From: an uncultured Verrucomicrobiae bacterium
GTDB taxonomy: Bacteria; Verrucomicrobiota; Verrucomicrobiia; Opitutales; JABDGR01
NCBI GenBank assembly: GCA_963765205.1
Contig: CAVXVB010000008.1
Span: 65,076 to 129,075, forward strand
Direction: 5' to 3'
DNA length: 64,000 nucleotides
In this document: positions 1 to 64,000 of the stretch, piece after piece
Numbering within the stretch: position 1 is the stretch's first letter
Layout: the number at the start of each line of letters is the position of its first letter
The notes under the pieces: model-generated
What the model was told of the DNA's origin: nothing
The model's input: the letters and a program-made list of their open reading frames with translations, nothing else
Databases searched by the model: none
Translations under genes and position numbers: made by a program

Positions 1-1321
1 CAATGATCGCCAGCGTGCGCCACGCACCCTCGCGCGCAGGGTCGTGACCGGGTTCGGCCGGCAAATCGAGGATGTGCTGGGCGGCCACGGTCGCCTCGGG
101 GTATTTTTGCAATGCCAAATCCAATTGCGTTTGCAGCAGGTATAATTGCTTGAGGAGCGGGTGGGCGGATGCGTCGTTGACGATTTTGTCAATACTGGCT
201 TTGAGCGTGGCCAGGCCGTCCGGGTTTGTGTTTTTGATGCCGGGCACAATATGTTGCAATTGAGCAAGCGCGATTTCCTGCAATTGGCGGAGACTGGCGC
301 TATCGGGGGCGCCGCTGTCCGGCACGTCGTTTAAAATGCTTTTGAGTTTGTCTTGGTCGTCGGCGAGATTGGCCGGGTCGGGTTCTTCCTGGTCAATGAT
401 GACATATTCGAGGCGGAGGGCGTCGAGAGTCTGGCGATCCAAGTCCACCAGCATCAATTTTTTTCTGATCAAAGCGAGGGCGTCGCCACGGCGGCCTTGC
501 TGGTCATAAATGACGGCGAGTAAACCGGCATCTTTCGCCCCGAGCGCGGAATCAAGATTGGGGTCCTGCAGGCTCTTTTCCAGATCCGCCTGGTGGGTGG
601 GCGCGGCGGCGGGGTCGAGCAGGATTTGCGCACGCAGGCGCGAGGCCTCAAATTGGCCCTGTTGCAGCGGATTGGCCGCCGCGGCGATGGCCTGGTTCCA
701 AGCCTCGTTGGTGGCGGTCAAGTTATGTTGCTGTTCGGAGAGGGTGGCCTGCGCCATGTAATACCAGGACAAATCCAAGGCGTTGAGGCTGGCGGGCATA
801 ATGCGCGCCAATTGCGCGGCAGCGTCATCCCATTTTTGGTTTTGTTCCTTGAGCAAGGTGTCGCGCAACAAATAGGCGGGGGTGTTGTTCTCCGCGATCG
901 CGTTCAGGGCCGCCGCCGCTTTGGCCGCGTCCCCCAGCGCGAGATACGCCGTGGCGAGGTTCAGATGCAACAGGTCTTTGATGCTTTGGTCCAATCCTGA
1001 TCTGTTCAACGCGTCCTGAAAACAGTCAACCGCAACGGAAGCCACCCCAATTCCAAGCGCGGATTGGCCCGCCACAATGGCTTCGGTCACGCCCGCATTT
1101 TCCGCAGTATCGGGTGCCGGAGACGTAAACGGAACCCGAGGAGATGGCGGCGGTGGCAAATCTATGGAGTTGGGTGCAAGCACCGGGACAGGAACGGCAG
1201 CCGACGTGGACGGCGTGGCCGTAAGGTCCGTCACCGCCGATGGCGCGGCGGATTGCGCCCACGCGCCCACGTTCGCCGCCAGCAGCAGCGCGATGCAGCC
1301 GAATTTCCCTAAAGGCTTCAT
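1..1321 (-). CDS. secreted alpha-helical (TPR-like) repeat protein, 3' end outside window
   Basis: Minus-strand frame is open from the ATG at 1319-1321 (MKPLGKFGCIALLLAANVGAWAQS..., signal-peptide-like) to position 1. It is absent from the ORF track because it has no in-window stop. The product is rich in Ala/Leu helical repeats. Confidence 0.6.
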   Translation of the reverse strand, partial: MKPLGKFGCIALLLAANVGAWAQSAAPSAVTDLTATPSTSAAVPVPVLAPNSIDLPPPPSPRVPFTSPAPDTAENAGVTEAIVAGQSALGIGVASVAVDCFQDALNRSGLDQSIKDLLHLNLATAYLALGDAAKAAAALNAIAENNTPAYLLRDTLLKEQNQKWDDAAAQLARIMPASLNALDLSWYYMAQATLSEQQHNLTATNEAWNQAIAAAANPLQQGQFEASRLRAQILLDPAAAPTHQADLEKSLQDPNLDSALGAKDAGLLAVIYDQQGRRGDALALIRKKLMLVDLDRQTLDALRLEYVIIDQEEPDPANLADDQDKLKSILNDVPDSGAPDSASLRQLQEIALAQLQHIVPGIKNTNPDGLATLKASIDKIVNDASAHPLLKQLYLLQTQLDLALQKYPEATVAAQHILDLPAEPGHDPAREGAWRTLAII

Positions 1322-1438
1322 ATTCAAAGGTCTCATCTTAGCCGGATTTGGGCGAAGATAAAGTCCAAAGACCCGGCGCAAGAGCGATGGTTCCCGCCGG
1401 CGTGGGGAAAGAAATCGGCCATGGCCGATGCCGCAGCT

Positions 1439-2182
1439 TCAAGGACTGGCGGTGTTTCTTTCGACCAGAAGGTCACGCACCAGACGGCCATGGTCGAAAA
1501 TTTGGTCGCTCGTAATCTGTCCTTGGTCATCCCAGGTGGTTTGCTCGCCCTGCAATTGCTGGGCCACCGCATGGCCCGCCTCATCCTTGAGAATAAAGTT
1601 TTGCGAAAGTGTTTTGGGATAGCCGTCAGCATACCACTCGCGGACGCGGTTGACCAAGCCGCCCGGCGTGGCCACGTCCGCCTCGGAAATGATATGCAGG
1701 TTGCCGTTGGGCCAGAAAGTGCTGAAGAGCACAATGTGCTGGCCGTCCGAATATTCCTCATAGCGCTGGGGTTGCCGCGAACCCGGGTAAAACAAGGTGT
1801 GGCGCAACAGCTTGCCGTCAGCGCCGTATTCAAAAATCTCGGCCGGGATCTGGCCCTCCTGGTAAGCCACCCGGCGCACCGGCAGCCGAAGAGAGGAAAA
1901 CCACGTTTCCGAAACAATGAGGCCCATGAGGTATTCGCGGCGCAGGATTTGCCCGTCCGGCAGAATTTGATCCTGCAGGCCTGTATAACCCGTCGCGACC
2001 GTGGACTTCGCCGGCGGCGCTGCCTGCGGCAAAATCATGCCGGGTAAAAGACCGCCCTGGTTGCCGGTGAGGAGGGGCAATGGGGTGTTCCCGCACCCGG
2101 TCAATAGCAACGCGAAGATCAACACCGGCAATGCGGCCTTGATTCCGATTTGCCGATGACCTGCGCGCGGGATTTCCGTCAT
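1439..2182 (-). CDS. lipoprotein with MORN/YwqK-like repeats
   Basis: Internal Met at 2180-2182 gives MTEIPRAGHRQIGIKAALPVLIFALLLTGC, a lipobox (LLTGC). Repeated Y/W-x-G beta-hairpin-like motifs follow. It lies directly downstream of lutC on the same strand. Confidence 0.6.
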   Translation of the reverse strand: MTEIPRAGHRQIGIKAALPVLIFALLLTGCGNTPLPLLTGNQGGLLPGMILPQAAPPAKSTVATGYTGLQDQILPDGQILRREYLMGLIVSETWFSSLRLPVRRVAYQEGQIPAEIFEYGADGKLLRHTLFYPGSRQPQRYEEYSDGQHIVLFSTFWPNGNLHIISEADVATPGGLVNRVREWYADGYPKTLSQNFILKDEAGHAVAQQLQGEQTTWDDQGQITSDQIFDHGRLVRDLLVERNTASP

Positions 2183-2204
2183 AGGCGTTGGACAAGTTAT
2201 TCTA

Positions 2205-2813
2205 CTACAACACCAAAGCGATTTGCACGCCGGGACCATGCACCCCTTCGATGAGGATGCCTTCGATGTCCGCCGTCTTCGACGGGCCGGTGACCCAGAT
2301 CACGTTCGGATCGCCCCCGAAGGCGAGCACGGCGTCGGTCAGCGTGCGGAGAATTTGCCCGCGCGGCAGCACGGCGATATGCACCCAGGGTGCGAGCGCG
2401 CCGAGGCGCCGCGAGGTCAGCGTGTCATTGAGGATAATCGTGCCTGTCTCGGCGATGCCGCCGGCGGCGCGCGTGATGCCAAAGGCAAAATCATCCACGC
2501 GCGTGCGGTCAAACTCGGTTTCGAGCGTAAACTCCGGGCCGAAAGACGCGGCGAATTGGGCCAACAGGGCGGGGTCGCAATAACCGCGGAGCCACCCGCC
2601 ATTTTTCAAAAATGTGGCAACCGCCGCAATGTCGGTCATCACCATCGCATTGGCGAACTTGATGCGCTCGGCGAAATCGTCGAACGGGTCGCGGTGCTCG
2701 ACGAGTTTGCGCGCGATGGCCAATTCCTTGTCCCAGTCGGGCAGCGCGGCGCGCTCCGGCAGCATCGCCAAAGCGGCCTTCACGCGGCCCAACATGTCTT
2801 CGCGCGCATTCAT
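2205..2813 (-). CDS. lutC: lactate utilization protein C (LUD domain)
   Basis: MNAREDMLGRVKAAL... is LutC/YkgG-like. The start overlaps the lutB stop (ATGA at 2810-2813). The upstream part of track ORF 2205..3308 is Arg-rich shadow sequence. Confidence 0.8.
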   Translation of the reverse strand: MNAREDMLGRVKAALAMLPERAALPDWDKELAIARKLVEHRDPFDDFAERIKFANAMVMTDIAAVATFLKNGGWLRGYCDPALLAQFAASFGPEFTLETEFDRTRVDDFAFGITRAAGGIAETGTIILNDTLTSRRLGALAPWVHIAVLPRGQILRTLTDAVLAFGGDPNVIWVTGPSKTADIEGILIEGVHGPGVQIALVL

Positions 2814-4255
2814 GATTTTCCTTTCGGGGTTGGGCGGTTTTTCAGCCAGTGGCGGAATTCGCCGCCGCGCCAGGGCGGCAGCGTGCGGTAATCCTGCCAC
2901 TTGCGCAACGGGCCAGGCATCAGGATGCGCGGGACGTGGTTCACCGCGCCGCCCAGCGCCAGCGCCGCCTTCCACGCCGCGGGCTGGCTCGCCAAAACCG
3001 ACCACGCGCCCATCGGCGGCGTGCCCGACGACGGCCCGTGCGCGCGCTTGTTCTTGTCGCGCAGACGCAGCAGCAAATCCGGAATCGGGATGTTGACCGG
3101 GCACACTTCCTGGCACGCGCCGCACAGGCTCGAGGCCTTGGGCAAATCCGCCAGCTCGGGAAATTCTTCCTTCGCGAGCAAGGGCGACAACACCGCGCCG
3201 ACCGGGCCGGGATACACGCTGCGGTAGGCGTGGCCGCTGGCCTGTCGGTAAACCGGGCACACGTTCAGGCACGCGCCGCAGCGGATGCAGCGCAAAATGT
3301 CGCGGCACTCGGTCGCCAGCACGTCAATGCGCCCGTTGTCCACGAAGATGATGTGCATCTCGTCCGGGCCGTCGGGCTGCGTGGGTTTGCGCGGGCCGGT
3401 GATGAATTCCGTGTAAACCGTCAACTGCTGCGCGGTGGCCGAGCGGGCGAGCAGGTTGAGCAGCAGCGCGAGGTCGCGGTCGCGCGGCAAAATTTTCTCG
3501 ATGCCGACCATGGCGATGTGGCAGCGCGTGGCCGCCAGGCAGAAGCGCGAGTTGCCCTCGTTGGTGACGAGCACCAGCCGCCCGCTTTCCGCCACGACAA
3601 AGTTCGCGCCGGTCAGCCCCACGTCGGCCTGCAGATATTTTTGCCGCAGGAAGGCGCGCGCGCGCTGCGTGATGACGTTCGGGTCGTCGTTGTAGGCCCC
3701 CAGGCCGTTTTTCTCGAAGCACACCGCGACCTCGCGCCGGCTTTTGTGAATGATGGGGCGCACGATGTGGCTCGGGTGGTCGTGGTCCACCTGCACGATG
3801 AATTCGCCCAGGTCGGTTTCCAGGCACTCGACGCCGTTCTTCTCGAGAAAATGCGCGAGTTCCGTCTCCTCGCTCACCATGGTCTTGGCCTTGACGATCT
3901 TGGTCGCGTTGCGCTGGCGCATGATGGCGAGCACGGCCTCATTGGCGGCTGCGGCGTCCGGCGCCCAATGCACCTGCGCGCCGTTGGCCCGCAGCTTTTC
4001 CTCGACCGCCGGCAGGTAGGTGTCAAGGTTCTCGATGACGTGCTGCTTGATCTCGCCCGCGATCTCGCGCAGCCGGTTCGCGTCCGGGAAATGGTCGAAC
4101 AGCACCTTCGTGCGCTTCTCGTGCGTCGCCTTGGTGCTTTTATAGACGGAATTGTGCGTCTCGGCCGTCAAATGCGCGGCAAACGTGTCAATGGGGGAAG
4201 CGCTCATGCGAAAGGGGAAAGGACGCATCGTGCCCGCCCCGAGCGCGTTTGACAA
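2810..4255 (-). CDS. lutB: lactate utilization protein B, 4Fe-4S iron-sulfur protein
   Basis: Two ferredoxin-type Cys clusters (CIRCGACLNVCPV and CGACQEVCPV) plus a LUD domain. An alternative start is the Met at 4207. Confidence 0.9.
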   Translation of the reverse strand: MSNALGAGTMRPFPFRMSASPIDTFAAHLTAETHNSVYKSTKATHEKRTKVLFDHFPDANRLREIAGEIKQHVIENLDTYLPAVEEKLRANGAQVHWAPDAAAANEAVLAIMRQRNATKIVKAKTMVSEETELAHFLEKNGVECLETDLGEFIVQVDHDHPSHIVRPIIHKSRREVAVCFEKNGLGAYNDDPNVITQRARAFLRQKYLQADVGLTGANFVVAESGRLVLVTNEGNSRFCLAATRCHIAMVGIEKILPRDRDLALLLNLLARSATAQQLTVYTEFITGPRKPTQPDGPDEMHIIFVDNGRIDVLATECRDILRCIRCGACLNVCPVYRQASGHAYRSVYPGPVGAVLSPLLAKEEFPELADLPKASSLCGACQEVCPVNIPIPDLLLRLRDKNKRAHGPSSGTPPMGAWSVLASQPAAWKAALALGGAVNHVPRILMPGPLRKWQDYRTLPPWRGGEFRHWLKNRPTPKGKS

Positions 4256-4356
4256 TCAAAAGTGTGGGGCCGAAAAAGGCGCAATTTCATTGAATGCTCC
4301 GTTGGCGCAATTGGCGCGTTTCTTCCGTCCCGGGAAGCGCGACCGTCCCGGTCGCT

Positions 4357-4469
4357 GCGGTCGGCGTCCCGCCGACCGCCTCTTGGCAAATGCCAGCAAT
4401 GCGTCTCGCGCAGCCGATTCTCGAAGATGTCCTCGGCGAGACGCCGAGGACGGCGGGCGGGACGCCCGC
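4357..4469. repeat. cluster of three GC-rich perfect hairpins (REP/BIME-like)
   Basis: gcggtcggc/gccgaccgc at 4357-4379; gtcctcggcg/cgccgaggac at 4429-4451; gcgggcg/cgcccgc at 4453-4469. All lie in the lutB upstream intergenic region. Confidence 0.6.
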
Positions 4470-4733
4470 GCTCCCCGGGACAAAACCGCCGCATCCAAAA
4501 GCCCCAAAACAATTCTGAGTTGGTATAAGCTCCTTCAGAGCGCAAAATTATTTATACCCACAGATTCCCAGGGTTGCTCCGGCTGCAGCCCGAACAACCC
4601 TAGGGTGGCCTGCCCCCTTCGATCGGCCTCGTGCAACTGGCCTACAACCTGCCCGAAGCCCTGAACACCGTCGGCCTCAAGATCAAAGCCGCCGTGCATC
4701 CGCGGAAAGCGACGCGAAAGGATGGTTCTAGGC

Positions 4734-5586
4734 AGGTAATAAGGTGCAGCCTGACCCTCTATTGGCCCTCATGCCATGTTGTAGTTTGGTAAAAATTTCT
4801 TGTTAAACTCGATAGCAACCGAAGGCTTCCAATGATACTGCCCTTTCATATAATTTGAAAGGCCAGCGGCGTCCATGCAATCGAAACCGCCGATAGCCTG
4901 AGCGTCAAAATCACCCGGAGCTGCAATCACGATCAGCTCCCAGGAAATTCGGTCGCAAAATATTCCCCACTTGAGTGACGATCCCCAAAAAGCTCCAATA
5001 TCTACGCCAGCTAAAAACATTGGGCCATTTCGTACGCAATACATTGTAGACACGTATCTGTCAGTCAAATCCGCTGGCTTAAAAGAAGCTAGGCCGAAAA
5101 AGGAATTTCGCGGATAGTATCCATCGACTGGGTGCGGCTCTATCGTGATGTAATTGACCAACTCGTCGCCGAAATAACTGGCCGCTTTAAAGAGAAACGA
5201 CCCAAATTCCTTTTTGTAGATATAATGGTATCCAATAACAAAATATTTGGCGAAGGAACGTTTAAAAACAAAATCTGGCAGACGCTTTTGCATATCGATA
5301 ATTCCCGCACATTCTCGACTAAGAATGGAAAACGTGTCTCTTTCAACAACTATTTCGTTGGTGTTCATTATTATTTTCCTGTGCCAAAGTTTATCTTAAG
5401 TGGGAGTGCATCTGGGTCGGCTGGCATATAATCCGCTGCATTACCACCGGGGGCCGGAAAGGTCTCAGGCTGCACCTTATTACCCGAGTTTTTGGTGGAA
5501 GGATTGGATTGGAGGTTAGTGGCGCGAAGACGGCGGGCCGGAAAGGGGTCAGGGCCCGAAAGGGGTCAGGCTGCACCTTATTACCT
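4734..5586. mobile_element. AT-rich single-gene cassette bracketed by a perfect 24-bp inverted repeat (MITE-like; no transposase)
   Basis: aggtaataaggtgcagcctgaccc at 4734-4757 is the exact reverse complement of 5563-5586. An extra right-end copy sits at 5464-5483. A roughly 49-bp unit is directly repeated at 5464-5512 and 5566-5614. Confidence 0.35.
4769..5368 (-). CDS. hypothetical protein (AT-rich orphan, no recognisable domain)
   Basis: 199-aa ORF in markedly AT-richer DNA than its flanks. It sits between the inverted repeats. Confidence 0.6.
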   Translation of the reverse strand: MNTNEIVVERDTFSILSRECAGIIDMQKRLPDFVFKRSFAKYFVIGYHYIYKKEFGSFLFKAASYFGDELVNYITIEPHPVDGYYPRNSFFGLASFKPADLTDRYVSTMYCVRNGPMFLAGVDIGAFWGSSLKWGIFCDRISWELIVIAAPGDFDAQAIGGFDCMDAAGLSNYMKGQYHWKPSVAIEFNKKFLPNYNMA

Positions 5587-5633
5587 GAGTTTTTCATGTA
5601 GGATTGGATTGGGCTTGCTGGCGCAAAGAGTCA

Positions 5634-7019
5634 TCATGGAGTCGCCGTGGCCGCCGGTGCAGAGGACGCTGCCGGCGCGCCCGCGGTCTTCGTCGGGGCG
5701 TCCAGGCCGGTGCCGGTGACGTTGGTGAGGTTCAGCAAATTTCCGGTGAAGCCGGTGACGGTGATGTTGTTAAAGTTGGCGTTGACGACGTTCGCCAGGG
5801 TGATGCCGCGCTGGCAGGTGCCGGTAATGTTCGCGAGGGTCAGGCCTTCGATGGGCCGTTCGGGCGCGACGCCGGGGCCGGCGCGGCTGGCCTGCGTCTC
5901 GAAGAGCGTGCGGACGTTGTTGACTTTGATGTTCGTGAAACTGAGGTTGCGCACCAGGGTCCATTTCTCGATATCGCCGGGCACCGGCTCGGCGGCCTGG
6001 ATGCCTTTGGAAATCAGGTCAATGCCGACGAAGGTTGGCGAGGCGTCCACGGTGAGATTGTCGAAGGAAATGTTTTCCATATAGCCGCCGCGGCCGTCGC
6101 GGCTTTTGATGAAAATGGCGTTTTGCACGCCGGAAATCGTGCAGTTCGACACGGTGACGTTGCGCACGCCGCCGGAGATTTCCGTGCCGAAGCCGAGCGC
6201 GGCAAAGCGGACGCTGCGCAGGGTGCTGTCCTTGATGACGATGTTTTCCGAGGGTTTGTTGTAGCGCACGGCTTCCATCCCGCGCCCGGATTTGATGGAG
6301 ATGGCGTCGTCGCCCGCGCTGATGTCGCAATTCTCGACCACGACGTTGGCGTCGGAGTCTAGGTCCATGCCGTCGCCGTTGGTGCCCTGGCTGCGGATGT
6401 AGAGGCCCTTGACGACGACGTTGGTGCAAAACATGGGATGGATGCACCAGATGTCGGTGTTGACGGTGCGGTCGTATTGCAGGCTGAAGCCGTCGAACGT
6501 CACGTCGTTGCAGTCAATCGTTTCGAGGACGACGGGCGCGCGCGGGTTGCGGAGCGAGGCGAGGCCGGCGTTCGCCACGAAGCCGCCTGGCCCGACAATC
6601 GCAATGTGCTCGGCCTGGCTGGCAAAAATCATGGCGCGGTGCACCTGGGTCGTCGCGCCTTCAAAGCGCCCGGTGACGAGCGGGTAGTCGGCGATGTCCG
6701 GCGATTCGATGACGAACACGTCCTTTTCGAGTCGGAGCGTCGTGTTCGAATGCAGCTCGACGCTGCCGATGATATAATTGCCCGCAGGCACAACGACTTC
6801 GCCGCCGCCGGCCGCCGCGCAGGCGTCGAAAGCTTTTTGGAAGGCGGCGGTGTTATTCGTCGCATTGTCGCCGACCGCGCCGTAATCGCGCACATTGAAT
6901 TGCGCGGCGGCCTTGGCCGATGGGGCCGGGGAGGGTGCCGTGGCTTCAGCCGCTCCAATTGGGGTGCCAGCGAGGATCAGTAGACTAAGAATAGAAAGGG
7001 AAAGCGCGGTAGTTTTCAA
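5634..7019 (-). CDS. glycoside hydrolase family 28 (polygalacturonase/rhamnogalacturonase-like), secreted
   Basis: Signal peptide MKTTALSLSILSLLILAG. GH28-type motifs GTNGDGMDLD and AGDDAISIKSG. Parallel beta-helix repeat pattern. Confidence 0.8.
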   Translation of the reverse strand: MKTTALSLSILSLLILAGTPIGAAEATAPSPAPSAKAAAQFNVRDYGAVGDNATNNTAAFQKAFDACAAAGGGEVVVPAGNYIIGSVELHSNTTLRLEKDVFVIESPDIADYPLVTGRFEGATTQVHRAMIFASQAEHIAIVGPGGFVANAGLASLRNPRAPVVLETIDCNDVTFDGFSLQYDRTVNTDIWCIHPMFCTNVVVKGLYIRSQGTNGDGMDLDSDANVVVENCDISAGDDAISIKSGRGMEAVRYNKPSENIVIKDSTLRSVRFAALGFGTEISGGVRNVTVSNCTISGVQNAIFIKSRDGRGGYMENISFDNLTVDASPTFVGIDLISKGIQAAEPVPGDIEKWTLVRNLSFTNIKVNNVRTLFETQASRAGPGVAPERPIEGLTLANITGTCQRGITLANVVNANFNNITVTGFTGNLLNLTNVTGTGLDAPTKTAGAPAASSAPAATATP

Positions 7020-7160
7020 GGGGCGGAGGGGGTTAAGATGGTGAACATAAGCGGCTTGGAGGCAAAGTCCAGCCGATTAAAACCGAGCGAAAGAGGAAAA
7101 GTTGTTCGCAAAATATATTTAATTGATTGCATTCGCTCATTTATTGCATATATTGTTTTT

Positions 7161-8045
7161 ATGAGAGTGGCGAAACATGTAGTCGAGGCCCGTCGGCGCC
7201 GTCTGGGCGAGCTTTTACAACGGCATCGTTATCTGGGGATTGCGGATTTATGCAAGGAGTTTGGCATATCCGAGGCGACGGTGCGCCGTGACCTCGTTTC
7301 CCTCGAAAAAAGCCATCTCATCACCCGCACTTTTGGGGGCGCGCTCGCGGACTACAATTTGCGTTTTCCTTCGTTTCGCAGCCGCCGGGCCACGGGGATG
7401 CAGGGCAAGCAGGCCATTGCCCAGCAGGCGCTGGAATTGATCAGGCCGGAGTCGGTGATTTACCTGGATGCCGGCACCACGATTTTCGCCCTGGCAGAGG
7501 CCATTCGGGTCGCGCCGGTGCGTCCGTTGAGTTGCGTTACGAGCAACCTGCCGGCGGCGGACTTGCTGGCGGAAGTCGAGGGCGTCGCCGTGTATTTGCT
7601 CGGCGGGCAGGTGCTGCGCCGGCAATCGGTGCTCTTGGGCGACGAGGCCTGCCGCAGCGCGGCCTATTGGAAATTCGATCTGACCTTTCTCGGCGCGGAG
7701 GGCATGACCCGCGAGGGATTGTGGAATTCATCGCCAGCCGTCGTCGCGCTACAGAAGGCGGTCATCGCGCAGAGCCGCGCGACGGCGGTCTTGCTCGACC
7801 GTACCAAGCTGGGCCGCACTGCGCATACTTTTCTCGGAGGATGGGACATGGTTACGGCTCTTTTAACCGATGCACCGGCTGAAGCGCTCAAGGTAGAGGG
7901 AATACCGGATTATATGACTGATATTAGTCATATAGCGTCGTATGTGCCGCAGGCTCCATTAAAGTCAAACGCTGAAATTGAGCAGAAAATATATTTTGAA
8001 GAACCTGAAAATAATGGGTTGACACTCCCGACCTCGCTTTTATGA
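7161..8045 (+). CDS. DeoR-family transcriptional regulator (PVM BMC locus regulator)
   Basis: Start taken at the Met at 7161 (MRVAKHVVEARRRRLGELLQ...). HTH GISEATVRRDLVSLE plus a DeoR C-terminal sugar-phosphate sensor domain. The AT-rich 3' tail encodes about 45 extra residues. Confidence 0.8.
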   Translation: MRVAKHVVEARRRRLGELLQRHRYLGIADLCKEFGISEATVRRDLVSLEKSHLITRTFGGALADYNLRFPSFRSRRATGMQGKQAIAQQALELIRPESVIYLDAGTTIFALAEAIRVAPVRPLSCVTSNLPAADLLAEVEGVAVYLLGGQVLRRQSVLLGDEACRSAAYWKFDLTFLGAEGMTREGLWNSSPAVVALQKAVIAQSRATAVLLDRTKLGRTAHTFLGGWDMVTALLTDAPAEALKVEGIPDYMTDISHIASYVPQAPLKSNAEIEQKIYFEEPENNGLTLPTSLL

Positions 8046-8091
8046 TTGCAAGCAGTCATAAAAGGTTAAAGGACTAATTTACCCCTGACTC

Positions 8092-8766
8092 ATGGCCGCG
8101 CCATTGCCCAACCGTTCTCTTGTCGAATCGTTGATTCGCCAGTCGCTCTTTGCGCAACTGGGGCGCGAGTCGTCCGTGGCCGCGCCGCCGACGCTCGTGG
8201 TCAACAGTTCCGCGCGCCACATGCACCTGACGCAGGAGAATGTGGAAATACTTTTTGGCAAGGGCACGCAATTGACCGTTCACAAGTGGCTTTATCAGGA
8301 GGGGCAGTTTGCCTCGGGGCAGACCGTCACGCTCGTCGGCCCGCGCGACCGCATCATCCCGAACCTGCGCATTCTCGGCCCCTGCCGCAACCTCACGCAA
8401 ATCGAACTAGCTTACACGGACTCGATTTACCTCGGCATCAACGTTCCGGTGCGCGCTTCGGGCGACATCAAAGGCTCGGCGGCGGGCGTGGTGATCGGGC
8501 CGAAAGGCGTCGTCGAAATGAAGGAAGGCATCATCCGCGCGGCGCGGCACGTCCACATGAGTCCGGCGGATGCGGCTTATTACGGCGTGAAGGCCGGCGA
8601 GCACATGACCCTGCGCGTCGAATCGCAAAAATGCTCGACGCGCTTTGACGACCTGCTGGTGCGCGTGGACCCGTCCTTCAAGCTCGAGGTGCATATTGAC
8701 ACGGACGAGGCGAATTGCTGCGACCTGGCCCGCGCGCAGCGCTGCGAGCTGGTGCGCCAGGGCTGA
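8092..8766 (+). CDS. pduL: phosphate acyltransferase PduL
   Basis: Two PduL repeats with His motifs (SARHMHLT, AARHVHMS). N-terminal amphipathic helix SLVESLIRQSLFAQL looks like an encapsulation peptide. Confidence 0.85.
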   Translation: MAAPLPNRSLVESLIRQSLFAQLGRESSVAAPPTLVVNSSARHMHLTQENVEILFGKGTQLTVHKWLYQEGQFASGQTVTLVGPRDRIIPNLRILGPCRNLTQIELAYTDSIYLGINVPVRASGDIKGSAAGVVIGPKGVVEMKEGIIRAARHVHMSPADAAYYGVKAGEHMTLRVESQKCSTRFDDLLVRVDPSFKLEVHIDTDEANCCDLARAQRCELVRQG

Positions 8767-8830
8767 ACATTTTTTGACCGAATTAACAAAATTAATAAAA
8801 TCAACCAAAACATCCTAAACACCTAATTAT

Positions 8831-9103
8831 ATGAATGACGCCATCGGACTGATTGAAACCAAAGGTTATGTCGGCCTCGTCGAGGCCAGCGACGCCATGG
8901 TGAAGGCGGCCAACGTCTCTCTGGTAAAACATATCCAGATTGGCGGGGCCTTCGTCACCACCATCGTGAAAGGCGACGTTGGCAGCGTGAACGCGGCGGT
9001 GACCGCCGGCAAGGAGGCCGCGCAGCGCGTCGGCAACCTGGTGGCCGCGCACACCATCGCCCGCCCCGCGGCCGGCCTGCTCGACTTCTTCATCGGCGCC
9101 TAA
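8831..9103 (+). CDS. BMC-H shell protein (Pfam00936-type hexamer)
   Basis: [29 protein letters not shown]... is a canonical PduA/EutM-like sequence. Confidence 0.9.
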
Positions 9104-9158
9104 ACGCCACCTAAAAACTAAAAAAACAGAAACCAGAAAACTTCAACCCATTACTACC

Positions 9159-9458
9159 ATGTCAGGACAAGCCATCGGAATGTTGGAAACCAAAGGCCTC
9201 ACCGCCCAATTCGAAGCGACCGACGCGATGCTCAAAGCCGCGACGGTCGAATTGCTCGGCTGGGAAAAAGTCGGCTCCGGCAATGTCGCCGTCTTCGTGC
9301 GCGGCGATGTCGCCGCGGTGAAGGCCGCCGTCGAAGCCGGCGCGACCGCCGCGGCCGCGATTGGCGAAGTCGTCGCCGTCAACGTCATCCCGCGCCCGCA
9401 CGACGATTTGCACCTGCTCGGCAAATTCCTGTCGAAGGCCGCCGCGCCCGCCAAGTAA
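9159..9458 (+). CDS. BMC-H shell protein
   Basis: [34 protein letters not shown]... Confidence 0.9.
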
Positions 9459-9526
9459 GGGTCGAGACGGCTTTCCGAGCCGTCCGCGGACGCTGGCAAA
9501 CCGGCAACCTCATTCACCAACCCTCC

Positions 9527-10720
9527 ATGGGCAAAATTCTCGTGGCCAACATCGGCAGCACCTCGTTCAAGTTCCGCTTGTTCGAGATGCCCGGCGAGCA
9601 ACTGCTTGCCAAGGGCGGCGTCGAGCGCATTGGCGCCGCCGACAGCCCGTGGCGTGTCGAGATCACGGGGCGCGCGCCGGCAGCGGGGACGGCGAAGTTT
9701 GCCAATTGCGACGAGGCCATCGCCCATGTGGAAAACGCGTTGCGCGGCACCGTGCTCGCGGGTTTCCATGAATTGGCGGCGGTCGGCTTTAAACCCGTGA
9801 TGGCCAAGGGCGTCAGCGGCACGCAGGTGATGGATGAAAAAGTACTGGGCGCGATGGAGGCGCTTTACACGCTGCTGCCCGCGCACAATCCGCCCTACGT
9901 CAACGCGGTACGCACGTTCAACCGGCTCTACCCGAAGCTGCCGTGCATCGGCACGTTCGAGACCGCGTTCTACGACCACCTGCCGGTCGAGAACACGCGC
10001 TTCCCGGTGCCGCTCGAATGGGAGCAAAAATTGGGCATCCGGCGCACGGGCTTTCACGGCGCGAGCCATCGGTTTGTGACCGAGCGTTTCGCGCAAATCA
10101 AAGGGCGCGCGGACTTGCGCCTCATCTCGTGCCACCTCGGCGGCAGTTCCTCGATCTGCGCCGTGCGCGCGGGAAAAGCGATTGATTCAAGCTGGGGGAT
10201 GACGCCGCAAAGCGGCCTGCCGCAGAGCAACCGCGTCGGCGATTTCGACGTGTTCGCGGCGTTCTACCTCGCGAAAGACCTGGGTCTCGGCCTTGAGCAG
10301 GTTGAAAAACAGTTGTCCACCAACGCCGGGCTCAAAGGCATGTCGGGCCTGGCCACCGGCGACGTGCGCGATGTCGCGGAAGCCGCCGCTGCCGGCAACG
10401 AAAACGCGCGCACCGCCCTCGCCGTTTTTAGCAATGCCATTCGCGGTTATCTCGGGCGCTTTCTCGTCGCGCTCAATGGCGCGGATGCCCTCATCTTCAC
10501 CGCCGGCATCGGCGAAAACCGGGTTGAGCTACGCGCAACCGTCTGCGCCGACCTTGATTTCTGCGGGCTGAAACTCGATGCCCAGGCCAACGCCACTACG
10601 CACGCCACCGAGGCGAAAATCTCCGCGCCCGACTCCAAAATCGAAGTCTGGGTGATTCCGACTAATGAAGAAATTGTGATCGCACGCAACGCGTGGGCGA
10701 AGCTGCAAGGAAGGAATTAA
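9527..10720 (+). CDS. ackA: acetate/propionate (acyl) kinase
   Basis: 397 aa. ASKHA-fold AckA signature regions (ILVANIGSTSFKF, RRTGFHGASH, IPTNEEIVIAR). Confidence 0.9.
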   Translation: MGKILVANIGSTSFKFRLFEMPGEQLLAKGGVERIGAADSPWRVEITGRAPAAGTAKFANCDEAIAHVENALRGTVLAGFHELAAVGFKPVMAKGVSGTQVMDEKVLGAMEALYTLLPAHNPPYVNAVRTFNRLYPKLPCIGTFETAFYDHLPVENTRFPVPLEWEQKLGIRRTGFHGASHRFVTERFAQIKGRADLRLISCHLGGSSSICAVRAGKAIDSSWGMTPQSGLPQSNRVGDFDVFAAFYLAKDLGLGLEQVEKQLSTNAGLKGMSGLATGDVRDVAEAAAAGNENARTALAVFSNAIRGYLGRFLVALNGADALIFTAGIGENRVELRATVCADLDFCGLKLDAQANATTHATEAKISAPDSKIEVWVIPTNEEIVIARNAWAKLQGRN

Positions 10721-10922
10721 GGTTTATGATTTAAGAAGTAAAAAGTAAAAATTACGAGTTACGAAACAAAATTCCAAAAAACGAACCCCGTCATTCTTTT
10801 CTGAAATTTCAAAGCCGAAACCGAAATCTGAACCTGAACCTAGAAACTCGAAACTAAAAATCCGAAACACCAAAGCAACAACTTTTAACCTGCAACTTGC
10901 AACCTTCAACCTATATAAAACT

Positions 10923-11213
10923 ATGTCCCAACAAGCCATTGGATTGATTGAAACCCGCGGTCTGGTCGCGCTCGTCGAGGCGACGGACGCCATGCTCAAG
11001 TCGGCCAACGTCGAGTTGGTCGGCCCGCTGACCCAGGTCGGCAACGCGATGGTCACCGTCGTGGTGACCGGCGATGTCGCCGCGGTCAAGGCCGCGACGG
11101 AAGCCGGGCGCACCGCCGCGCAATCGCTCGGCGAAGTCGTGTCCGTCAGCGTCATCGCCCGCCCGCATGGCGACCTCACCACCGTCCTGCCCAAGCTGCC
11201 GGTGAAGAAATAA
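10923..11213 (+). CDS. BMC-H shell protein
   Basis: [34 protein letters not shown]... Confidence 0.9.
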   Translation: MSQQAIGLIETRGLVALVEATDAMLKSANVELVGPLTQVGNAMVTVVVTGDVAAVKAATEAGRTAAQSLGEVVSVSVIARPHGDLTTVLPKLPVKK

Positions 11214-11324
11214 TCCGGCGCGGGTGCCTATTCAGGGCGTCCGCCTGGACGGCTGCTTGCGTCGTCGTCGCGGCGCTCGCCGTTTCACCGGCGGCGCCCT
11301 CCTCAACTCCAACTCCTCTCTGCC

Positions 11325-11636
11325 ATGATTCTCGCCCGTGTCGAAGGCTACATCGTTTCCACCAAAAAGAATGCGAAGATGACCGGCTCGAAATTCCTGT
11401 TCGTGCGGCCCCTCCTCGTGGACCCGGCCAACTTGCAGGGCTTCAAGCCCGGCGCCAATACCATCGTCGCGGTGGACGACCTCGGGGCCGGCGAGGGCGA
11501 AGTCGTCCTCATCGCCCAGGGCAGTTCCGCGCGCCTGGGCGCGAAGGACAAGGACACGCCCATTGACGCCATTGTCATCGGCATCGTGGACACGGTGGAC
11601 GTGGGCAAGAAGGTCGTCTATGCGGCCAACAGCTAA
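11325..11636 (+). CDS. BMC-P vertex protein (EutN/CcmL family)
   Basis: MILARVEGYIVSTKKN...AVDDLGAGEGEVVLIAQGSSAR...AIVIGIVD. Confidence 0.85.
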   Translation: MILARVEGYIVSTKKNAKMTGSKFLFVRPLLVDPANLQGFKPGANTIVAVDDLGAGEGEVVLIAQGSSARLGAKDKDTPIDAIVIGIVDTVDVGKKVVYAANS

Positions 11637-11643
11637 CCAAATA

Positions 11644-11725
11644 AATGGAAGATGGAAAAATCAAGCCAGACAAAAACTAAAATCCACGGACAATCGTAGA
11701 AAGTTTTTTCCATTTTCCATCTTCC
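11644..11725. repeat. stutter-word inverted repeat (atggaagatggaaaa / ttttccattttccatcttcc)
   Basis: Left arm at 11644-11660, right arm at 11705-11725, between the BMC-P and aldehyde dehydrogenase genes. Confidence 0.6.
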
Positions 11726-11752
11726 TTTTTCCATTCCCAACTCCCTCTTCCC

Positions 11753-13177
11753 ATGGACCAGCAGCAAATCATCTCTCGCGTCGTGGCCGAGGTGCTCGCG
11801 CGCCTGCAGACGCAGCAGTCCGCCGCGCGCAGCGGGCAGACCGGCTTCGGCGTTTACGACAAGATGGAGGACGCCATTGCCGCCGCGCAAAAATCATTCG
11901 TGCAATTGCGCGAGGAGGGCGTGACGGCGCGCAAGAAGGCCATCGCGGCGATCCGGCGCACCTGCGTGCAGAACGCGAAAGCGTGGGGCGAAATCGAATT
12001 CGCTGAGACGAAAATCGGCCGCCTCGAACACAAAATCGAAAAGCTCAAAATCTGTTCGGAGCTGGTGCCGGGCGTCGAGATGCTGGAACGCATGGCCTTC
12101 AGCGGCGATTTCGGGCTGACGATCATTGACTTCGCGCCCTGGGGCGTCATCGGCGCGGTCACGCCGGCCACGCACAGCGTGCCGACGCTCACGGGCAACG
12201 CCATAAACATGCTGGCGGCGGGCAACAGCGTGGTTTACAACACGCATCCCTCGGCCTGCGGCGTCGCGGCACTGGCCATCCGCGCCTACAACGAGGCGAT
12301 TTTTGCGGAGACCGGCATTCCCGACCTGCTGGCCACGGTCGTCAAGCCCACACTCCAGACCTTTGACGTGATGTGCAAGCATCCCGATGTGAAATTGCTT
12401 TGCGTCACCGGCGGCCCGGCGGTCGTCGCGGCGGCGATGAAGGCCGGCAAGCGTGCGGTTTGTGCCGGCCCGGGCAATCCGCCGGTGGTGGTGGACGAAA
12501 CGGCGTGCCTCGAACGCGCGGCGCGCTGCATCATCCAGGGCGCGGCCTACGACAACAATTTGCTCTGCATCGGCGAGAAACAGGTATTTGTCGTCGAGTC
12601 GGTCGCCGACGGCCTCATCACCGCGCTCAAAAACGCGGGCGCGGTGCAACTTTCGCCGGCCCAGATTGAGGCGCTGACGAAGCAGGCGTTCACGATTGAG
12701 CCGGGGCAGGGCGGGGGCTGCGCGCACGCGCACGTCACCAAATCCTTCATTGGGCGCGACGCCGCGGTGCTGGCGAAGGCGATCGGCCTCGACGTGCCGC
12801 CGGCCACGATGCTCCTGTTTGGCGAAACCAAGGAAGACCACCTCTTTGTGCAGGAGGAGCAGATGATGCCCTTCATCCCGATAGTGCGCGTGAAGAATGT
12901 GGACGAGGCCATCGCCGCGGCCATCCGCAGCGAGCACAACTACAAGCACACGGCCATCATGCACAGCCGCAACATCACGAACCTCACCAAGTTCGCCCAA
13001 CTCGCCGACACCACGCTTTTCATCAAAAACGGCCCGTGCATGACCGGCCTCGGCCTCGGCGGCGAGGGCTTCCTCTCCTTCTCCGTCGCCACCCCGACGG
13101 GCGAAGGCGTGACGACGCCGATGACGTTCACGCGGTCGCGGCGGTGCGTGATGGTGGAGAACCTAAATCTTTATTAA
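11753..13177 (+). CDS. CoA-acylating aldehyde dehydrogenase (PduP/EutE-like) with N-terminal encapsulation helix
   Basis: 474 aa. ALDH fold with a catalytic Cys context (NNLLCIGEK). N-terminal QQQIISRVVAEVLARLQ amphipathic helix. Confidence 0.85.
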   Translation: MDQQQIISRVVAEVLARLQTQQSAARSGQTGFGVYDKMEDAIAAAQKSFVQLREEGVTARKKAIAAIRRTCVQNAKAWGEIEFAETKIGRLEHKIEKLKICSELVPGVEMLERMAFSGDFGLTIIDFAPWGVIGAVTPATHSVPTLTGNAINMLAAGNSVVYNTHPSACGVAALAIRAYNEAIFAETGIPDLLATVVKPTLQTFDVMCKHPDVKLLCVTGGPAVVAAAMKAGKRAVCAGPGNPPVVVDETACLERAARCIIQGAAYDNNLLCIGEKQVFVVESVADGLITALKNAGAVQLSPAQIEALTKQAFTIEPGQGGGCAHAHVTKSFIGRDAAVLAKAIGLDVPPATMLLFGETKEDHLFVQEEQMMPFIPIVRVKNVDEAIAAAIRSEHNYKHTAIMHSRNITNLTKFAQLADTTLFIKNGPCMTGLGLGGEGFLSFSVATPTGEGVTTPMTFTRSRRCVMVENLNLY

Positions 13178-13262
13178 TGGAAAATAGAAAAATAAAACCC
13201 AAAACCGAATTTATTTTCCACCAACTTCCGCCATTTTTTCCAGCTTCCATTTTCCATCTTTT
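13176..13262. repeat. stutter-word inverted repeat (aatggaaaatagaaaaa / ttccattttccatc)
   Basis: Same word family as 11644-11725. Located between the aldehyde dehydrogenase and the second BMC-P. Confidence 0.5.
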
Positions 13263-13268
13263 ATTCTT

Positions 13269-13547
13269 ATGCGTTTGGCCATCATCCGCGGTTATGTCAC
13301 CTCGACCGTGAAGCACAAAAGCTTCAACGGCGCGCGGCTGCTCATCGCGCAACCGGTGGACCTGGCGGACAAGCCGGACGGGCCGCCGCAGGTGGTCGTG
13401 GACCCGCTTGGCACGGCGCTGCACGAAAAAGTTATTCTCTGCAGCGACGGCAGTTGGGCGCGCACTTATTTGAAGGACCCGCGCAGCCCGTGCCGCTGGT
13501 GGATCATGGGCATCGTGGACGAAGCCACGGAAGGGAGCGTCGCATGA
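13269..13547 (+). CDS. BMC-P vertex protein (EutN/CcmL family)
   Basis: MRLAIIRGYVTSTVKHKSFNGARLLIAQP... Confidence 0.8.
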   Translation: MRLAIIRGYVTSTVKHKSFNGARLLIAQPVDLADKPDGPPQVVVDPLGTALHEKVILCSDGSWARTYLKDPRSPCRWWIMGIVDEATEGSVA

Positions 13548-13840
13548 GGCTCGCTACCGTCATCGGCCGGGTCACGCTCTCCGTGCGGCATCCGGCGCTC
13601 AACGGCGAACGCCTGCTCGTCGCGCTGCCGTGGGGGCCGAAAACGGCGCAGACCGGCCAGGACCACGATTATTCCATCGTCGTTTACGACCAGTTGGGCG
13701 CCGGCCCCGGCGGCACCATCGGCGTGTGCGAAAGCACCGAGGCCACCCGCCCGTTCGAGAAACCCACGCCCGTGGACGCCTATTGCGCCGCGCTGATTGA
13801 CACCGTTTTTTACCAACCCGAGGACCCGCACCGCGCGTGA
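13544..13840 (+). CDS. BMC-P vertex protein (EutN/CcmL family)
   Basis: Met at 13544 (MRLATVIGRVTLSVRHPALNGERLLVA...). ATGA overlap with the preceding gene. The upstream part of the track ORF is not coding-like. Confidence 0.8.
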   Translation: MRLATVIGRVTLSVRHPALNGERLLVALPWGPKTAQTGQDHDYSIVVYDQLGAGPGGTIGVCESTEATRPFEKPTPVDAYCAALIDTVFYQPEDPHRA

Positions 13841-13876
13841 TGCCCGGCTTTGGCCGCGCTCTGCGCCCCATCCATT

Positions 13877-14968
13877 ATGAAACTCTTCTCCCAAAAAGAA
13901 GCCGCTGAATTTGCCAAATCCGGCGTCAAGGAATTCCGCTTCAGCCGCGAATCCACGCGGATGACGCCCGGCGCGCGCGACGTGCTCGTCGCCGCCGGCG
14001 TCAAAATCATCTACGACCCCAACGCCGGGGCCGCGCCGACTGCCGCGCCCGCCGCGGCCAAGCCCGCCGAGCCGGCGAAAAGCGCCGCGTCCGCGCCCGC
14101 CGCCTCGAAGGGCGACATCCTCGCGCTGTTTAATTCGCCGCTCGCGAAAAAACTCAAGGACGACATTGTTGAAATCGGCAGCCGCTGCTGGAAGCGCGAT
14201 TACAACGACGGCAACGGTGGCAACATCTCCGCCCGCCTCGGCAATTATTTTCTCTGCACGCCCACCGGCGTCAGCAAGGGTTTCATGAAGCCCGACATGG
14301 TCTGCCTCGTGGACGTCGAGGGCAACCAGCTCGCCGGCAACGCCCCCTGGAAGCGCACGAGCGAAATCCTCTCGCACCTCGGCATCTACAAAACGGTGCC
14401 GACCGCCGCCGCCGTCGTCCACGCGCACCCGATCCACGCCACGGCGTTTGCCATGGCTGGCCTCGAACCGCCGCAATGCCTCATTCCCGAGGTCGAGGTT
14501 TTTGTCGGCACGATCCCCGTCGCCGAATACAAGACGCCCGGCAGCCCGCAGATGAGCGAAATTCTCGGGAAACTCGCGCCGCAGCACCAGTCCATCCTGA
14601 TGGGCAACCACGGCGTGATCTGCTGGGGCGTCAGCGTCGAGGACGCCTATTTCAAGATGGAGATCACGGACTCCTACTGCCGCACGCTCTGGGTCGCCGC
14701 GCAGTTGCCGACCAAGCGCACGACCATCCCGGCCAACGAGGTTAAAATCCTGCTCGACCTCAAAAAGAAATTGGGCCTGCCCGACGAGCGCCTGAATTTG
14801 AAGACCGCCGACCTGTGCGATTGCGACCCCTGGGAGCAAATCGCCGACCGGCAGGTGACGAGCGCGACGCCCGCCGGCCCCTCACCCGCGAAAATGACCA
14901 ACGCCGAACTCGAAGGCCTCGTGCAAAAACTCACCGAGGAAGTGATGGGGCAGTTGGGGAAGAAGTGA
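13877..14968 (+). CDS. class II aldolase (fuculose/rhamnulose-1-phosphate aldolase-like) with N- and C-terminal extensions
   Basis: The aldolase_II core runs from about residue 100 onward (GNGGNISARL..., HAHPIHATAF). It carries a 45-aa N-terminal domain, an Ala/Pro linker and a C-terminal amphipathic helix (AELEGLVQKLTEEVMGQLGKK). Confidence 0.8.
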   Translation: MKLFSQKEAAEFAKSGVKEFRFSRESTRMTPGARDVLVAAGVKIIYDPNAGAAPTAAPAAAKPAEPAKSAASAPAASKGDILALFNSPLAKKLKDDIVEIGSRCWKRDYNDGNGGNISARLGNYFLCTPTGVSKGFMKPDMVCLVDVEGNQLAGNAPWKRTSEILSHLGIYKTVPTAAAVVHAHPIHATAFAMAGLEPPQCLIPEVEVFVGTIPVAEYKTPGSPQMSEILGKLAPQHQSILMGNHGVICWGVSVEDAYFKMEITDSYCRTLWVAAQLPTKRTTIPANEVKILLDLKKKLGLPDERLNLKTADLCDCDPWEQIADRQVTSATPAGPSPAKMTNAELEGLVQKLTEEVMGQLGKK

Positions 14969-15018
14969 AGTCGCGTTCTGTCTTGCTTGAGTTTAGCTAT
15001 CAGGAATAGCTTCCAAGC

Positions 15019-15657
15019 ATGTCACCGGCAGATGTTGCTCTCGTTGTCACCGAACTCAAAAGGCTTGGCCCCATCCAACCTTCGTCGGATCGTTGCTGGA
15101 AGCGGCTTCCGGCATTAAAGGCGATTGATTGTGTTTTATCCTTAAACCGGCATTACGATCACTTCGTTGTTCCACGACTCGATCGGTTTGAATCGTCGTA
15201 TCCTGCTGTTCAAAAAATTCAGGATTTGCGCGGATTCATCAATACATTTCCGACACTGGCAGTTTTTATGGAAAAAGCATTGGATTATCATGATGCGGCT
15301 AGGGCGGAAACTTTATCGGGAGTGGTGGATTATGTTATAGGCGAGATTCAACGAATGAAGATGGATTCAGAAGAAACTTCGCTTAAAAAATGGGCGAATG
15401 ATGCCCGCCCACAAGATTATTTGATGGTGCATGTCCATGGTTTTGGACTGGCGGGCTTTCAATACCTGCGAATGCTCTTTGGCGCAAACACCACCAAGCC
15501 CGATGTCCATATTCGCGCTTATGTGGGCAAGGTGCTAAACCGTTCCGTGAGTGATTTGGAGGCGCTTGATTTCTTGCAGCATGCCGCGGAGCAGAGCGGC
15601 GTGAAACTCCGGGACTTGGACACGACGATTTGGGAGGCATCCGCGCGCGGTGCGTAA
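15019..15657 (+). CDS. hypothetical protein with helix-hairpin-helix (HhH-GPD-like) motif
   Basis: AT-richer 212-aa ORF. GFGLAGFQYLRMLFGANTTKPDVHIRAYVGKVL resembles the HhH plus following-helix motif of the EndoIII/glycosylase superfamily. The assignment is weak. Confidence 0.5.
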   Translation: MSPADVALVVTELKRLGPIQPSSDRCWKRLPALKAIDCVLSLNRHYDHFVVPRLDRFESSYPAVQKIQDLRGFINTFPTLAVFMEKALDYHDAARAETLSGVVDYVIGEIQRMKMDSEETSLKKWANDARPQDYLMVHVHGFGLAGFQYLRMLFGANTTKPDVHIRAYVGKVLNRSVSDLEALDFLQHAAEQSGVKLRDLDTTIWEASARGA

Positions 15658-15662
15658 GCGAG

Positions 15663-15938
15663 TTAATCAAATTTCCCGCTTTGGTTCAGGCGATGCACTT
15701 CGGTGTGATTGCCGAGAAACTGGACGTGAAGACCGTCCTGGGCATCCAGGAAAACGAGGCGCCAATGCAACCCCGCCCGGCACTCGAAAGTGTGTCGCCG
15801 CAATTTGCGGATGTCGAGGCCACTGTGGAGATGTGGCTGGCCGAATTCCTCGCACAAGCGGCCCAGAGCGAGCCAGCAGGCCTGCTTTTCCAATTCAGGC
15901 AGAACGGCGATTTTTGCCTGGACGGTGGACAGAATGAT
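15663..15938 (-). CDS. RelE/ParE-superfamily toxin (start codon unresolved)
   Basis: The C-terminal 90 aa (...LPELEKQACWLALGRLCEEFGQPHLHSGLDIRKLRRHTFECRAGLHWRLVFLDAQDGLHVQFLGNHTEV) fit the RelE/ParE-like pattern. There is no ATG near the domain start. It overlaps the antitoxin 3' end. Confidence 0.55.
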   Translation of the reverse strand: MILSTVQAKIAVLPELEKQACWLALGRLCEEFGQPHLHSGLDIRKLRRHTFECRAGLHWRLVFLDAQDGLHVQFLGNHTEVHRLNQSGKFD

Positions 15939-16221
15939 GAGCGATTTTTTCGCGCAGTTGTTCAGGGGTGAAACGATATTTTTCCAATTCGCCGGAGGCG
16001 CGCAGGCGTTCAGCCAGTGCTTCAGAAGCGTCGGCGAGCCGGTCAAGTTGTTCCTCCGTCACGCCGTATTCGCGCTGGGCGTAGTCGGAGGACTCGATGG
16101 GCACCTTGCGCAGGGCGATGATGTCGGCACCGCTGACAATGCCGATATCCTGGCCGGCCGCGGCGGCTTTGAGCCACTTGCCGAGGTTTTGCTTCGCGCT
16201 GGTGATGGTGAGAGTATGCAT
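15895..16221 (-). CDS. Phd/YefM-type antitoxin
   Basis: MHTLTITSAKQNLGKWLKAAAAGQDIGIV... has a typical Phd/YefM N-terminus. It lies directly upstream of the toxin frame. Confidence 0.65.
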   Translation of the reverse strand: MHTLTITSAKQNLGKWLKAAAAGQDIGIVSGADIIALRKVPIESSDYAQREYGVTEEQLDRLADASEALAERLRASGELEKYRFTPEQLREKIAHHSVHRPGKNRRSA

Positions 16222-16336
16222 ACAGCCTTTATAGAGATTTTTAAGAGGCTGTCAAGATTGGCTTGGGACACCATCGTGTGGTTTCTCTCTTTTGGTTTTA
16301 CACCATGCGCGGAAACGGGCACAATCTTGTTTTCTT

Positions 16337-17749
16337 ATGGCTTCTGTAACCTGTGCGGCGGTGGATTTGGGCGCGACGAGCGGGCGCGTCATCGTCGGCG
16401 TCTGGGGTAAAAAGCCTGCGCTGACGGAGGTTCACCGTTTCCCGAACGCCTTCCACGCCCTCGGGGTTCACGATTACTGGAACCTGCCTGGATTGTGGAA
16501 TGAGGTGTGCACGGGCCTGCGCAAGGCGAAGGCGCAGTTCCCGAAGCTCGCGTCCGTCGGCGTGGATTTTTGGGGGTGCGACCATGTGCTACTCAACGAC
16601 GCCGGGCGCCTCGTGTTCCCGCCGCACGCCTACCGCGACGCCCGCACGCAGGCCGGCCTCCAGGCGCTGGCCGCGCGCGGCCTCGACCACATCTACGCCG
16701 CCACCGGCCTGCCGAACGTCTTCTATAATTCGAGCCTCCAACTCGCGGAAGTCGTGCGCAACTGCCCGGCCGTCACCGACCTCGCCACGCGCTGCCTGTT
16801 TTTGCCGGACTATTTCAATTACCTGCTCGCGGGGCGGATGGAGAATGAAATGTCCATCGCCAGCACCACGCAATTGCTCGACGTGCATGGGCGGGACTGG
16901 TCGCGCGCGGCGCTCGAATTTTTTCATATTCCCCCGCAATGGTTCACGCCGCCGGTTTTGGCGAACACGAAGCTCGGCCGCGTGCGCGGGCTGCCGGAAC
17001 TCAAGAGCGTCACGTCCATTGTCGTCCCGGGGCACGACACCGCGTGCGCCTACGACGCGATGCCGGCCGACCCCGCGGGCGGCGACTTGTATATCAGTTC
17101 CGGCACCTGGTCGCTGGTCGGCTGCGAGAACGACACGCCGATCCTCGGCCCCGAGGCGCTCCAGGCCCACGTGGCCAACGAACGCACCGGCCGCGGCGGT
17201 TATCGTCCGCTCACGAACATCGTCGGCCTCTGGCTGCTCGAACGGACGCTGCTCGATTTCAGCGCGCGCCCGCAGAGCGCCGGCGAATGGGCCGCGCTCA
17301 TCAAAGCCGCGGAAAAATTGCCCGCGCCGAAAGTCCTGCTCGACGTGAACGACCCGGTTTTCGGCAACCCCCCCTCGATGCGCGCCGCGATTGACGCGCA
17401 GCTCAAAAAGAAAAAAGCCCGGCCGCCGGCGAACGTCGCGGGCTACGCGCGCCTGATTTTCGACTCGCTCGGCGCGGGCCATGCCGGCGCGTTGCGGATG
17501 CTCGCGCGCCTCGGCGGGAAAACCTTCCGGCGCATCCTCATGGTCGGCGGCGGCGCGAAAAACCGGCTGCTCTGCCAGGCGACGGCCGACGCCGCGGGCG
17601 TGCCGGTCGTGGCCTTCGCGCTCGAAGGCACCGCGCTGGGCAACCTCGCCAGCCAGTGGGTCGCCCTCGGCGTGGTCCGCGACCGCGCGGCCTTCCGCGC
17701 CCACCTCGCGCCCACCCTCCAGCAAACCATTTACACGCCCCGCAATTAG
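16337..17749 (+). CDS. rhaB: rhamnulokinase (FGGY family)
   Basis: From the Met at 16337: MASVTCAAVDLGATSGRVIVG...GVDFWGCDHVLL...AYRDARTQ...LFLPDYFNYLLAG... This aligns in pattern with RhaB. Confidence 0.8.
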   Translation: MASVTCAAVDLGATSGRVIVGVWGKKPALTEVHRFPNAFHALGVHDYWNLPGLWNEVCTGLRKAKAQFPKLASVGVDFWGCDHVLLNDAGRLVFPPHAYRDARTQAGLQALAARGLDHIYAATGLPNVFYNSSLQLAEVVRNCPAVTDLATRCLFLPDYFNYLLAGRMENEMSIASTTQLLDVHGRDWSRAALEFFHIPPQWFTPPVLANTKLGRVRGLPELKSVTSIVVPGHDTACAYDAMPADPAGGDLYISSGTWSLVGCENDTPILGPEALQAHVANERTGRGGYRPLTNIVGLWLLERTLLDFSARPQSAGEWAALIKAAEKLPAPKVLLDVNDPVFGNPPSMRAAIDAQLKKKKARPPANVAGYARLIFDSLGAGHAGALRMLARLGGKTFRRILMVGGGAKNRLLCQATADAAGVPVVAFALEGTALGNLASQWVALGVVRDRAAFRAHLAPTLQQTIYTPRN

Positions 17750-17813
17750 GCTGACTTTCCGCCGGGAATCTGTCTCAAAATTGAAAAACGAAATGATTTC
17801 GCACGAATGCCGC

Positions 17814-17883
17814 GGGCGCAGCAAGCCTGCGCCCCTACAAGAGAACCGACGCGACCCTGGAGGGGCGCAGTCTCGCTGCGCCC
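17814..17883. repeat. REP-like palindrome pair (gggcgcagcaagNctgcgcccc family)
   Basis: Hairpin at 17814-17835 and an inverted copy at 17862-17883. Other copies are at 19041-19062 and 28306-28375, with a degenerate copy near 31041-31075. Confidence 0.7.
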
Positions 17884-17918
17884 GCTTCGAAAGGAGTTTG
17901 CGCGGAATTTTTTCTTTG

Positions 17919-18028
17919 CCGCCTCAGTGCCTCAGTGTCTCAGTGCCTTAGTCCCTCAGTCGCCTCAGTCGCTTTAGTCGCCTCAGTGCCTTTGTCCCTC
18001 AGTCCCTTTGCCCCTTCGCCCTCTCCTC
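17919..18028. repeat. degenerate tandem 8-9-mer array (cctcagtgc)n forming the lutA leader
   Basis: About 11 consecutive variants of cctcagtgc / cctcagtcg / ccttagtcc end 2 nt before the lutA start. Confidence 0.7.
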
Positions 18029-18029
18029 A

Positions 18030-18800
18030 ATGAGCACCCCCTCCCCCACCCGCCCGACCGGCCACCGCGTGCAAATGCTCGCCACCTGCCTGTGCGACGC
18101 GTTTTTCGACGACGCCGCGCGCGCGACCGTCGAGGTGCTCGAACACCTCGGCTGCGCCATTGATTTTCCCGAGACGCAAACCTGCTGCGGGCAGCCGGCG
18201 TTCAACGCGGGCGACTGGCCGGCCTCGCGGCGCGTCGTGCGGCACACCGTAAAAGTTTTTGCCGGCGACGCGCCGGTCGTCGTGCCCAGCGCGTCCTGCG
18301 CGGCCATGCTCATCCACGGCGCGCCCCTCGAATTTGAAAAAGAAGCCGACCACGGCAACGTCGAAAAACTCGGCGGGCGCACCTGGGAACTCGCGGACTT
18401 CATTGTCAACGGCCTCGGCGTGAAAACGTGGCCCGGAAAATACCCGGCGAAAATCGCGTTCCACACCTCCTGCCACTCGCGCGGCACGAAAAGCGGCGAG
18501 GCGACGATCAGTTTGCTGCGCTCCATCGCGGGCGTGGAAGTCGTCGTTTTTGGCGAAGGCGAGCAATGCTGCGGTTTCGGGGGCACGTTCTCGGTCGCCT
18601 TCCCGAATATTTCGACCGGCATGGGCAACCTAAAACTCGAACACGTCCGCGCGGCCAATCCCGACGTGCTCGTCTCCGGCGACTCGAGCTGCCTGATGCA
18701 CCTCGCCGGCCTGGCGGAAAAAGAAGGCCACCCCCTCCGCACCCTCCACTTCGCGCAAATTTTAAGAGACGCGCTGAAGAACGGCGGGGTGCTCGGGTAG
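18030..18800 (+). CDS. lutA: lactate utilization protein A (CCG-domain Fe-S oxidoreductase)
   Basis: Two CCG motifs (TCCGQPAFN, QCCGFGG). LutA/YkgE-like. An alternative start is the Met at 18075. Confidence 0.85.
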   Translation: MSTPSPTRPTGHRVQMLATCLCDAFFDDAARATVEVLEHLGCAIDFPETQTCCGQPAFNAGDWPASRRVVRHTVKVFAGDAPVVVPSASCAAMLIHGAPLEFEKEADHGNVEKLGGRTWELADFIVNGLGVKTWPGKYPAKIAFHTSCHSRGTKSGEATISLLRSIAGVEVVVFGEGEQCCGFGGTFSVAFPNISTGMGNLKLEHVRAANPDVLVSGDSSCLMHLAGLAEKEGHPLRTLHFAQILRDALKNGGVLG

Positions 18801-18810
18801 GTCGTGCTTT

Positions 18811-19026
18811 TTAATCTGCCTTGACTGGCTTTATGAAGCCAAGATGGTCTGGACCATGCCACTTGAGGAAATTTGCAGTCCAACCTTCTTGACTTGTAAC
18901 CCCGCCAGGTGCTTCCCGTCTGGCCCATCCGGCTCGAATGAAGCTTATCTCCTCATCTAAAAGCCTTTGGAATGAGTAAACGGCGTCAAGAGTGTGACAA
19001 ATTTGATGCGTTGTGACATTGATCAT
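18811..19026 (-). CDS. hypothetical small protein (AT-rich, uncertain)
   Basis: 71-aa ORF in an AT-rich patch next to a REP hairpin. No recognisable motif. Confidence 0.3.
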   Translation of the reverse strand: MINVTTHQICHTLDAVYSFQRLLDEEISFIRAGWARREAPGGVTSQEGWTANFLKWHGPDHLGFIKPVKAD

Positions 19027-19244
19027 GCCTATTGAGGTTAGGGGCGCAGTCTTGCTGCGCCCTCAATGGAGCTATGGCCTAAAACGGTTATTCACGCCTT
19101 ATGCGCAGGTTATTCACCGGCTTGTGCGCAGGGTTGGCGCCTGGTTTGTGAAGAAAATTTGTTTCATTTGGGCAAAAAAACGTTGCGGGCGCGCGCGGCG
19201 CGCTCTGTAGTGCGCGGTTTAACGCCCACCATTCACCCGCGCGC

Positions 19245-22200
19245 ATGTTCCTCCGCGAAGTCCAAATCAACGGATTCAAAAGTTTTGCCGACCGCACCCG
19301 CATTGCGATGCAGCCCGGGGTGACGGCCATTGTCGGCCCCAACGGCTGCGGCAAGAGCAACATCGTGGACGCCATCCGCTGGGTGCTCGGCGAGCAGAGC
19401 GCCAAGGCCCTGCGTGGCGGCAAGATGGAGGACGTGATCTTCGCCGGCACCGACACGCGCAAGGCTCTGCCCGTCTGCGAGGTCTCGCTGACGTTCACCG
19501 ATTGCGAAAAGGAGCTCGGCACGGCCTTCCACGAAGTCGAGATCGGCCGCCGCGTCGGGCGCGACGGCGTGGGCGAATACTCCATCAACGGCAAACAATG
19601 CCGCCTCAAGGACATCCACCGGCTGTTCATGGACACCGGCGTGGGGCGCGTCTCCTACTCGTTCATGGTGCAGGGGCAGATTGACCAGATTCTCTCCAGC
19701 AACCCGGCCGAGCGGCGTTCGATTTTCGAGGAGGCCGCCGGCATCACACGCTACAAGAGCCAGCGCCGCGAGGCCTTGGGCAAACTGGCCCTCGTCGAGC
19801 AGAACCTCGCGCGCGCCACCGATGTGATCGAGGAGGTCGCGCGGCAAATCGGCTCGCTCAAGCGCCAGGCGGGCAAGGCGCTGCGCTACCAGCGCCTCAA
19901 GCACCGGCTGACGAAGCTCGACCTCGCCCACAACGCGCATTTCTTTACCCAGCGCCAGGCGGCCATCGCGCGGCTCGAGAGCCTCGCCACCGCCGCCCAG
20001 GCCGCCGCCGCCGACACCGCCTCGACCCTGCGCGAGCGCGAAGAGCGCGTGGCCGAACTCAAGGCCGACCGCGCGGAACTGACGCGCAAATTGCAGGACG
20101 CGCAGCAGGCCGTCTTCGACCTGCGCTCGGAAATGGAAAGCGCCCAGAGCCAGGCGGAATTTTCCTTCGTGCGGAAGGAAGACCTCGGCGGGCGCCTCGG
20201 CGAAATCGAGAGCGAAATTTCCGGCCTGCGCGCCCAACTGGCCGAATTGGACGAGCGCATGTCCGCCGACTCCGCGCACCAGCAGGGCGCGCTCGGCTCG
20301 ATGGGCACCTCCGACTCCACCTTCCGCACGCGCCAGGCCGATCATGAAGCCGCCCAGACCGCGCTCGAGGCCGGCGAACGCGCCTTGCAGGACCGCCGGC
20401 AGCACCTCCTCGTGCTCGAAAGCGGCATCACGCGCCTGCGCACCAACAGCACCCACCTCGAAGTTGACTTAAAGACTTACCAGATCAAGCACGCCGCCCT
20501 GGCCGACGCGGTTTTTCAGCTCACGCAGGAACAGGCCGGGCTGGATCAGCAGCAGGCGCAACTCGCCGCGGCCCGGGCCGCTCGCGCGGGCGAACATGCC
20601 ACGGCGCAACAAGCCGCCACCGAGGCCCAGGCTGCCGAGACCGCGCTCCGCCTGCAATTCCGCGACACGCAGGCGCGCATCCAGGACTTGGACCGCCAAC
20701 TCGCGCGCGGCGCGGCGCAACTGGCAGCGATGGAGGGCTTGCAGGCGCGTTTCGAGGGCTTTTCCGAGGGCGCCAAGGCGATTCTCCAGGGTAAACTCGA
20801 AGACGTTTTGCCCAAAGGCACTTTTTCGATTTTGACGAAATTGGTTGAGATTGACGACGCCGACGCGCCGGCCATCGAGGCGTTGCTCGGACCGGCCGCG
20901 GATGCGCTGGCGCTGGCGGACTTCGCCGCGGCGGGGCCAGTCGCAAGCCGCCTGGCAGCCGGGCAGCTCGGGCGCGCGTGCTTGCAGGTACCCGCACCGT
21001 CGCGCGCCAAAATTTCCGCGCCCGCCGACCTGCCCGCGGGCATCCGCCCGGTGCTGGGCGCGGTGGCACTGCGCGAAGGGAACGCCGCCTGGCAGCCGCG
21101 CCTCGAAAATTTGCTCGGCGACTGTTACCTCGCCGATTCGCTGGAAAACTTCCTCGCCTTCTGGGCCGCGCACCCGGATTTCGAATTCGGGCTGGCCGCC
21201 ACCGCGCGCGGCGAAGTCGTGGACCGCCGCGGGTTGATTTTTGGCGGTGTCTCCGACGGTGGCAAAAAAGAGAATTCATTCCTCCAGCGCGAATCCGACA
21301 TCCGCCGCCTGCGCAAGGAACTCAAAACCAAAAACGAGGCTTTGACGCAGCACACCGAAACCTCGATGCGCCTGCAGGCGGAATTGGACGCAGCCGAGGC
21401 GCTGATCGCCGAAAAACGCGCGCGCGTCGGCGAGCTGGCGCAGGAAGTCGCCACTGTCGAGACGCAGGTGAAAACACTCGCGCAGGCCCTCGCGCAAAAC
21501 GCCGACAACGCCGGCCGCCAGCGCCGCCAGCTTGAGGAACTCGAGCAAACCCGCGCCGAGGCCGAGCAGCGCCACGCCCGCGCCCAGGCCGACCTCGCCG
21601 GGGCCGAGGCGCAAATTTCCGGCGAGCGAGAAGCCATCACCGCCGGCGAGGAAAAGCTCACCGGCCTGCGCGCCGCGCGCGACCGCTGCCAGGAGGCCCT
21701 GGCCGAAGCGCGCCTCGAACTGGCCGAAAAGCGCCAGCGCGTCCAAATCCTCGACCGCAACCTCGGCGAGCTGCAGGCCCAGCGCCGCGACCTCGACACC
21801 CGCCTGCTGCGCCGCGCGCAGGAAATTGACGCCGCGCGCGAGCAAATCGCCGAGCTGGAAAAATCCGCCGCCGACCAAAAAGCCCGCGCTGCGCAACTTC
21901 AGCAGACCCTTGCGACGGCCACCGAATCGCTCGAAACCGACCGCCAGGCCGTGTTGCGCCGCGAGCACGAAATCAACGAGTTGGAAGCCGGCCTGGCCGG
22001 CGAGCGCGACCGCCGCCGCGAGCGCGAGGCCGAACTCCACGCCCACGAGGTCAAGCTCGCCGAGGAGCGTTCGCAGTCTGCCTTCCTCGAGGAAAAAGTC
22101 CGCACCGAGCACCAGCTCGACATCCGGCAAATTGACTGGAAGCGCGAATTGTGGAGCGCGGACGAGCAATTTGCCACCCGCGTCAAGCTCGACGACTTGG

Positions 22201-23042
22201 ACGAAGACGCCGACCTCGCGCCGAAGCCCAAGCGCCCGCGCGGCGAGCCGACCGACGAGGATTTCGCCGCCATGGACCAAACGGACTGGGAACCGCTGGC
22301 GCGCGAGATCAAGGATTTGCGCGAGCGCATCGTTAGCATCGGCGCGGTGAACCTCGTCGCCATCGAGGAATACTCCGCGCTGCGCGAGCGCCACGACTTC
22401 TTGAAAACGCAGAGCGACGACCTCTGGAAATCCAAGGAAGACCTCGTCAAGGCCATTGACGAAATCAACCAGACCTCGCTGCAACTGTTCAAGGACACCT
22501 TCGAGCAAATCCGCAAAAATTTCCGCTTCACCTTCGAGAAACTGTTCGGCGGCGGCGAGGCCGACCTGGAATTGGTCGAGGCGGCGGACGTGCTCGACAG
22601 CGGCGTGGAAATCGTCGCCCGCCCGCCCGGTACAAAGCTGCGCAGCATCTCGCTGCTCTCCGGCGGCCAAAAGACGATGACCGCGCTCGCGCTGCTCTTC
22701 GCCATTTACATGGTCAAGCCCAGCCCCTTCTGCGTGCTCGACGAGTTGGACGCCCCGCTCGACGACGCGAACATCGGGCGCTTCACGGCGATGCTGCGCG
22801 ACTTCACCCGCTATTCGCAGTTCCTCGTCGTCACCCACAACAAGCGCACCATCGCGACGGCGCAGACGATTTACGGCGTGACTATGCAAGAACGCGGCGT
22901 CACGCGCCTCATCTCGATGCGCCTCGACACGGAAACCGGCGAAGCGGTGGCCCACGGCGCCGGCCCCGCCACCCAAACCGCCACCACGCCCCCCACCCCG
23001 GCGGAGGAATCTGCGCCCGTAGTAACTCCGACGCCGGCGTGA
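19245..23042 (+). CDS. smc: chromosome segregation protein SMC
   Basis: Walker A GPNGCGKSN, long coiled coils, signature LSGGQK, Walker B FCVLDELDAPLD. Confidence 0.95.
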   Translation: MFLREVQINGFKSFADRTRIAMQPGVTAIVGPNGCGKSNIVDAIRWVLGEQSAKALRGGKMEDVIFAGTDTRKALPVCEVSLTFTDCEKELGTAFHEVEIGRRVGRDGVGEYSINGKQCRLKDIHRLFMDTGVGRVSYSFMVQGQIDQILSSNPAERRSIFEEAAGITRYKSQRREALGKLALVEQNLARATDVIEEVARQIGSLKRQAGKALRYQRLKHRLTKLDLAHNAHFFTQRQAAIARLESLATAAQAAAADTASTLREREERVAELKADRAELTRKLQDAQQAVFDLRSEMESAQSQAEFSFVRKEDLGGRLGEIESEISGLRAQLAELDERMSADSAHQQGALGSMGTSDSTFRTRQADHEAAQTALEAGERALQDRRQHLLVLESGITRLRTNSTHLEVDLKTYQIKHAALADAVFQLTQEQAGLDQQQAQLAAARAARAGEHATAQQAATEAQAAETALRLQFRDTQARIQDLDRQLARGAAQLAAMEGLQARFEGFSEGAKAILQGKLEDVLPKGTFSILTKLVEIDDADAPAIEALLGPAADALALADFAAAGPVASRLAAGQLGRACLQVPAPSRAKISAPADLPAGIRPVLGAVALREGNAAWQPRLENLLGDCYLADSLENFLAFWAAHPDFEFGLAATARGEVVDRRGLIFGGVSDGGKKENSFLQRESDIRRLRKELKTKNEALTQHTETSMRLQAELDAAEALIAEKRARVGELAQEVATVETQVKTLAQALAQNADNAGRQRRQLEELEQTRAEAEQRHARAQADLAGAEAQISGEREAITAGEEKLTGLRAARDRCQEALAEARLELAEKRQRVQILDRNLGELQAQRRDLDTRLLRRAQEIDAAREQIAELEKSAADQKARAAQLQQTLATATESLETDRQAVLRREHEINELEAGLAGERDRRREREAELHAHEVKLAEERSQSAFLEEKVRTEHQLDIRQIDWKRELWSADEQFATRVKLDDLDEDADLAPKPKRPRGEPTDEDFAAMDQTDWEPLAREIKDLRERIVSIGAVNLVAIEEYSALRERHDFLKTQSDDLWKSKEDLVKAIDEINQTSLQLFKDTFEQIRKNFRFTFEKLFGGGEADLELVEAADVLDSGVEIVARPPGTKLRSISLLSGGQKTMTALALLFAIYMVKPSPFCVLDELDAPLDDANIGRFTAMLRDFTRYSQFLVVTHNKRTIATAQTIYGVTMQERGVTRLISMRLDTETGEAVAHGAGPATQTATTPPTPAEESAPVVTPTPA

Positions 23043-23043
23043 A

Positions 23044-23170
23044 AATTCACCGCCAAGGCGCAAAGGGCGCAAAGAATAAATTCTGTTAATTCTGTTCACC
23101 CAAGCACGAAGTGCCGGGAGTGATTCTGTCAAAATCTTCCTTGACGTTCTTTGCGTCTTTGCGGTGAATT
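23044..23170. repeat. stutter-word inverted repeat (ttcaccgc-caaggcgcaaagggcgcaaag family)
   Basis: Left arm at 23044-23076, right arm at 23147-23170, with outer ends aattcaccgc / gcggtgaatt. Located between the convergent smc and DUF480 genes. Confidence 0.7.
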
Positions 23171-23192
23171 GTCTTGGTCTCTAACACGCCTT

Positions 23193-23855
23193 CTAATCAA
23201 ACTGCTTGCGGAATTCGGCAAACTGCGCCTGGAGATCGTTGAATTGCTGGCGCAGTTTTTCAATTTCAGCTTCGAGTTTGGCCACACGTTCCGGGTCGGT
23301 GGGCACCGGAGGCGCGGCGGGTTCCGTGGGCGTCGGCGCTTCCGCCGCGGTTTCAACGTTAATATCACCGCCGAGCAAATGGGCGTAGCGCGATTCCTTC
23401 GTCCCCGGCGCGCGCGGCAATTTGCGCACGAGCGGTTCGGCGCGCGCGGCAAGGCGTTGCAAGACCTCCTCGACCGCGGCCAGACATTCGAAGTTGTGCA
23501 GGTGGGCCGTGCGCGAACGCAATTCGCCAGGCGTTTGCGGCCCGCGCAGCAGCAGCACGCACAGCACGGCGACTTCCGGGGTTTCCAGTTCAAACGCCTT
23601 GGGAAAAGTGTGGCCATACTTGGGCACGCGCGCGCTCGCGCCGTCGAAGGCAAAGGCGAGCTGGTTTTGCCGCAGCCGGTCAAGCGCGCGCAGCACCGTC
23701 GCCTCGCCGTAACTGACCACGGGGTCGCGGTTGTTCTTCTGGTTGCAGGCGTTGACCAGCGCGTTGAGCGTCAGCGGGTAGTAATCAGGCGTGGCGATCT
23801 GTTTTTCCACCAACGCGCCGAGCACGCGCATTTCTTCGAAGTTGAGCACGATCAT
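23193..23855 (-). CDS. YceH-like DUF480 protein
   Basis: From the Met at 23853-23855: MIVLNFEEMRVLGALVEKQIATPDYYPLTLNAL... The upstream part of the track ORF is not coding-like. Confidence 0.7.
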   Translation of the reverse strand: MIVLNFEEMRVLGALVEKQIATPDYYPLTLNALVNACNQKNNRDPVVSYGEATVLRALDRLRQNQLAFAFDGASARVPKYGHTFPKAFELETPEVAVLCVLLLRGPQTPGELRSRTAHLHNFECLAAVEEVLQRLAARAEPLVRKLPRAPGTKESRYAHLLGGDINVETAAEAPTPTEPAAPPVPTDPERVAKLEAEIEKLRQQFNDLQAQFAEFRKQFD

Positions 23856-24026
23856 GAGGTTGGGTTCCGGCCACCGGCGCGGAACAAAGAGAATAGGCGG
23901 ATGGCCGCGCCTCGACAAGAAGGCATTGCGGCCATAAATGGCGACCACCCTCCTCCGAGGTTTGACAGCCGCGCGCCGTTCGGGCATTAAGGCACGTTTA
24001 CCCATTCCTTCCCCGCTCTTCCCGCG

Positions 24027-25244
24027 ATGGCTCTTATCGTCCAAAAATATGGCGGCACCTCCGTCGGCAACCCTGACCGCATCCGGCACGTGGCCAAACG
24101 CATCAAGGCCCACCACGACCGCGGCGACCACGTCGTCGTCGTCGTCTCGGCGCGCAGCGGCGTGACCAACGAGTTGATTGACCGCGCCAAGGCCCTCAAC
24201 TCCAACCCCGATGAGCGCGAGATGGACACCCTCCTGGCCATCGGCGAGCAGGAGACCATCGCGCTGACGGCCATCGCTTTACACGCCATCGGCGTGCCAG
24301 CCGTGTCGCGCACTGGCCCCCAGGCAGGCATCATCACCGACGACGCCCACACCCGCGCCCGCATCCTCGATGTCACCGGCGGCGACGTCAAGGCGCAGCT
24401 CGCCGCGGGCAAGGTCGTCATCGTCGCAGGGTTCCAAGGGCTGAGCACCGACGGCCAGGTGACCACCCTCGGTCGCGGCGGCTCCGACCTCTCGGCCATC
24501 GCCATGGCCTGGGCGCTCCAGGCCGACATCTGCCAGATTTACACCGACGTGGACGGCGTTTACACCGCCGACCCGCGCGTCGTCCCCGACGCCCGCAAGC
24601 TCGACGTGCTCTCCTACGACGAGATGCTCGAACTGGCCTCCAGCGGCTCGAAGGTCATGCAGGCCCGCAGCGTCGAATTCGCGCAAAAATACAACGTCGT
24701 CTTTGAGGTTCGCTCCAGTTTCAATGACAAACCCGGAACCATTGTGAAAACCGAAGCTCCCAACATGGAACAGATCCTGGTCCGCGGCGTGGCCGTGGAC
24801 AAAAACCAGGTGAAATTCACCCTCAACGACCTGCCCGACCGGCCGGGCGTCGCCGCCACGCTCTTTCAGGCGCTCGGCGCCCACGGCGTCGTCGTGGACA
24901 TGATCATCCAAAACATCGGGCGTGGCGGCCGCGCCAACCTGACCTTCACGGTGGCGAAGGAGGACGTGCCGCGCTCGGAAAAGGTGCTCAATGAAGTGAT
25001 TGCCACCCTCGGCGGGGGCAAACTCGGGCCGATGGCGGATATCGCCAAGGTTTCCGCCGTGGGCATCGGCATGCGGACGCACTCCGGCGTCGCCGCGAAA
25101 TTCTTCGAGGCCCTGGCCAAAGCCGGGGTTAATATCATGATGATCACGACCTCGGAAATAAAAATTTCCGTGGCGATTGACCCCGCCCAGGCCGATACCG
25201 CCGCGAGGGCCGTCCACGCGGCGTTCGAGTTGGGCAAGACCTGA
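24027..25244 (+). CDS. lysC: aspartate kinase
   Basis: MALIVQKYGGTSV... followed by two C-terminal ACT domains. Confidence 0.95.
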   Translation: MALIVQKYGGTSVGNPDRIRHVAKRIKAHHDRGDHVVVVVSARSGVTNELIDRAKALNSNPDEREMDTLLAIGEQETIALTAIALHAIGVPAVSRTGPQAGIITDDAHTRARILDVTGGDVKAQLAAGKVVIVAGFQGLSTDGQVTTLGRGGSDLSAIAMAWALQADICQIYTDVDGVYTADPRVVPDARKLDVLSYDEMLELASSGSKVMQARSVEFAQKYNVVFEVRSSFNDKPGTIVKTEAPNMEQILVRGVAVDKNQVKFTLNDLPDRPGVAATLFQALGAHGVVVDMIIQNIGRGGRANLTFTVAKEDVPRSEKVLNEVIATLGGGKLGPMADIAKVSAVGIGMRTHSGVAAKFFEALAKAGVNIMMITTSEIKISVAIDPAQADTAARAVHAAFELGKT

Positions 25245-25245
25245 A

Positions 25246-25317
25246 GATTCACTGCCCAGACGCCAAGCGCGCCAAGAAATTATTTGTCTTCGCGCCCTTT
25301 GCGCCTTTGCGGTGAAC
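25246..25317. repeat. stutter-word inverted repeat (same ttcaccgc/aaaggcgc family)
   Basis: gattcactgcccagacgccaagcgcgccaagaa / tcttcgcgccctttgcgcctttgcggtgaac, between lysC and thrC. Confidence 0.6.
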
Positions 25318-25325
25318 CCATCACC

Positions 25326-26690
25326 ATGAAATTCATCTCCACCCGCGGGCAGTGCGCGCCGGTCGGCTTCAACGCCGCGGTGGCGGGCGGCCTCGCGCCC
25401 GACGGGGGCTTGTATCTGCCGGAAAAGCTGCCGGACATCCGCCCGCTCCTGCCGCGCTGGTCGAACCTCGCCTATGCGGATTTGGCCTATGAATTTTTAC
25501 ACCTCTTCGCCACCGATGTTTCCTCCGCCGAATTGCGCAACCTCGTGGACCGCTCCTATGTGCGCTTCGCCCATCCCGACGTCGCGCCGCTGGTGGAATT
25601 GCGCGACGGCTTGTGGGTGCTCGAACTGTTCCACGGCCCGACGCTCGCCTTCAAGGACTTTGCGATGCAACTGCTTGGCGGCCTGTATGCGAACCAGATT
25701 CTGCACACCGGCGAATTCATCAACGTGCTCGGCGCCACCTCCGGCGACACCGGCGCGGCGGCCATCCACAGCCTGGTCGGCCTCGAAGGCGTGCGGATTT
25801 TCATCCTCTACCCACGCGGGCGCGTCGCGCCGCTGCAGGAGCGCCAGATGGCCTGCACCGGTGCCAGCAACGTCTTCCCCATCGCCATCGCGGGGAACTT
25901 CGACGACGCGCAGCGCATCGTGAAGGAACTGTTTTCCGACCAAGCCTTTCATGCGAAGATGCGGCTCTCGGCGGTGAATTCCATCAATCTCGCGCGCACG
26001 CTCGGGCAGTGCATTTATTACATCCACGCGTGGCGGCGCCTGCCCCCGGCGGCGCGCGAGGCGAACAACCTCGAGGTCATCGTGCCCACCGGCAATTTCG
26101 GCAACATCTTCGCCGGCTGGCTGACGCGCGAGATGGGCCTGCCCATCGGGCGCCTCTGCGTCGCCACCAACCAAAACGACATCCTTTACCGCTTTTTCAC
26201 CACCGGGCGCTACGAAAGCGGCCCCGTGCTCCCGAGCCTCGCGCCTTCAATGGACATCCAGGCCGCGTCGAATTTCGAGCGCTTCCTTTACTATCTCGAA
26301 AAGCACGACTCCGCCGCCGTGCGCGGCGTGATGGAAAATCTGCGCGGCAGCGGCAAGTGGGCCGCCCCGAATTTCGATCCCGGCGTCTTCCGCGCCACCC
26401 ACGCCAACGACGAGGAAATCCGCGAAATCATTGACGACCTCTACGCCTGCTTCCGCTATGTGGCCGACCCGCACACCGCCTGCGGCTTCGCCGACGTGGA
26501 CCCCGACCGCCCCACCGTCGTCCTCGGCACCGCGCACCCCGCGAAATTCCCCGAGACCATCCGCGACACCCTCGGCTTCGAGCCGACCGCCCCTGCGCTC
26601 GAAATGTTAAAAGACCGCACCGTCATCCGCCACGAATTGCCCGCGGAGACGGACGCCGTGCGCGCCTTCCTCGAAGAGCATGGCATATGA
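25326..26690 (+). CDS. thrC: threonine synthase
   Basis: From MKFISTRGQ... with PLP-lysine context PTLAFKDFAMQ. The first 14 codons of the track ORF read through the repeat. Confidence 0.9.
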   Translation: MKFISTRGQCAPVGFNAAVAGGLAPDGGLYLPEKLPDIRPLLPRWSNLAYADLAYEFLHLFATDVSSAELRNLVDRSYVRFAHPDVAPLVELRDGLWVLELFHGPTLAFKDFAMQLLGGLYANQILHTGEFINVLGATSGDTGAAAIHSLVGLEGVRIFILYPRGRVAPLQERQMACTGASNVFPIAIAGNFDDAQRIVKELFSDQAFHAKMRLSAVNSINLARTLGQCIYYIHAWRRLPPAAREANNLEVIVPTGNFGNIFAGWLTREMGLPIGRLCVATNQNDILYRFFTTGRYESGPVLPSLAPSMDIQAASNFERFLYYLEKHDSAAVRGVMENLRGSGKWAAPNFDPGVFRATHANDEEIREIIDDLYACFRYVADPHTACGFADVDPDRPTVVLGTAHPAKFPETIRDTLGFEPTAPALEMLKDRTVIRHELPAETDAVRAFLEEHGI

Positions 26691-27064
26691 AACCCTTCAC
26701 CCGCAGCCTCGGCGCAATTTTGGCGGCCGCGCTGTTCTTGACGGCCGGCTGCTTCACCTCGCCCTCAACGCCGCCGCTGCCGGAAGATTACACCGACGCC
26801 TATTATCAAGTCCGCCAGTGGGTGCCCACCGGCACTTCGCTCCACGACGCGCAGAAAACCATGGAAGCCCACGGCTTCACCTGCTCCGTGACGCGCGACG
26901 CCCAATGGCAGAACCAAAGCCATGTGGATTACCTCTATTGCGACCAAATCTGGACCGCCCCCAACGCCGGGCTGGTGATGAGGCGCCACTGGCAAGTCGC
27001 CCTGTTCCTGGTGAATGACAAAGTATCCGGCCAGTATCTCGCCACCGGCCTGGTCGGTCACTGA
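26687..27064 (+). CDS. small lipoprotein, hypothetical
   Basis: MKPFTRSLGAILAAALFLTAGC has a lipobox. ATGA overlap with the thrC stop. Confidence 0.6.
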   Translation: MKPFTRSLGAILAAALFLTAGCFTSPSTPPLPEDYTDAYYQVRQWVPTGTSLHDAQKTMEAHGFTCSVTRDAQWQNQSHVDYLYCDQIWTAPNAGLVMRRHWQVALFLVNDKVSGQYLATGLVGH

Positions 27065-27221
27065 GGCAATACTTGTCCATCCAGTCCATAACCAGTTGCG
27101 AAGCGGCAGCATTCATCCCTGCCCGCTGAGCACCACGATCTCGACCAACACAATCAGCAGCAGATTATAAAACGCATGCTGCGCCGCGGCGGCATTGACG
27201 CCCGCTTCTTCGGCGAGGTCG

Positions 27222-28232
27222 TTAGGGGTGGGGCCATCCGCAACTTCGAGCAGACCGGTCGCCAAAACGTTCGCCGCCTCCGCGGCGATTGGCCCGGCTT
27301 CCCGCGCCGCGGGGGGGTTCTGCATCACCCAAAACAGGCACGCCTTGGCTGCGCAAAAGCAACCCGGTGGCCGACATCGGTTCAGCCTCCGCGCGCGCGA
27401 GCGGCACGTTGCGCGCATAGAGGTTGACCCACCGTTCATCCGCCTTGGCCTGCGCCTCCAACGCGCTTTGACGCGCGCGCAAGACGCTGAGCAGTGCAGC
27501 CCGCCGCGGTTCGCGCGGGCCTTGCGCCGCCGCCCGTTCGTAACCGCGCTGGTAAACATAATCGAGCCAGAGGCCCGGCACCGTCAGCGCGAACCCGGCG
27601 TAGATTGGAATGCCGATGATGCAGTGAACCAGCCCAAACCAAAGCGCGCGCCTCACGCGCCGTTTCACCGTCAACTTTTGGTTGCCCTTCCGGAAGGAAA
27701 CTTCCTCGGCGCGCGCCTCCCGAATCGCCGCGACGGCAAAGAGCAGCGGAAAAGTGACGGCCAGCACGCCGCTGATCGCCAGCCCCGCCGCGCTCGAACC
27801 CAAGTCCACCTCACCAAACGCCGGGTTGCCTTCGCCGCCGAGCAAGTGCCACCAGCCCCAACCCGTCCACGGCGCGAAATGATGCAACACCTCGCACACC
27901 ACGATGACTCCGGGGAGCGTCGCCAGCGTGCCCGGCAGGTAACGCCACCGCCACGCCCGGATGACATTCCACACCTGCCCCCGGTCCTTCTCGACAAACA
28001 AAGTCCGGTAGCCCGAGACGCTCAAAGCGCAACCGACCAGGGCCAGGATAACAATCGGCAGCGGATTCACCGACGGGGCCAAACCCCATGGTTTTGCGGG
28101 TATCGCGCTCACCGGCGAATTCACCCACGCCACAATGCACTCAAAAACAAAGCCCAGCAGGGCGAGAAAAATGAGCAAGGGCCTTAGCCGTTGATGTCTC
28201 TGCTGCTTGGTCAACTGGCGTCTCGGGCGCAT
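27222..28232 (-). CDS. CPBP-family (CAAX/Abi-like) intramembrane protease, apparently frameshifted near its 3' end
   Basis: Multi-TM protein with EEVSFR and FGLVH motifs. The coding signal continues in another frame (27113-27310, ending ...AAAQHAFYNLLLIVLVEIVVLSGQG) after a C7 run (plus-strand G7 at 27311-27317). Confidence 0.6.
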   Translation of the reverse strand: MRPRRQLTKQQRHQRLRPLLIFLALLGFVFECIVAWVNSPVSAIPAKPWGLAPSVNPLPIVILALVGCALSVSGYRTLFVEKDRGQVWNVIRAWRWRYLPGTLATLPGVIVVCEVLHHFAPWTGWGWWHLLGGEGNPAFGEVDLGSSAAGLAISGVLAVTFPLLFAVAAIREARAEEVSFRKGNQKLTVKRRVRRALWFGLVHCIIGIPIYAGFALTVPGLWLDYVYQRGYERAAAQGPREPRRAALLSVLRARQSALEAQAKADERWVNLYARNVPLARAEAEPMSATGLLLRSQGVPVLGDAEPPRGAGSRANRRGGGERFGDRSARSCGWPHP

Positions 28233-28305
28233 GGGATACGCAGGATTTAAGATGCCTCTGTCGCAGGCAAGAATAAACCGGGGTGGGCGTCGTGTTTATA
28301 CAGGC

Positions 28306-28375
28306 GGGCGCAGCAAGACTGCGCCCCTACAAAACCACGCTGTTTTTGCTGTAGGGGCGCAGACTTGCTGCGCCC
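28306..28375. repeat. REP-like palindrome pair (gggcgcagcaagactgcgcccc...)
   Basis: Two inverted copies of the hairpin unit separated by ctacaaaaccacgctgtttttgctgta. Confidence 0.7.
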
Positions 28376-28552
28376 GTTTTGCCGCCGATGAAAACCCACA
28401 CTGCCTGGGTGCACACGCGTCTAAATGCTCCCTTAATTCCCCCTCCTTTTCACGCAATCGCCGCACAAATGGCGCATGCCGCCCGTATTGTATCGCCCGG
28501 CCCCACTCCCGGGGCTGCCACTGATTAACCCACCCAACCCCCCCCGTTATCC

Positions 28553-28918
28553 ATGTCGCACGAACACAAAATTGAGCATCACCGCAAAGCTGCCAGCCAT
28601 CACGAACACGCCGCCCGGCACCACCATGCCGCCGCCGAGGCCCACGAAGCCGGCCACCACGAAAAAGCCGGTCATCACGCCCACGTCGCGCACGCCCACC
28701 ACGCCCACGCCGAGCACCACCACCACGAAGCCGCCAAACTCCACGCCCAGCACCACGACGACGCGGCCCGTCGAATTCCACGCGGAACAGCACGCGTAAA
28801 AATCGCGTTGTCTTCGCCCGCCAGCCAAAACCCGCCTCCCCCGAGGCGGGTTTTTTGTTGGCCGACAAAGACCGTCATGTCAAGTTGCCATAGTGCCTGC
28901 GCAAGCCCCGCGGCATAG
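28553..28918 (+). CDS. histidine-rich small protein
   Basis: MSHEHKIEHHRKAASHHEHAARHHHAAAEAHEAGHHEKAGHH... The last 40 codons of this frame read through a terminator hairpin. The true end is probably at 28799 in another frame (see findings). Confidence 0.6.
   Translation: MSHEHKIEHHRKAASHHEHAARHHHAAAEAHEAGHHEKAGHHAHVAHAHHAHAEHHHHEAAKLHAQHHDDAARRIPRGTARVKIALSSPASQNPPPPRRVFCWPTKTVMSSCHSACASPAA
28831..28856 (+). terminator. rho-independent terminator
   Basis: cccgcctc-cccc-gaggcggg followed by tttttt. Confidence 0.8.
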
Positions 28919-29216
28919 GGATCTCTTGCGGATTGAAAAGCACGCCAAGACGCCCCCAAACATAATCGTGGGACATTTTGACCCTTCATAAGCCATCGTG
29001 CGATTATAAATCTGGGTCATTTTCGCTCGCGCAAGCCCCCATTAATCCAGGCAGGATGTTGTAAATGAAAAGGTTATGAAAACGGCAAAAAATGGCATGT
29101 TTTTTGATGGGGAAAAAATTGCAGCCTTCAAGAATGGGGGTTTGCAGGCCGGCCCGGTCAAAGGCGGGACCAGGTTGGTCGCAGAAAACACCACTTCCGC
29201 CCGGGAAACTTGCATT

Positions 29217-29672
29217 ATGAATGTATTAACTCGCTGGGATCCGTTTCGGGAACTCGAGGACGTGCAACAGCGTCTCTCCGGCCTCTTGGGTCGCCGCCAG
29301 CAGCGCGGCGATACTGACGGCAACGAATCAATCACCGTGGCCCAATGGGCGCCCCTGGTTGATATCACCGAAGATGACAAAGAATACCTCATCAAGGTCG
29401 AAGTGCCTGAAATCAAACGCAACGAGATCAAGGTTACGGTCGAAAATGGCGTCCTTGTCATCGCTGGTGAGCGCAAATTCGAGAAGGAGGAAAAAGGCCG
29501 GAAATATCACCGCATCGAGCGCTCCTATGGCAGCTTTGGGCGCAGTTTTGACCTGCCCGATGACGCGGACGCCAACAAGGTGAACGCGGAATTCAAGGAC
29601 GGCTTGCTGTCGGTGCATATCGCCAAGAGCGAGGCGGCCCGCCCGAAACAAATCGAAGTCAAAGTCAATTGA
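29217..29672 (+). CDS. small heat shock protein (Hsp20/alpha-crystallin)
   Basis: From the Met at 29217: MNVLTRWDPFRELEDVQQRL..., with an ACD (VDITEDDKEYLIKVEVPEIKRNEIKVTVENGVLVIAGERK). Confidence 0.85.
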   Translation: MNVLTRWDPFRELEDVQQRLSGLLGRRQQRGDTDGNESITVAQWAPLVDITEDDKEYLIKVEVPEIKRNEIKVTVENGVLVIAGERKFEKEEKGRKYHRIERSYGSFGRSFDLPDDADANKVNAEFKDGLLSVHIAKSEAARPKQIEVKVN

Positions 29673-29779
29673 GGCGGCCGCCGGGCCGCGGGGCGCGCAG
29701 ACGCCCCCGGTCCCAGGATCCTACCGCCCTAATCCAAGTTCCATCCATAACACCAACCATACCCAGAGGAGGAATCACC

Positions 29780-30748
29780 ATGAAAACAAGCGCACTCATT
29801 CTTCGGGAAGGCCGCCAGTTGGCCATCGCCGTCGGCGTTTTCATGCTCGCGACGGCCACCCTGGCCCGGGCTGCTGACGGCGGCCCGACCAGTTCCGACC
29901 CCTTCATCCAAAAAATGAAGCAATGGCAGGACGATATGTCGCAATTATTCCACAACACCTGGCTGGGCCTCGGTCAGGATAAAAACGCCGCCAACCCCGG
30001 CCAATCCACCGTGGCCACCGCCTCCGTGGATTTGCGGGAGCAGCAGGATGGCTACACCGTGCGGCTGAATCTGCCCAGTCGCGATCTGACCAAGGTGGAA
30101 ATCAACCTCACCGGCAACACCCTGCATATTGTCGCTCCCGCCGACGGCAAGGTGGGGCGCTACGAGCAAAACATCCAGCTTGACGGGGTCGCCCCCAAGT
30201 CGGCGCCCCAAATCGAACGCAAGCAGAACGACAATCTGATCGTCATCAACGTCCCCAAGGCGCCGGATGTTGCCGACACCAAACCCGCCGCCCTGCCCGC
30301 TGCCCCGCTGGCTGGCTGGGATGCGTGGGACCGCGACGTGCTTGAGCAGATGGACCGCATGCAGCGGGATATGGACAGCATCTTCAATCAAGCCTTCGCG
30401 GAATATCACAACCAGCCGGGCTTTGGCGGGGTCTTTAACCAAGCCCGCTTCGATTCCTCCTTCGAGGTGCAGGAGGAGGGCAATAAATACGTGGTCCGGG
30501 CCTATCTGCCCGCCCGCGATATGAACAACGTCAACGTGTCCATCGAAGGACAAATCCTGAAGATCGAAGCCAAGAGCGAAGACACCCCCTCGGGGGCAAA
30601 TTCCGCGCAGAATGAAAAGGACGGCGCCATTGTTTCGCGCAAAGCCCTCTATTCACAACTGCTCACGCTGCCAGGCCCTGTGCAGGCCGACAAGATGACG
30701 GTTGACCGCAAGGAAAACATGCTCGTGGTCACGCTGCCCAAAGCGTAA
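29780..30748 (+). CDS. secreted protein with two alpha-crystallin (Hsp20-like) domains
   Basis: ggagga RBS upstream of the ATG at 29780. Signal peptide MKTSALILREGRQLAIAVGVFMLATATLARA. Two ACD-like units (VDLREQQDGYTVRLNLP...TLHIVAP and FEVQEEGNKYVVRAYLP...ILKIEAK). Confidence 0.7.
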   Translation: MKTSALILREGRQLAIAVGVFMLATATLARAADGGPTSSDPFIQKMKQWQDDMSQLFHNTWLGLGQDKNAANPGQSTVATASVDLREQQDGYTVRLNLPSRDLTKVEINLTGNTLHIVAPADGKVGRYEQNIQLDGVAPKSAPQIERKQNDNLIVINVPKAPDVADTKPAALPAAPLAGWDAWDRDVLEQMDRMQRDMDSIFNQAFAEYHNQPGFGGVFNQARFDSSFEVQEEGNKYVVRAYLPARDMNNVNVSIEGQILKIEAKSEDTPSGANSAQNEKDGAIVSRKALYSQLLTLPGPVQADKMTVDRKENMLVVTLPKA

Positions 30749-30939
30749 TCCCACGGCCCACTGCCCCCTGGGCGCCACCGGCTTGCCGGAGAAAATCCGG
30801 CAAGCCTTGGCGTTCATTAAATACCTTCGCCGACTTGCTCATTCAAGACGCGGTCCCTGCGTTTTTTCGCGCGGTTTGCCGCACAAGAGCAGACGGCCAT
30901 CGGGATTTTAGTGACCCAACCTCCGCCCGTCACGAACAA

Positions 30940-30965
30940 CCCGCCTCCCTCGAGGCGGGTTTTTT
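30940..30965 (+). terminator. rho-independent terminator (near-identical to 28831-28856)
   Basis: cccgcctc-cctc-gaggcggg followed by tttttt. Confidence 0.8.
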
Positions 30966-31158
30966 GTTGGAGGGGATCAATGCAGGCGGGGTCTGGTGCA
31001 TGCCGCCTGGATGCCCTCCACCACCTTAGCGACCACCAACCGGCGGGCGCAGAGTTGCTGGATGTTCCGCCCGTTTTCCATTTTGATTGCCTTTAATGGG
31101 CCCGCGCCGACAATTTATCCAAAATTTAAGTTGTCGCACTGCCTCAGCCGCTTCCGTC

Positions 31159-32109
31159 ATGTACACCACCGACAGCTCCATCTACAAACACGAACACAAT
31201 TTTACCGGCGACACCGCCTCCGCCGAGCAACGCACCCGCATTGTGGTCGCGCTCACCGCCGCCATGATGCTGGTGGAAATCATTGCCGGTCATTTTTTCC
31301 ACTCGATGGCGTTGATCGCGGACGGCTGGCACATGGGCACCCACGTCGCGGCCTTTGTCCTCGCGGCGGTGGCTTATGCCTTTGGCCGCCGCCACGCGCG
31401 GGACGCCCGCTTCACCTTTGGCACGGGCAAAGTCGGCGTCTTGGGCGCGTTTGCCAGCGCGATTGTCTTATCCCTCATCGCCCTGCTCATCGCGGGCGAA
31501 TCCGTGCAACGCCTGCTCACGCCGCAAACCATCCATTTTCGGGAAGCCATTTTCATCGCCGCCGCGGGCCTGGCCACGAACCTTATCTGCGCTTTCGTGC
31601 TGAAAGACCAACCCCATTACCACCATCATCATCACGACCACGCCGCCGCCGGCCACGATCATGATCTGAATCTAAAGGCCGCCTACCTCCACGTCCTCGC
31701 GGATGCAGTCACCTCGCTCAGCGCCATTTTCGCCCTGAGCGCCGGTTACTTTTTCGGCTGGACTTGGCTGGACGCCGCCATGGGCCTCGTCGGCACGGCG
31801 GTCATTTTATCCTGGGCTTATGCGCTCCTGCGCGACACCAGCTCCATTCTGGTGGACCGCGTGCCCGCCGCCTCCGATTTGCCAGAGGTCATTCGTGAAG
31901 GCATCGAGTCGGACGGCGACGCCGTGATCACCGACCTCCACATCTGGCAGGTCGGCGTCAATAAATTCGCGGCCATCATCAGCCTCGTCGCCCACCACCC
32001 CAAAACCCCGGCGGAATACCGCCAGGCCCTCCTGATTCACGAGGAACTGGTCCATGTGAATGTGGAAGTGCAAGTGTGCCACGCGCCTGCAACCAGCCTC
32101 CGCGGATAA
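31159..32109 (+). CDS. cation diffusion facilitator (CDF) family metal efflux transporter
   Basis: Six TM segments. HSMALIADGWH and LHVLADAVTS motifs. His-rich loop HYHHHHHDHAAAGHDHD. Confidence 0.85.
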   Translation: MYTTDSSIYKHEHNFTGDTASAEQRTRIVVALTAAMMLVEIIAGHFFHSMALIADGWHMGTHVAAFVLAAVAYAFGRRHARDARFTFGTGKVGVLGAFASAIVLSLIALLIAGESVQRLLTPQTIHFREAIFIAAAGLATNLICAFVLKDQPHYHHHHHDHAAAGHDHDLNLKAAYLHVLADAVTSLSAIFALSAGYFFGWTWLDAAMGLVGTAVILSWAYALLRDTSSILVDRVPAASDLPEVIREGIESDGDAVITDLHIWQVGVNKFAAIISLVAHHPKTPAEYRQALLIHEELVHVNVEVQVCHAPATSLRG

Positions 32110-32354
32110 GAATGTTGATTTTGGGGTTCGTTGCAAGACCGATACAATTCAATCTCTAATAGAACTGCTGAAATTAGCATATTCCAATGTTACTTTTAAG
32201 AAGGCAAAATTCCACCCATCAGATTATAGCTTGAAATACACATAGCTTGTTTGGCAGGTGATGGGGACTTCGCAAGCTTGCTCATCTATGAGTGCGACGC
32301 TGCGTAGCAAGCCGCCATCGCCGTTTCAAATCTACCCCCCTCCCCAAATAAATC

Positions 32355-32383
32355 TTGCGCGGACCCGGCCATTTCCCGATAAT
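32355..32383 (+). promoter_or_regulatory. sigma70-like promoter upstream of the orphaned tRNA 5' fragment
   Basis: ttgcgc (32355-32360), a 17-nt spacer, then gataat (32378-32383). This is about 36 nt upstream of the tRNA fragment. Confidence 0.45.
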
Positions 32384-32419
32384 CACCGCTTGCCTGCGTG
32401 CCCCCTGGGCGCGGCGCAG

Positions 32420-32458
32420 GCCGGGATAGCTCAGTTGGTAGAGCGGCGCATTCGTAAT
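32420..32458 (+). other. tRNA-Thr 5' half fragment (att repeat, left island border)
   Basis: gccgggatagctcagttggtagagcggcgcattcgtaat matches 35630-35668 with one D-loop mismatch (t versus c). The sequences diverge after the anticodon loop. Confidence 0.8.
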
Positions 32459-32878
32459 TCCAAACTACGCTTAATCTTTTTAAGTATTATTGATTGTGAC
32501 GAGTTCTGATTGTTGAAAGAACTCGTTTTACGAGGGGAAAATGCCAGCAGGCGAAAAAATCGCCCGGCCTAGGCAAAAAACTTAAAAAAATGCGAATGCG
32601 CGCATTCGTTCATCAGGTTACAGGTCAGGGTTACAGGTTGTCTATTATGGCACTTAGACTTTAGGCAAAGGTGAAATCTCACACTGGCCAGCACCCAGCA
32701 CAAAAAACTTTCCGACGAAACCAAGCTTTCGAAGAAGCAAAGTTGCAATTAGCTGGTGAAGGGGGATTCGCAAGCTTGCTCATCCATGAGTGCGACGCTG
32801 CGTAGAGGCGGTAGCGCTCTAAGGCCGCGCGGCCAAGGAAATTGCTTCGCAATTTACAAGGCAGGAAGGCAGAACTTC

Positions 32879-33760
32879 TTAGTCGTTTTCCATCTTAAAA
32901 GTCTGGCGGCAACGGGGGTAATTTCTGCACCCCCAAAAAGTTCCCCTTGGCCCCTGCCGTTCAACCATCTTCACATCGCAACGAGGGCACGTCGGGGTGG
33001 TATAGTCCCCGGCTGTTATTTCGGCCAAAATTTCCCGGCGTGCTGCCTCGGGCAGTTGGTTCAGGTCTTTAAGCAGGTCAGAGCCGCTCACAAGGACAAG
33101 GGACTGACCCCGCGCGAATTGCACCGCCTCGGCCGTAAAGTCGCCCGTCGTCACAAAGAAGCCATGGCCCACCTTTTCCGCAGCCATGACCCCCAATAGC
33201 TCCCTGACGGGTTTGACGCCCACCGTGTAAACCCGCCATGCCTTGCACTGGACAAAGGCCGCAGGCTGCGATTCTCCGGGGTGGCTGATGATGATATCCA
33301 CGCCGCCATCCGCCCCTACCCTGTTCCGTCGCGCCACGTAGCCGGTCTTTTGGAAGTAGAGCGTCACCAGCATTTCCAAACGCCGCCATTCGAGTGCGGA
33401 TAGCAATTCAGGAGTAAAGCCTATGGGTTCAGGTGTGACGGAGGCTGGCGGCGCTCGCCACGCCCATGGTTCAGGAGTAAAATGTATGGGTTCAGAGGTG
33501 ACAGCGGCAGGCTGCGCTTGGGTGAGCCAGGGATGAGCGACCCGTAAAGAGGCATTCGGCTGGGTTGAAACGGAGCGGTGCTTAGCCTTCATCTTGATAC
33601 GCACCACCAAGGCGATTACCCCCACGCAGACAACAACGATGGCCGTCCATAACACCAGAGCGCGAAACTGCGGGGAGACTGTCCACCCTAATATAAACAG
33701 CCCCGCCAAGAGCGCTATTAGCTCAATCCAGTGTGCTTCCCGTTTACGGCTGCGACGCAT
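32879..33760 (-). CDS. membrane-anchored restriction-endonuclease-like (Mrr_cat) protein with C-terminal topoisomerase-type C4 zinc finger
   Basis: From the Met at 33758-33760: two TM helices, a PD-(D/E)xK-like core (GADGGVDIII...FVQCKAW) and CPRCDVKMVERQGPRGTFWGCRNYPRC. Confidence 0.7.
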   Translation of the reverse strand: MRRSRKREAHWIELIALLAGLFILGWTVSPQFRALVLWTAIVVVCVGVIALVVRIKMKAKHRSVSTQPNASLRVAHPWLTQAQPAAVTSEPIHFTPEPWAWRAPPASVTPEPIGFTPELLSALEWRRLEMLVTLYFQKTGYVARRNRVGADGGVDIIISHPGESQPAAFVQCKAWRVYTVGVKPVRELLGVMAAEKVGHGFFVTTGDFTAEAVQFARGQSLVLVSGSDLLKDLNQLPEAARREILAEITAGDYTTPTCPRCDVKMVERQGPRGTFWGCRNYPRCRQTFKMEND

Positions 33761-34192
33761 GGGGTAGTCAAGATTTGAGGTGAAGAAATCGCAAGTGAAG
33801 GCAAACATAGGCAGTGTCCTAACTTGGAAGTCATTGATTGTCAAACGACTAACGGAAATACCTGTCGACAAATAGATTGCGGCCCAAAAACCACCCAAAC
33901 TAATTTCATTGCCCACCGGGCAGGGGGTGGACAATGATTTGGAGACGAACATATTTAACCATGCCCAGCAAGAACAAAGAGCTTACGTATTTCGGCTAGG
34001 CAACCAAGCCTTATTTAAGGCCACCCAAAATACGACGGTGGGCAATTACGGTTTCACAATCAAAAAGCCTTTTTTGGCCGCATCTTTATTTTCACTTACA
34101 AGCATGGTTGGAACCGAAGCAACATGGGATATTGCGGCTATAAACAGGCGTCAGGGTGTATTGGCCGAACTTGCTGTTATCGCATGGCCAAT

Positions 34193-34321
34193 TTAGTTCG
34201 CCAAAATCATCATCCTTACCCACTCCGACAAATCCAACCCCCGCAACCTAGCCTTTTCCTCAATAGCCTCCAGTTCGTCCTTTCCAATCCTGCATGTTAC
34301 GAGGACAGCAAGCGCCAGAAG
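34193..34321 (-). CDS. possible ribbon-helix-helix mini-protein (no canonical start)
   Basis: Open frame of at most 42 codons ending ...GKDELEAIEEKARLRGLDLSEWVRMMILAN*. It resembles the RHH/MobC-type motif. Confidence 0.25.
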   Translation of the reverse strand, partial: LLALAVLVTCRIGKDELEAIEEKARLRGLDLSEWVRMMILAN

Positions 34322-34415
34322 TTACCATGGTAACCTTCCCGAAGGTTCTACCGCTATCTTTTTCAAATGTCATGCACGATTTCTTCTGTCGAATGTTCTA
34401 TATATAAACAAGGTT

Positions 34416-34447
34416 AGGCCCGGCGCCGCTTGCGCGGCGCCGGGCCT
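34416..34447 (-). terminator. perfect 14-bp GC hairpin downstream of the integrase
   Basis: aggcccggcgccgc-ttgc-gcggcgccgggcct, 19 nt after the int stop. Confidence 0.5.
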
Positions 34448-34465
34448 TATTCCTTGCTTGGATTT

Positions 34466-35536
34466 TTACGACACTATCCGGCTTGCCATCTCAGCGGAGT
34501 GCGTGTCTCGCAAATGCCCGTAGGTGCGTGCAACGAGAATGCCGCCGTCCTTGTGTCCAATCCAAGCGGCGATCGTTTTAAAGTCCACGCCTTTTTCGAG
34601 GACGTTGCTGACGAAGTAATGCCGCAAACAATGGTGGGTGAAGTGCGGCCAGCCCTTAAATTTGCAGACCGAGTTAAGGGCTTTTTTTGCGTCCGAAATT
34701 GGCACCAGAGGCTCGTTAGGACTGGGGTGGCGGGTTTCCCTGACCCTGTCCAGAAAGTCGCGCAGGACGGGGAATAGAGGCACTACGCGGGCCTCCTGGT
34801 TCTTGGTTCCCGTTGCTCCGCCCGTCACCGTGAAGGTGCTACGCTTGAAGTCCACATCCGCCAAACGAAAGGCGTTCGCCTCACCTTTGCGCATACCAGA
34901 ATAAGCCAGTAATTCTATCAAATCAGCCGCGGGTTCAGTTCTGGTGCTGCGTTTGCGAAGGAAATCAACCATCCATGCAAATTGCTCCCGGCTTGGAATG
35001 ACAATCGCCGCTTTGGGTTGCCGACGTTTTTGGATGACCTCAGCCGGGTTATCCAAAATCAAGTTTTCGCGCTTGGCGTATTTCAGGACAAGCAGCAGGG
35101 TATCGCGTTCCAAATTGAAGGACGCCGCCGCCACATGGTGACTGCGCTCACCCGCCCAGTCTTCACACGTTCCCCGGGTTACGTTTCGGACCGGAAGAGT
35201 GCCAAAGGTGGTCTTAAGTTGCCTGATGGCGAGCTCGCGGCGCAACCTTGAGCTTTCCTTGAGGTGTCCGCGCCAAGTGGCAAACCACTTGTCCGCCACC
35301 TCACCGAAGGTCAGGCGGGCGAGCTCGCGGGTGGGTTGGATGCCGCCGACCTTCTCCTTAAGCTGCATCAGGAGCCGCTCAGCCAGCCGTCTATCACAAG
35401 TTTTCAAAGAGCGACGGATTTGCTTGCCCCCGCGTTTGAAAAGCGCATAGTAGATGCCGGATGCGTTACACCGATACAGGCATTCAGCAACGAGTGTGTA
35501 ATCCTGCGATTTCGCGGGATTCTGTGAGTTTTCCAT
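34466..35536 (-). CDS. tyrosine-type site-specific integrase
   Basis: 356 aa. C-terminal catalytic motifs HHCLRHYF and GHKDGGILVARTYGHL. SAM-like N-terminal domain. Confidence 0.9.
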   Translation of the reverse strand: MENSQNPAKSQDYTLVAECLYRCNASGIYYALFKRGGKQIRRSLKTCDRRLAERLLMQLKEKVGGIQPTRELARLTFGEVADKWFATWRGHLKESSRLRRELAIRQLKTTFGTLPVRNVTRGTCEDWAGERSHHVAAASFNLERDTLLLVLKYAKRENLILDNPAEVIQKRRQPKAAIVIPSREQFAWMVDFLRKRSTRTEPAADLIELLAYSGMRKGEANAFRLADVDFKRSTFTVTGGATGTKNQEARVVPLFPVLRDFLDRVRETRHPSPNEPLVPISDAKKALNSVCKFKGWPHFTHHCLRHYFVSNVLEKGVDFKTIAAWIGHKDGGILVARTYGHLRDTHSAEMASRIVS

Positions 35537-35629
35537 GCCCTCAAACCTATCAGGTTACAGGTGCGGGTTACAACACTGTATTTCAGGGGGCATCAAACAT
35601 TTTCTAACTCGTTGATTTTCAACGATTAG

Positions 35630-35705
35630 GCCGGGATAGCTCAGCTGGTAGAGCGGCGCATTCGTAATGCGTAGGTCGTCGGTTCAAATCCGATTCCCGG
35701 CTCCA
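35630..35705 (+). tRNA. tRNA-Thr (anticodon CGT)
   Basis: 76 nt. Acceptor stem gccggga/tcccggc. D arm gctc-agctggta-gagc. Anticodon arm gcgca-ttCGTaa-tgcgt. T arm gtcgg-ttcaaat-ccgat. CCA is encoded. Confidence 0.9.
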
Positions 35706-35719
35706 TTTTTTTCAAGGAA

Positions 35720-35975
35720 GGGACAAAAGGACAGAGGCACTGAGGGTAAGAAAAAAACCCTCGCAACTTTCCCTGCTTCGAACCTGAACGCCTCAACGCT
35801 TTTGCCCATGTGGTCTCGGTCTTGCTTCCGCCGCCTTTGTCCCTCAGTCCCTCTGTCCCTGTCTCGCTTCCGCGCCTATGCCCTCAGTGCCTCAATGCCT
35901 CAGTGCCTTTGTCCCTGTTTCGCCTTCGCGCCTTTGTTCCTCTGTGCCTCTGTCCCTTTGCTCCTCTGCCCCACT
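35720..35975. repeat. cctcagtgc/ctctgtccc stutter-word tract with an inverted purine-strand arm
   Basis: ggacaaaaggacagaggcactgaggg at 35720-35745 opposes multiple ccctcagtgcctc / ctctgtccct words at 35834-35975. Confidence 0.6.
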
Positions 35976-36024
35976 GCTCCTTCTTGATTGCCCCTCCCGC
36001 CAATTTCTGCTCCACTCCCCGGCG

Positions 36025-36897
36025 ATGACGACCAACGCCCCGTTGCCCGCCACCACCGAGGCCTTGCGCCGCCTGCTCGACGACCCCACGCCGCAGGTGC
36101 GCGAAGCCTTGCTCGACGAACTCGGCCGCCAGGGCGACGCCGGCCTCGCCTTCCTCCGCGCCACGGCCGACGGCCCCGACGCCGCCCTCGCCGCCCACGC
36201 CCGCCGCTTTTTGCGCGACCTCGGCGGCGAGGACACCGTGCAGATGTTCCTGGACATGATCCGCTCGTTCACCTACGAGCTGGAGACCGGCCTGCTCATG
36301 ATCGAGCGCACCGTTTTCCCCGTCCTCAATGCCGCCGAGCCGCACGGCTTCCTCGACGCCGCGGCCGCGCGCTGCCGCCAGCTTTTGCTCACGCCCTCGA
36401 CGCCGCGCAAAAAATGCCTCGTCCTCAACCAGGTGCTCTTCCACGAATACGGCTTTCGCGGCGAGACCGAGCACTACCACGACCCGCGCAACAGCTTCCT
36501 CAGCCGCGTCATCCAGCGCCGTCGCGGCATCCCGCTCACGCTCTCGGCGGTCTATATTCTCGTCGCGCTGCGCTGCGGCATCGAACTCGAGCCGATCAGC
36601 CTCCCCGGCCGCTTTATGGTCGCCTGCTTCACCGGCCCCGAGCCGTTCTACATTGACGCCTACGAGCATGGCGCCTTCCGCAGCGCGGACGAATTGCGCG
36701 CCTATTTCCGCCAGATCGAGCAACCCTTCGAGCCGGCTGCGCTGATGCCCGCGCCCATCGGCGAAGTCCTCGCCCGCTGCTGCCGCAACCTCGTCAACCA
36801 ATACACCGCCGCGCGCGACCACGCCAAGTCCAAGCTCTTCGCCGAATTTGTCCATGAGTTCGACCTCGCCTACCGCCGTCATGCCGAACCCACTTGA
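36025..36897 (+). CDS. SirB1/YchA-like transglutaminase-like protein
   Basis: From the Met at 36025. Core LNQVLFHEYGFRGETEHYHDPRNSFLSRVIQRRRGIPLTLSAVYILVA...LPGRFMV. Confidence 0.7.
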   Translation: MTTNAPLPATTEALRRLLDDPTPQVREALLDELGRQGDAGLAFLRATADGPDAALAAHARRFLRDLGGEDTVQMFLDMIRSFTYELETGLLMIERTVFPVLNAAEPHGFLDAAAARCRQLLLTPSTPRKKCLVLNQVLFHEYGFRGETEHYHDPRNSFLSRVIQRRRGIPLTLSAVYILVALRCGIELEPISLPGRFMVACFTGPEPFYIDAYEHGAFRSADELRAYFRQIEQPFEPAALMPAPIGEVLARCCRNLVNQYTAARDHAKSKLFAEFVHEFDLAYRRHAEPT

Positions 36898-37924
36898 TGA
36901 CCGCCAGGTTTACACGTTGGCCGACCTCACCCAGTGGGAACAATTGCGCCCCGGCCTGCCCCCCTCCCTCGCCGTGCTCGGCCACCCGGTCGCCCACTCC
37001 GTCAGCCCGCAAATGCACAACGCTGCGCTCGCGGAATTAACAAAGCAGCATCCACAATTGAAGGACTGGAAATATTTCAAATTTGACATTAAAGAGGATG
37101 AATTAGAAGACGCATTCGGTTTACTTCAGGGAAATAAATTCGCAGGCGTTAATCTAACTGTGCCCCACAAAGAAACAGCCGCGATAATCTTGAGCAAAGA
37201 CAATATATCTACAAAAGGCGTTGGCATCGAGAAAACCTATTTTGATCCCAGCGCAATTGATGCCGCAAATACTGTGATTTTTACCCAAAATGGTATACGG
37301 AAGGTATTCAACACAGATGGTTATGGGATGGCTCAAGCTATAAAACAGAATCTTAAAATTGATTTACGGAAAAAAGTTGTTGTTATTTTTGGCATCGGCG
37401 GAGCGTCATCCAGTGTCGCGGATGAATGCTTAAATCGCGGATGCACGGTTTTATGGGTTGGGGGTCGTAATGAGCAAAAACGATTGAATTTTGTTGGGCG
37501 CGTGAATGCATACATCAACCGCGAAATTAAATCCGATCTTCCGACCAAGATTGAGATACATGACTTTTCCCTATCCGAGCCTCCCGTTAACAAGTGGCCT
37601 GAGGATGTAGTCGTGATCAACGCCACGACCCTGGGAATGAAACCTGACGATCCGCTGCCGCTCGACGTTAGTCTGTTAGGCAATAAAGCCTGCGTATTCG
37701 ATATGGTTTACAATCGTGGAGGGCCGACAAGATTCGTGGCTGAAGCCAAAGCACGCCGATTACAAGCTACAGATGGTCTTGGTATGCTCGTCTGGCAGGG
37801 TGCCAAATCGCTTACCATCTGGATTAAAGCCCACGAAGGTATAGTTATTAAGCCCGAAGACATCGCCCAAACCATGATGGACGCCGCGTGCGCCGCGCTT
37901 GGTTTGCCGCCCCGCCATGCCTGA
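36848..37924 (+). CDS. aroE: shikimate dehydrogenase
   Basis: GHPVAHSVSPQMHNAA, NLTVPHKE, NTDGYG, GIGGASSSV, ATDGLGMLVWQG. The start is uncertain (36848 or 36881). The central 0.8 kb is AT-rich. Confidence 0.85.
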   Translation: MSMSSTSPTAVMPNPLDDRQVYTLADLTQWEQLRPGLPPSLAVLGHPVAHSVSPQMHNAALAELTKQHPQLKDWKYFKFDIKEDELEDAFGLLQGNKFAGVNLTVPHKETAAIILSKDNISTKGVGIEKTYFDPSAIDAANTVIFTQNGIRKVFNTDGYGMAQAIKQNLKIDLRKKVVVIFGIGGASSSVADECLNRGCTVLWVGGRNEQKRLNFVGRVNAYINREIKSDLPTKIEIHDFSLSEPPVNKWPEDVVVINATTLGMKPDDPLPLDVSLLGNKACVFDMVYNRGGPTRFVAEAKARRLQATDGLGMLVWQGAKSLTIWIKAHEGIVIKPEDIAQTMMDAACAALGLPPRHA

Positions 37925-39521
37925 CCTCCTTCACTTCATCATGGACACGCACCCGTGGCTGCTGCGGGTGGTCGCGTTCTACATGGGCGCGTGTGTCGGG
38001 AGTTTTCTCAACGTCTGCATTCTGCGCATCCCGGCGGGCCAGTCCATCGTCACGCCCCGCTCGCATTGCGCATGCGGGCAATTAATCGCCTGGTATGACA
38101 ACATCCCCATTCTAAGCTGGTTCATCCTGCGCGGGCGGGCGCGCTGCTGCGGGCGGAAGTTCAGCATCCGCTACTCGCTGATCGAAGCGCTTACCGCCGG
38201 CGTGTATTTATGGCTCTGGATGAAGCTGCCGCCGGCCACGGCGGTCGCCGGCATGGTCTTTTTCTCCCTGCTGCTGCTCGGCGCGATGATTGACCTCGAT
38301 TGCCTCCAGTTGCCCGACGTGACGACCATCGGCGGCCTGCTCGCGGGGCTGGCCCTGTCGCTGCTGTGGCCGCAAATTCACGGCCTGCCGGGCGGGGCGT
38401 GGCACTGGGCGGTCGCGCAAAAAAGCGGCTTGGTCGCGCTGACGGGCGCCGTGGCCGGCGCGGGCTTCATTTACTGGATTGGCGAACTCGGCGGCTATTT
38501 TTTGCGCAAGCCCGCGATGGGTTACGGCGACATGCTGCTGATGGGCTGCATCGGCGCGTTTTGCGGCTGGCGCGGCGCGCTGGCTTCACTCTTCATCGGC
38601 ACCTTCGCGGGCTTGTTTGCCATCATCCTGTTCAGCGGGCTGGCGTCGCTGCGAAGCGGGAAAAAATCCGCGTCGCCGGAACCGTCGCCCGAAGATACAG
38701 ACGCCACCGAGTCCGCCGAGCCGGAAGTCAACCCGCTCGGCCGCCGCGTTTTCGCGGTCGGTTTTCTTTTTCTCTCCGTGCTGATTGCCGTGCTCCATGG
38801 GCTGGTTTGGATGGGGCATAACGGAGGCGCCTTGCTGATCTGGCCAGGCGCGATTTACCTCGGCGTCATTCTCGCACTCACCATTCTGAAACGCTCGCGC
38901 TTCATCTTGAGCGAACCGTGGCTGGTGCTCGCGGTTTTCGTGGGCGTGATTTTGTCGGCGATTTTTCCGCGCATGCAGGGCGTGGCGTCCACGGAAATTT
39001 GGTTTGTGAACGCCATTCGCGGCGGCGCGCTGGCCGCCATCTCTGCGGTCATCGGCGCGGGCCTGGCCTTGTGGGTGATGGAGTTCGCCAATTTAATTCG
39101 CCACTATTTTTTCCCCAACGCGCCTGCTGGCCCCGCGCTGGATGACTACCACCAGATTGCGGGCGAAGGCTACCTGTTGCTGTTCGGCAGCGTCGGCGCA
39201 TTTTGCGGCTGGCATACGGCGGTCGTGGCCGTGCTGACCTTCGCCGTCGTCGGCGCGATTCAAGCCGTCATAAATTTGTTGAGCCAGCGCGGCGCCAGCA
39301 CTGGCACAACTAATTCTGCCGAGAACAGCGCGCCATCCCCAGCGGATGAAACAGCCCCCGCCGACACCGTCGCCAGTCCCTCCACCTGGACCTTCGGCCA
39401 GGAAATCCCCTTTGGCCCCTCGCTCGCCCTGGGCGGATTTTTATACTACGCCTGGCCGTGGTTGCATTCGGGCGTGGACCGGTATGTGCTTCTGGTGCGC
39501 GATACCTTTTTTGGGAACTGA
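37899..39521 (+). CDS. pilD: prepilin peptidase (A24 family) with enlarged, partly duplicated membrane core
   Basis: Zn-finger CACG...CCGRK, Asp motifs IDLDCLQLPD and GYGDMLLMG, C-terminal IPFGPSLALG. 540 aa compared with the usual 250-290. The start is uncertain (37917 and 37941 are alternatives). Confidence 0.8.
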   Translation: MVCRPAMPDLLHFIMDTHPWLLRVVAFYMGACVGSFLNVCILRIPAGQSIVTPRSHCACGQLIAWYDNIPILSWFILRGRARCCGRKFSIRYSLIEALTAGVYLWLWMKLPPATAVAGMVFFSLLLLGAMIDLDCLQLPDVTTIGGLLAGLALSLLWPQIHGLPGGAWHWAVAQKSGLVALTGAVAGAGFIYWIGELGGYFLRKPAMGYGDMLLMGCIGAFCGWRGALASLFIGTFAGLFAIILFSGLASLRSGKKSASPEPSPEDTDATESAEPEVNPLGRRVFAVGFLFLSVLIAVLHGLVWMGHNGGALLIWPGAIYLGVILALTILKRSRFILSEPWLVLAVFVGVILSAIFPRMQGVASTEIWFVNAIRGGALAAISAVIGAGLALWVMEFANLIRHYFFPNAPAGPALDDYHQIAGEGYLLLFGSVGAFCGWHTAVVAVLTFAVVGAIQAVINLLSQRGASTGTTNSAENSAPSPADETAPADTVASPSTWTFGQEIPFGPSLALGGFLYYAWPWLHSGVDRYVLLVRDTFFGN

Positions 39522-39535
39522 ACCCTACCCCCACC

Positions 39536-39907
39536 ATGAACGCCAAAAACAAAATCACCTGGGCCACCGAACCCCAAGACCATGATTATCCCGCGGCCGC
39601 GTCCTACTTGAGCCTCCTTTATGCGCCCCCGCGCCCAAAAAAGCTGGCGAAAAAACTGCGGCGCGCCCCCATGACACAATTCCACGCCAAGGATATTTTC
39701 CGCGCCGCCCGGCTGCCTTTGCTCGGGCCGGACAATTATCACGTCAAGCAAGACCGCGCCAAAATTTCCGCCAGGCAAAAAATTTCGCCCATCCTCCTCG
39801 TACGCGACGAAGCCATCGGCCGGGTCATGATCGCGGACGGCTACCACCGCCTCTGCGCCGTCTATTCCTTCGACGAGGACGCCATCATCCCCTGCAAAAT
39901 TGTGTGA
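39536..39907 (+). CDS. small ParB-like nuclease domain protein (hypothetical)
   Basis: From the Met at 39536. ...PILLVRDEAIGRVMIADGYHRLCA... resembles the ParB/Srx DGxHR motif. Confidence 0.5.
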   Translation: MNAKNKITWATEPQDHDYPAAASYLSLLYAPPRPKKLAKKLRRAPMTQFHAKDIFRAARLPLLGPDNYHVKQDRAKISARQKISPILLVRDEAIGRVMIADGYHRLCAVYSFDEDAIIPCKIV

Positions 39908-39916
39908 GACCGGCCC

Positions 39917-41323
39917 CTACACCGCATGGATCGCCCGCTGGTCCACCGCCAGCGCCGCTTCCTTGATCGCTTCGGCCAGCGTCGGGTGCGCGGTGACCGT
40001 GCGCGCCACATCTTCGGCGCTGCCGCCATATTCGAGGTGCGGCGTGATCGCGGCGATCATCTCCGACGCGTTGTGCGCGATGATTTGCGCGCCGAGTAAG
40101 CGGTCGGTTTTCGGGTCGGCGATGATCTTCACGAAACCGTCCGTGGCCGCCGCGGACAGCGCGCGCCCATTCGCCGCCAGGTTGAACTTGCCGGTCTTCA
40201 CCGCGACGCCCTTGGCCTTCGCTTCCGTTTCGCCGAGGCCCACCGAGGCGATTTCCGGCTCGGTGTAAACGATGCTCGGAATCGTCGCGTAATTCACATG
40301 CCCCGCCTTGCCGGCCAGAATTTCCGCGCAGGCGATGCCTTCCTCCTCAGCCTTGTGCGCGAGCATCGGGCCGACAATGACATCGCCGATGGCGTAAACA
40401 TTCGGCAGGTTCGATTGGAAATGCGCGTCCACCACCACGCGGCCCTGTTCAAGTTTCAACCCCGCTTCCGCCGCGCCCAAGCCCGCCGTGTTCGGCTTGC
40501 GCCCGACGGCAACCAAAATTTTGTCCGCCGGAAATTCAAGCGTCTGCCCGTCGCGCTGCGCCGTCAGCGCGGCGCGGCCGTTTTCCGATTTCAAACCGGT
40601 TACTTTCGCGCCCAATTCGAATTTCATCCCCTGCTTATGGAAAATGCGCAACGCGAGCCGGGAAATGTCCTCGTCAAACGTCGGCGCGACGCGCGGCAGC
40701 AACTCGACGACCGTGACCTCCGCGCCCAAGCGCGCCCAGACCGACCCTAGCTCCAACCCGATCGCGCCCGCGCCAATGACGACGAGTTTCGCCGGCACGT
40801 CCGCAAACGCAATCGCGTGGTCGCTTGACACCACCAGTTGACCGTCGAATTTGAGGAACGGCAATTCGACCGGCGTCGAGCCGGTCGCAATTAAAATGTT
40901 TTTGGTTTCCAGTTTTTGCGTCGCGCCATCGGCGCGGAGCACTTCGACGCCCCGGCCGCCGGGGCCAAGTTTGCCGAGGCCTTGCACGATCGTGACGCCG
41001 CGCTTGTCGAGCAACTGCTTCACGCCGCCGGTCAGTTTGCTGACGACTTCCAGCTTGCGCTTCATCAGCGCCGGAATGTCCGGGGAAATTTTGCCGACCT
41101 TGATGCCGTGCATCGCGGCCTGCGTGGCCACCGTGTGGTAAAGCTCGGTCGAGTGCAGCAGCGCCTTGCTCGGGATGCAGCCGACGTTGAGGCAGGTGCC
41201 GCCGAGGAACGGATCCTTCTCGACCAGCGCGGTGCGCAGGCCGAGCTGAGCGGCGCGGATGGCGGCAACATAGCCGCCCGGCCCGGCGCCAATCACCACA
41301 AGATCGTAGCGAGATTCAGACAT
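39917..41323 (-). CDS. lpdA: dihydrolipoyl dehydrogenase (E3)
   Basis: From [18 protein letters not shown]. Redox disulfide [13 protein letters not shown]. Confidence 0.95.
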
Positions 41324-41324
41324 A

Positions 41325-42584
41325 TCAAAGCGCAAACAACAGCCGCGCGGGCTCTTCGATGGCTTGCTTGAGGTGGACGAGGAAGGTGACGGCCTCTTTG
41401 CCATCCACCACGCGGTGGTCGTAGCTCAGCGCGAGATACATCATCGGCCGCGCGACGATCTGGCCGTCCACCACCATCGCGCGCTCCTTGATGTTGTGCA
41501 GGCCAAGGATGCCGCTTTGCGGCGGATTGAGGATCGGCGTCGAGAGCATCGAGCCGTAGATGCCGCCGTTGGAAATGGTGAAAACGCCGCCTTGCAGGTC
41601 TTCGATTTTGATTTTTCCCTCGCGCGCTTTTTTCGACAGGGCGCCGATGGCCTTTTCGACTTCGGCAAACGACAACCGGTCGCAATCGCGCACCACCGGC
41701 ACCATCAGCCCGCGGTCGGTGCCGACGGCCACCCCGATGTCGTAATAGTGGTTTTGCACCAGCTCGTCGCCTTCGATTTGGGCGTTCAGCGCCGGCACCG
41801 CTTGCAGCGCCTGCACCACCGCCTTCACAAAAAACGACATGAAGCCGAGCTTGACGCCGTGCCGCGCGGTAAAGTCCTCCTGGAATTTCTTGCGCAAATC
41901 CATGACCGCGCCCATGTCCACTTCGTTGAAGGTGGTGAGAATCGCCGCATTGTGCTGCGCGGAGACCAGCCGCTCGGCGATGCGTTTGCGCAGCGGGGAC
42001 ATTTTGCTGCGCGTCGTGCGCGCCTCCGTCGCGGGTGCGGCCGCGGGCGGCGGGGTGAAGACGACCGGCGGCGGCGGACTGGCCAGCGACGGCGCGCCCG
42101 GCACAGGAATCGCGGTGGCCACCGCGAGCAAATCGCCCTTCGTTACACGCCCGCCTTTGCCGGTGCCAGCAACCGTCGCGGGATCCACCTTCGTTTCCGC
42201 GGCCACCCGGCGCGCGGCGGGGGATAAAGTTTCGAGTTTTAAGTTTTGAGTTTCGAGTTTCGAACTGGCCGTTTCGGGTGGGGCCGGAGCAGCGGCAGAC
42301 GGTGCCACGGGCGTGGGCGCGGGCGTGGGCGCGGGCGCGCTGGCCGTGGCTGCGGTTTCGTCAATGACCGCGACAATCTCGCCAATGGCGACCTCGGCGC
42401 CGACTGCCGCCTTGAGCGCAATGCGCCCGCTGGACTCAGCCTGGCCCTCCGAGGTGATTTTGTCGGTTTCCAACTCGAATATCGGCTGGCCGCGCGTGAC
42501 GGTGTCGCCGTCCTTGACATGCCACTTGGCGAGGATGCCGCTGGCGATGGATTCGCCGAGCGCGGGGATTTTAACTTCGATCAT
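41325..42584 (-). CDS. sucB: dihydrolipoamide succinyltransferase (E2 of 2-oxoglutarate dehydrogenase)
   Basis: Lipoyl domain ([11 protein letters not shown]), Ala/Pro linkers, catalytic [10 protein letters not shown]. Confidence 0.9.
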
Positions 42585-42595
42585 AGGGGTAAGGC

Positions 42596-45397
42596 TCAGG
42601 CGTTGAAGGCGTGCTCGACCAGCGCTTCCTGCTCGATTTTATGGAGACTGGACGATCCGCAGGCGGGGCTGGCGCTGGCCTTGCGGCCGGCGTAAACGGG
42701 CTTTATTCCACAGATTTGCTCAAGAATGGGGGCCATAAAGGTCCACCCGCCCATGTTGCGCGGCTCCTCCTGGCACCAGACGATCTTCTCGAACCCGGTG
42801 TAATTTTTCAGCAGGCGCTGGAGCAATTCCGTGTGGAGCGGGTAAAATTGCTCCACCCGCAGGATGGCCGTGTTGCGGATGTTGTTGTCGTTGCGGACGG
42901 CGTGCAGGTCGTAATAGACCTTGCCCGAGCAAAAGATCAGGCGCTTGGGGCTTTTCGGCTGCAACGGGTCGTCCAGGATTTCCTGGAAGCGCCCCTCGGT
43001 GAAGTCCGTCACTTTCGAGGCCGCCTGGAGCATCTTCGTCTTCTTGTCCTTGCTGCGCAGCAAACTTTTCGGCGACATGATGACCAGCGGCTTGCGGAAA
43101 TTGCGCTTCATCTGCCGGCGCAGCGCGTGGAACAATTGCGCGGGCGTCGTCAGGTTACACACCTGGATGTTGTTTTCCGCGCACGCCTGCAGGAACCGCT
43201 CGACCCGCCCGCTCGAGTGCTCCGGCCCCTGCCCTTCGTAGCCGTGCGGTAGCAGCAGCACGATGCCGCTGGTGCGCTGCCACTTCGACTCGGAACTCGT
43301 GATGAACTGGTCTATAATAACCTGCGCCCCGTTCGCGAAGTCGCCAAACTGCGCCTCCCACAGGCAGAGCATTTCGGGGAAATCCAGCGAATAGCCGTAA
43401 TCAAAACCGAGAATGGCATATTCGGACAGGCTGGAATTATGCACGCAGAAACGCGGCTGCCCCGGCGCCACGTTCGCCAGCGGCACATACGGCGTGCGGT
43501 TCGTCATGTCATAAAGCACCGAGTGGCGCTGGCTGAACGTACCGCGCTCGACATCCTGGCCCGACAGCCGCACCGGCGTGCCTTCCTGCAACAGCGTGCC
43601 AAAGGCCAGCGCTTCGCCAAACGACCAGTCGAGGCCCTCCCCTTTTTGGAAATTCGCCCACTTCTCATCCAGTTGGCGGCGGATGGTCGGGTTGAGGCTG
43701 AAATTCGCCGGTATGGTCGTCAGCGCGCGGGCTACTTTTTCCAGGTTTTCAGCCGTGACCGCCGTCGGGTCCGAATCAAAGGAATAATGCGGGCGGAAGG
43801 GCTTCCGCATGCTGGAGGGCCGCTGGCCTTCGCTCGCCACCTTTTGCTCCTCCTCGTTTTTGCGCACCCGGGTGAGAATTTCGTCCAGGCTGTGCTGGAA
43901 TTGCTGGGAAAATTGGGCGGCGTCCGCCTCCGTCAGGTCACCATCCGCGATCAGCTGCTTGGTGAGAGTTTGCGATATATGCGGATGCTGCCCAATCAGA
44001 CGGTAAAGCGTCGGCTGGGTGAACCCTGGTTCGTCGGCTTCATTGTGGCCGTACCGACGGTAGCACTGCATGTCTATCACCACGTCGTCGCCGAACGCCT
44101 GCCGGTAGTCCAGCGCCAGTTGCGTCACCATGACCATCGCCAGCGGGTCGTCGCCATTGACATGGAAAATCGGCACTTCGATCATCTTGGCAATGTCCGT
44201 GCAATACAGGCTCGAACGCGCGTCCTTCGGCTCCGTTGTAAAACCGATTTGGTTGTTGATCACGAAATGCAGCGTCCCCCCGGTGCGGTAGCCTTCGAGG
44301 CGCGAGAGATTGAACACCTCCGCCACCACCCCTTGCGCGATAAAGGCCGCGTCGCCATGGATCAGCACCGGCACGACTTTCTTGCGCTCCACCATGTCGT
44401 CGCGGCGCCGCAGGCTGGCGCGGGCCTTCCCTTGCACCACCGGGTCCACCGCTTCCAAGTGACTCGGATTGGCTGCCAGCCCAATACGAATGATTTTTCT
44501 GCCCGAGGTCGTGAAATCCGCCTCGTAGCCCAGATGGTATTTCACGTCGCCGTCGCCGTGGGTCGTGTCCGGCAGGTAATTTTCAGAAAACTCCCGAAAG
44601 AGGTATTCGTAGGATTTGCCGACAATGTTGACCAGCACATTGAGCCGGCCCCGGTGCGCCATGCCCATGACCAGCTCCTCGACGCCGGATTGCGGGCAAC
44701 GCTCGGCCAGCGCATCCAACGCGGCAATGATCGTTTCCCCACCCTCCAACGAAAAGCGCTTCTGCCCGACATAGCGCGTGTGCAAAAAACTCTCGAACAC
44801 TTCCGCCTCCGAAATTTTCCGCAGTGCGCGCAATTTTTCAGCTCGCGGCAGTGCCGGCTTCAGGTTCGTCGGCTCTATCCGCGCCTGCAGCCAGCGCCGT
44901 CGCTTCGTGTCCTGGATGTGCAGGTATTCAATCCCGACCCGCCCGCAATAGGTTTCATGCAGGCGGCTGAGCAATTCGCGCACGGTCATCACCCCCCCAT
45001 GCAGGTAATTGCCCGTGAAGCAAAAACGGTCGAGGTCGGCGGGCGTAAAGCCCAGGCGTTCCAATGACAACCGCGGATTTTGCGGCGCCTGGATTTGCAG
45101 GGGGTTCAGGTGCGCCTGGGTGTGGCCAATTCCACGGTAAGCGTAGATGGCGCCAGCCACGCACGCCTGCAGGACAGAGTCCGTCAGCGCCGTCGCCTCC
45201 GCCCCCCCCCCCCGGGGGGGCATCGTGGCCGTGGCCGTGGCGGAGGGTTCGGCTTCGGTGCGGGTTTGACCCAGCTCGAAGCCCTCAAAAAATGCACGCC
45301 AGTCCGGCTCCAAGCTTTCAGGTTGGCGCAGCCAGCTTTCGTAGTATTGGTCAATCAAATCGGCATTCCACCGATTCGCAAACGAGAGATTCTTCAT
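42596..45397 (-). CDS. sucA: 2-oxoglutarate dehydrogenase E1 component
   Basis: 933 aa. ThDP-dependent E1o pattern ([32 protein letters not shown]). Confidence 0.95.
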
Positions 45398-45651
45398 GGA
45401 AATAATTGAAGGGTAAAACAGGGGGTGGTAAATTTGGTTCCTGACTTTACGCAGTTAATTTAAAGAAGCAAGAAACAATAACCCTAAAATATAGAAACGA
45501 CAGACATACTTGTCTGTCTAGTCTACCTTGGCTTTAATTTATTGTTTTTAGTCTTTCGTAATAAATAACTTATAGAATATTTAATCCGCAAGCACTTGGT
45601 TTGGTCATTGTTTTGTTGCATTGTAATCAATTTGAAGCAAACTAAGCAGTA

Positions 45652-45909
45652 ATGAGCATCACTGTCCCCCAATGGCTCCCACCACTACGCGAATTGCTAT
45701 CGGTGGTGTGTGCCCCACCCCCGGGCGCGCAGGGCTTAAGGCGATTAATGACCAGCTTGACCGAGGTCGAGACTCTACTGGCCCAAAATCGCGCGGAGAT
45801 GCCGTCGGAACTAGTCCATTTTCTCGAGCGCCGCAGTTATGACAAAGCCAGACAACTTTGCGCGGGCGACTTGGCCATACTGCGCGGGACTTGTGGTGCA
45901 AGACATTGA
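45652..45909 (+). CDS. hypothetical small protein
   Basis: 85-aa GC-typical ORF isolated between two AT-rich non-coding stretches. No clear RBS. Confidence 0.4.
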   Translation: MSITVPQWLPPLRELLSVVCAPPPGAQGLRRLMTSLTEVETLLAQNRAEMPSELVHFLERRSYDKARQLCAGDLAILRGTCGARH

Positions 45910-45961
45910 TTAATAAAAGCTTGTAAAATTATTGATCTGTTATTGACGCGTTTTGCGAAAT

Positions 45962-45981
45962 TGTGGATAACTTGTGGACAA
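45962..45981. promoter_or_regulatory. two adjacent DnaA-box-like sites
   Basis: tgtggataa at 45962-45970 is an exact reverse complement of TTATCCACA. tgtggacaa at 45973-45981 matches 8 of 9. The two starts are 11 bp apart, in AT-rich DNA. Confidence 0.35.
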
Positions 45982-46257
45982 GGCCATTTGAACGAATGAA
46001 TTAACATTCAACGCCGCCCTTTCACCCCTCGGTGTTAAACGAATTAAAGTTTTTCCGTTTTGGGGCGAGTAGCAGAAGCGCTCCTTCGGAGATCACGGTT
46101 GGCTGGGCCGGTCACCGATCTCTTTCCGAATTATTGTTCCTCCGTTACGCGGCGTAATCTTTTGCCAATCTACGATGCGCCGTTCACCGCGAAGCAAAAA
46201 ATGCCCGGAACTATTTTACTCTCCTTCGCCACCTAGACTTGCTAGAATCCCTGTTTT

Positions 46258-46839
46258 ATGCATAATAGCCTTCAGCCGACTGTTTCCCCCGCCTCTGCTG
46301 TTGCGCCGCTCATGAGCAAGTCCGTCCCAGCCAAAATTACCCTCGACCCGTCCTTCCTCAAGCGGCACGGCTTGTTCGCGGGCTTGGAGGAGGAGGATGT
46401 GACCGATCTGCCGGCGCTGTTCCGCATCGGGAACTTCCAACGTGGCGAACGCATCATCACCGAGGGTGAACGCGGCGGCGCCCTCTACGTCATTTATCAG
46501 GGCGGCGTGGACATCCTCAAGCAGATCGTCTCGCGCGAGGGCGAATCCCAAGAGAAAATCGCCTCGCTTCACGCGGGCGACACGTTTGGTGAAATGGAGT
46601 TGCTGGACCAACAGCCGCGCTCCGCCACGGTCGTCGCCCACGCTAACACCGTCGTGCTGGCGCTTGATAATGTGGACCTGCACAAGCTCAACCTGCGCAA
46701 CACGCGCGTGTATGCGACCATGCTGCGCAACCTCGCCCGCGAAGTCAGCCGGCGCCTCCGCGCCACCGACCAGTATCTCGCCGTGTCGCTGTTCTCCATC
46801 CGCGAACAATCGCGCTTCCGGCTGTTTCCAAAGGAGTAA
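46258..46839 (+). CDS. cyclic nucleotide-binding domain protein
   Basis: cNMP-binding fold pattern: GERIITEGERGGALYVIYQGGVDI...GDTFGEMELLDQQPRSATVVA. Confidence 0.75.
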   Translation: MHNSLQPTVSPASAVAPLMSKSVPAKITLDPSFLKRHGLFAGLEEEDVTDLPALFRIGNFQRGERIITEGERGGALYVIYQGGVDILKQIVSREGESQEKIASLHAGDTFGEMELLDQQPRSATVVAHANTVVLALDNVDLHKLNLRNTRVYATMLRNLAREVSRRLRATDQYLAVSLFSIREQSRFRLFPKE

Positions 46840-47251
46840 AGCGGCGGGCGGGTTGTCGGACTAGGGCTTATCTTCAAACAGCCTTGCGGCCGCGCGTACC
46901 GAGGCGACAATCTTAGCCGTGGACTTCAGGACACTTTTTGCCATTTGCGTTTAGTTTTTCCACGTTAAGTTGCTACGAAATTATTCCCCGAATAGCGAGG
47001 CTTTATCAGCGCTTTCTCGGAAGTGTCGTGGTAACGAACGGCCACCACGAGGTTGTGCAGACACTGCTCGCCAACCTGACCGCCCATCCCATTCCACCCA
47101 CCGACCCTCTTGCCACACTCCCATCTCCAGCTTTCTTCTTTCAACCCCCATCTGACACTATCCCCCTCAATGCAATCGAACGTGTGGCACCACCGAACCG
47201 CGCTGCGGGCTTGCGCCGGGGGCGGCGGGGGTTTATCGTGCGCGGTTTACC

Positions 47252-48667
47252 ATGGATTTCGATCTCAAGGACATCGTCCACACGCGCCTGGGGGAAAACT
47301 ACGACCTGCACGAGCGGCACCTGAACCGCACACTGGTCAAGGTGCTGCGCACCATCGGGTTCGACAAGGTTTACGCGCGCGCCGAGGGGGCCTACCTTTA
47401 CGACATGGATGGGAAGGACTACCTCGACTTCCTGAGCGGCTACGGCGTTTACAACATCGGGCGCAACCACCCCGTGGTCAAGCAGGCCATCAAGGACGTG
47501 CTCGACCTGGATTTGCCCAACATGGTGCAGATGGATTGCGCGCTGCTTTCCGGCCTGCTGGGCGAGGCGCTGGCGAAGCACACCGGGCCGGGGCGCGACG
47601 CGTTCTTCTTCTGCAACAGTGGCGCGGAGGCCGTCGAGGGCGCGCTCAAGTTCGCCCGCTGCCACACCGGCCGCGCGCGCATCCTCGCCCTCGAAAACGC
47701 CTACCACGGGCTGACCTACGGCGCGCTGTCCATCACGGGCAACAAACATTTTCAAGAGGGGTTCGGGCCGTTCTTGCCGGGCGCGGAGCGCGTGCGCTTC
47801 AACGACCTCGACGACCTCGAAACGAAGTTGCGCGCGGGCGACGTGGCGGCGTTCATCGCCGAGCCGGTGCAGGGCAAGGGCGTCTTCATCCCGCGCGACG
47901 ATTTCCTGCCGCAGGCGCAGGCATTGTGCCGGCAATACGGCGCGCTCTTCATCTGTGACGAGGTGCAGACGGGCCTCGGCCGCACGGGCAAAATGTTCGC
48001 CTTCCAGCATTGGAACCTCGATCCCGACATCCTCACTATCGCGAAAACCTTGAGCGGCGGTTACGTGCCCGCCGCCGGCATCTGCACGCGCCGCGAGATT
48101 TATCAAAGCGTGTTCTCGCGCATGGACCGCTGCGTCGTCCACTCGAGCACTTTCGGGCGCAACAACCTGGCCATGGCCTGCGGGCTGGCGACGCTGCATG
48201 TGCTCGAAACGGAAGGCCTGGTCGAGAATTGCGCCCGGCGCGGCGAGCAGCTCCTGACCGCCGCGCGCGCCTTGCAGGCCAAGCACGAGTGGATCAAGGA
48301 AGTGCGCGGGAAAGGCCTGATGTTCGCCATCGAATTCCACGAGCCGAAATCGCTGATGTCGAAAATGGCCTGGAAGGCGCTGCACACGGTAGATCACGGG
48401 CTGTATGCGCAGATGATTGTCACCTCGCTCATACAAAAGCACCGCGTGCTGACGCACGTCGCGGCACACGGGCTGGACGTGGTAAAGGCACTTCCCCCGC
48501 TCGTGATTGGCGACGCGGAGATCACGCGCTTCATCGCCGGGCTGGACGAGGTGATCGGCGAATCCGGTTCGGTGACCGGCCCGCTGTGGCAATTCGGGGC
48601 GAGCCTGGTGAAGGCGTCGCTGGCGCAGAAAAACCCCCGCAACGACCACGCCGCGGTCAAAGTATAG
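47252..48667 (+). CDS. class III (omega) aminotransferase
   Basis: 471 aa. FFCNSGAEAVEGALK, DEVQTGLGRTGKMFA, PLP-Lys context TIAKTLSGG. Confidence 0.85.
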   Translation: MDFDLKDIVHTRLGENYDLHERHLNRTLVKVLRTIGFDKVYARAEGAYLYDMDGKDYLDFLSGYGVYNIGRNHPVVKQAIKDVLDLDLPNMVQMDCALLSGLLGEALAKHTGPGRDAFFFCNSGAEAVEGALKFARCHTGRARILALENAYHGLTYGALSITGNKHFQEGFGPFLPGAERVRFNDLDDLETKLRAGDVAAFIAEPVQGKGVFIPRDDFLPQAQALCRQYGALFICDEVQTGLGRTGKMFAFQHWNLDPDILTIAKTLSGGYVPAAGICTRREIYQSVFSRMDRCVVHSSTFGRNNLAMACGLATLHVLETEGLVENCARRGEQLLTAARALQAKHEWIKEVRGKGLMFAIEFHEPKSLMSKMAWKALHTVDHGLYAQMIVTSLIQKHRVLTHVAAHGLDVVKALPPLVIGDAEITRFIAGLDEVIGESGSVTGPLWQFGASLVKASLAQKNPRNDHAAVKV

Positions 48668-48681
48668 TATTATGAATTTTT

Positions 48682-48775
48682 AACCACGGAGAACACTGAG
48701 CACACGGAGAAGCTTGCCATTAAAAGACTGAAATTTTAAACGTTTCCTCCGTGTTCTCCGTGCCCTTCCGTGGTT
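48682..48775. repeat. stutter-word inverted repeat (aaccacggagaacac family)
   Basis: Left arm at 48682-48712, right arm at 48746-48775, with ends aaccacgg / ccgtggtt. Confidence 0.7.
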
Positions 48776-48793
48776 CAATAAAAAACAATTTTT

Positions 48794-49282
48794 ATGTCCG
48801 CCTCCATTCGTGTTGGCATTGGTTATGACATCCACCGCCTTGCCGCCGGGCGGAAACTGGTGTTGGGTGGCGTCGCCATCCCCTCCGAACTCGGCCTCGA
48901 CGGGCATTCCGACGCCGACGTGCTGACCCACGCGCTGGCGGACGCCGTGCTTGGCGCCATCGGCCTGGCCGACATCGGCCACTTTTTCCCGAATACCGAC
49001 CCGCGCTTCCGCGGGATGGATTCGCAGGAAATCCTGCGCCGCGCCGTCGCCGAGGCGTTGGCGCGCGGCTACCGCGTCGGCAACGTGGACATCGCGGTGC
49101 TCGCGGAACGGCCCCGGCTCGCGCCCCACATCCCCGCGATGAAGGCGCGCCTGGCGCAAACGCTCGGCGTCACGCCCGAGGACATTGGTTTGAAAGCCAC
49201 GACCAATGAAAGCTGCGACGCCATCGGCGCGGGCCAGGCCATCGCGGCCCACGCGGTGGCGTTGCTGGTGCGGGGGGAGTAG
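48794..49282 (+). CDS. ispF: 2-C-methyl-D-erythritol 2,4-cyclodiphosphate synthase
   Basis: IRVGIGYDIHRL...GHSDADVLTHAL... Confidence 0.9.
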   Translation: MSASIRVGIGYDIHRLAAGRKLVLGGVAIPSELGLDGHSDADVLTHALADAVLGAIGLADIGHFFPNTDPRFRGMDSQEILRRAVAEALARGYRVGNVDIAVLAERPRLAPHIPAMKARLAQTLGVTPEDIGLKATTNESCDAIGAGQAIAAHAVALLVRGE

Positions 49283-49407
49283 TTATTTGTTTTGGCCTGC
49301 AAAAGGGAGCTCCATGCGTTGCGTCCCTCCGTCTTGGTTTGGCGCTTGCGATTATCGCCAACATGGATTAAGTTAAACAACATTCGCGCAAGAAGTTTTG
49401 TCCCATT

Positions 49408-49659
49408 TTGGAACACCAACATGTCATGAGCACGCTCTTGTCCCGCATCACGATTGACCCGGAGGTCTGCCACGGCAAGCCCTGCATCCGCCATTTGCGG
49501 TATCCGGTCGAGTCGCTGTTGGAATACCTGGCGGCGGGGGACACCTTTGAAGACTTGCTGGGCGAATTTCCCGATCTGGAACGCGACGACTTGCGCGCCT
49601 GCCTCGAGTTTGCGACCCAATCCCTCAAGCTTAAAAGCCAGCATCTGGTGCTCGCGTGA
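49408..49659 (+). CDS. DUF433 family protein (putative antitoxin-like)
   Basis: ITIDPEVCHGKPCIRHLRYPVESLLEYLAAGDTFEDLLGEFPDLERDDL is a typical DUF433 sequence. Confidence 0.75.
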   Translation: MEHQHVMSTLLSRITIDPEVCHGKPCIRHLRYPVESLLEYLAAGDTFEDLLGEFPDLERDDLRACLEFATQSLKLKSQHLVLA

Positions 49660-50009
49660 AATTTCTGGTGGATGCGCACCTGCCTCCGGGCTTGTGCGCC
49701 CTGCTGCAAGCGGCGGGGCACGACGCCCTGCATACCAGCCAATTACCGGCGGGCAACCAAACCCCCGACAGTTCTCTGAACGAGCGATCCTTGCTTGAGC
49801 ACTGGGTCGTCATCACCAAGGACACGGATTTCTATTATTCGCACCTCCTGCAGGGAAAGCCATGGAAGCTGGTGCTGGTGCGCACGGGCAATATGCGCGC
49901 CCGGGAACTTAAATCGCTGTTTGGACGGCACCTGCCCGCCATTGTGACCGCCCTGGACAAGACTTCGTTGGTCGAACTCGACCGCCAGTCAGTACGAATG
50001 GTGAAATGA
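49656..50009 (+). CDS. DUF5615/PIN-like (Mut7-C-like) protein
   Basis: MKFLVDAHLPPGLCALLQAAGHDALH... with a 4-nt overlap with the DUF433 gene. This pairing is common. Confidence 0.7.
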   Translation: MKFLVDAHLPPGLCALLQAAGHDALHTSQLPAGNQTPDSSLNERSLLEHWVVITKDTDFYYSHLLQGKPWKLVLVRTGNMRARELKSLFGRHLPAIVTALDKTSLVELDRQSVRMVK

Positions 50010-50218
50010 CCTGGCCCCTGGCGGCGCATAAATCGAGGCTCGCCTGCGCGTTTATCAAGATGATTCGGAACCGCAACCAAGGGCAATTGCCTCTGGGGGG
50101 CGGCACCCCCCTGGGTGATGGTGGGATAACACCCCATAGCGGGGGCGGCGCGGTGTCGTTATACTGCTGGTCGCTTCTACCGCCCAAATCATCAACTCAC
50201 AACCCCTCCAGGATTCTT

Positions 50219-50281
50219 ATGATATTTCTCATCGCTGCCATCGCCGTCGCCGTCATCATCGTGGTTCTCGTCGTGAGGTAA
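50219..50281 (+). CDS. hydrophobic mini-protein P1 (20 aa)
   Basis: aggattctt-ATG. MIFLIAAIAVAVIIVVLVVR*. Confidence 0.5.
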   Translation: MIFLIAAIAVAVIIVVLVVR

Positions 50282-50339
50282 CCCCTTGCGCGCCGAAACC
50301 TTTCGGCGCCACCCTGAACCGCCGTGGGTAGGGATTTTT

Positions 50340-50402
50340 GTGATTTTCTTTATCGCTTTCGTGGCCGTCGTCGTCGCGGGGGCGGTCCTCATTTTGAGGT
50401 GA
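50340..50402 (+). CDS. hydrophobic mini-protein P2 (20 aa, GTG start)
   Basis: agggattttt-GTG. (M)IFFIAFVAVVVAGAVLILR*. Confidence 0.45.
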   Translation: MIFFIAFVAVVVAGAVLILR

Positions 50403-50542
50403 TTTTTCACCCAGCGTGCCCCCCCCATGGGGTGCGGTGGGTCAACACCCCCATAGCGCGGGCGCCATTGGAGCGCTATGTTGCTGAACATGTTCCATGA
50501 CTTGCAAACCCAACGCTAAACCCATCCGGGGAAAGGATTTTT

Positions 50543-50614
50543 ATGGTATATTTTATTGTAGTGGTCGCGCTCGTCGTGATTGCCACGGTGCTCGTGGTGA
50601 AGGCGGTACGGTGA
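50543..50614 (+). CDS. hydrophobic mini-protein P3 (23 aa)
   Basis: aaggattttt-ATG. MVYFIVVVALVVIATVLVVKAVR*. Confidence 0.5.
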   Translation: MVYFIVVVALVVIATVLVVKAVR

Positions 50615-50627
50615 ATTCTTTCTCCCT

Positions 50628-51077
50628 TCACGGGAGTTTGGCTTGGACGAGCTTGCTGACGGCGCCGAAATCGAGCAGCGCGGCCTCCGGGCGTTGCTTG
50701 AGCGCGCCGATGACCTTGCCCATGTCCTTCTTCGATTGCGCGCCGGTGGCGGCGATGACCTCGGCGACCAGCGCCTCGAGTTTGGCGGGATCAAAGGGCT
50801 TGGGCAGGTATTTTTCGAGGAGCGCGATTTCGGCGGTGTTGGCGGCCACGAGGTCGGCCCGGCCGCCTTTTTCGAATTCCGCGCGGGCGTCGGCAAGGTT
50901 TTTCACGGCTTTGCGCAGCGTCGTGGTCACGAGGGCATCGTCGATCGGTTTGTTGGCGTCCATCGCGGCGCGCTGGATGGCGGCATCGGCGGTGCGGAGG
51001 CTGAGCGTGGCGGCGGCATCGCGCGCCTTAAGGGCGGTCACAATGTCGGCGCGGAGGGTTTCGTAGGTGGTCGGCAT
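50628..51077 (-). CDS. GatB/YqeY domain protein
   Basis: MPTTYETLRADIVTALKARDAAATLSLR...LLEKYLP... is YqeY-like. Confidence 0.8.
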   Translation of the reverse strand: MPTTYETLRADIVTALKARDAAATLSLRTADAAIQRAAMDANKPIDDALVTTTLRKAVKNLADARAEFEKGGRADLVAANTAEIALLEKYLPKPFDPAKLEALVAEVIAATGAQSKKDMGKVIGALKQRPEAALLDFGAVSKLVQAKLP

Positions 51078-51475
51078 GGGGGGAGGGGAAAGTGTGGAGT
51101 GTGGAGTGTGAAGTATGGAGCGCGGAATGGGAAGTTTTTGAATCCGGGAAATAAATTATCTTGTTTTTGTTCAATGCTTTAAGACCAGCCCAACCTGCAT
51201 TTTACCCAGCCTATTTGACCACAAAGCTAACCTTGGTTTGAATATTCGGGGCAGGGCGAAAAAAATGTCGCCTTGGTGGAACTTTCCTTCCAAACGGGTG
51301 TTTAACTTGGCATCAGGGTGCAAGCCCTGACCAAGGAATACGGCAAATATAGCATAGCAACCAAGCAGCTAGGCAGTGACCCTTGAGCAAGGCCTGCCGT
51401 TTACAAGGCCGGTCGCCGGGGTAACCCGGGGCCGGCCTCTTGCTTGGCAGAAATCAGGAGTGGAGGCAAGCCTTC

Positions 51476-51925
51476 TCAAGAAGATTTCAATGTAAGGCCT
51501 AGAAAAATTTTATTGCCGAGTTCCAAATGCGTCCGCGCTTCACGAGTAATGCTCTCCAAATATAAAACAACCGCAGTCTTGGCGTTGGCAGTGACGTAGC
51601 CGGTAAAAAATCTGCTTGAACCCTTTTCAAGCCCGGAAAAGACTCCAAGTGATTTGCCGCTGGAAACCTTAACGCCGTCACTAATGATCGGGTCGCCAGC
51701 GGCGAGTCCCTTGCGTTCGGCTTCAATGCGGTGAGCATACAATCGTTCAACAACCTGATGAACATCTTTTTCAGAAAGATTCGCCTTGGCGAATTGCATA
51801 ACTGAAACGGAAAGCTGTCGTTGAAGGGCGGCTTCACGAAACACGATTAAATCGGGACGTGAATTCGCCAAACGTTCCCATTCGCCCGGTAATTCCAACG
51901 TAATGTCATGATCTTCGTAATACAT
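51476..51925 (-). CDS. hypothetical protein (AT-rich; DcrB/DUF1795-like pattern, weak)
   Basis: From the Met at 51923-51925: MYYEDHDITLELPGEWERL... The upstream part of the track ORF overlaps the thioesterase and is not coding-like. Confidence 0.5.
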   Translation of the reverse strand: MYYEDHDITLELPGEWERLANSRPDLIVFREAALQRQLSVSVMQFAKANLSEKDVHQVVERLYAHRIEAERKGLAAGDPIISDGVKVSSGKSLGVFSGLEKGSSRFFTGYVTANAKTAVVLYLESITREARTHLELGNKIFLGLTLKSS

Positions 51926-51959
51926 AAAGCGCGGGGGTTCGCAAAATTCCGTAAAATGC

Positions 51960-52469
51960 TCAGCGCTCAAGGCAAAACGCCGCGCCCGCGGCGACCCACG
52001 GCTCGTATTGGGCGCGGAATTCGGCGCTCCAGCCGGTGGGCTCGTGCGTTTGCAGGCCGAGTTTGCAGACCGTCCGCTCGCCGCGGGCATGCAGCGTTGC
52101 ACCATCGTCGCTGCGGAACTCAAAGCCGACCGTCAATCCCGCCTCGCGCAATTTGACGCCCCACAGGGCGACCAAGAACGGTGCCACCCCGCGCAAAGGC
52201 GCCAGGTAATCAATCTCGACGCGCGAAACCACCACATAGAGATCAGGATACTTCTCCGGGGAAAACTCCTTGGCGCCCATTAACTCGTCGAACAGCGCCT
52301 GTTGCGCACGCTCGACGAACTGAAGGTAGCGCGAATGGTGCAGCACCCACAGGGCGTCAATCTCGTAGAAATGCGCGCGCGTGCGGTAAACAAACAGCCC
52401 CGAGGGCGGATGCTGGTAGTCGGGCGGCATAGGGGGGTTAAGGTTGCCATCTGGATCGGGTGGACGCAA
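51960..52469 (-). CDS. 4HBT/YbgC-like acyl-CoA thioesterase
   Basis: Hotdog-fold pattern: YRTRAHFYEIDALWVLHHSRYLQFVE...VVSRVEIDYLAPL. Confidence 0.7.
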   Translation of the reverse strand: MRPPDPDGNLNPPMPPDYQHPPSGLFVYRTRAHFYEIDALWVLHHSRYLQFVERAQQALFDELMGAKEFSPEKYPDLYVVVSRVEIDYLAPLRGVAPFLVALWGVKLREAGLTVGFEFRSDDGATLHARGERTVCKLGLQTHEPTGWSAEFRAQYEPWVAAGAAFCLER

Positions 52470-52480
52470 ACCATTATCGA

Positions 52481-52614
52481 ATTCCTGAATGCTGAGTTCT
52501 ACATGCTGAATGCTGAGTTCCGAATGCTGAACGGCGTCGCCAACTGTGGTGTCGAATTATCACCGAGAATCGGTATCCTCCCATTCAGCAATCAGAATTC
52601 AGCATTCAGAAATT
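52481..52614. repeat. stutter-word inverted repeat (gaatgctgaatgctgag family)
   Basis: Left words at 52481-52532, right arm cattcagcaatcagaattcagcattcagaaatt at 52582-52614, in a divergent intergenic region. Confidence 0.65.
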
Positions 52615-52620
52615 AGCCCC

Positions 52621-53169
52621 ATGCCGCCCGACCGCCATTTGCTTGTGGATGCCTACAACGTGATCCATGCCTGGCCCGAGCTGAAAGCCGCGCTCGCCAA
52701 GCATGGCCCGGACGCCGCGCGCACGCAGCTCGCGACCCTTCTGCGTCCCATCCACGATCTTGAAGGCTGGCGCGTAACGATGGTCTTCGACGGCAATGGC
52801 GATGAGATCCGCGTCGAGCGGCCGGGGCGGGAACTGACCTTTTCCTACGCCTTCGGCCCGCGCGGTCTGAGCGCGGACGGCGTCATCGAGCAACTGGTCG
52901 CCAACGCCACGCTGCCGCCCGCCGAAGACCGCCGGCCGCGCAAGAAAAATCGCGAGCCGCCCGAAATTGTCGTCGCCACGCGCGATAATCTACTGAGCGA
53001 CGCCACCGCGGCGTGCGGCGCACGGTTGATGACGCCCGCGCTCCTGCGCGACTGGGTCGAAGCGGCGGCCGCCCGGCAGACGCGCGAGGTGCTCACCAAA
53101 TCGCGCCGCGCGGCGGCGGCATGGAAGGCCGACGCATCGCCATGGGACAAATTAAAGCCGCCGACCTAG
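52621..53169 (+). CDS. NYN-domain (YacP-like) RNA-binding/nuclease protein
   Basis: From the Met at 52621: MPPDRHLLVDAYNVIHAWPELK...VFDG... Confidence 0.7.
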   Translation: MPPDRHLLVDAYNVIHAWPELKAALAKHGPDAARTQLATLLRPIHDLEGWRVTMVFDGNGDEIRVERPGRELTFSYAFGPRGLSADGVIEQLVANATLPPAEDRRPRKKNREPPEIVVATRDNLLSDATAACGARLMTPALLRDWVEAAAARQTREVLTKSRRAAAAWKADASPWDKLKPPT

Positions 53170-53173
53170 AAAC

Positions 53174-53271
53174 TTAACCACAGAGAACACGGAGGACACG
53201 GAGAAGGATGCTGCTGCATTTCATGTTTCTGATTAAATTCCCTCCGTGTGCCCTGTGTTCTCCGTGGTTAA
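53174..53271. repeat. stutter-word inverted repeat (aaccacagagaacacggag family)
   Basis: Left arm at 53174-53207, right arm at 53240-53271, with ends ttaaccac / gtggttaa. Confidence 0.7.
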
Positions 53272-53381
53272 AACACCGGCTGCCGCTCCTGACCTGCGAC
53301 CGCAAAATCCACCAACTCACCGGGGTGCCGGGTTTGCACCCGATTTGGTAAATGGCCGTTGGGGGCCGCGTGGCGGGCGAC

Positions 53382-53813
53382 CTATTCGCCGTGGGACAAG
53401 CTGCCGCCATCACTATAGTTGGCCGGTGGGTTCATTTTTTCCTTAAATTGTTGCTTGTATTTCCGTCTTTCGCCGCGGGAAAATAGTATAAAAACATACA
53501 TGCTGAAAAAGGCACACCCCAACCAAAGGTGAAAGTCGTGCAAAAACCTGTATGATTCAGTTTGCGCGAAGTGATCTTGCGCGAGGCCAAACAACGCCCA
53601 TAGCAAAATCAATAAGCAACAAAGCCGATTGGCAATTACGTACCACGGTGGTTCAATTTTCCCATAAACTTTTAATATTCGATTAACGATTTTTGACCAT
53701 GGCGGTTCGTTCTTGCCGTAACGAACAAGGAGCGCACACAGAGATACCGGCACTGCAACGATGAAGCAGCCATGGACAAAAACATGGAAGTAATATAGTG
53801 CGGTCTGCACCAT
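53382..53813 (-). CDS. hypothetical membrane protein (AT-rich)
   Basis: 143 aa with 3-4 TM segments. Internal repeat YGKNEPPWSKIVNRIL / YGKIEPPWYVIANRL. Confidence 0.55.
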   Translation of the reverse strand: MVQTALYYFHVFVHGCFIVAVPVSLCALLVRYGKNEPPWSKIVNRILKVYGKIEPPWYVIANRLCCLLILLWALFGLAQDHFAQTESYRFLHDFHLWLGCAFFSMYVFILFSRGERRKYKQQFKEKMNPPANYSDGGSLSHGE

Positions 53814-53843
53814 GGGAAAGCAGGTTTAATTCAAATTTTCCTC

Positions 53844-56036
53844 TCACCGTAAAAACGCCTCGTGCAGGCCGCCGTCCACGGCCAGGACCTGGCCGGTGGT
53901 TTTGCTGAGGCGCTCGCTGACCAGCAGGAAATAGCCCTCGGCCTGGTCTTCAGGAGTGATGGGTGTTTTGGTCAGCGTGCGATCGGCGTAAAATTGCGCA
54001 AGCTTATGCACGAGTGAGTCGGTGCTTTCGTCTTCTGAGAATGGGATGTTGTATTTCGCGAGCGAGCCGATGACGCGCTCGCGCGGAAACATCGCGCTGC
54101 CTTGCACAACGGTCGCCGGCGCGACGGCGTTGACGCGCACCAGCGGCGACAGCTCGATGGCCAGTTCACCGACGAGGTGGTTCGCGGCGGCCTTCGACGC
54201 GTCGTAGGCGATGGAGCCTTTTTTCGAGACGGCGGCGTTGGCGCTCGTCGTCAGCACGAGGCTCCCGCGCAGGCCCTGTTCGCGCCAGGTCCTGGCCGCT
54301 TCGTCGCCGACGAGGTAGCTGCCGGTAACGTTGATCGCAAAAGTCAGCGCCCATTTGTCGTCGGGAATATGGCCGGTGGTGTCGCTCGGGACAAAAATGC
54401 CCGCGGTGACGCAGATGGAATCAAAGCCGCCGTAGGCGAGGGCCACGTCGTCGAGCATCCGCCGGATGCTCTCGCGCTTGGTGATGTCCGCGCCGAGGCC
54501 GAGCGCGGGGCCGCAATTCGACAAGCCGGTCCCCGCGACGCCGATGCCCGTGCCAAGCTTGTCCGTGATTTCCTTCGCCGTGGCCTGCGCGGAGGCTTCA
54601 TTCAAGTCCACGCAGACGACGTGCGCGCCCTCCCGGGCGACGCGGTGCGCGGTCTGCTTGCCGATGCCGGAGCCGGCGCCAATGACGATGACGACGCGGC
54701 GCGCGAGTTCCTTTTCCGGCGGCATGCGCTTGAGCTTGGCCTCCTCGAGCAGCCAGTATTCGATGTCAAAAGCCTCTTGCTGCGGCAGCGCAACGTAGCG
54801 GTCCATCGCCTCCGCGCCGCGCATGACCTCGACGGCGCAGTTGTAAAATTCGGCGGTCACGCGCGATTCGCTCTTGTCCTTGCCCCAGGCGATCATGCCG
54901 AGGCCGGGAATGAGCACCACGGTCGGATTCGGGTCGCGCATGGCGGGCGAATTCGCGCGGTGGCATTTTTGGTAATAGGCCGCGTAGTCCAGGCGATACT
55001 GCGCGATGCCGGCGGCGAGTTTCTGCTTCAGCGCGGCAACGTCCTCGGCCTGCGGATTCCAGTCCACGTAGAGCGGCTTGATCTTGGTGCGCAAAAAATG
55101 GTCGGGACACGACGTGCCCAGCTCGGCCAGGTGCGCGGCGTCGCGGCTGTTGACGAAGCGCAGAATTTTCTCGTCCTCCTGCACGGTGCCAATAAACCGC
55201 TGGTGCGAGGAGACCTGGCCGCGCAGCCAGGGCAGGATCGCGGCGAACACGGCGCGGCGCTTTTCCGGCGGCAGGGTTTGGTATTTCGCGCCGCCGAACG
55301 CCGCAGCGTCGCCGCCCTTGGCGGTGTATTTTTCCTCGATGAACGCGGCGGCGCGCTCGATGAAGTCGAGGGTGCGCGTGTAACATTCGCGCTCGTCGTC
55401 GGCCCAGGAAATAAAGCCGTGCTGGCCCATCATGATCGCGCGAATGTCGGGCTGCCGTTTGGCTATTTCCTGCATCGCCAGCCCAAGTTCAAAACCCGGG
55501 CGCATCCACGGCACGTAGGCCATTTCGCCGGCGAAAATCTCGCGCGTCAGTTTTTCGCTGTGCGCCGACGCGGCGATGGCGATGATCGCGTTCGGGTGCA
55601 TGTGGTCCACGTGCGCGCCGGGCAAAAAGGCGTGCAGCGGCGTGTCAATCGAGGAGGCGCGAGGGTTGAGGTTGAACGTGCAGTGAAAATAAAGCCCGAC
55701 CAGGTCGTCCTCGGCCGCCGACTTGATGCCCTTGTCCGGGCGCGCGGCGTAAAGGCCTTGAAGCGCGTGGAGCTTGTCCAGATACAACGACGAAAAAAAC
55801 GCGCGGGTGCTGGTGCGCAAATCCCCGCCGGAGCCTTTGACCCACAGGACTTTTTCCGCGCGGCCGGTTAGCGGGTCTTTCTCCGCGATTTTCGCCGACG
55901 TGTTGCCGCCGCCGGTGTTGGTGATGCGCTGGTCGCCGCCGAGGAGGTTCGAGCGGTATACGAGCCGGCCCACCGGGTCGAGCGCGGCGGCCTGGGCGTC
56001 GTCCCAAAGGAAATTCACATAGCGGTAGGTTTTCAT
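53844..56036 (-). CDS. bifunctional rhamnulose-1-phosphate aldolase / short-chain dehydrogenase (lactaldehyde dehydrogenase-type)
   Basis: 730 aa. N-terminal class II aldolase-like half (GGGNTSAK, HVDHMHP) and C-terminal SDR (VIGAGSGIGKQTA...YDASKAA). Confidence 0.85.
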   Translation of the reverse strand: MKTYRYVNFLWDDAQAAALDPVGRLVYRSNLLGGDQRITNTGGGNTSAKIAEKDPLTGRAEKVLWVKGSGGDLRTSTRAFFSSLYLDKLHALQGLYAARPDKGIKSAAEDDLVGLYFHCTFNLNPRASSIDTPLHAFLPGAHVDHMHPNAIIAIAASAHSEKLTREIFAGEMAYVPWMRPGFELGLAMQEIAKRQPDIRAIMMGQHGFISWADDERECYTRTLDFIERAAAFIEEKYTAKGGDAAAFGGAKYQTLPPEKRRAVFAAILPWLRGQVSSHQRFIGTVQEDEKILRFVNSRDAAHLAELGTSCPDHFLRTKIKPLYVDWNPQAEDVAALKQKLAAGIAQYRLDYAAYYQKCHRANSPAMRDPNPTVVLIPGLGMIAWGKDKSESRVTAEFYNCAVEVMRGAEAMDRYVALPQQEAFDIEYWLLEEAKLKRMPPEKELARRVVIVIGAGSGIGKQTAHRVAREGAHVVCVDLNEASAQATAKEITDKLGTGIGVAGTGLSNCGPALGLGADITKRESIRRMLDDVALAYGGFDSICVTAGIFVPSDTTGHIPDDKWALTFAINVTGSYLVGDEAARTWREQGLRGSLVLTTSANAAVSKKGSIAYDASKAAANHLVGELAIELSPLVRVNAVAPATVVQGSAMFPRERVIGSLAKYNIPFSEDESTDSLVHKLAQFYADRTLTKTPITPEDQAEGYFLLVSERLSKTTGQVLAVDGGLHEAFLR

Positions 56037-56124
56037 GGGGTGCTGGGATTGTGCGCCGCGAACGCATGGAGATCAAACTGAATCTCGGGCACAAAAATAG
56101 GTGGTGTTTGAAGAATCTTCCCAT

Positions 56125-56197
56125 CGTAGCGCGGTGCTTCAGCCCGCGCTCTGCATGATTCGTTGGAAAGAAGCGCGGGCTGAAGCACCGCGCTACG
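56125..56197. repeat. perfect 26-bp palindrome (cgtagcgcggtgcttcagcccgcgct family)
   Basis: Arms at 56125-56150 and 56172-56197 with a 21-nt loop. A degenerate copy is at 63893-63956. Confidence 0.75.
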
Positions 56198-56312
56198 AAG
56201 CCGGCAAACAGAGCCAGTGCCCTCAAACCGATCACTGCCCGGCCGTCGAGCATTCGCCATTGTCGCCAACTCGAAACTCGCAACCCGAAACTCGAAACTC
56301 CATGCTTAACTC

Positions 56313-57110
56313 ATGCCCTTGGAACTGGCTTACCGTTACTTCGGCGGCGAGGGCCGGCCGCCGCTCGTCATCCTGCACGGCTTGCTGGGTTCGTCGCGCA
56401 ATTGGACGACAGCGGGCAAGCTGCTCGCGCGCAGCTTCGAGGTCTTCGCGCTCGATTTGCGCGGCCACGGCGAGTCGCCCTTCGCCCCGCCGCCGGTGCG
56501 CGATTACTCGTTCAAGACCTGCGCGGCGGACGTGGCGGCGTGGCTCGACGCGCGCGGCGTGCGGCGGCCGCTGCTGCTGGGGCACAGCCTCGGCGGCAAA
56601 ATCGCCATGCGCCTGGCGGTGGATGAGCCTGCGCGCCTCTCCGCGCTGGTGGTGGCGGACATCGCTCCGCGCGATTACGCCCCGCCGCACGCAGCGGCCT
56701 TCGCGGCCATGCAGGAGCTCGATCTGGCCGCGCTCCATTCCCGCGCCGAGGCCGAGGAAAAATTGCGCGCGCAACTGCACGATGAAACGCTGGCGCGCTT
56801 TCTAGTAACAAATCTCGCGCGCGAGGCCGACGCCGCTTTCCGCTGGCGCGTGGATGTCGCGGGGCTGGCGGCGGCGTTGCCGGCCATTGCGCGTTCACCG
56901 CTCGCACCCGGCGAAACCTATCCAGGGCCAGCTCTATTTCTGCGCGGCGACCAATCCGACTTCATCCGCGACGCCGACCGGCCGGCCATCGCCGCCCATT
57001 TTCCGCGGCATCAAATCCTCGCCCTCGGCCGCGCCGGGCACAACCTGCATGTGGATCAGCCGGCGGCCTTCACCGTCGCGCTCGAGTATTTTGCGACGGA
57101 TCTGGTGTAG
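56313..57110 (+). CDS. alpha/beta hydrolase (YbfF/MenH-like esterase)
   Basis: LVILHGLLGSSRNW... with nucleophile elbow GHSLGG. Confidence 0.75.
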   Translation: MPLELAYRYFGGEGRPPLVILHGLLGSSRNWTTAGKLLARSFEVFALDLRGHGESPFAPPPVRDYSFKTCAADVAAWLDARGVRRPLLLGHSLGGKIAMRLAVDEPARLSALVVADIAPRDYAPPHAAAFAAMQELDLAALHSRAEAEEKLRAQLHDETLARFLVTNLAREADAAFRWRVDVAGLAAALPAIARSPLAPGETYPGPALFLRGDQSDFIRDADRPAIAAHFPRHQILALGRAGHNLHVDQPAAFTVALEYFATDLV

Positions 57111-57121
57111 GGGCTTTCATT

Positions 57122-57206
57122 ATTCACCGCAAAGGCGCGGAGAACGCAAAGGAGTTTTTTTAGACAGAATTTATTCTTGGCGCCCTTTGCGCCTTGGCGG
57201 TGAATT
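57122..57206. repeat. stutter-word inverted repeat (ttcaccgcaaaggcgc family)
   Basis: Left arm at 57122-57154, right arm at 57176-57206, with ends attcaccgc / gcggtgaat. Confidence 0.7.
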
Positions 57207-57217
57207 GCCTTGGGAAG

Positions 57218-57403
57218 TTACCGCAGAGCGATGAGCGCGAAGCCGACGATGGCGGCGGACAGGAAGAGCGTGCCGACCCAGGCGGCGACTTCGCTCTTGT
57301 CGAAGCGGGAGGTGGTGTCCTCGACCGTGATGCGCTCGGCGATGGCGCGCTTCTGCACGGGCGAGAGGGAATTCCAGATTTGGGCGTCAATTTTGGTGTT
57401 CAT
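57218..57403 (-). CDS. small tail-anchored membrane protein, hypothetical
   Basis: aggag RBS 8 nt upstream. 61 aa with a C-terminal TM segment (VAAWVGTLFLSAAIVGFALIAL). Confidence 0.55.
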   Translation of the reverse strand: MNTKIDAQIWNSLSPVQKRAIAERITVEDTTSRFDKSEVAAWVGTLFLSAAIVGFALIALR

Positions 57404-57669
57404 GGGCTTGTTCTCCTAAGATGGTTATGAGTGATGATTGGAAAGGTGGGCGGCGGGGATTTTGTCGTTCCGCGCCGTTGATGGACACGAGGGTAAACAC
57501 AGGTTGGGGCAAAAAGTTTCGTGCAAGAGGTGCGGGAAGGTTGTCAAAGAGATGTCATGGGGGCGCCGAGCCGATTCCGGCGGCATCCGGTTCGCTCCGT
57601 GAAAATTCCATTGCGCGCCGGGCGCAGTCCGGTAGCTTGGCAGACCGGCCCTCGCGCCCTCTTCCCTCC

Positions 57670-59217
57670 ATGCCTCCTCCTCCCAACGCCCAGCCCAAAA
57701 CCGCCATCACGCCCACCCGCGCCGACGATTATCCCGAGTGGTATCAGCAGGTCATCAAGGCCGCCGATCTCGCCGAGAACAGTCCCGTGCGCGGCTGCAT
57801 GGTGATTAAGCCCTGGGGCTACGCGCTGTGGGAAAACATGCAGCGCGCGCTCGACCGGCGCTTCAAGGACACCGGCCACGTCAACGCCTATTTCCCGCTC
57901 TTCATCCCGATGAGCTTCCTCGAAAAGGAGGCCGCGCACGTCGAGGGCTTCGCCAAGGAATGCGCCGTGGTCACCCACACGCGCCTGCAAGCCGGGCCGG
58001 ACGGCAAACTCGTCCCCGCCTCGCCGCTGGACGAGCCGCTCATCGTGCGCCCGACTTCCGAAACCATCATCGGCGAAATGTATGCCAAGTGGGTCGAGAG
58101 CTACCGCGACCTGCCGATTCTCATCAACCAGTGGGCCAACGTCGTCCGCTGGGAAATGCGCACGCGGCTCTTTTTGCGCACCACGGAATTCCTCTGGCAG
58201 GAAGGCCACACCGCCCACGCCACCGAAGCCGAGGCCATGGAGGAAACGCGCAAGATGCTCGAAGTTTATGCGGACTTCGCCGAGAACCACCTCGCCATCC
58301 CCGTCATCCAGGGCGAGAAAACCGCGGGCGAACGCTTCCCGGGCGCGGTCAACACGTATTGCATCGAGGCGATGATGCAGGACCGCAAGGCGCTCCAGGC
58401 CGGCACGTCGCACTTCCTCGGGCAGAATTTTTCCAAGGCCGCTGGCATCAAGTTTCTGGATCAAGCAGGCAAGCAGGAATTCGCGTGGACGACTTCGTGG
58501 GGCGTTTCGACGCGCCTCATCGGCGGCGTCATCATGGCCCACGGCGACGACGACGGCCTCATGCTCCCGCCACGCCTCGCGCCCACGCACGTCGTTATTT
58601 TGCCTGTGCTGCACAAAGAGGAAACGCGCGCGAAGGTGCTGGAGTATTGCCAAAAACTCCGCGCCGAATTGCGCGCCGTGCGCTTCGCCGACCAGCCGCT
58701 CGAAGTCGAACTCGACACGCGCGACCTGCGCGGCGGCGACAAAGTCTGGCAATGGGTCAAGAAAGGCGTGCCCCTGCTCGTCGAAGTCGGCCCGCGGGAT
58801 ATGGACAAGGACTGCGTGTTCTGGGGCCGGCGCGACCGCGGCCCGAAAAACCGCACTTCGACCCCCCGCGCGGAATTCGTTGCCACGGTCGCCGTCACGC
58901 TCGACGACATCCAGCAATCCATGCTCGAACGCGCCAGCGCCTTCCGCGCGGAAAACACGCGCCGCCTCGACACGAAGGACGACATCTACGCCTACTTCAC
59001 GCCGCAAAACGCGGACAAACCGGAAATCCACGGCGGCTTCGCCCTCGCCCACTGGAGCGGCGACCCGGCCTTCGAAGAGCAGTTGGCCAAAGACCTAAAA
59101 GTCACCATCCGCTGCATCCCGATTGACACCACCGGCGACCTCGCCCCCGAACCGGGCCTCTGCCCTTTCACCGGCAAGCCCAGTCCGCGGCGGGTCGTGC
59201 TGGGGAAGGCGTATTGA
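57670..59217 (+). CDS. proS: prolyl-tRNA synthetase (archaeal/eukaryote-like class IIa type)
   Basis: From the Met at 57670. ...RGCMVIKPWGYALWENMQ...FLRTTEFLWQEGHTAH...GTSHFLGQNFS... Confidence 0.9.
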   Translation: MPPPPNAQPKTAITPTRADDYPEWYQQVIKAADLAENSPVRGCMVIKPWGYALWENMQRALDRRFKDTGHVNAYFPLFIPMSFLEKEAAHVEGFAKECAVVTHTRLQAGPDGKLVPASPLDEPLIVRPTSETIIGEMYAKWVESYRDLPILINQWANVVRWEMRTRLFLRTTEFLWQEGHTAHATEAEAMEETRKMLEVYADFAENHLAIPVIQGEKTAGERFPGAVNTYCIEAMMQDRKALQAGTSHFLGQNFSKAAGIKFLDQAGKQEFAWTTSWGVSTRLIGGVIMAHGDDDGLMLPPRLAPTHVVILPVLHKEETRAKVLEYCQKLRAELRAVRFADQPLEVELDTRDLRGGDKVWQWVKKGVPLLVEVGPRDMDKDCVFWGRRDRGPKNRTSTPRAEFVATVAVTLDDIQQSMLERASAFRAENTRRLDTKDDIYAYFTPQNADKPEIHGGFALAHWSGDPAFEEQLAKDLKVTIRCIPIDTTGDLAPEPGLCPFTGKPSPRRVVLGKAY

Positions 59218-59260
59218 TTGGCACTTGTTTGAATGCCTAAGTTTGGATAATCTGCATTTC

Positions 59261-59722
59261 ATGCCTCCTTTCCCAAGAAATCGGCATAAAATAAGACAAT
59301 GGGTGACCTTGCTGGTCTGGCTGGCATGCATTGTGGCAACGTTGCTCCTCATGGGTGGAATCAGTTTGTTGGTTTGCATGTTGCTGGCACTGACGCTTTT
59401 GATCGGTGCCTTGCTGATGAAAAAGAAACTCTGCGAGAAAAAGAACCTAGCGCGCGGCTATCGTTTGGCGTTCGGCCACGGGAGTTCTTTTCAATATGGC
59501 GAATTTTACGAGGGAACGTGGCGGGAAGTCGGATTCGGTTACCGAAGGCTGCGCGGAAAAGGGCCAAGTTATCTCATTTTGATTGCCCTACCCCATGAGT
59601 GGGCTCAACGACCCTCGGAGGCTTGGGCCAGGAATCAACGCGAAAAAATCCTCGCCCGTGTGAAAAGTGAACTCAAGCCACCGCGTTATGCTTTCAGCGA
59701 CGACGGAGTCACTGACTGGTGA
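59261..59722 (+). CDS. hypothetical membrane protein (AT-rich)
   Basis: From the Met at 59261: two TM helices followed by a roughly 90-aa soluble domain. Located immediately upstream of the sigma54 activator. Confidence 0.5.
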   Translation: MPPFPRNRHKIRQWVTLLVWLACIVATLLLMGGISLLVCMLLALTLLIGALLMKKKLCEKKNLARGYRLAFGHGSSFQYGEFYEGTWREVGFGYRRLRGKGPSYLILIALPHEWAQRPSEAWARNQREKILARVKSELKPPRYAFSDDGVTDW

Positions 59723-59916
59723 TTTGTCTTTTTAATCTTGAGCCAGTGAGTAAAAACTCACCACGGCTGGCCGGATTCGAGTTCGTAGATCATGCGCCAG
59801 AGGCGGTCGGTTTCGCCAAGCCGGGAACGCGCGCCGAGCAGCGGTGTTATTTTGGGGATAACAATGCATCTAATCGTCCTCGCTTTTCATGCGTTAGTGC
59901 GTATATTGCATATGCA

Positions 59917-61314
59917 ATGCGCGCCGTGCTTGTGACGACGGAGAAGAACCCCCCGGCTTTGCGGAAACTGCAGGGGCTGGGCTTGCGCGCGCAATTGCAG
60001 GCACCGGAGCGCATCCAATCCCTCGAGCGCGACAGCACGGACTTGGTTTACCTGGTGCCCGCCGCGCTGCTGCTGGCACCGGGGTGGAACGAGCACCGCG
60101 TCCGCCTTGCGCGCGCGAGCCGCTGCTACATCGTCTTCGGCACGGGCCTCGACACGCGCGCGATCATGAACGCCGCGCGCGACGGCGCGCATGACGTGCT
60201 CGATGCGCAGGCCGACGGCGACGGGCGCTGGCTTGCGGCGCTCGAACACGCCGCGAACGCGCAGACTTTGTGGTGGCAGCTTTACGGTGGCCAGGGCGAG
60301 GTGGATGAGCAAAAACTGGTCGGCCGCTCGCCGGTGATGAAGGCGCTGCGCGAGTCCGTCCAGCGTCTCGGGCCGACGGACGCGACGGTGCTCATCCTGG
60401 GCGAATCCGGGACGGGCAAGGAGCGGGTGGCCGAGGCGATCCACGCCGCCGCGGGCCGCGGGCCGTTTGTGCCCATCAACTGCGCGGCGCTGCCGGCGGA
60501 TTTGCTCGAGAGCGAATTGTTCGGCGCGGAAAAGGGCGCGTTCACCGGGGCCGACCGGGCCAAGCCGGGCCTCGTCGAGGAAGCCGCGGGCGGCACGCTG
60601 TTCCTCGACGAAATCGGCGAGCTGCCGCTGCCGCTCCAGCCAAAGTTGCTGCGCTTTCTGGAAACACGGATGGCGCGGCGGGTCGGCAGCACGAAGGAAT
60701 ACCGCGCGAACGTCCGCCTGGTCTCCGCGACCAACCGCAGCCTGAGCGCGGACGCGGAGGCCGGTCGCTTCCGGCTGGATTTGTTTTACCGGTTGTCGGA
60801 AGTAATTCTCGAGGTGCCGCCCTTGCGGCACCGGCGCGAGGACATCCCCGACTTGGCGCGGACGTTCCTGCGGCAGGCGGCGGTGCGCGTGGGCAAAAAT
60901 TTCGAGACGCTCGAACCGGAATTGATCCAGCGTTTTCAACAGCACGACTGGCCGGGCAATGTGCGCGAGCTGAAGCAGGCCATCGAACGGCTGGCGTTCC
61001 ACTACGACGGGCCGGTGATGCGGGCGGCGTGGTGGGAACTGCCCCCGTCGCGCGACGCCCGCGCGGCAGCGGCCGGGCCGGGCGTCTTTGCCGGCGGCCA
61101 GGTCATGCCCGGCTCGGCGGCAGGCGTGCCCCACCCCGCGCCCATTTATGCCGGAGCGCTGACGCCGATGGGATTCCCGCCAAGCCGGCGCGGGCGCGCG
61201 GCGCTGGCGCGGCGCTTGTTGCAGGAAAACGCGGAGGACCTCACCTGGGTGGCGGCGCAAGTCGGCGTGCATCCGACGACCCTCTACCGGTGGCGGAAGG
61301 CGGGGAAAGTTTAG
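59917..61314 (+). CDS. sigma-54-dependent transcriptional activator (bEBP, AAA+)
   Basis: From the Met at 59917. GESGTGKE Walker A, ESELFGAEKGAFTGA (GAFTGA loop), DEIGELP Walker B, C-terminal HTH VAAQVGVHPTTLYRW. Confidence 0.85.
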   Translation: MRAVLVTTEKNPPALRKLQGLGLRAQLQAPERIQSLERDSTDLVYLVPAALLLAPGWNEHRVRLARASRCYIVFGTGLDTRAIMNAARDGAHDVLDAQADGDGRWLAALEHAANAQTLWWQLYGGQGEVDEQKLVGRSPVMKALRESVQRLGPTDATVLILGESGTGKERVAEAIHAAAGRGPFVPINCAALPADLLESELFGAEKGAFTGADRAKPGLVEEAAGGTLFLDEIGELPLPLQPKLLRFLETRMARRVGSTKEYRANVRLVSATNRSLSADAEAGRFRLDLFYRLSEVILEVPPLRHRREDIPDLARTFLRQAAVRVGKNFETLEPELIQRFQQHDWPGNVRELKQAIERLAFHYDGPVMRAAWWELPPSRDARAAAAGPGVFAGGQVMPGSAAGVPHPAPIYAGALTPMGFPPSRRGRAALARRLLQENAEDLTWVAAQVGVHPTTLYRWRKAGKV

Positions 61315-61432
61315 AAGAATTTCTGAATGCTGAATGCTGAGCGCAGAAATCTGTTGTCCTATGCCCCAATTCTATTTTGCACCAACGAACGAAGGGGGTT
61401 TCAGCATTCAGAATTCAGCATTCAGAAATTCT
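61315..61432. repeat. stutter-word inverted repeat (gaatgctgaatgctgag family)
   Basis: aagaatttctgaatgctgaatgctgag at 61315-61341 opposes tcagcattcagaattcagcattcagaaattctt at 61400-61432, between convergent genes. Confidence 0.7.
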
Positions 61433-62753
61433 TACCCGAGGTTTCCAGACGCTCCGCGTGCAGCCACGCCTTCGGCACCGCGTGCTTCGCCAGCCGCCTG
61501 TGCAACGCTTCACGCAGCTTTTTTTCCGGCTGCTTTTTGCCGGTGTAAATAGCCACGACGCGTTCGCCCCATTCGGCATCGGGCAGCCCGAGGACGCGCA
61601 CGTCCTTGACCAGGCCGGTCGCGCGGATTTGTTTTTCGACGGCGGCAGGATGGACTTTTTCGCCGCCGGTGTTGATGGCTTGGTCGAGCCGCCCAAGCAG
61701 GCGCAAGCGGCCGCGCGCATCAAGCTTGCCGCCATCTTCCGCGCCGAACGGCCCCGGCTGCCGCCGCGCGGGGAAATATCCCGCGAAGAGCGACGAGGCC
61801 TGAATCCAGACGCGGCCATTATTGCCAACGGGCCGTGGCCGGGCGGTTTCATCGCCAATCCAAATTTTCGCATGGGTCAGCGGTGTGAACCGTGGTGGCG
61901 CGCCGGCGAGGAAGTCCGCGGGCCGCTGCATGGCGACGGCGGCGGCGGTCTCGGTCATTCCATACGCGAGTGCCACGGGCAGACGCAGCTCGCGGGCGCG
62001 GTCGAGCAGGCCGGGGAGTGGTGCCGCGCCGCCGAGCAGAATGGCGCGCGTGTGGCGTAGCCAGGCGATGACCCTTTTGCGTTCGAGCAGGCGCTGCAAT
62101 TGAGTCGGCACCAGCGAGACGAGGGCGCGCTCCGGCGGCGTGGCCGGCGGTCGGCCGGCGGTGAGGTTCTTCCAGTCTTCGAGCCACAGCACGCCGCCGG
62201 CTTCGAGCGCGCGCACGGCGGGCAGCAGGCCACTGACATGCCACAGCGGCAGCGTGCTGACGTGTGTGCTACCGTCCGCATCCAGAAAAGCCGCCAGCGC
62301 GCGCGCCGCCGCCGCAAGGGTCGCCCAGGTGTGAACCGCCCAGCGCACGCGGCCACCGGTGCCACCGGTGGAAATTAGGATCGTCCCCGCCCACATTTTC
62401 GCATCGAAGTCGAAGGCCGGTTTCACGCGCGGCCAGCGCGCGGTTTTGTCGCCGAGCCAGAGGCCGGGCTGGATTTGCGCGGCAGCCTGGGCGCGTTCGG
62501 CTGCGCCCCAGCGCGGGCTGGCGAGAACCACCGGCAGATTTTTTTCGGACGCCGCCAATACACCGGCTAGAAATTTCGCGGGGTTCTCCCAGGCCACCAC
62601 CACCGGACCGCGCGCTGAATTTTTTCCGAGGCGCGCGGTGGCCGCCGCAAAAGCCCCGGCAAAACCTTCCGCACCCGGCCCGGCCAGCCAGGCCCCATGC
62701 TCGGCCAAGCGGGACTTGCGCAGCGGGTGGATCAAGGAGCGAGCCGGTTCCAT
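61422..62753 (-). CDS. menE: o-succinylbenzoate-CoA ligase-like AMP-dependent synthetase
   Basis: From the Met at 62751-62753. STGGTGGRVRW (degenerate AMP motif), YGMTET, GRLDQAINTGGEKVHP. Adjacent to menC. Confidence 0.7.
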   Translation of the reverse strand: MEPARSLIHPLRKSRLAEHGAWLAGPGAEGFAGAFAAATARLGKNSARGPVVVAWENPAKFLAGVLAASEKNLPVVLASPRWGAAERAQAAAQIQPGLWLGDKTARWPRVKPAFDFDAKMWAGTILISTGGTGGRVRWAVHTWATLAAAARALAAFLDADGSTHVSTLPLWHVSGLLPAVRALEAGGVLWLEDWKNLTAGRPPATPPERALVSLVPTQLQRLLERKRVIAWLRHTRAILLGGAAPLPGLLDRARELRLPVALAYGMTETAAAVAMQRPADFLAGAPPRFTPLTHAKIWIGDETARPRPVGNNGRVWIQASSLFAGYFPARRQPGPFGAEDGGKLDARGRLRLLGRLDQAINTGGEKVHPAAVEKQIRATGLVKDVRVLGLPDAEWGERVVAIYTGKKQPEKKLREALHRRLAKHAVPKAWLHAERLETSGKNF

Positions 62754-63797
62754 ATCCCCACAAAATCCGCGGACGACAACTTTTTCAATGCGAGATTCGG
62801 GCCAGACGCATGGACGGGCAATTGCAAACCGTCGTCGCCAAAGGCGTCGAGCGTGCCAAAGCCAAGGGCGCGGCGGCCGGCGCGCGGGTCGCCCGCGGCC
62901 AGACAAAGCGCCGCCTGCACGCCGATGCTGGTCTCAAACGCCGACGAATAAACCAAGTCGGCGCGGGTTTGCGCTCGCCAGCGGCGGAAGTCATCCGCGT
63001 GGCCGAGCAATGACGGCTTCACCACCAGCGGCCCGGGCCATTTCGCGGCGACGGCGCGGCGCAGCCTGAGCCAACTGGCCACGCCCTCATCCAGCGCCAC
63101 CGGCACCGGCGCCGACGGCGGCGGCCCGGGCCTGCTCGCGCCAATGCTGCGGGCCGGTGACGGGCGGAAGCGGTTGCTCAAAAAATTCAAGCGTATGGGC
63201 CGAGGGACTGAGCGCTTTCAACTCCGCGCACCACGCAGCCCACTCGAGACGGCTAAGCGCGCCATTGGCGTCCAAGCGCAGGCGGCCGTGCGCGGGCAGC
63301 GCGGCGAGCAATTGTTCCAGCAAGGAAAATTCTTCCGAGGACGAGCCGACGCCAATCTTCCATTTAAAGACGCGGTAGCCTTGCGCGGCACGCTGCTCGA
63401 GCGCGGCCAGCGCGGCGCGGCCCGCGGGGAGCAATGCGGCCACCGGAAAGGTTTTGATTTTGGCCGGCGGGTGAAATTGGCCGACGAGCATGGCTTGGGC
63501 GCAAGAGAGCGCCCAGCGCAGGCAGGCGAGGCGGTCGGGCATGCGGCGCAGTTGGGTTGGCGTCAACCGCTCCGGCGCGTGGCGCAGCCAGGCCAGGTCG
63601 CGCGCGGCGGTTTCACCGGTGAAGCCAGGAATCGGCGCGGCTTCGCCCAAGCCCAGCCGGCCATCCGCGTCCCGCAGGCGCACAATCACGCCTTCGCGCA
63701 CGGTCCACACGCCGTGGCCGGTGGCTTGGGGCCGCGTGAACTTGCGCCGGTAAGCGCGATAGTCAAGACGCAGATAATCGGCACGCGCGTGAGGCAT
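62732..63797 (-). pseudogene. menC: o-succinylbenzoate synthase (enolase superfamily), split by an apparent frameshift
   Basis: The N-terminal part is in frame 63087..63797 (...LRLDANGALS...LEFFEQPLPP...). The C-terminal part is in frame 62732..63130 (...PVPVALDEGV...LVVKPSLLG...SSAFETSIG). The frames switch within about 63095-63140. Confidence 0.6.
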
Positions 63798-64000
63798 GGC
63801 GCAAGAAGGGGGACGGCCAACATGGCCGCCCCCGGCCCGACTTGCAACCCGCAACTTGGGCTGGGCGCGGGCCGATTGGCCCCCCTGGCGTGGCGCGGTG
63901 CTTCAGCCCGCGCTTGGCAGGTGGTGAATGTTTCCGGGCGCGGACTAAAGCACCCGGATACGCCCACGACTGGATTACGCAGGCAGTGATGGAAGCATGC

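Follow-up and report, generated by a model that had tools for sequence, protein, structure and literature searches.

The window, the whole 64-kb stretch of DNA that was analysed, encodes a microcompartment locus between positions 2205 and 18800. Open reading frames and Pfam/NCBIfam searches identified lutC and lutB (minus strand), a GH28 enzyme, a DeoR-family regulator, the phosphotransacylase PduL, three BMC-H and three BMC-P shell proteins, an acetate-type kinase (AckA), an acylating aldehyde dehydrogenase (ALDH), a class II aldolase, a rhamnulokinase-like kinase and lutA (Table 1). Every gene named in a preliminary description was found at or near the place assigned to it, but the order had to be corrected: GH28 is a left-side gene that diverges from DeoR, and the kinase directly precedes lutA on the right. 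The shell genes are all single-domain and encode 90-103 aa, in agreement with the claimed absence of BMC-T, and tblastn found no further BMC copies within the 64 kb.

Table 1 Features of the microcompartment locus, its flanks and the distant RhaEW gene
Feature	Position	Strand	Basis and remarks
up266, lipoprotein-like conserved gene	1439-2239	-	no Pfam, NCBIfam or PADLOC family
lutC, LUD-domain subunit	2205-2813	-	PF02589 70 bits
lutB	2810-4207	-	PF02589, PF13183, PF11870 (LUD, two 4Fe-4S clusters, LutB_C); TIGR00273 455.9 bits vs cutoff 444.8
Left junction interval	4266-5688		DNA without counterpart in any relative
orf199, low GC3	4769-5368		no Pfam, NCBIfam or PADLOC match
Secreted GH28, galacturonidase/rhamnogalacturonidase-like	5634-7019	-	PF00295, PF12708; signal-peptide-like N-terminus; forms the left end of the probably inverted block
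DeoR-family regulator (PvmA-like)	7161-8045	+	PF08220, PF00455; 294 aa, same length in relatives
PduL phosphotransacylase	8092-8766	+	PF06130 231.6 bits; NF011652 232.6 vs cutoff 209
BMC-H 1	8831-9103	+	PF00936, single domain
BMC-H 2	9159-9458	+	PF00936, single domain
AckA, acetate/propionate-family kinase (PvmG-like)	9527-10720	+	PF00871 320.9 bits; TIGR00016 310.5 vs cutoff 293.4
BMC-H 3	10923-11213	+	PF00936
BMC-P 1	11325-11636	+	PF03319
Acylating ALDH (PduP/EutE type)	11753-13177	+	PF00171; NF011927/PRK15398 611.7 bits vs cutoff 403
BMC-P 2	13269-13547	+	PF03319
BMC-P 3	13544-13840	+	PF03319
Class II aldolase, PVM signature enzyme	13877-14968	+	PF00596 150.6 bits over residues 105-280 of 372-aa ORF
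Variable island, aldolase to kinase	15019-16046		holds orf212 and orf127
orf212, strain-specific, low GC3	15019-15657	+	no Pfam, NCBIfam or PADLOC match
orf127, small conserved ORF	15663-16046	-	no Pfam or PADLOC family
Rhamnulokinase-like FGGY kinase (rhaB)	16337-17749	+	PF00370, PF02782; best family TIGR02627 350.7, below cutoff 527.95
lutA	18030-18800	+	PF02754 x2 (two CCG domains); right end of the probably inverted block
Right junction interval	18802-19087		DNA without counterpart in relatives; REP-like palindrome at 19039-19062
SMC flank gene	19245-23042	+	PF02463; neighbour of GH28 in relatives
RhaEW-type bifunctional rhamnulose-1-phosphate aldolase/short-chain dehydrogenase	53844-56036	-	PF00596, PF00106; NF006189 1096 bits vs cutoff 634

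The locus is an ordinary PVM (Planctomycetes/Verrucomicrobia-type) sugar-degrading microcompartment cluster in an Opitutales-like genome, as had been proposed, and represents the verrucomicrobial variant. The nearest named homologs of its ALDH are from Opitutales/Opitutaceae, and homologs with at least 77% identity are distributed across Verrucomicrobiota. The gene order is collinear with the PVM BMC of Planctopirus (Planctomyces) limnophila, pvmABDEGHIJKLMNO (Erbilgin et al. 2014, as described in PMC4207490, PMC4784909, PMC11958385). Both loci start with DeoR, followed by a promoter-like site and a 46-nt spacer before PduL; in the window this is a sigma-70-like site with an 11/12 match (8019-8046). 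PduL, the acetate-type kinase, the acylating ALDH, the signature class II aldolase, three BMC-P proteins and the lack of BMC-T are likewise shared. Unlike the two BMC-H genes of P. limnophila, the window has three, the third following the kinase and preceding the first BMC-P; this gene is found in verrucomicrobial loci and missing from planctomycete ones. The window locus also differs in its attached GH28, rhaB and lut genes. No NAD+-recycling dehydrogenase was found in it, neither an Fe-ADH gene nor one of the lactate/malate dehydrogenase family, the latter being a further difference from P. limnophila.

Some of the enzymes have particular features. PduL can be aligned to rPduL (5CUO) and retains Gln at the rPduL-Gln77 position, where planctomycete PVM PduLs, including that of P. 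limnophila, have Tyr or Phe. The class II aldolase carries an N-terminal extension of ~90 aa and a helix-like C-terminal tail, and its gene calls in relatives (L081, L164, L167, L169) are 362-364 aa long. The best NCBIfam matches of GH28 fall far under their cutoffs. The rhaB-like kinase scores only 83 bits against the fuculokinase family.

LutABC (LldEFG/YkgEFG) is complete in the window, with all three subunits bearing their defining domains. LutB has the same length (465 aa) as in relatives, LutC is 77-91% identical to its counterparts in close relatives, and LutA is 83-90% identical to homologs that have lutB next to them. In the window, by contrast, the genes are non-contiguous, with lutA ~13.8 kb from lutBC and on the opposite strand. 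The placement of lutBC and lutA on opposite sides of the locus, noted in the preliminary description, is real, and the genes are intact and single-copy in the window.

The arrangement is not that of the relatives. The closest verrucomicrobial PVM loci (JBEHYY010000029, L001; CAZLPS010000016, L167; Ga0265320_10000108, L081/L085) have identical block genes and order (75-96% protein identity) and share the flanking SMC and GH28 genes and up266 after lutC. Their rhaB, lutA, lutB and lutC genes are contiguous, whereas in the window the block from GH28 to lutA is inverted relative to its flanks. The linear order SMC(-), GH28(-), DeoR through aldolase, rhaB, lutA, lutB and lutC is shared by at least six independent close relatives, whose ALDH is 93-96% identical. 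L001 (ALDH 94%) reads GH28(-), DeoR(+) through aldolase, rhaB, lutABC and up266; this order recurs in L081/L085 (96%) and in L084, L088, L167, L168 and L170. Some of the latter five carry a 1.6-2.2-kb insert with a PIN toxin gene between lutA and lutB, and the window has no such PIN/antitoxin insert. GH28 also lies beside DeoR in L001, L081, L167, L169 and L170, and SMC(-) directly adjoins GH28(-) in L167 and L170. Homologs of up266 (44-64% identity) directly follow lutC in L001, L084, L085 and L088, and genes of 248-249 aa occupy this position in L081, L167, L168 and L170.

Among metagenomic loci with the closest LutA relatives (69-90% identity), lutB lies directly downstream of lutA in 71 of the 72 that are informative. 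The more distant PVM loci L009, L010, L045 and L078 have contiguous lutABC as well, and we conclude from both observations that lutA-lutB contiguity is ancestral. We consider it probable that the lut genes were split by one recent inversion of the ~13-kb GH28-to-lutA block (about 5689-18801), which placed lutA at one end and left lutBC at the other; this degree of confidence applies jointly to the PVM assignment, the function proposed below and the inversion. The ancestral layout would have been SMC(-) GH28(-), then DeoR(+) and PduL through aldolase, rhaB, lutA, lutB and lutC, with the lut genes as an unbroken operon-like series after rhaB. The inversion would have cut this layout at the spacer separating lutA from lutB and again between GH28 and SMC.

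Alignment to L001 agrees with this layout. Window positions 2200-4208 and 19098-20596 align in reverse to L001 18728-16717 and 1498-2, respectively, and 5701-18793 aligns forward to 4222-16694; past lutC the left flank is still collinear with relatives. At the left junction, the lutB side is homologous to relatives up to 4208-4265, and homology restarts at 5689-5701 on the GH28 side. At the right junction, it ends at the lutA stop and restarts at 19088-19098 upstream of SMC. The left interval includes an orf199 cassette (4769-5368) between 37-nt inverted repeats (4733-4769 and 5551-5587).

These repeats, with a third partial copy, lie where independent Logan contigs break, and REP-like palindromes occur close to the right junction, as might be expected if the inversion were an artefact of the source-contig assembly and the true genome had contiguous lutABC. 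We regard such an error as very unlikely. The separately assembled Logan contig L164 is 99.9% identical to window 13214-19297 and runs unbroken from the BMC-P genes via lutA to the start of SMC. At the left junction independent contigs cover 4512-5591 only; L165 and L166, Logan pieces that stem from separate runs, are identical to the window there. Each junction has unique DNA with no shared repeat, and no long inverted repeats pairing the two breakpoints were found.

The preliminary description treated the bracketing as an architecture of the locus. That lutBC and lutA were selected to flank it, for instance so that the two ends of the pathway are regulated together, appears extremely improbable, even though none of the three lut genes is disrupted and all still point in the direction of transcription leaving the locus. 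The arrangement occurs in none of about 170 related loci, the junction DNA is confined to this strain, and lutA and lutB are adjacent in every close relative as well as in 71 of the 72 LutA-centred loci counted above. No relative examined had lutA and lutBC on opposite sides. The locus thus belongs to a known type and carries a rearrangement specific to its lineage.

The inverted block would be transcribed outward at both ends, leaving lutBC co-oriented downstream of GH28 and lutA behind rhaB. We speculate that this one DeoR-flanked locus could still drive both lut halves. The sequence immediately upstream of lutB yielded no sigma-70-like site. A GC-rich, strongly folding element at ~4325-4490 (-124 kcal/mol, z = -7.8), between GH28/orf199 and lutB, is predicted to form a hairpin that could block read-through.

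Family assignments and the published PVM model, which includes lactaldehyde and lactyl-CoA (PMC4207490, PMC4784909), suggest a function for the enzymes. The rhamnulokinase-like kinase would phosphorylate a ketose, and the encapsulated aldolase would cleave a deoxy-ketose 1-phosphate to give DHAP and lactaldehyde. Lactaldehyde would then pass through lactyl-CoA and lactyl-phosphate to lactate, with formation of ATP, by the action of ALDH, PduL and the acetate-type kinase, and LutABC would turn L-lactate into pyruvate. Of 25 fully flanked verrucomicrobial PVM loci, 6 have lut genes no more than 10 kb away, arranged in at least four different ways, and this recurrent linkage fits lactate as the predicted pathway product. 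The Gln in PduL counts against the lactyl-CoA route, as the Tyr or Phe of planctomycete PVM PduLs has been proposed to fit lactyl-CoA.

The lactaldehyde-lactate-pyruvate route put forward earlier fits the recurring lut linkage but is not new: beyond the PVM model itself, the link between rhamnose and lldEFG/LutABC was noted in 2013 and 2024. L-lactate dehydrogenase genes (lldEFG) extend rhamnose regulons, including the RhaR regulons of bacteria that encode RhaEW (Rodionova et al. 2013, PMC3870299). In a Chthoniobacteraceae genome, which contains a metabolosome gene cluster too, LutABC shares an operon with a rhamnulokinase gene (PMC11596606). The window shares with these systems the rhamnulokinase-lutABC linkage, a RhaEW gene in the same genome and the putative continuation of deoxy-sugar breakdown beyond lactaldehyde/lactate as far as pyruvate. 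It differs in that a microcompartment locus has the kinase-lut unit joined to its end, and this unit was then, in all probability, split by the inversion. The term "self-contained rhamnogalacturonan-to-pyruvate module" overstates a locus with one GH28 and one kinase. Rhamnose/fucose isomerase, transporter, rhamnosidase and lyase families were absent from the scanned window ORFs, which comprise all but a few small ones.

The full-length RhaEW encoded in the window is predicted to be a cytosolic, compartment-independent source of L-lactate, since the enzyme forms L-lactate and DHAP from rhamnulose-1-phosphate in vitro (PMC3870299). The association of the lut genes with rhaB is much closer than that with the BMC: RhaB adjoins LutA in 56 of 67 LutA-centred loci, and PVM genes are visible in 6 of 80. 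RhaEW itself adjoins rhaB/lutABC in L094, L103, L113, L128 and L149, and lldEFG forms part of the RhaR regulons mentioned above. It is therefore conceivable, though somewhat doubtful, that the lut genes mainly serve a cytosolic rhamnose route (rhaB, RhaEW and LutABC, yielding DHAP and pyruvate) and that the microcompartment is nearby only as a fellow deoxy-sugar system whose product need not feed LutABC. However, the window RhaEW lies ~35 kb away amid unrelated genes, and lutABC adjoins PVM loci lacking rhaB in several independent arrangements (L045, L078). Both routes predict L-lactate, so the cytosolic route and the microcompartment pathway are not exclusive.

Compared with the close verrucomicrobial loci, the window also carries strain-specific insertions, orf199 and orf212. 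The latter is without homolog in relatives and is present in the independent contig L164. The adjoining stretch 15663-16291, which includes orf127, is conserved in L081, L084, L085, L095 and L098.

The ORF listing and profile searches bear out the gene set of the preliminary description: DeoR, PduL, three BMC-H and three BMC-P shell proteins, an acetate-type kinase, an acylating aldehyde dehydrogenase (ALDH) and a class II aldolase, together with lut genes, a rhamnulokinase-like gene and a secreted GH28. The layout proposed there holds for the genes present and is corrected for their positions, since GH28, transcribed divergently from DeoR, lies at the left and the kinase at the right. With every shell gene single-domain, BMC-T is absent, and a tblastn search detected no further shell or lut copies in the 64-kb window. 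LutB combines a LUD domain, two 4Fe-4S clusters and the LutB C-terminal domain, and passes the LutB/LldF equivalog cutoff. For the FGGY kinase, rhamnulokinase is by far the best family (fuculokinase reaches only 83 bits), yet the score falls under the equivalog cutoff, and specificity for rhamnulose or fuculose is therefore presumptive.

Features of the PVM-type locus and its flanks, with window positions and profile scores (bits, against family cutoff where stated)
Feature	Position	Strand	Evidence or remark
Lipoprotein-like gene (up266)	1439-2239	-	ORF listing
lutC	2205-2813	-	PF02589 (LUD), 70.3 bits; no NCBIfam match
lutB	2810-4207	-	PF02589, PF13183, PF11870; TIGR00273 455.9 vs cutoff 444.8
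orf199	4769-5368	-	Low GC3; no family
GH28, secreted	5634-7019	-	Divergent from DeoR
DeoR	7161-8045	+	PF08220, PF00455
PduL	8092-8766	+	PF06130 231.6; NF011652 232.6 vs 209
Two BMC-H	8831-9103, 9159-9458	+	PF00936, single-domain
Acetate-type kinase	9527-10720	+	PF00871
Third BMC-H	10923-11213	+	PF00936, single-domain
First BMC-P	11325-11636	+	PF03319
Acylating ALDH	11753-13177	+	NF011927 611.7 vs 403
Two BMC-P	13269-13547, 13544-13840	+	PF03319
Class II aldolase	13877-14968	+	PF00596 150.6 bits; directly 3' of BMC-P genes
orf212	15019-15657	+	Part of variable island
orf127	15663-16046	-	Part of variable island
Rhamnulokinase-like FGGY kinase (rhaB)	16337-17749	+	TIGR02627 350.7 vs 527.95; NF007925 343.5 vs 639
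lutA	18030-18800	+	PF02754 (CCG), two stretches, 96.6 bits
SMC	19245-23042	+	Right of lutA

The locus is a member of the verrucomicrobial PVM variant. It carries the signature class II aldolase within the shell cluster, an ALDH and PduL core, a DeoR regulator and an acetate kinase, both of which are ancillary PVM genes (PMC4207490), and a BMC-P triplet without BMC-T, in a verrucomicrobial host. [quoted passage not shown] In P. limnophila a lactate/malate-dehydrogenase-family gene is predicted to recycle NAD+ (PMC4207490); in contrast, no NAD+-recycling dehydrogenase was found within the window locus, and the corresponding Pfam families are absent among the locus genes and the other window ORFs scanned. 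Close homologues of the ALDH number in the thousands, the named ones being from Opitutales/Opitutaceae and other Verrucomicrobiota, and collinear loci occur in genomes of both Verrucomicrobiota and Planctomycetota.

An ALDH-centred scan of species-representative genomes recovered at least 80 loci, each with flanks of up to 10 kb, which were mapped for synteny by tblastn of the window proteins. Among the loci listed, the order PduL-H-H-AckA-(H)-P-ALDH-P-P-aldolase is constant, and the third BMC-H is kept in verrucomicrobial loci and missing from planctomycete ones. Residue 72 of the window PduL is Gln (EGQFA), equivalent to Gln77 of rPduL (5CUO). Across the PVM loci listed (L001-L080), this position is Gln in all verrucomicrobial proteins but one with Arg (L016), versus Phe or Tyr in all planctomycete proteins but one with His (L077). 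Tyr or Phe occupies it in the majority of pvm PduLs and was proposed to suit lactyl-CoA (PMC4784909); the window protein lacks this residue, which is a tendency drawn from few loci and not a defining criterion of the class. Going by this split, the lactyl-CoA signature belongs to one phylum and is not PVM-wide. The listed loci of the two phyla thus differ systematically, with three BMC-H genes in verrucomicrobial versus two in planctomycete loci and with Gln versus Phe/Tyr at a PduL residue proposed to select the substrate, a contrast that may be of interest to workers on microcompartments.

The window departs from the usual LutABC arrangement in one respect. All subunit domains are present, but the genes do not form a single contiguous operon: lutA (18030-18800, plus strand) is parted from lutBC (2205-4207, minus strand). 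The closest of the genome loci listed, L001 (ALDH 94% identical), has the unbroken order GH28(-) DeoR ... aldolase RhaB LutA LutB LutC up266. In nucleotide alignments, window 2200-4208 matches lutBC of L001 in reverse, 5701-18793 matches its GH28-to-lutA stretch in the forward direction, and 19098-20596 matches, in reverse, the SMC gene upstream of GH28. Beyond lutC, the left flank of the window is still collinear with L001. Three collinear pieces and a collinear flank are the pattern left when the GH28-to-lutA block is inverted at two breakpoints. The L001-type order recurs in further close relatives located by exact-protein look-ups, L081/L085 (ALDH 96%), L167 (95%), L168 (95%) and L170 (94%); in L170, SMC(-) stands immediately beside GH28(-). 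With L167 and L170 aligned as well, the breakpoints fall within 4266-5688 and 18802-19087, and the DNA in both intervals lacks a counterpart among any fetched loci. Recombination between repeats was considered as a route to the inversion and set aside, as no inverted repeat pairs the breakpoint intervals and a REP-like palindrome occurs on the right side only.

An assembly error in the source contig could produce the same picture, although this is very improbable. Logan contig L164, the product of a separate assembly, covers window 13214-19297 at 99.9% identity, crossing lutA and reaching the first part of SMC, and 4512-5591 is reproduced exactly by two Logan contigs that come from different runs. 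Independent coverage of the left junction thus spans 4512-5591, with 4266-4511 and 5592-5688 outside it. The breakpoints are also unpaired by any long inverted repeat.

The arrangement of lut genes elsewhere shows which state is ancestral. In a LutA-centred scan of metagenome contigs, which returned a best 80 LutA loci at 69-90% identity, 71 of the 72 with enough downstream sequence have a co-oriented LutB next after LutA; the single exception has just 869 nt behind LutA. RhaB adjoins LutA in 56/67 of these best 80 (16 co-directional, 40 divergent), and PVM genes are visible around LutA in only six of them. The distant PVM loci L009, L010, L045 and L078 likewise have contiguous lutABC, in varying positions and orientations. 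Contiguous lutABC is therefore ancestral and, by these comparisons, the arrangement in the window is derived and so far unique among the loci surveyed. Fully flanked ALDH-centred loci listed have lut genes within 10 kb in 6/25 verrucomicrobial and 0/22 planctomycete cases, so that among them the PVM-lut link is recurrent, yet a minority feature and restricted to one phylum. The bracketing of the locus by lutBC and lutA, which the preliminary description had singled out, thus reduces to a one-off event, close relatives having a contiguous rhaB-lutABC row. Only the inversion parting lutA from lutBC is particular to the window locus; the eye-catching layout is a single inversion of a common verrucomicrobial order, PVM locus then rhaB-lutABC, and is of little consequence except for a clean annotation.

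The protein families, read with the PVM model from the literature (PMC4207490, PMC4784909, PMC11958385), support the following route. The kinase would phosphorylate the ketose, and the encapsulated aldolase would cleave the product to DHAP and lactaldehyde. ALDH, PduL and the acetate-type kinase would then convert lactaldehyde via lactyl-CoA and lactyl-phosphate to lactate and ATP, and LutABC would oxidize L-lactate to pyruvate. The ALDH N-terminus (MDQQQIISRVVAEVLARLQ), the PduL N-terminus and the aldolase C-terminus look amphipathic, which suggests that they are putative encapsulation peptides. This metabolic idea had been published before: a 2013 study assigned the L-lactate dehydrogenase genes lldD and lldEFG to rhamnose regulons and concluded that the pathway reaches pyruvate (PMC3870299), and in 2024 a Chthoniobacteraceae genome with a metabolosome cluster was described whose LutABC operon includes a rhamnulokinase gene (PMC11596606). 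The present comparison supports the view that Verrucomicrobiota often take deoxy-sugar breakdown via lactate as far as pyruvate. The earlier interpretation is upheld in part, for the identity of the PVM locus, and finds no support for the bracketing and for a self-contained rhamnogalacturonan-to-pyruvate module. One GH28 and a kinase are insufficient for the latter, and no isomerase, transporter, rhamnosidase or lyase family was detected among the window ORFs scanned, a set that comprised all but a few small ORFs.

The lut genes may serve a second route as much as the compartment. The window encodes a full-length RhaEW (53844-56036, minus strand), a fused class II aldolase and SDR (NF006189 1096 vs 634; TIGR02632 986.9 vs 567.75), which stands among unrelated genes. 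Members of this family convert rhamnulose-1-P to L-lactate and DHAP, for which a compartment is not needed (PMC3870299). RhaEW adjoins rhaB/lutABC in five related loci, so the Lut proteins may equally receive lactate from it. The presence of this route alongside the compartment raises the question of which sugar each serves.

The inversion places lutBC downstream of GH28 and on the same strand, which makes read-through from the GH28/DeoR divergent region geometrically possible. Because of this co-orientation, the lactate oxidase could have been re-wired rather than crippled, its subunits coming from two opposite arms of a DeoR-controlled divergent locus, a reading we regard as rather unlikely. 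If true, the locus would show in a natural setting that transcription and translation of LutA can be separated from those of LutBC while the complex keeps working. Counting against read-through from GH28 into lutB are a very stable hairpin and the missing promoter-like site before lutB. The hairpin is a GC-rich imperfect palindrome of ~165 nt (4325-4490, minus strand; -124 kcal/mol, z = -7.8 vs shuffles) that separates orf199 from lutB. It matches no Rfam family, and neither the window nor the fetched loci contain another full-length copy, the sole match being one of 22 nt in L014. The promoter scan gave a strong site before pduL only and none directly upstream of lutB, and is neutral as to co-regulation. 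The pduL site is sigma-70-like and near-consensus (8019-8046, plus strand; TTGACA-16-TATGAT, 11/12). It coincides with the 3' end of deoR and is followed by a 46-nt deoR-pduL spacer; the pvmA-pvmB spacer of P. limnophila has equal length and a predicted promoter (PMC11958385). A shared DeoR operator was also sought with 14-mers (<=2 mismatches) in the regions upstream of lutB, GH28/DeoR, pduL, rhaB and lutA, which returned repeat-element matches and weak AT-rich similarities and no convincing operator.

The neighborhood is plastic in relatives as well. Six loci (L084, L086, L091, L167, L168, L170) carry 1.6-2.2 kb of inserted genes in the lutA-lutB spacer, showing that a lut operon can be interrupted without rearrangement. 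A PIN-toxin gene is present in all four inserts inspected (L084 6781-8668, L167 16420-18470, L168 9066-10626, L170 15980-16972). These consist of a lipoprotein-like ORF and the PIN-domain toxin with a small upstream partner, and one has a DUF433 gene. The 58 nt upstream of the window lutB are homologous to these insert-bearing relatives, so the ancestor of the window probably had an insert-type spacer and broke inside it. The similarity stops there, and the junction DNA was accordingly rejected as a leftover of such an insert. In the related locus L169 (991-5439), genes for aspartate kinase, threonine synthase and a 125-aa protein abut GH28; their window counterparts lie past SMC (24027-27064), which indicates that the GH28-side boundary was rearranged more than once within the lineage. 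In a subgroup of the LutA-centred loci, a gap of ~2.3 kb separates lutB from lutC: L108, L109, L119, L125, L131, L137, L143, L149, L157 and L161-L163; in L109 (6460-8736) it encodes a 758-aa multi-pass membrane protein that resembles an oligopeptide-transporter-type permease.

The aldolase-rhaB island also varies among relatives. The low-GC3 orf212 is absent from all of them and present on the independent contig L164, a distribution that marks it as an insert peculiar to this strain within the variable island; orf127 is conserved across relatives. At the left inversion junction, inverted repeats of 37 nt (4733-4769 and 5551-5587) enclose orf199, and part of a third copy lies at 5463-5484. This cassette (4733-5587) recurs unchanged on short Logan contigs of two separate sequencing runs and appears to be a small element, either mobile or acquired recently. 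Pfam and PADLOC gave no family for orf199, orf212, orf127 or the lipoprotein-like up266, and NCBIfam none for orf199, orf212 or up266.

Within a lower-GC stretch, a Zn-ribbon Mrr-type restriction endonuclease (32879-33952, minus strand) lies near a tyrosine-recombinase integrase (34466-35536, minus strand), which sits beside a tRNA (35630-35702), the single hit of an Rfam scan of the window. The whole segment (32879-35702) is probably an integrated island. A REP-like palindrome of 24-28 nt (GGGCGCAGCAAGCCTGCGCCC) recurs in intergenic positions, singly or as inverted pairs (17812-17885, 19039-19062, 28304-28376), and one copy falls within the right junction interval. The lutA leader (~17920-18010) contains degenerate CCTCAGT-like heptamer repeats and is pyrimidine-rich and A-poor, unlike the spacers of the BMC locus, which are A-rich with repeated GAAA/GGAA motifs.

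Follow-up and report, generated by a model that had tools for sequence, protein, structure and literature searches.

The window, i.e. the whole 64,000-nt stretch of DNA analysed here, contains among its genes a microcompartment operon with EutN and aldehyde dehydrogenase genes, the gene pairs aspartate kinase / thrC and aminotransferase / ispF, a NYN/YacP-like gene, a sigma-54 activator gene and a tRNA gene, and no rRNA gene is present in it. The first-pass annotation had described eleven intergenic sites of one shared design, in which a left arm of a tandemly stuttered word is followed by a loop and then by a right arm made of the reverse-complement words. The sequence features that it described were present at all eleven sites, and an inverted repeat with two arms was borne out by sequence inspection of the window at ten of them. 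The exception is 17919-18028, which has pyrimidine-rich words only and no partner arm. The sites are listed with their neighbouring genes and predicted folds in Table 1.

Table 1. Stutter elements of the window, with their neighbouring genes, arms and RNA fold z scores against shuffles on the two strands.
Element	Position	Context	Words, arms and loop	Fold
Family a hairpin	23041..23173	convergent spacer between an SMC-like gene (+ strand) and a DUF480-like gene (- strand)	5' arm 23041-23076, containing TTCACCGCCAAGGCGCAAAGGGCGCAAAG; loop 60 nt; 3' arm 23137-23173	-54.8 kcal/mol (+ strand), -52.5 (- strand); z -6.7, -7.2
Family a hairpin	25246..25317	fills the aspartate kinase / thrC spacer, from 1 nt past the kinase stop codon to 8 nt ahead of the thrC ATG		z -5.1 (+), -7.5 (-)
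Family a hairpin	57122..57206	convergent; hydrolase 56313-57110 (+), small ORF 57218-57403 (-)		z -6.6, -6.5
Family b hairpin	48677..48782	aminotransferase stop codon to ispF start codon	TTAACCACGGAGAACACTGAGCACACGGAG	z -5.4, -6.1
Family b hairpin	53174..53271	begins 4 nt past the stop codon of the NYN/YacP-like gene		z -8.2, -7.8
Family c hairpin	52480..52616	divergent spacer; ends ~5 nt from the ATG of the NYN gene	GAATGCT heptamers	z -7.3, -7.4
Family c hairpin	61315..61433	convergent; begins directly at the sigma-54 activator stop codon	3' arm encodes the end of the AMP-binding enzyme gene (- strand), i.e. its final codons with the stop	z -6.6, -6.7
Family d hairpin	11643..11729	microcompartment operon, EutN / aldehyde dehydrogenase gene	ATGGAAG/ATGGAAA heptamers	z -3.9, -4.6
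Family d hairpin, weak	13176..13262	overlaps the aldehyde dehydrogenase stop codon; next EutN gene downstream		z -1.7 (+), -3.2 (-)
Family e element	35716..35965	after the tRNA gene; reaches the next gene	purine-rich arm 35716-35746; pyrimidine-rich partner arrays 35834-35871 and 35878-35965 (periodicity p = 0.002-0.006)	z ~-3
One-armed pyrimidine-rich array	17919..18028 (+)	directly 5' of the ATG at 18030	CCTCAGTG-type words, period 8 (periodicity p = 0.002)	

A k-mer detector of stutter and reverse complement was too noisy (45 clusters, against ~31 in shuffles), and therefore a gapped hairpin scan with a score threshold of >=14 was used instead, with 60 dinucleotide shuffles as the control. 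The scan returned 12 intergenic hairpins in the window, compared with a mean of 0.12 and a maximum of 2 in the shuffles; nine of the 12 are stutter sites and three are REPIN-like. The two-armed sites were recovered by the scan, these nine with a score above the threshold. Hairpins scoring >=13 were also concentrated between genes in 2.37 Mb of related loci, in which 128 of 277 fell within 10.7% of the sequence. The RNA fold z scores of the stutter sites were about -3 to -8 on either strand, except for the + strand of 13176-13262. The arms are 17-37 nt long and ~80-90% complementary, and the best-paired part of the stems is the outer 9-21 bp. Mismatches amount to ~20% of the stem, transversions among them, and the loops measure 12-94 nt. 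The elements have a polarity, the 5' arm being purine-rich and the 3' arm pyrimidine-rich. No Rfam family was matched at any of the stutter sites, either at the gathering or at the E-value threshold. The three REPIN-like hairpins (17812-17885, 28305-28376 and 56124-56198) are genuine GC-rich REP-like structures of a different class. Neither this distinction nor the purine/pyrimidine polarity had been noticed in the first-pass annotation, which had also made no connection to ORF-bearing cassettes or to 23S rRNA intervening sequences. Long inverted repeats in loci L043 and L006 belong to an Rrf2 regulator locus and to coding sequence, and were set aside as unrelated to the stutter hairpins.

Families b and c have eight arms between them, and the periodicity of the words was significant in four of these, in one family d arm (d1R) and in all four arms or arrays of family e (p ~0.002-0.006). 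The description of the arms as tandemly stuttered 7-10-mers holds for these arms, but the other arms of families b and d were individually non-significant (p 0.06-0.30) and the stutter of family a is weak, with GGCGCAAAG x2 as its only support. The five word families originally distinguished could be merged into two period classes, a/b/e with 8-9 nt and c/d with 7 nt. Each family has two to three copies per 64 kb, which have their arms in common and not their loops, an unusual property for transposon-derived miniatures. Identical 18-20-mers were found not only at unlinked sites of the window but also in other phyla and in phage contigs with a G+C content of 45-68%. The arms consist of tandem words that are not self-complementary, and carry no GTAG or CGTC tag; such a tag was seen in the separate GC-rich hairpins only.

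Six of the eleven sites lie between co-directional genes, including two in the microcompartment operon and one between aspartate kinase and thrC. The placement often between convergent genes, as first described, applies to four sites but not to these six, and the single site reported in a divergent region was confirmed. Four of the eight convergent spacers in the window bear a stutter element, and at the sites following a stop codon the element starts -1 to 14 nt from it. Such a position right after stop codons would suit RNA hairpins that are useful to the host, in which the structure is kept and the sequence drifts. They could be terminators that need no U-tract and in many cases work in both directions, they could stabilise 3' ends, or they could attenuate transcripts between cistrons and so tune the expression ratios of operon genes. 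Canonical terminator-like sites occurred in the window at chance frequency in a consensus scan, which makes another termination device conceivable, and attenuation would be sensible at the EutN / aldehyde dehydrogenase junction, where a gene for a low-abundance vertex protein lies downstream. Like intrinsic terminators, the elements are post-stop-codon hairpins that are purine/A-rich on the 5' side and pyrimidine/T-rich on the 3' side, whichever strand is read. However, an intrinsic terminator has a GC-rich stem, a short loop of 3-8 nt, a U-tract and a location at the end of a transcription unit, whereas the stutter elements have far longer loops and mismatched stems of 30-35 nt, many are inside operons, and no site has a U-tract, as the first-pass annotation had noted for most of them. 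The consensus scan flagged no stutter hairpin itself, its sole internal match being a sub-hairpin at 11700-11683 on the - strand. Sense-strand tolerance of G·U was also absent: 15 transition mismatches were of the G·U type and 29 of the A·C type, so that the bias is, if anything, reversed, and the sense-strand folds of the operon sites were 6-13 kcal/mol weaker than the antisense folds. These results indicate that pairing in mRNA is not visibly selected. Together with the copies inside operons and the missing U-tracts, they suggest that the elements are not primarily terminators, the role that had been listed first among the candidate functions.

The comparison of orthologous spacers, which had been proposed as a check for gain and loss, revealed presence/absence polymorphism; in close relatives these spacers are empty or contain different elements. 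The aspartate kinase / thrC spacer of the closest relative, L001, is 8 nt long without any element, and the aminotransferase / ispF spacer of L083 is merely 18 nt. The element at 53174..53271 is missing in L081-L085, with spacers of 3-6 nt in L082, L083 and L085; in L081, an intact RHH+PIN cassette occupies its position. The family c element at 52480..52616 has counterparts in L081, L082 and L085, in which the number and order of the words differ in both arms, words being gained and lost in step; a remnant is left in L083 and nothing in L084. Its persistence at one spacer, among relatives in which the flanking genes have a protein identity of ~77-92%, would favour a function for the host. At the EutN / aldehyde dehydrogenase junction, L229, L230 and L232 each have a hairpin, but with words and loop unrelated to those of the window, so that four close relatives show four unrelated word sets at a single operon junction. 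Their aldehyde dehydrogenase genes have a nucleotide identity of 85-94%, and the neighbouring spacer is still alignable among them. A hairpin in all four relatives with differing words is also what structural selection predicts. The spacer of the 13176..13262 element is 8 nt long and empty in L230, and L229 and L232 have hairpins with different words there. For three acquisitions made independently in an 8-nt spacer of four relatives, selection for a hairpin at this place, or a targeted mechanism, is at least as good an explanation as random insertion. No target-site duplication was evident by eye at the aspartate kinase / thrC, aminotransferase / ispF and aldehyde dehydrogenase / EutN2 spacers, where the flanks are much diverged. 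Against a useful hairpin stand the tight element-free spacers with which close relatives manage, the frequent stem mismatches, and the occurrence of identical words in unrelated spacers, other phyla and phages, which points to dispersal and not to local structural selection. We consider a host-useful hairpin rather unlikely as the explanation of the elements.

The words of the window bound small genes elsewhere. Of the 21 GxxExxY or four-helix-bundle genes that were examined in relatives and in members of other phyla, 20 lay directly between stutter arms, with arms inspected in three of the seven fetched four-helix-bundle genes. In the 2.37-Mb sample this was the case for all nine genes of TIGR02436 or TIGR04256, and the loop ORFs were identified as TIGR02436 (E 1e-26 to 1e-30) or TIGR04256 (E ~1e-39). 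The GxxExxY product (TIGR04256) is PD-(D/E)XK nuclease-like, and the four-helix-bundle product (TIGR02436 / PF05635), a relative of Avd, is known as the '23S rRNA intervening-sequence protein'. Five GxxExxY genes were retrieved from Verrucomicrobia, Planctomycetes, Cyanobacteria and Acidobacteria. In four of them the arms flank the gene directly, reaching up to its ATG and its stop codon; the fifth, from a Pirellulaceae genome, had a complete short hairpin on either side. The arms of GxxExxY genes have words in common with families a, b and e of the window, and the Oscillatoria arm is a blend of family a and b words. The seven further four-helix-bundle genes, fetched from other contigs, all sit in the aspartate kinase / thrC spacer. 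The word period was 7 in nine of nine four-helix-bundle arms and 8-9 in six of six GxxExxY arms, and the former contain CAGA-type words resembling the GACAGAT repeats of the Coxiella 23S rRNA intervening sequence (IVS). A short hairpin in L051 encodes in its loop MMANPTSFFLKP, a match to the C-terminus of the four-helix-bundle protein; judged from its sequence, this hairpin provides at least one case of an internal-deletion derivative of a four-helix-bundle cassette.

Within a window family, an arm paired with the arms of other copies no worse, or even better, than with the partner in its own copy. On the other hand, the arms of orthologous four-helix-bundle cassettes scored 19.9 with their own partner, compared with 13.7 with the partner from another cassette (p < 2e-4), and the corresponding values for GxxExxY cassettes were 20.6 and 10.9 (p = 4e-4). 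The co-variation of the arms, a check set by the first-pass annotation, was thus detected between families and orthologous cassettes (permutation p <= 4e-4) but not among copies within a family. Searches by tblastn found no GxxExxY or four-helix-bundle gene in the window or in all viral loci, and the window contains no ORF-bearing cassette. No ORF-bearing counterpart with the exact words of family c or d was found, and viral contigs with family a, c or e words contained gene-less arrays and hairpins only. Both genes have at least 8000 homologs, the closest of which are up to 65-75% identical and in some cases come from different phyla. The four-helix-bundle protein matches PDB 2RLD and 2GSC, both uncharacterised, and a PDB sequence search returned no solved relative of GxxExxY. 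No published account of these elements was found in the literature on GxxExxY, TIGR02436 and Verrucomicrobia hairpins.

Shared arms with unshared loops, interchangeable arms, variable orthologous spacers, and words that bound GxxExxY and four-helix-bundle genes elsewhere all support the selfish element, one of four candidates originally listed with no choice made among them, the others being a terminator or insulator, an RNA stabiliser and a protein-binding site. We lean, with modest confidence, toward the reading that the two-armed elements belong, as non-autonomous members without a gene, to a class of insertion cassettes bounded by hairpins. In their full-length forms such cassettes carry one small gene, for a GxxExxY or a four-helix-bundle protein, between stuttered inverted arms of the same kind. 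The Opitutales elements are most likely miniature kin of the selfish cassettes first known as 23S rRNA IVSs, now in intergenic gaps. In the mechanism that we envisage, the insert would be co-transcribed with the host operon, after which its purine-rich 5' arm and pyrimidine-rich 3' arm would join in a long imperfect duplex. This pairing would loop the insert out and bring the upstream stop codon beside the downstream start codon. The Coxiella 23S IVS is built alike, with a terminal stem, GACAGAT heptamers and RNase III cleavage, and on this analogy, drawn from another organism and another context, the duplex is a probable substrate of RNase III. In full-length GxxExxY cassettes, the 5' arm would provide GAGG or GGAGG ~8-11 nt before the ATG; one of these motifs was found 8-11 nt upstream in four of seven cassettes, and AAGG at -14 in a fifth. 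The stutter may originate from replication slippage, by which the arrays would grow and shrink in both arms together, and the GxxExxY nuclease acting in trans is the candidate mover to new sites.

ORF-less IVSs exist in other bacteria. The Coxiella 23S IVS has terminal inverted repeats forming a stem of ~28 bp, in which RNase III cuts, and its 5' arm contains GACAGAT x3, in a strain-variable copy number, just before the ATG of the four-helix-bundle ORF (PMC4990558). The 23S IVSs of Coxiella and Leptospira are considered to be selfish elements whose origin is unknown (PMC4990558). The aspartate kinase / thrC cassettes of Opitutaceae share with them the protein family, the period-7 CAGA-type words and the terminal stem. 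The window elements likewise have terminal inverted repeats that form a stem and tandem short repeats in the 5' arm, with a period of 7 in families c and d and of 8-9 in a, b and e, weakly so in a. They differ in their location, which is next to protein-coding genes or, in one case, a tRNA gene and not in helix 25 or 45 of 23S rRNA; moreover, they have no ORF, and many have words of 8-10 nt, which are tied to GxxExxY.

Arrays with one arm raise another possibility, namely that the arrays are recognition sites in mRNA leaders for a factor acting in trans, such as the ribosome through the SD-like GGAG/AAGG, S1, a cold-shock protein or the four-helix-bundle protein of the cassettes, and that the inverted copy is a sequestering antagonist. 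One-armed arrays stop 0-10 nt short of start codons in the window, in relatives and in phage contigs; an array like that at 17919-18028 precedes the same gene directly in L230 and L232, and others recur before phage genes, on the gene strand, without partner arm or cassette gene. The conserved position at the start codon and the recurrence in phages suggest that the words may have a function of their own in host or phage. The 3' arms of the window elements end 5-25 nt ahead of the downstream ATG, and the GAGG or GGAGG before the GxxExxY ATG would fit a leader site as well. Tandem heptamers associated with starts include the STRR sequences of cyanobacteria. Another type, TAACTGA repeats at start codons, is found in Beggiatoaceae, Cyanobacteria and Bacteroidetes (PMC4679880), and heptamer repeats have been described in Nostoc (bioRxiv 10.1101/2022.06.06.494920). 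These published repeats consist of 7-mers in tandem, from two to many of them, which lie between genes and end a few nt from start codons, as the one-armed arrays here and in phages do; they occur in phyla that are far apart, and horizontal transfer by an unknown mechanism is suspected. However, they are described as direct arrays, with one inverted set in 170 in the Beggiatoa genome against an inverted partner at ten of eleven sites here, they were not linked to hairpins, GxxExxY or four-helix-bundle genes or IVSs, and the period of 17919-18028 is 8. Against a leader site, many word families have no SD-like motif (GAATGCT, TTATGAG, AATTAAA), periods and words vary widely inside one genome, and the purine-rich arms of the short elements face a gene-less loop. 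A leader recognition site is for these reasons clearly unlikely.

The hairpins could also have been made in place, if replication slippage multiplied a 7-10-mer already present at the site and the array was then copied in inverted form by template switching on a fold-back, which would make the words site-specific. The words do vary by site, and among relatives at one site; the first heptamer of the operon hairpins starts with the stop codon of the upstream gene itself; the right-arm word TTTCCAT of the 13176 element is similar to TTTCCCT in the empty spacer of L230; and the arrays of both arms expand and contract jointly. This origin is nevertheless improbable given the same 18-20-mers at unlinked sites, in other phyla and in phage contigs, the arms of different copies that pair as well as their own partners, and the presence of the words in ORF-bearing cassettes.

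Known mobile hairpins fit less closely than the gene-less cassettes that we prefer. Neisseria Correia/NEMIS and Yersinia ERIC are intergenic inverted-repeat elements that are co-transcribed, form long hairpins, affect mRNA processing and are cleaved by RNase III; they have a fixed consensus including the interior, TA target duplications, no stutter and no cassette gene. The stutter elements differ in their variable words and loops and in the cassette genes of their relatives. REP/REPIN sequences are short, abundant, extragenic hairpin repeats associated with RAYT (PMC3116915, PMC3733652). Mobilisation of the stutter elements by a RAYT transposase, or an origin as ordinary IS-derived miniature transposons, would agree with their being intergenic, multi-copy, hairpin-forming and polymorphic among relatives, and the window does contain genuine REP-like hairpins. 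Several families per genome and a frequent position at gene 3' ends are further points in common with REP sequences, and terminal inverted repeats in multiple dispersed copies with presence/absence polymorphism are shared with miniature inverted-repeat transposable elements. However, a REP arm is a small GC-rich, imperfect palindrome of 20-40 nt tagged with GTAG or CGTC, unlike the untagged tandem words here; no recognised transposase and no transposase-encoding partner was found between matching ends, where the ORFs were GxxExxY or four-helix-bundle; no target-site duplication was seen in the much diverged flanks; and the loops of the copies are unrelated. Both origins are therefore very hard to credit. 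A partial match to an integron attC core site at one family b copy was attributed to chance, and the cassettes are dispersed and not arrayed by an integrase.

The origin and movement of rRNA IVSs has been an open question since ~1990. If the same design abounds, in hundreds of copies, in the mRNA spacers of Verrucomicrobia, if phages have its word arrays without a gene, and if Planctomycetes, Cyanobacteria and Acidobacteria have its gene-bearing relatives, the origin of IVSs would become approachable through comparative genomics and culturable Opitutales. It would also give a context to GxxExxY and four-helix-bundle, two very large uncharacterised gene families, and connect the unexplained start-codon heptamer repeats of other phyla to a system of hairpin cassettes. 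As a tentative and broader possibility, 23S IVSs may be one corner of a cross-phylum class of 'transcript-resident' cassettes that carry GxxExxY, a four-helix-bundle gene or no gene. Such cassettes would insert at stop-codon junctions in any transcribed spacer, be looped out or excised at the RNA level through their arms and RNase III, and spread between bacteria and phages. Their gene-less copies would be mobilised by the nuclease, and their arrays would serve as portable translation leaders that phages use alone.

The elements also affect gene prediction. As had been pointed out for the 5' end of thrC, the ORF call is inflated there, MSSRPLRLCGEPIT preceding MKFISTRG. Since the elements inflate ORF calls and give rise to spurious low-complexity 'hypothetical proteins', annotation pipelines should mask them.

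The first-pass annotation had described eleven intergenic sites of one design, in which inverted arms built of tandem 7-10-nt words enclose a loop, and had grouped them by arm words into families a to e. The sequence matched this description at all eleven sites. The two-armed design held for ten; 17919-18028 consists of pyrimidine-rich words only, and its partner arm is absent. A custom-written gapped hairpin scan was run on the window (61% G+C) and on 60 dinucleotide-preserving shuffles. The scan recovered the two-armed sites. With an intergenic threshold score of at least 14, twelve hairpins were obtained from the window, compared with a mean of 0.12 from the shuffles; nine are two-armed stutter sites and three are REPIN-like. 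In RNA folding, nine of ten elements far exceeded their own shuffles in stability, whichever strand was folded (z -3 to -8); only 13176-13262 fell short, with a weak + strand fold. Neither threshold gave an Rfam match at the eleven sites. The hairpins are real and occur much above chance.

The stuttering itself was significant as periodicity in four of the eight b and c arms, in d1R, and in all four family e arms or arrays. The remaining b and d arms were individually non-significant, and family a has just GGCGCAAAG twice. The five word families reduce to two classes by word period, 8-9 for a, b and e, and 7 for c and d. A rule absent from the first-pass annotation is that ~85-90% of stutter hairpins from the window and 2.4 Mb of related loci are rich in purines in the 5' arm and in pyrimidines in the 3' arm (18/21 in the automatic set), a polarity that reads identically on both strands. 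At hairpins inside operons (13175-13200, and in related loci L229 2491-2530 and L232 11423-11458), the stop codon of the upstream gene opens the first heptamer; this codon (TAA, TGA or TAG) varies among relatives in step with the word family, and the words containing it place stops in all three frames.

Repeat features of the window (window coordinates)
Feature	Coordinates	Strand	Remarks
Family a hairpins	23041-23173, 25246-25317, 57122-57206		
Family b hairpins	48677-48782, 53174-53271		
Family c hairpins	52480-52616, 61315-61433		
Family d hairpins	11643-11729, 13176-13262		
Family e element	35716-35965		
Family e array	17919-18028		one-armed
REP/REPIN-type hairpins	17812-17885, 28305-28376, 56124-56198		GC-rich, near-perfect; each arm a small palindrome with CTAC/GTAG tag
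Single REP-like unit	about 19040-19075		
Perfect non-stutter inverted repeat, 37 nt	4733-5587		CAGGTAATAAGGTGCAGCCTGACCC...; encloses low-GC 199-aa ORF
Low-GC 199-aa ORF	4769-5368	-	enclosed by 37-nt inverted repeat
Imperfect GC-rich hairpin	4327-4481		49-nt arms, 57-nt loop, in 513-nt spacer

The aspartate kinase / thrC spacer, which holds one of the window sites, was compared in 80 Opitutales loci. Judged by thrC, whose product in the window matches its counterpart in an Opitutales MAG at 84% identity and those of other Opitutaceae at ~60%, the window comes from a member of the Opitutales (Verrucomicrobia). In the closest relative the spacer is 8 nt long and the element is absent, and many other Opitutales carry stutter hairpins with other words there. 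In six loci the spacer measures 377-600 nt, and arms of this type surround an ORF. All three ORFs that were scanned belong to TIGR02436 ('four helix bundle protein'), a family named after the intervening sequences (IVSs) of 23S rRNA, and show a weaker similarity to Avd; the other three are their tblastn homologs. At one locus (L051) the same spacer contains a 147-nt ORF-less hairpin, which is an internal-deletion derivative because its loop encodes the four-helix-bundle C-terminus (MMANPTSFFLKP). Seven further four-helix-bundle genes on other contigs, representing three distinct proteins, all lie in this spacer, a common insertion site for small selfish modules.

A scan for long loops revealed three more cassettes, with CACGGAG-type arms around genes for GxxExxY proteins (PD-(D/E)XK nuclease-like, TIGR04256), one of them frameshifted. 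All nine GxxExxY or four-helix-bundle genes in the 2.37 Mb sampled are flanked by stutter arms. Five other GxxExxY genes were fetched, two from Ruficoccus and one each from a Pirellulaceae MAG, Oscillatoria and a Terriglobia MAG; all five have housekeeping genes on both sides and the orientation of the upstream gene. The arm boundaries are tight in four of the five, e.g. tctctcacggaggcactgaggcacggag abutting ATG and actcttctccgtgtctctgtgtctccgtgagaga abutting TAA. The Oscillatoria arm, ctcacggaggcgcaaaggcgcaaag, joins family b words to family a words, and the Pirellulaceae gene has short but complete hairpins made of these words on either side. The word period is 7 in 9/9 four-helix-bundle arms and 8-9 in 6/6 GxxExxY arms. 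Of seven GxxExxY cassettes, four have GAGG or GGAGG at positions -8 to -11 and a fifth has AAGG at -14; the 5' arm may serve these cassettes as an SD-like leader.

The IVS of Coxiella has a terminal inverted-repeat stem of 28 bp, and three tandem GACAGAT heptamers, whose copy number varies among strains, just 5' of the ATG of its four-helix-bundle (S23p) ORF; RNase III cuts the stem at the first repeat (PMC4990558). The Opitutaceae aspartate kinase / thrC cassettes share its design in protein family, CAGA-type heptamers and terminal stem. The literature search returned no description of such cassettes, or of gene-less forms, outside rRNA. Intergenic hairpins of IVS, REP-like or miniature-transposon-like character are a known kind, to which the elements belong, and the previously unreported link to GxxExxY/four-helix-bundle cassettes and rRNA IVSs makes an old question testable. 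The best-supported interpretation is that the window hairpins belong to an IVS-like class of cassettes living in transcribed spacers and are its gene-less forms. The insert would be transcribed with the host operon, and pairing of the arms would loop it out and juxtapose stop and start codons. By analogy with Coxiella, the duplex may be cleaved by RNase III, and the stutter could be produced by slippage. The analysis turned up no recognised transposase, and comparison of filled and empty sites by eye at three junctions with diverged flanks showed no evident target duplication.

Comparison of orthologous spacers, proposed by the first-pass annotation, demonstrated gain, loss and replacement among relatives. 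Five relatives, with 88-92% protein identity in the neighbouring gene, lack the family b element at 53174; in three of them the spacer is 3-6 nt long. In L081 (2342-3112) an intact RHH+PIN module (PIN/VapC toxin and RHH antitoxin) occupies this position; the window keeps just the C-terminal codons of the PIN/VapC gene, with a low-GC ORF (143 aa, - strand) next to them (features 53286-53352 and 53382-53813). The family b element at 48682 is missing in L083, where 18 nt are found. Three relatives share the family c element at 52481, in the corresponding divergent spacer; the number and order of its words differ in both arms. The most striking case of replacement is the EutN / aldehyde dehydrogenase junction (dehydrogenase 11753-13177; protein P0241 in NCBI/ENA is 100% identical). 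The dehydrogenase genes of four relatives are 85-94% identical in nucleotides, and the adjacent spacer can still be aligned without difficulty; all four have a stutter hairpin at the junction, with four unrelated word sets (ATGGAAG, TTACGAA, AATTAAA and TTATGAG) and unrelated loops. The following junction is an empty spacer of 8 nt in one genome, and each of the other three carries a different hairpin there (ATGGAAA, TTATGAA and CTAGAAT).

In the main rival explanation the host retains some copies because they serve it, for example in attenuation or stabilisation; its best support is that a hairpin recurs at the EutN / aldehyde dehydrogenase junction in 4/4 relatives. The pairing score with the own partner was 19.9 versus 13.7 with partners from other cassettes for the orthologous four-helix-bundle cassettes (p < 2e-4), and 20.6 versus 10.9 for the GxxExxY cassettes (p = 4e-4). 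Co-variation of the arms was thus found within each of these two sets, and was not found among copies inside the window families, where cross-copy pairing equals or beats same-copy pairing; the 5' arm at 23041 scores 30 with the 3' arm at 57122 versus 18 with its own. This fits independent decay from a shared consensus, not copy-specific compensation. Transition mismatches in the stems, oriented by the flanking genes, were 15 of G·U type versus 29 of A·C type on the sense strand. At all five co-directional sites folded (25246-25317, 48677-48782, 11643-11729, 13176-13262 and 35716-35865; the 17919-18028 array was excluded), the antisense fold was more stable than the sense fold by 6-13 kcal/mol, and both strands fold about equally at convergent sites. 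These results give no sign of preserved pairing in sense mRNA. Selection for an mRNA hairpin or transcription-linked deamination would predict the opposite bias.

Termination as a primary role, another option of the first-pass annotation, is the least supported: the consensus terminator scan of the window flagged no stutter hairpin itself and gave counts equal to chance (the lone match within these hairpins is a small sub-hairpin inside 11643-11729), and the intra-operon positions and empty orthologous spacers also argue against it. The hairpins may exert a side-effect on transcripts. Among the options proposed, the selfish-element reading is the best supported. The sites had been described as often lying between convergent genes; four of the eleven do, and one is in a divergent spacer as claimed. 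The other six lie between co-directional genes; of these, one separates aspartate kinase from thrC and two are within the bacterial-microcompartment operon (EutN / aldehyde dehydrogenase / EutN).

The arms of the stutter hairpins are shared across copies, phyla and phages. Exact 18-19-mers of families b, a, c and e were found in 17, 11, 22 and 4 stretches of IMG/VR contigs (G+C 45-68%), and the matching loci encode no GxxExxY or four-helix-bundle proteins. Family b arrays occur at two to five per 10 kb, mostly on the gene strand and without a partner arm, and where checked end ~8-10 nt before start codons (AACCACGGAGAACACGGAGAGCACGGAGGGGGAGAAATG). Families a and c form one-armed arrays as well as hairpins. 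These arrays resemble the heptamer repeats known from the vicinity of start codons in Beggiatoaceae, Cyanobacteria and Bacteroidetes (PMC4679880) and in Nostoc (bioRxiv 10.1101/2022.06.06.494920). The IMG/VR phage loci L161-L177 and L192-L228 contain 18-20-nt words of window families a, b, c and e; the majority of arrays are one-armed, just 5' of start codons and several per genome, and one phage contig (L204, L207 and others) has heptamer arrays of GAATGCT alternating with those of CCCCTGA. In the window, the one-armed array adjoins an ATG at 18030, and the same gene in L230 and L232 is preceded by an array of the same kind with different word mixes.

The spacers of the PVM-type microcompartment operon (8046-11324) are A/C-rich and G-poor. 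One of 202 nt (10721-10922) has several direct stutter arrays (AAGTAAA, TTACGA, CCGAAA/CTGAAC and CAACYT) and no inverted partners, and relatives show other arrays there. The family b hairpin at 53174 occupies the former place of the rest of the RHH+PIN module. Two small ORFs, by eye a toxin-antitoxin-type pair, lie in the aspartate kinase / thrC spacer of two Opitutus-like loci (L037 and L038), with a short stutter hairpin beside them in L038. The inverted repeat at 4733 appears to bound a separate cassette of foreign origin, or a small mobile element, and its ORF had no Pfam match; the hairpin at 4327 belongs to neither the stutter nor the REP class. The three tagged GC-rich hairpins, with arms such as GCGGGCGCAGCAAGCCTGCGCCCCTACA plus its inverted copy, are a repeat class separate from the stutter hairpins, and similar ones are present in L001, L024, L031, L040, L046 and L071.

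Follow-up and report, generated by a model that had tools for sequence, protein, structure and literature searches.

A reduced integrative element in an uncultured Verrucomicrobiae bacterium probably entered a tRNA-Thr(CGU) gene carrying its 5′ half

Main

The usual account of why hosts tolerate integration into tRNA genes is that the element swaps the 3′ end only, so that the host promoter still works. P22 integrates at thrW, the tRNA-Thr(CGU) gene of Salmonella. In the 2002 scheme of Williams, the symmetric sublocation reportedly corresponds to the anticodon-loop class of tRNA integrators. Classical integrators of this class cross over in the 7-bp anticodon loop, with the stem as flanking inverted repeat, and keep this sublocation while tRNA identities vary within one integrase subfamily; the portion they carry starts at the anticodon loop and runs through the 3′ end, with the integrase downstream of the tRNA. 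Elements of opposite polarity must bring a functional promoter as well as a correct 5′ half, which makes the tRNA supply of the host dependent on foreign DNA.

Such elements have been described. Islander gives 159 islands with a 5′ fragment versus 3760 with a 3′ fragment (159/3919), and recombination on the 5′ side of tRNA genes has been attributed both to the element of Zhao and Williams 2002 and to pTN3/TKV4 of archaea (Thermococcales). Such 5′-fragment islands (Islander; Zhao and Williams 2002, as cited) consist of an intact tRNA gene, an upstream fragment of its 5′ end in the same orientation and a tyrosine integrase between the two, and the target is restored with 5′ sequence from the element, severed from its own promoter. 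[quoted passage not shown]

Here we analyse a 64,000-nt stretch of DNA (hereafter the window) from an uncultured Verrucomicrobiae bacterium. We consider it very probable that a 3.2-kb reduced integrative element entered the tRNA-Thr(CGU) gene at its anticodon loop, by means of the tyrosine integrase (putatively lambda-type) that it encodes, and brought the 5′ half of the gene with it, with a polarity shared across the integrase clade and a putative promoter within the island. Its layout is that of the 5′-fragment islands. It shares the site of crossover, the stem as inverted repeat and the variable tRNA identities with the classical anticodon-loop integrators but carries the portion of the gene that begins at the 5′ end and stops at the anticodon loop, and its integrase lies upstream of the tRNA and is divergent from it. 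Unlike in pTN3/TKV4, the integrase gene does not contain attP and remains whole, and it is bacterial and putatively lambda-type rather than archaeal. Set against Zhao and Williams 2002 as cited, the polarity here is clade-wide in Verrucomicrobiota and the arm-site layout is fixed. The initial annotation had called the arrangement atypical, and the Islander counts do make it rare; with Zhao and Williams 2002 and pTN3/TKV4 as precedents, it is not unprecedented but of a known, rare kind.

Results

A repeat search of the window recovered a 41-nt direct repeat at 32418-32458 and 35628-35668, 98% identical, with both copies on the + strand at a spacing of 3210 bp. The repeat spans tRNA positions -2 to 39, ending one base past the anticodon loop, and its single difference is in the D-loop (T32435 versus C35645). 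The right-hand copy runs into the one tRNA-Thr(CGT) gene at 35630-35705 (+ strand), on which ARAGORN and Rfam agree (Rfam, 70.3 bits) and in which CCA is encoded. These searches, with Pfam for the integrase, confirmed what the initial annotation had read at the two borders: an intact tRNA-Thr(CGT) beside a tyrosine integrase on the right, and the 5′ half of the same tRNA with one D-loop mismatch on the left. We interpret 32418..32458 (+) as the attL core, a displaced host 5′ half of the tRNA, in which the anticodon loop (32451-32457) is the presumed 7-bp overlap at which crossover took place, and 35628..35668 (+) as the attR core, whose 5′ half of the tRNA, marked by the D-loop C, is probably island-derived. 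The repeat bounds 3171 bp of island-specific DNA (32459..35629), with a GC content of 0.45-0.60 versus 0.60-0.72 in the flanks. As in Islander islands, the intact tRNA gene and its cognate fragment lie on one replicon in a shared orientation, the fragment is an end fragment (positions 1-39) placed upstream of the tDNA, and a tyrosine integrase falls within the interval, whose 3.2 kb is inside the allowed 2-200 kb. Identity between the att sites stops at position 39 in the window island and at 37-39 in eight more islands of the family, which matches the anticodon-loop sublocation of Williams 2002. Logan contig L001 carries the same integrated form as the window, and both L001 and L091 (ERR11630400) break off inside the repeat; neither an excised circle nor an empty site turned up in this population.

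We propose that attP of the element carries the 5′ part of the tRNA (positions -2 to 39) and that strands are exchanged within the 7-bp anticodon loop. Such an exchange would rebuild the gene at the right border (35630..35705) from an island 5′ half and a host 3′ half, and would strand the host 5′ half at the left border along with its native promoter.

Related genomes contain the empty site that the initial annotation had predicted. In six related Opitutales genomes (L003-L008), tRNA-Thr(CGT) is uninterrupted and lies behind a homologous TTGC..GATAAT promoter, with no insertion in the promoter–tRNA interval, which argues that the island supplied the 5′ half. The corresponding promoter in the window, TTGCGC-17-GATAAT (32355..32383, + strand), is present as annotated and conserved in the relatives, but would now be orphaned, with nothing except the displaced 5′ fragment to drive. 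Over the 80 nt preceding this fragment, identity to the region upstream of the tRNA is 60-64% for the closest two relatives (L003, L004) and 51-58% for L005-L008; for the stretch upstream of the intact tRNA, identity to the tRNA upstream regions of the relatives is just 25-33%. T32435 in the D-loop of the orphan fragment is of host type, being present in all the relatives but L005, whose single difference is at the neighbouring base, and the C of the intact gene (35645) is found in none of the six. The empty sites and the host-type T left on the orphan fragment thus support the proposal that the functional tRNA has an island-derived 5′ half. Although conserved upstream of the same tRNA in relatives, the promoter at 32355-32383 is missed by a consensus scan because its -35 hexamer agrees at just 3 of 6 positions. 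Downstream, the relatives retain the gene order transglutaminase-like, AroE, PilD; the upstream CDF and Hsp20 genes are not neighbours of the tRNA there, so the empty-site argument draws on the downstream genes and the promoter only. When the CDF protein was looked up in search of an empty site, no match was returned.

The integrase gene (34466..35536, - strand; PF00589, E 2e-15; PF14659) encodes an intact tyrosine integrase with a predicted three-domain architecture of the lambda type. Its start codon lies 93 bp from the 5′ end of the divergent tRNA gene, within the family range of roughly 90-150 bp, and its 356-aa ORF is complete, with homologues covering 100% of it; with the att core 93 bp outside it, the gene is not of the SSV/pTN3 ‘suicidal’ type. 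R216, K245, H302, R305, H328 and Y339 fall in alignment columns that are invariant across 40 homologues and are taken to be the catalytic set R-K-H-R-H/W-Y; together with Foldseek matches at E 1e-12 to Tn1549 Int and lambda Int, these invariant catalytic-type residues identify a tyrosine recombinase. The AlphaFold model (pLDDT 85) contains an N-terminal beta-sheet plus helix at residues 13-65 (pLDDT about 90) and was aligned over 364 columns with full-length lambda Int (1z1b). Among Pfam models, only DUF6538, a weak match, bears on this predicted N-terminal arm-binding domain. The protein resembles heterobivalent integrases of the lambda Int type in its three modelled domains (N-terminal beta-sheet plus helix, core-binding and catalytic), in full-length alignment with 1z1b, 1z1g and 5j0n, and in the repeated predicted arm-type sites that flank the core on both sides; it differs in a sequence identity of only 17-18% and in the absence of an excisionase gene from the window copy.

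The 5′-half arrangement might have been a one-off, as the initial annotation implied, but comparison across the integrase family did not bear this out. An intact, divergent tRNA lies 50-310 nt upstream of the integrase gene at 60 of 65 metagenomic loci encoding related integrases, and in nine mapped islands, among them that of the window and two from cultured isolates, the duplicated segment is tRNA positions 1 to 37-39. The far-end repeat is the tRNA 5′ half in the same orientation in L019 (two tandem copies), L048, L053, L058, L072, L089 and L090; L048 and L022 were examined as possible composite cases. The clade is found in Verrucomicrobiota, and its targets are Arg, Thr, Met, Lys, Ser, Gln and Val tRNAs. 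By this sequence comparison, elements throughout the integrase clade normally have 5′-half polarity. The locus, about 60 related loci and the two cultured carriers together make up a coherent family in which to study tRNA transcription after integration, its regulation by arm sites and the fate of the orphaned promoter.

Both ends of the island carry candidate arm-type sites. ATCAGGTTACAGGTnnGGGTTACA occurs at 32612-32635 and 35549-35572 (92% identical by repeat search), and the three exact copies of GGTTACAGGT in the 64-kb window all lie within these two segments. The putative P′ arm (32612..32640, +) has GGTTACA at 32616 and 32629, 157 and 170 nt from the crossover, and the putative P arm (35549..35572, +) has it at 35553 and 35566, 77 and 64 nt before the tRNA start; the two pairs share one orientation. 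In most family members the two P-arm sites begin 75-76 and 60-65 nt ahead of the tRNA, whichever tRNA that is, and the P′-arm pairs of L019, L053, L058, L089 and L090 lie at +124 to +129 and +136 to +142, leaving the P′ sites of the window ~29 nt farther from the crossover than in six relatives. This conservation of sequence and spacing across the family upholds the earlier suggestion that the repeats belong to an att structure.

The palindrome that had been cited for the same structure fared less well. It exists, as a 16-bp rather than a 14-bp element (CGAATGCGCGCATTCG; 32593..32608, - strand), but none of six related islands has an equivalent, a T-run comes after it on the - strand, and it was picked up in a terminator scan; the chance that 10 nt from anywhere in the 41-nt repeat would be matched inside an island of 3.2 kb is estimated at about 0.2. 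As a candidate att element it was also rejected on a comparison of the regions preceding the P′ arm in seven islands, which hold no consistent forward or inverted copies of their own anticodon arms. The palindrome is probably a terminator hairpin.

Rebuilt at the right border, the tRNA would necessarily be transcribed from island DNA. A consensus promoter scan of the spacer (35537-35629) found no promoter, and family conservation was used instead. In 33 of 42 family members, a hexamer of the form nAnnnT follows arm site 1 at a constant spacing, against a background of 24%, a difference for which the binomial test overstates independence because the members are related by descent; no such -10-like element was found after the P′ arm pairs. 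The best candidate would be a sigma-70-like promoter, whose -35 falls within arm site 1 and is followed after 17-18 nt by a conserved -10-like nAAWTT, yielding a leader of about 40 nt, like the native one. The placement of this -10-like element behind the integrase-proximal arm pair suggests that it belongs to an island-borne tRNA promoter. The island copy in L072 has a near-consensus TTGACA-17-AAAAAT homologous to the native promoter. In the window, the candidate (35554..35582, +) comprises a -35-like GTTACA in arm site 1, 17 nt and a weak TGTATT that lacks the conserved A at position 2, placing the window among the 9 of 42 members without nAnnnT. Because TGTATT is off-consensus and the scan of 35537-35629 found no promoter, expression of the tRNA-Thr copy in the window is uncertain.

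It is therefore conceivable, if rather unlikely, that integration proceeded as described and that the rebuilt tRNA-Thr(CGU) is poorly transcribed or silent, its island promoter having been lost and ACG codons being read by another tRNA-Thr. Along with the missing nAnnnT, a low top promoter score in the spacer (3.6) and other signs of decay in the island would fit such a loss; against it, the tRNA sequence is intact (70 bits) and TGTATT still agrees with TATAAT at 4 of 6 positions, while promoter rules for Verrucomicrobiota are not established and inspection for other tRNA-Thr genes covered 64 kb of the genome. We give slightly less credence to a purely recombinational role for the AAWTT block and the GGTTACA pair, as arm sites plus a bending or IHF-type site, with the tRNA promoter elsewhere, for example near a yATAAGTCATT-like motif ~20 nt upstream. 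Conservation does rise again, more weakly, 18-27 nt ahead of the tRNA in many members, and in several (L018, L036, L046) this second patch includes TATAAT-like hexamers, but it is far less conserved (<=1.0 bit at single columns), and the AAWTT block follows only the tRNA-adjacent pair, not the P′ pair.

The island-borne promoter that we favour allows a bolder proposal, which we offer as speculation and think improbable as a whole. The arm sites would overlap back-to-back promoters in the spacer, one for the integrase (TTGTAA-16/18-TAnnnT on the opposite strand, with a nearly leaderless mRNA) and the other for the rebuilt tRNA, so that integrase occupancy would set the expression of a host tRNA for mostly rare codons (Arg CCU/UCU/CCG, Thr CGU). 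Host translation would thereby come partly under the control of the element, on which the host would in turn depend, while the orphan promoter would keep making a terminated ‘5′ tRNA half’ transcript. A terminator-like hairpin, read from the sequence as CGAGTTCT-10-AGAACTCG followed by TTTTAC (32500..32531, + strand), lies 42 nt to the right of the crossover and could halt transcripts from the orphan promoter; its equivalents are stronger in L019a and L019b, weak in L053 and absent from L058. Annotation and island-finding software should not record as a pseudogene a 5′ fragment that has been displaced together with a strong promoter.

The cargo of the island includes an Mrr-like nuclease with a C-terminal topoisomerase-type zinc ribbon (32879..33952, - strand; Pfam Mrr_cat, 3.4e-28; Zn_ribbon_Top1, 1.5e-11), which also matches PADLOC PDC-S02 and type IV methyl-directed restriction models. 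A 95-aa C-terminal remnant of a GmrSD/HEC-06-type nuclease of about 560 aa (33909..34196, + strand; Pfam GmrSD_C, 2.2e-9) covers positions 477-559 of 562 in the PADLOC HEC-06 model and, as we read it, is a mark of decay. The cargo consists of nucleases only, and the island does not classify as a prophage; in a comparison of the integrase with 50,697 phage records, the matches listed were 24-27% identical and all 373 matching records fell below 60%. Full-size relatives in Rubellicoccus peritrichatus and Cerasicoccus fimbriatus comprise int, orf260, HTH_17, Rep and defence cargo; the former (CP136920.1) has its island at tRNA-Arg(CCU) and the latter at tRNA-Arg(UCU). In tblastn searches of the window, orf260, HTH_17 (excisionase-like) and REP_ORF2-G2P matched the island no better than E 0.5, their best match (E 0.023) lying outside it, which sets the island apart from the full-size int-xis-rep type. 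Gene content identifies it as a reduced derivative of a larger int-xis-rep element that has kept the integrase and restriction-type cargo, and this decayed copy would have lost orf260, HTH_17 and a rolling-circle Rep module. With a shifted P′ arm and no excisionase gene, it may no longer be mobile.

One repeat falls outside the integration model: D3, 57 nt long (32251-32307 and 32749-32805), straddles attL, has no further copy in the window, in 90 related loci or in viral contigs, and gave no RNA structure signal. The presence of D3 on either side of the 5′ fragment, and the small size and partial decay of the island (the GmrSD remnant), would suit an old tRNA pseudogene or local duplication with an integrase nearby by accident, but we regard this explanation as highly implausible, given that the fragment stops exactly at the anticodon loop and bears the native promoter that relatives have before the whole gene, that those relatives lack the insertion, and that the configuration recurs with seven other tRNA identities, both in the family at large (60 of 65 loci) and in the eight mapped islands besides this one. 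Just beyond the integrase stop codon, inverted-repeat and terminator searches located a perfect hairpin with a 14-bp stem (34416..34447), which resembles a bidirectional terminator.

The tRNA-Thr locus and its empty site

The sole tRNA gene detected in the window is tRNA-Thr(CGT), + strand, 35630-35705 (Rfam concurs, 70.3 bits). It shares a 41-nt direct repeat with an orphan fragment on its 5' side, 32418-32458 being equal to 35628-35668 save for a single mismatch (T32435 versus C35645). In tRNA numbering the repeat spans -2 to 39 and takes in the complete 5' half, then the anticodon loop (at 32451-32457 in the orphan copy, at 35661-35667 in the intact gene) and one further base. Between the copies lie a 356-aa tyrosine integrase (34466-35536, - strand; PF00589 and PF14659) with a strong hairpin directly 3' of its stop codon (34416-34447), an Mrr-like nuclease of 357 aa that bears a zinc ribbon, and a 95-aa ORF (33909-34196) whose match is limited to the last ~80 residues of ~560-aa GmrSD/HEC-06-type nucleases, which indicates a truncated defence gene and points to a deletion within the island. 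The integrase and tRNA genes are divergent, with 93 bp from the integrase start codon to the tRNA 5' end. On re-examination, all coordinates given in the initial annotation were correct.

We found relatives through the downstream transglutaminase-like protein, searching one genome per species, and obtained seven Opitutales genomes (70-83% protein identity). Six of the seven contain the tRNA region, each with a single uninterrupted tRNA-Thr(CGT) followed 3' by the shared gene order transglutaminase-like, AroE, PilD. An empty site reconstructed by joining window positions 32340-32458 to 35669-35740 was aligned to these six loci (L003-L008). Over the 80 nt 5' of the orphan fragment, identity to the DNA that precedes the tRNA is 60-64% in the two closest relatives (L003 and L004) and 51-58% in L005-L008, the aligned homologous stretch taking in the promoter CTTGCGCGG ... 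GATAAT, whereas the 80 nt 5' of the intact tRNA reach just 25-33%, or chance level. The D-loop T of the orphan fragment is the base found in five of the six relatives, L005 departing only at the neighbouring base; the D-loop C of the intact gene occurs in none. [quoted passage not shown] Together they identify the orphan fragment, with its promoter, as host DNA; the working gene's 5' half and all DNA upstream of the intact tRNA arrived with the island.

Polarity across the integrase family

Integrase homologues at E <= 1e-10 numbered 957 and belonged to Verrucomicrobiota wherever the source organism was named; phage integrases among the matches listed were just 24-27% identical, and we rejected a prophage identity. 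Scanning metagenome contigs with a 40-sequence alignment yielded 80 integrase loci at 38-66% identity. In 60 of the 65 loci with sufficient upstream sequence, an intact tRNA on the opposite strand precedes the integrase gene by 50-310 nt: tRNA-Arg in 38 (CCT, TCT, CCG, TCG, ACG), tRNA-Thr in nine (TGT, CGT), tRNA-Met (CAT) in eight, tRNA-Lys in two (CTT, TTT), and tRNA-Ser (GCT), tRNA-Gln (CTG) and tRNA-Val (GAC) in one each.

In every locus whose contig includes the far end, the tRNA 5' half is the piece repeated, and it is oriented as in the intact gene. It comprises positions 1-39 of tRNA-Arg(TCT) in two tandem copies 2.6 and 3.9 kb from the tRNA (L019), positions 1-39 and 1-38 of tRNA-Met at 2.5 and 4.6 kb (L053 and L058), and positions 1-37 of tRNA-Thr(TGT) at 4.6 kb (L072) and of tRNA-Thr(CGT), 100% identical, at 13.3 kb (L048). 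Two cultured isolates likewise carry elements on the 5' side of tRNA-Arg genes, with positions 1-38 repeated: an 8.6-kb island at tRNA-Arg(CCT) in Rubellicoccus peritrichatus (CP136920.1; L089, locus 9836-18517) and a 6.1-kb island at tRNA-Arg(TCT) in Cerasicoccus fimbriatus (L090, locus 9834-16008). The duplicated 5' half is real and its reading as an island is supported; new here is that the polarity is clade-wide.

Reversed polarity is a documented rare minority class, to which the window island adds one more case. Of the islands in the Islander database, 3760 have a 3' tDNA fragment and 159 a 5' fragment (PMC4383910); among archaea, pTN3-like integrases use the tRNA 5' half, the rebuilt tRNA being expressed from the element, and the comparable bacterial situation is 'seldomly encountered in bacteria' (PMC8371274). 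The arrangement, initially called atypical, is rare in the literature, but with so many family loci alike the window island is no isolated case. Unlike pTN3 and TKV4, the window element keeps the integrase gene whole; its anticodon-loop sublocation is that of classical integrators, but on the opposite tRNA arm.

Three of the five exceptions (L029, L055 and L056), inspected over 250 nt upstream of the integrase gene, show the integrase gene, arm sites and then a bare tRNA 5' half without a 3' half, a layout that looks like the internal junction of a tandem array, or attP. An intact tRNA-Arg(CCT) lies ~220 bp off in L056, in inverted orientation. The L048 interval (410-13834) has the family integrase in its middle (4881-5981) and a second, different integrase at 11849-12856, and is probably a composite or tandem island. 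In L022 (38-84 and 4215-4290), a tRNA-Arg(CCT) is flanked 5' by a family integrase, and a perfect 47-nt copy of its 3' part (positions 30-76) lies 4.1 kb downstream, the interval enclosing HTH_17 and PIN genes and no integrase; elements of opposite polarity appear to have used both ends of one tRNA gene.

Attachment-site architecture

All integrase-tRNA spacers of the family were set in one orientation before comparison. Their order is constant: integrase start codon, ~12 nt, GGTTACAA-N5-GGGTTACAAG, a conserved c-AAtTT block, ~45 nt, tRNA. Regardless of the tRNA, the second GGTTACA of this P arm begins 60-65 nt before it in most members and the first 13 nt further out (64 and 77 nt in the window). 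A P' pair in the same orientation lies beyond the crossover, at +124 to +129 and +136 to +142 in L019, L053, L058, L089 and L090 and at +157 and +170 in the window. At 38-40% identity, the more remote integrases have the same layout with a different repeat, ATTGCAAC, and such co-variation with the integrase is as expected for protein-binding sites. Modelled with AlphaFold (pLDDT 85), the integrase aligns with full-length lambda Int across 364 columns and has an N-terminal four-stranded sheet plus helix (residues 13-65) that fits a putative arm-binding domain. In L072 the arm sites are inverted and the integrase ORF lacks the N-terminal domain.

The arm-type repeats of the initial annotation are well supported by this retention of sequence and spacing and by the co-varying repeat, and the comparison newly shows an att architecture fixed across the family. 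A palindrome (32593-32608) that had also been taken as an att element was rejected, because it is unmatched in six other islands and resembles a terminator on the - strand.

Proposed transcription of the rebuilt tRNA

The integrase gene faces away from the tRNA, which leaves the 93-bp spacer or the antisense strand of the integrase gene as the place for the tRNA promoter. Across the family the first arm site furnishes a -35-like hexamer (GTTACA, GTGACA or TTGCAA), and an nAnnnT hexamer (CAAAAT, TAAATT, GAATTT, GATAAT and others) follows 16-18 nt past it in 33 of 42 non-identical members, against 24% expected from downstream background; the sequences being related, we take this excess as evidence of conservation and not as an independent probability. 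No such block follows the P' arm pairs, as read from the sequences, which argues that it is more than a mere arm-site component. We infer a candidate tRNA promoter that the island brought and that overlaps the arm sites: the rebuilt tRNA would be transcribed with its -35 in the first arm site and nAnnnT as -10, from a predicted start giving a leader of ~40 nt, similar in length to the native leader, the native -10 ending 36 nt short of the tRNA.

The L072 island end has a near-consensus TTGACA-17-AAAAAT homologous to its target's native promoter. Because the repeat between island end and host flank extends to ~50 nt 5' of the tRNA and contains this promoter, the L072 island bears a copy of it besides the tRNA 5' half. 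The window hexamer at the conserved position is TGTATT, without the conserved A, and the window's rebuilt tRNA may or may not be expressed. The arm-site reverse complements on the other strand yield TTGTAA-16/18-TAnnnT with 7-8 nt left to the integrase ATG, as read from the sequence; this is, speculatively, a nearly leaderless integrase promoter.

The native promoter (TTGCGC-17-GATAAT, 32355-32383) is still directed into the island. At 42-73 nt beyond the crossover there is a hairpin with TTTTAC behind it (32500-32531); at the equivalent place both L019 elements have stronger hairpin-plus-U5 terminators, L053 a weak one and L058 none. Such hairpins could plausibly shield the element from transcription by the tRNA promoter. 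A direct repeat of 57 nt (89% identity) has one copy in host DNA 48 nt upstream of the orphaned promoter (32251-32307) and one within the island, 291-347 nt from the crossover (32749-32805); it has no RNA structure signal or conserved reading frame, and no further copies occur in the window, related loci or viral contigs.

Gene content of the element and its relatives

The full-size relatives in the two isolates encode the integrase, a 260-aa ORF of unassigned function, an excisionase-like HTH_17 protein and a REP_ORF2-G2P rolling-circle initiator, with variable defence cargo (SIR2 in one, a methylase and NotI in the other); ParE toxins or unknown ORFs are found in the small metagenomic members. 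The window island shows no trace of orf260, HTH_17 or Rep genes; it has the truncated GmrSD gene, altered P' spacing and an intact integrase. It is a reduced member of the family and possibly immobile. The two cultured strains could serve as experimental models for the ideas on tRNA transcription and att sites.

Directly 3' of the window tRNA, C/T-rich 8-nt periodic repeats (CCTCAGTG, CCTCTGTC, CCTTTGTC and similar) occupy 35716-35977, with an inverted partner at 35716-35746, and overlap the transglutaminase-like gene at the 5' end of its longest ORF; a similar AGGAGCAGAGGAGCAAAGG stretch lies 3' of the tRNA in L004.
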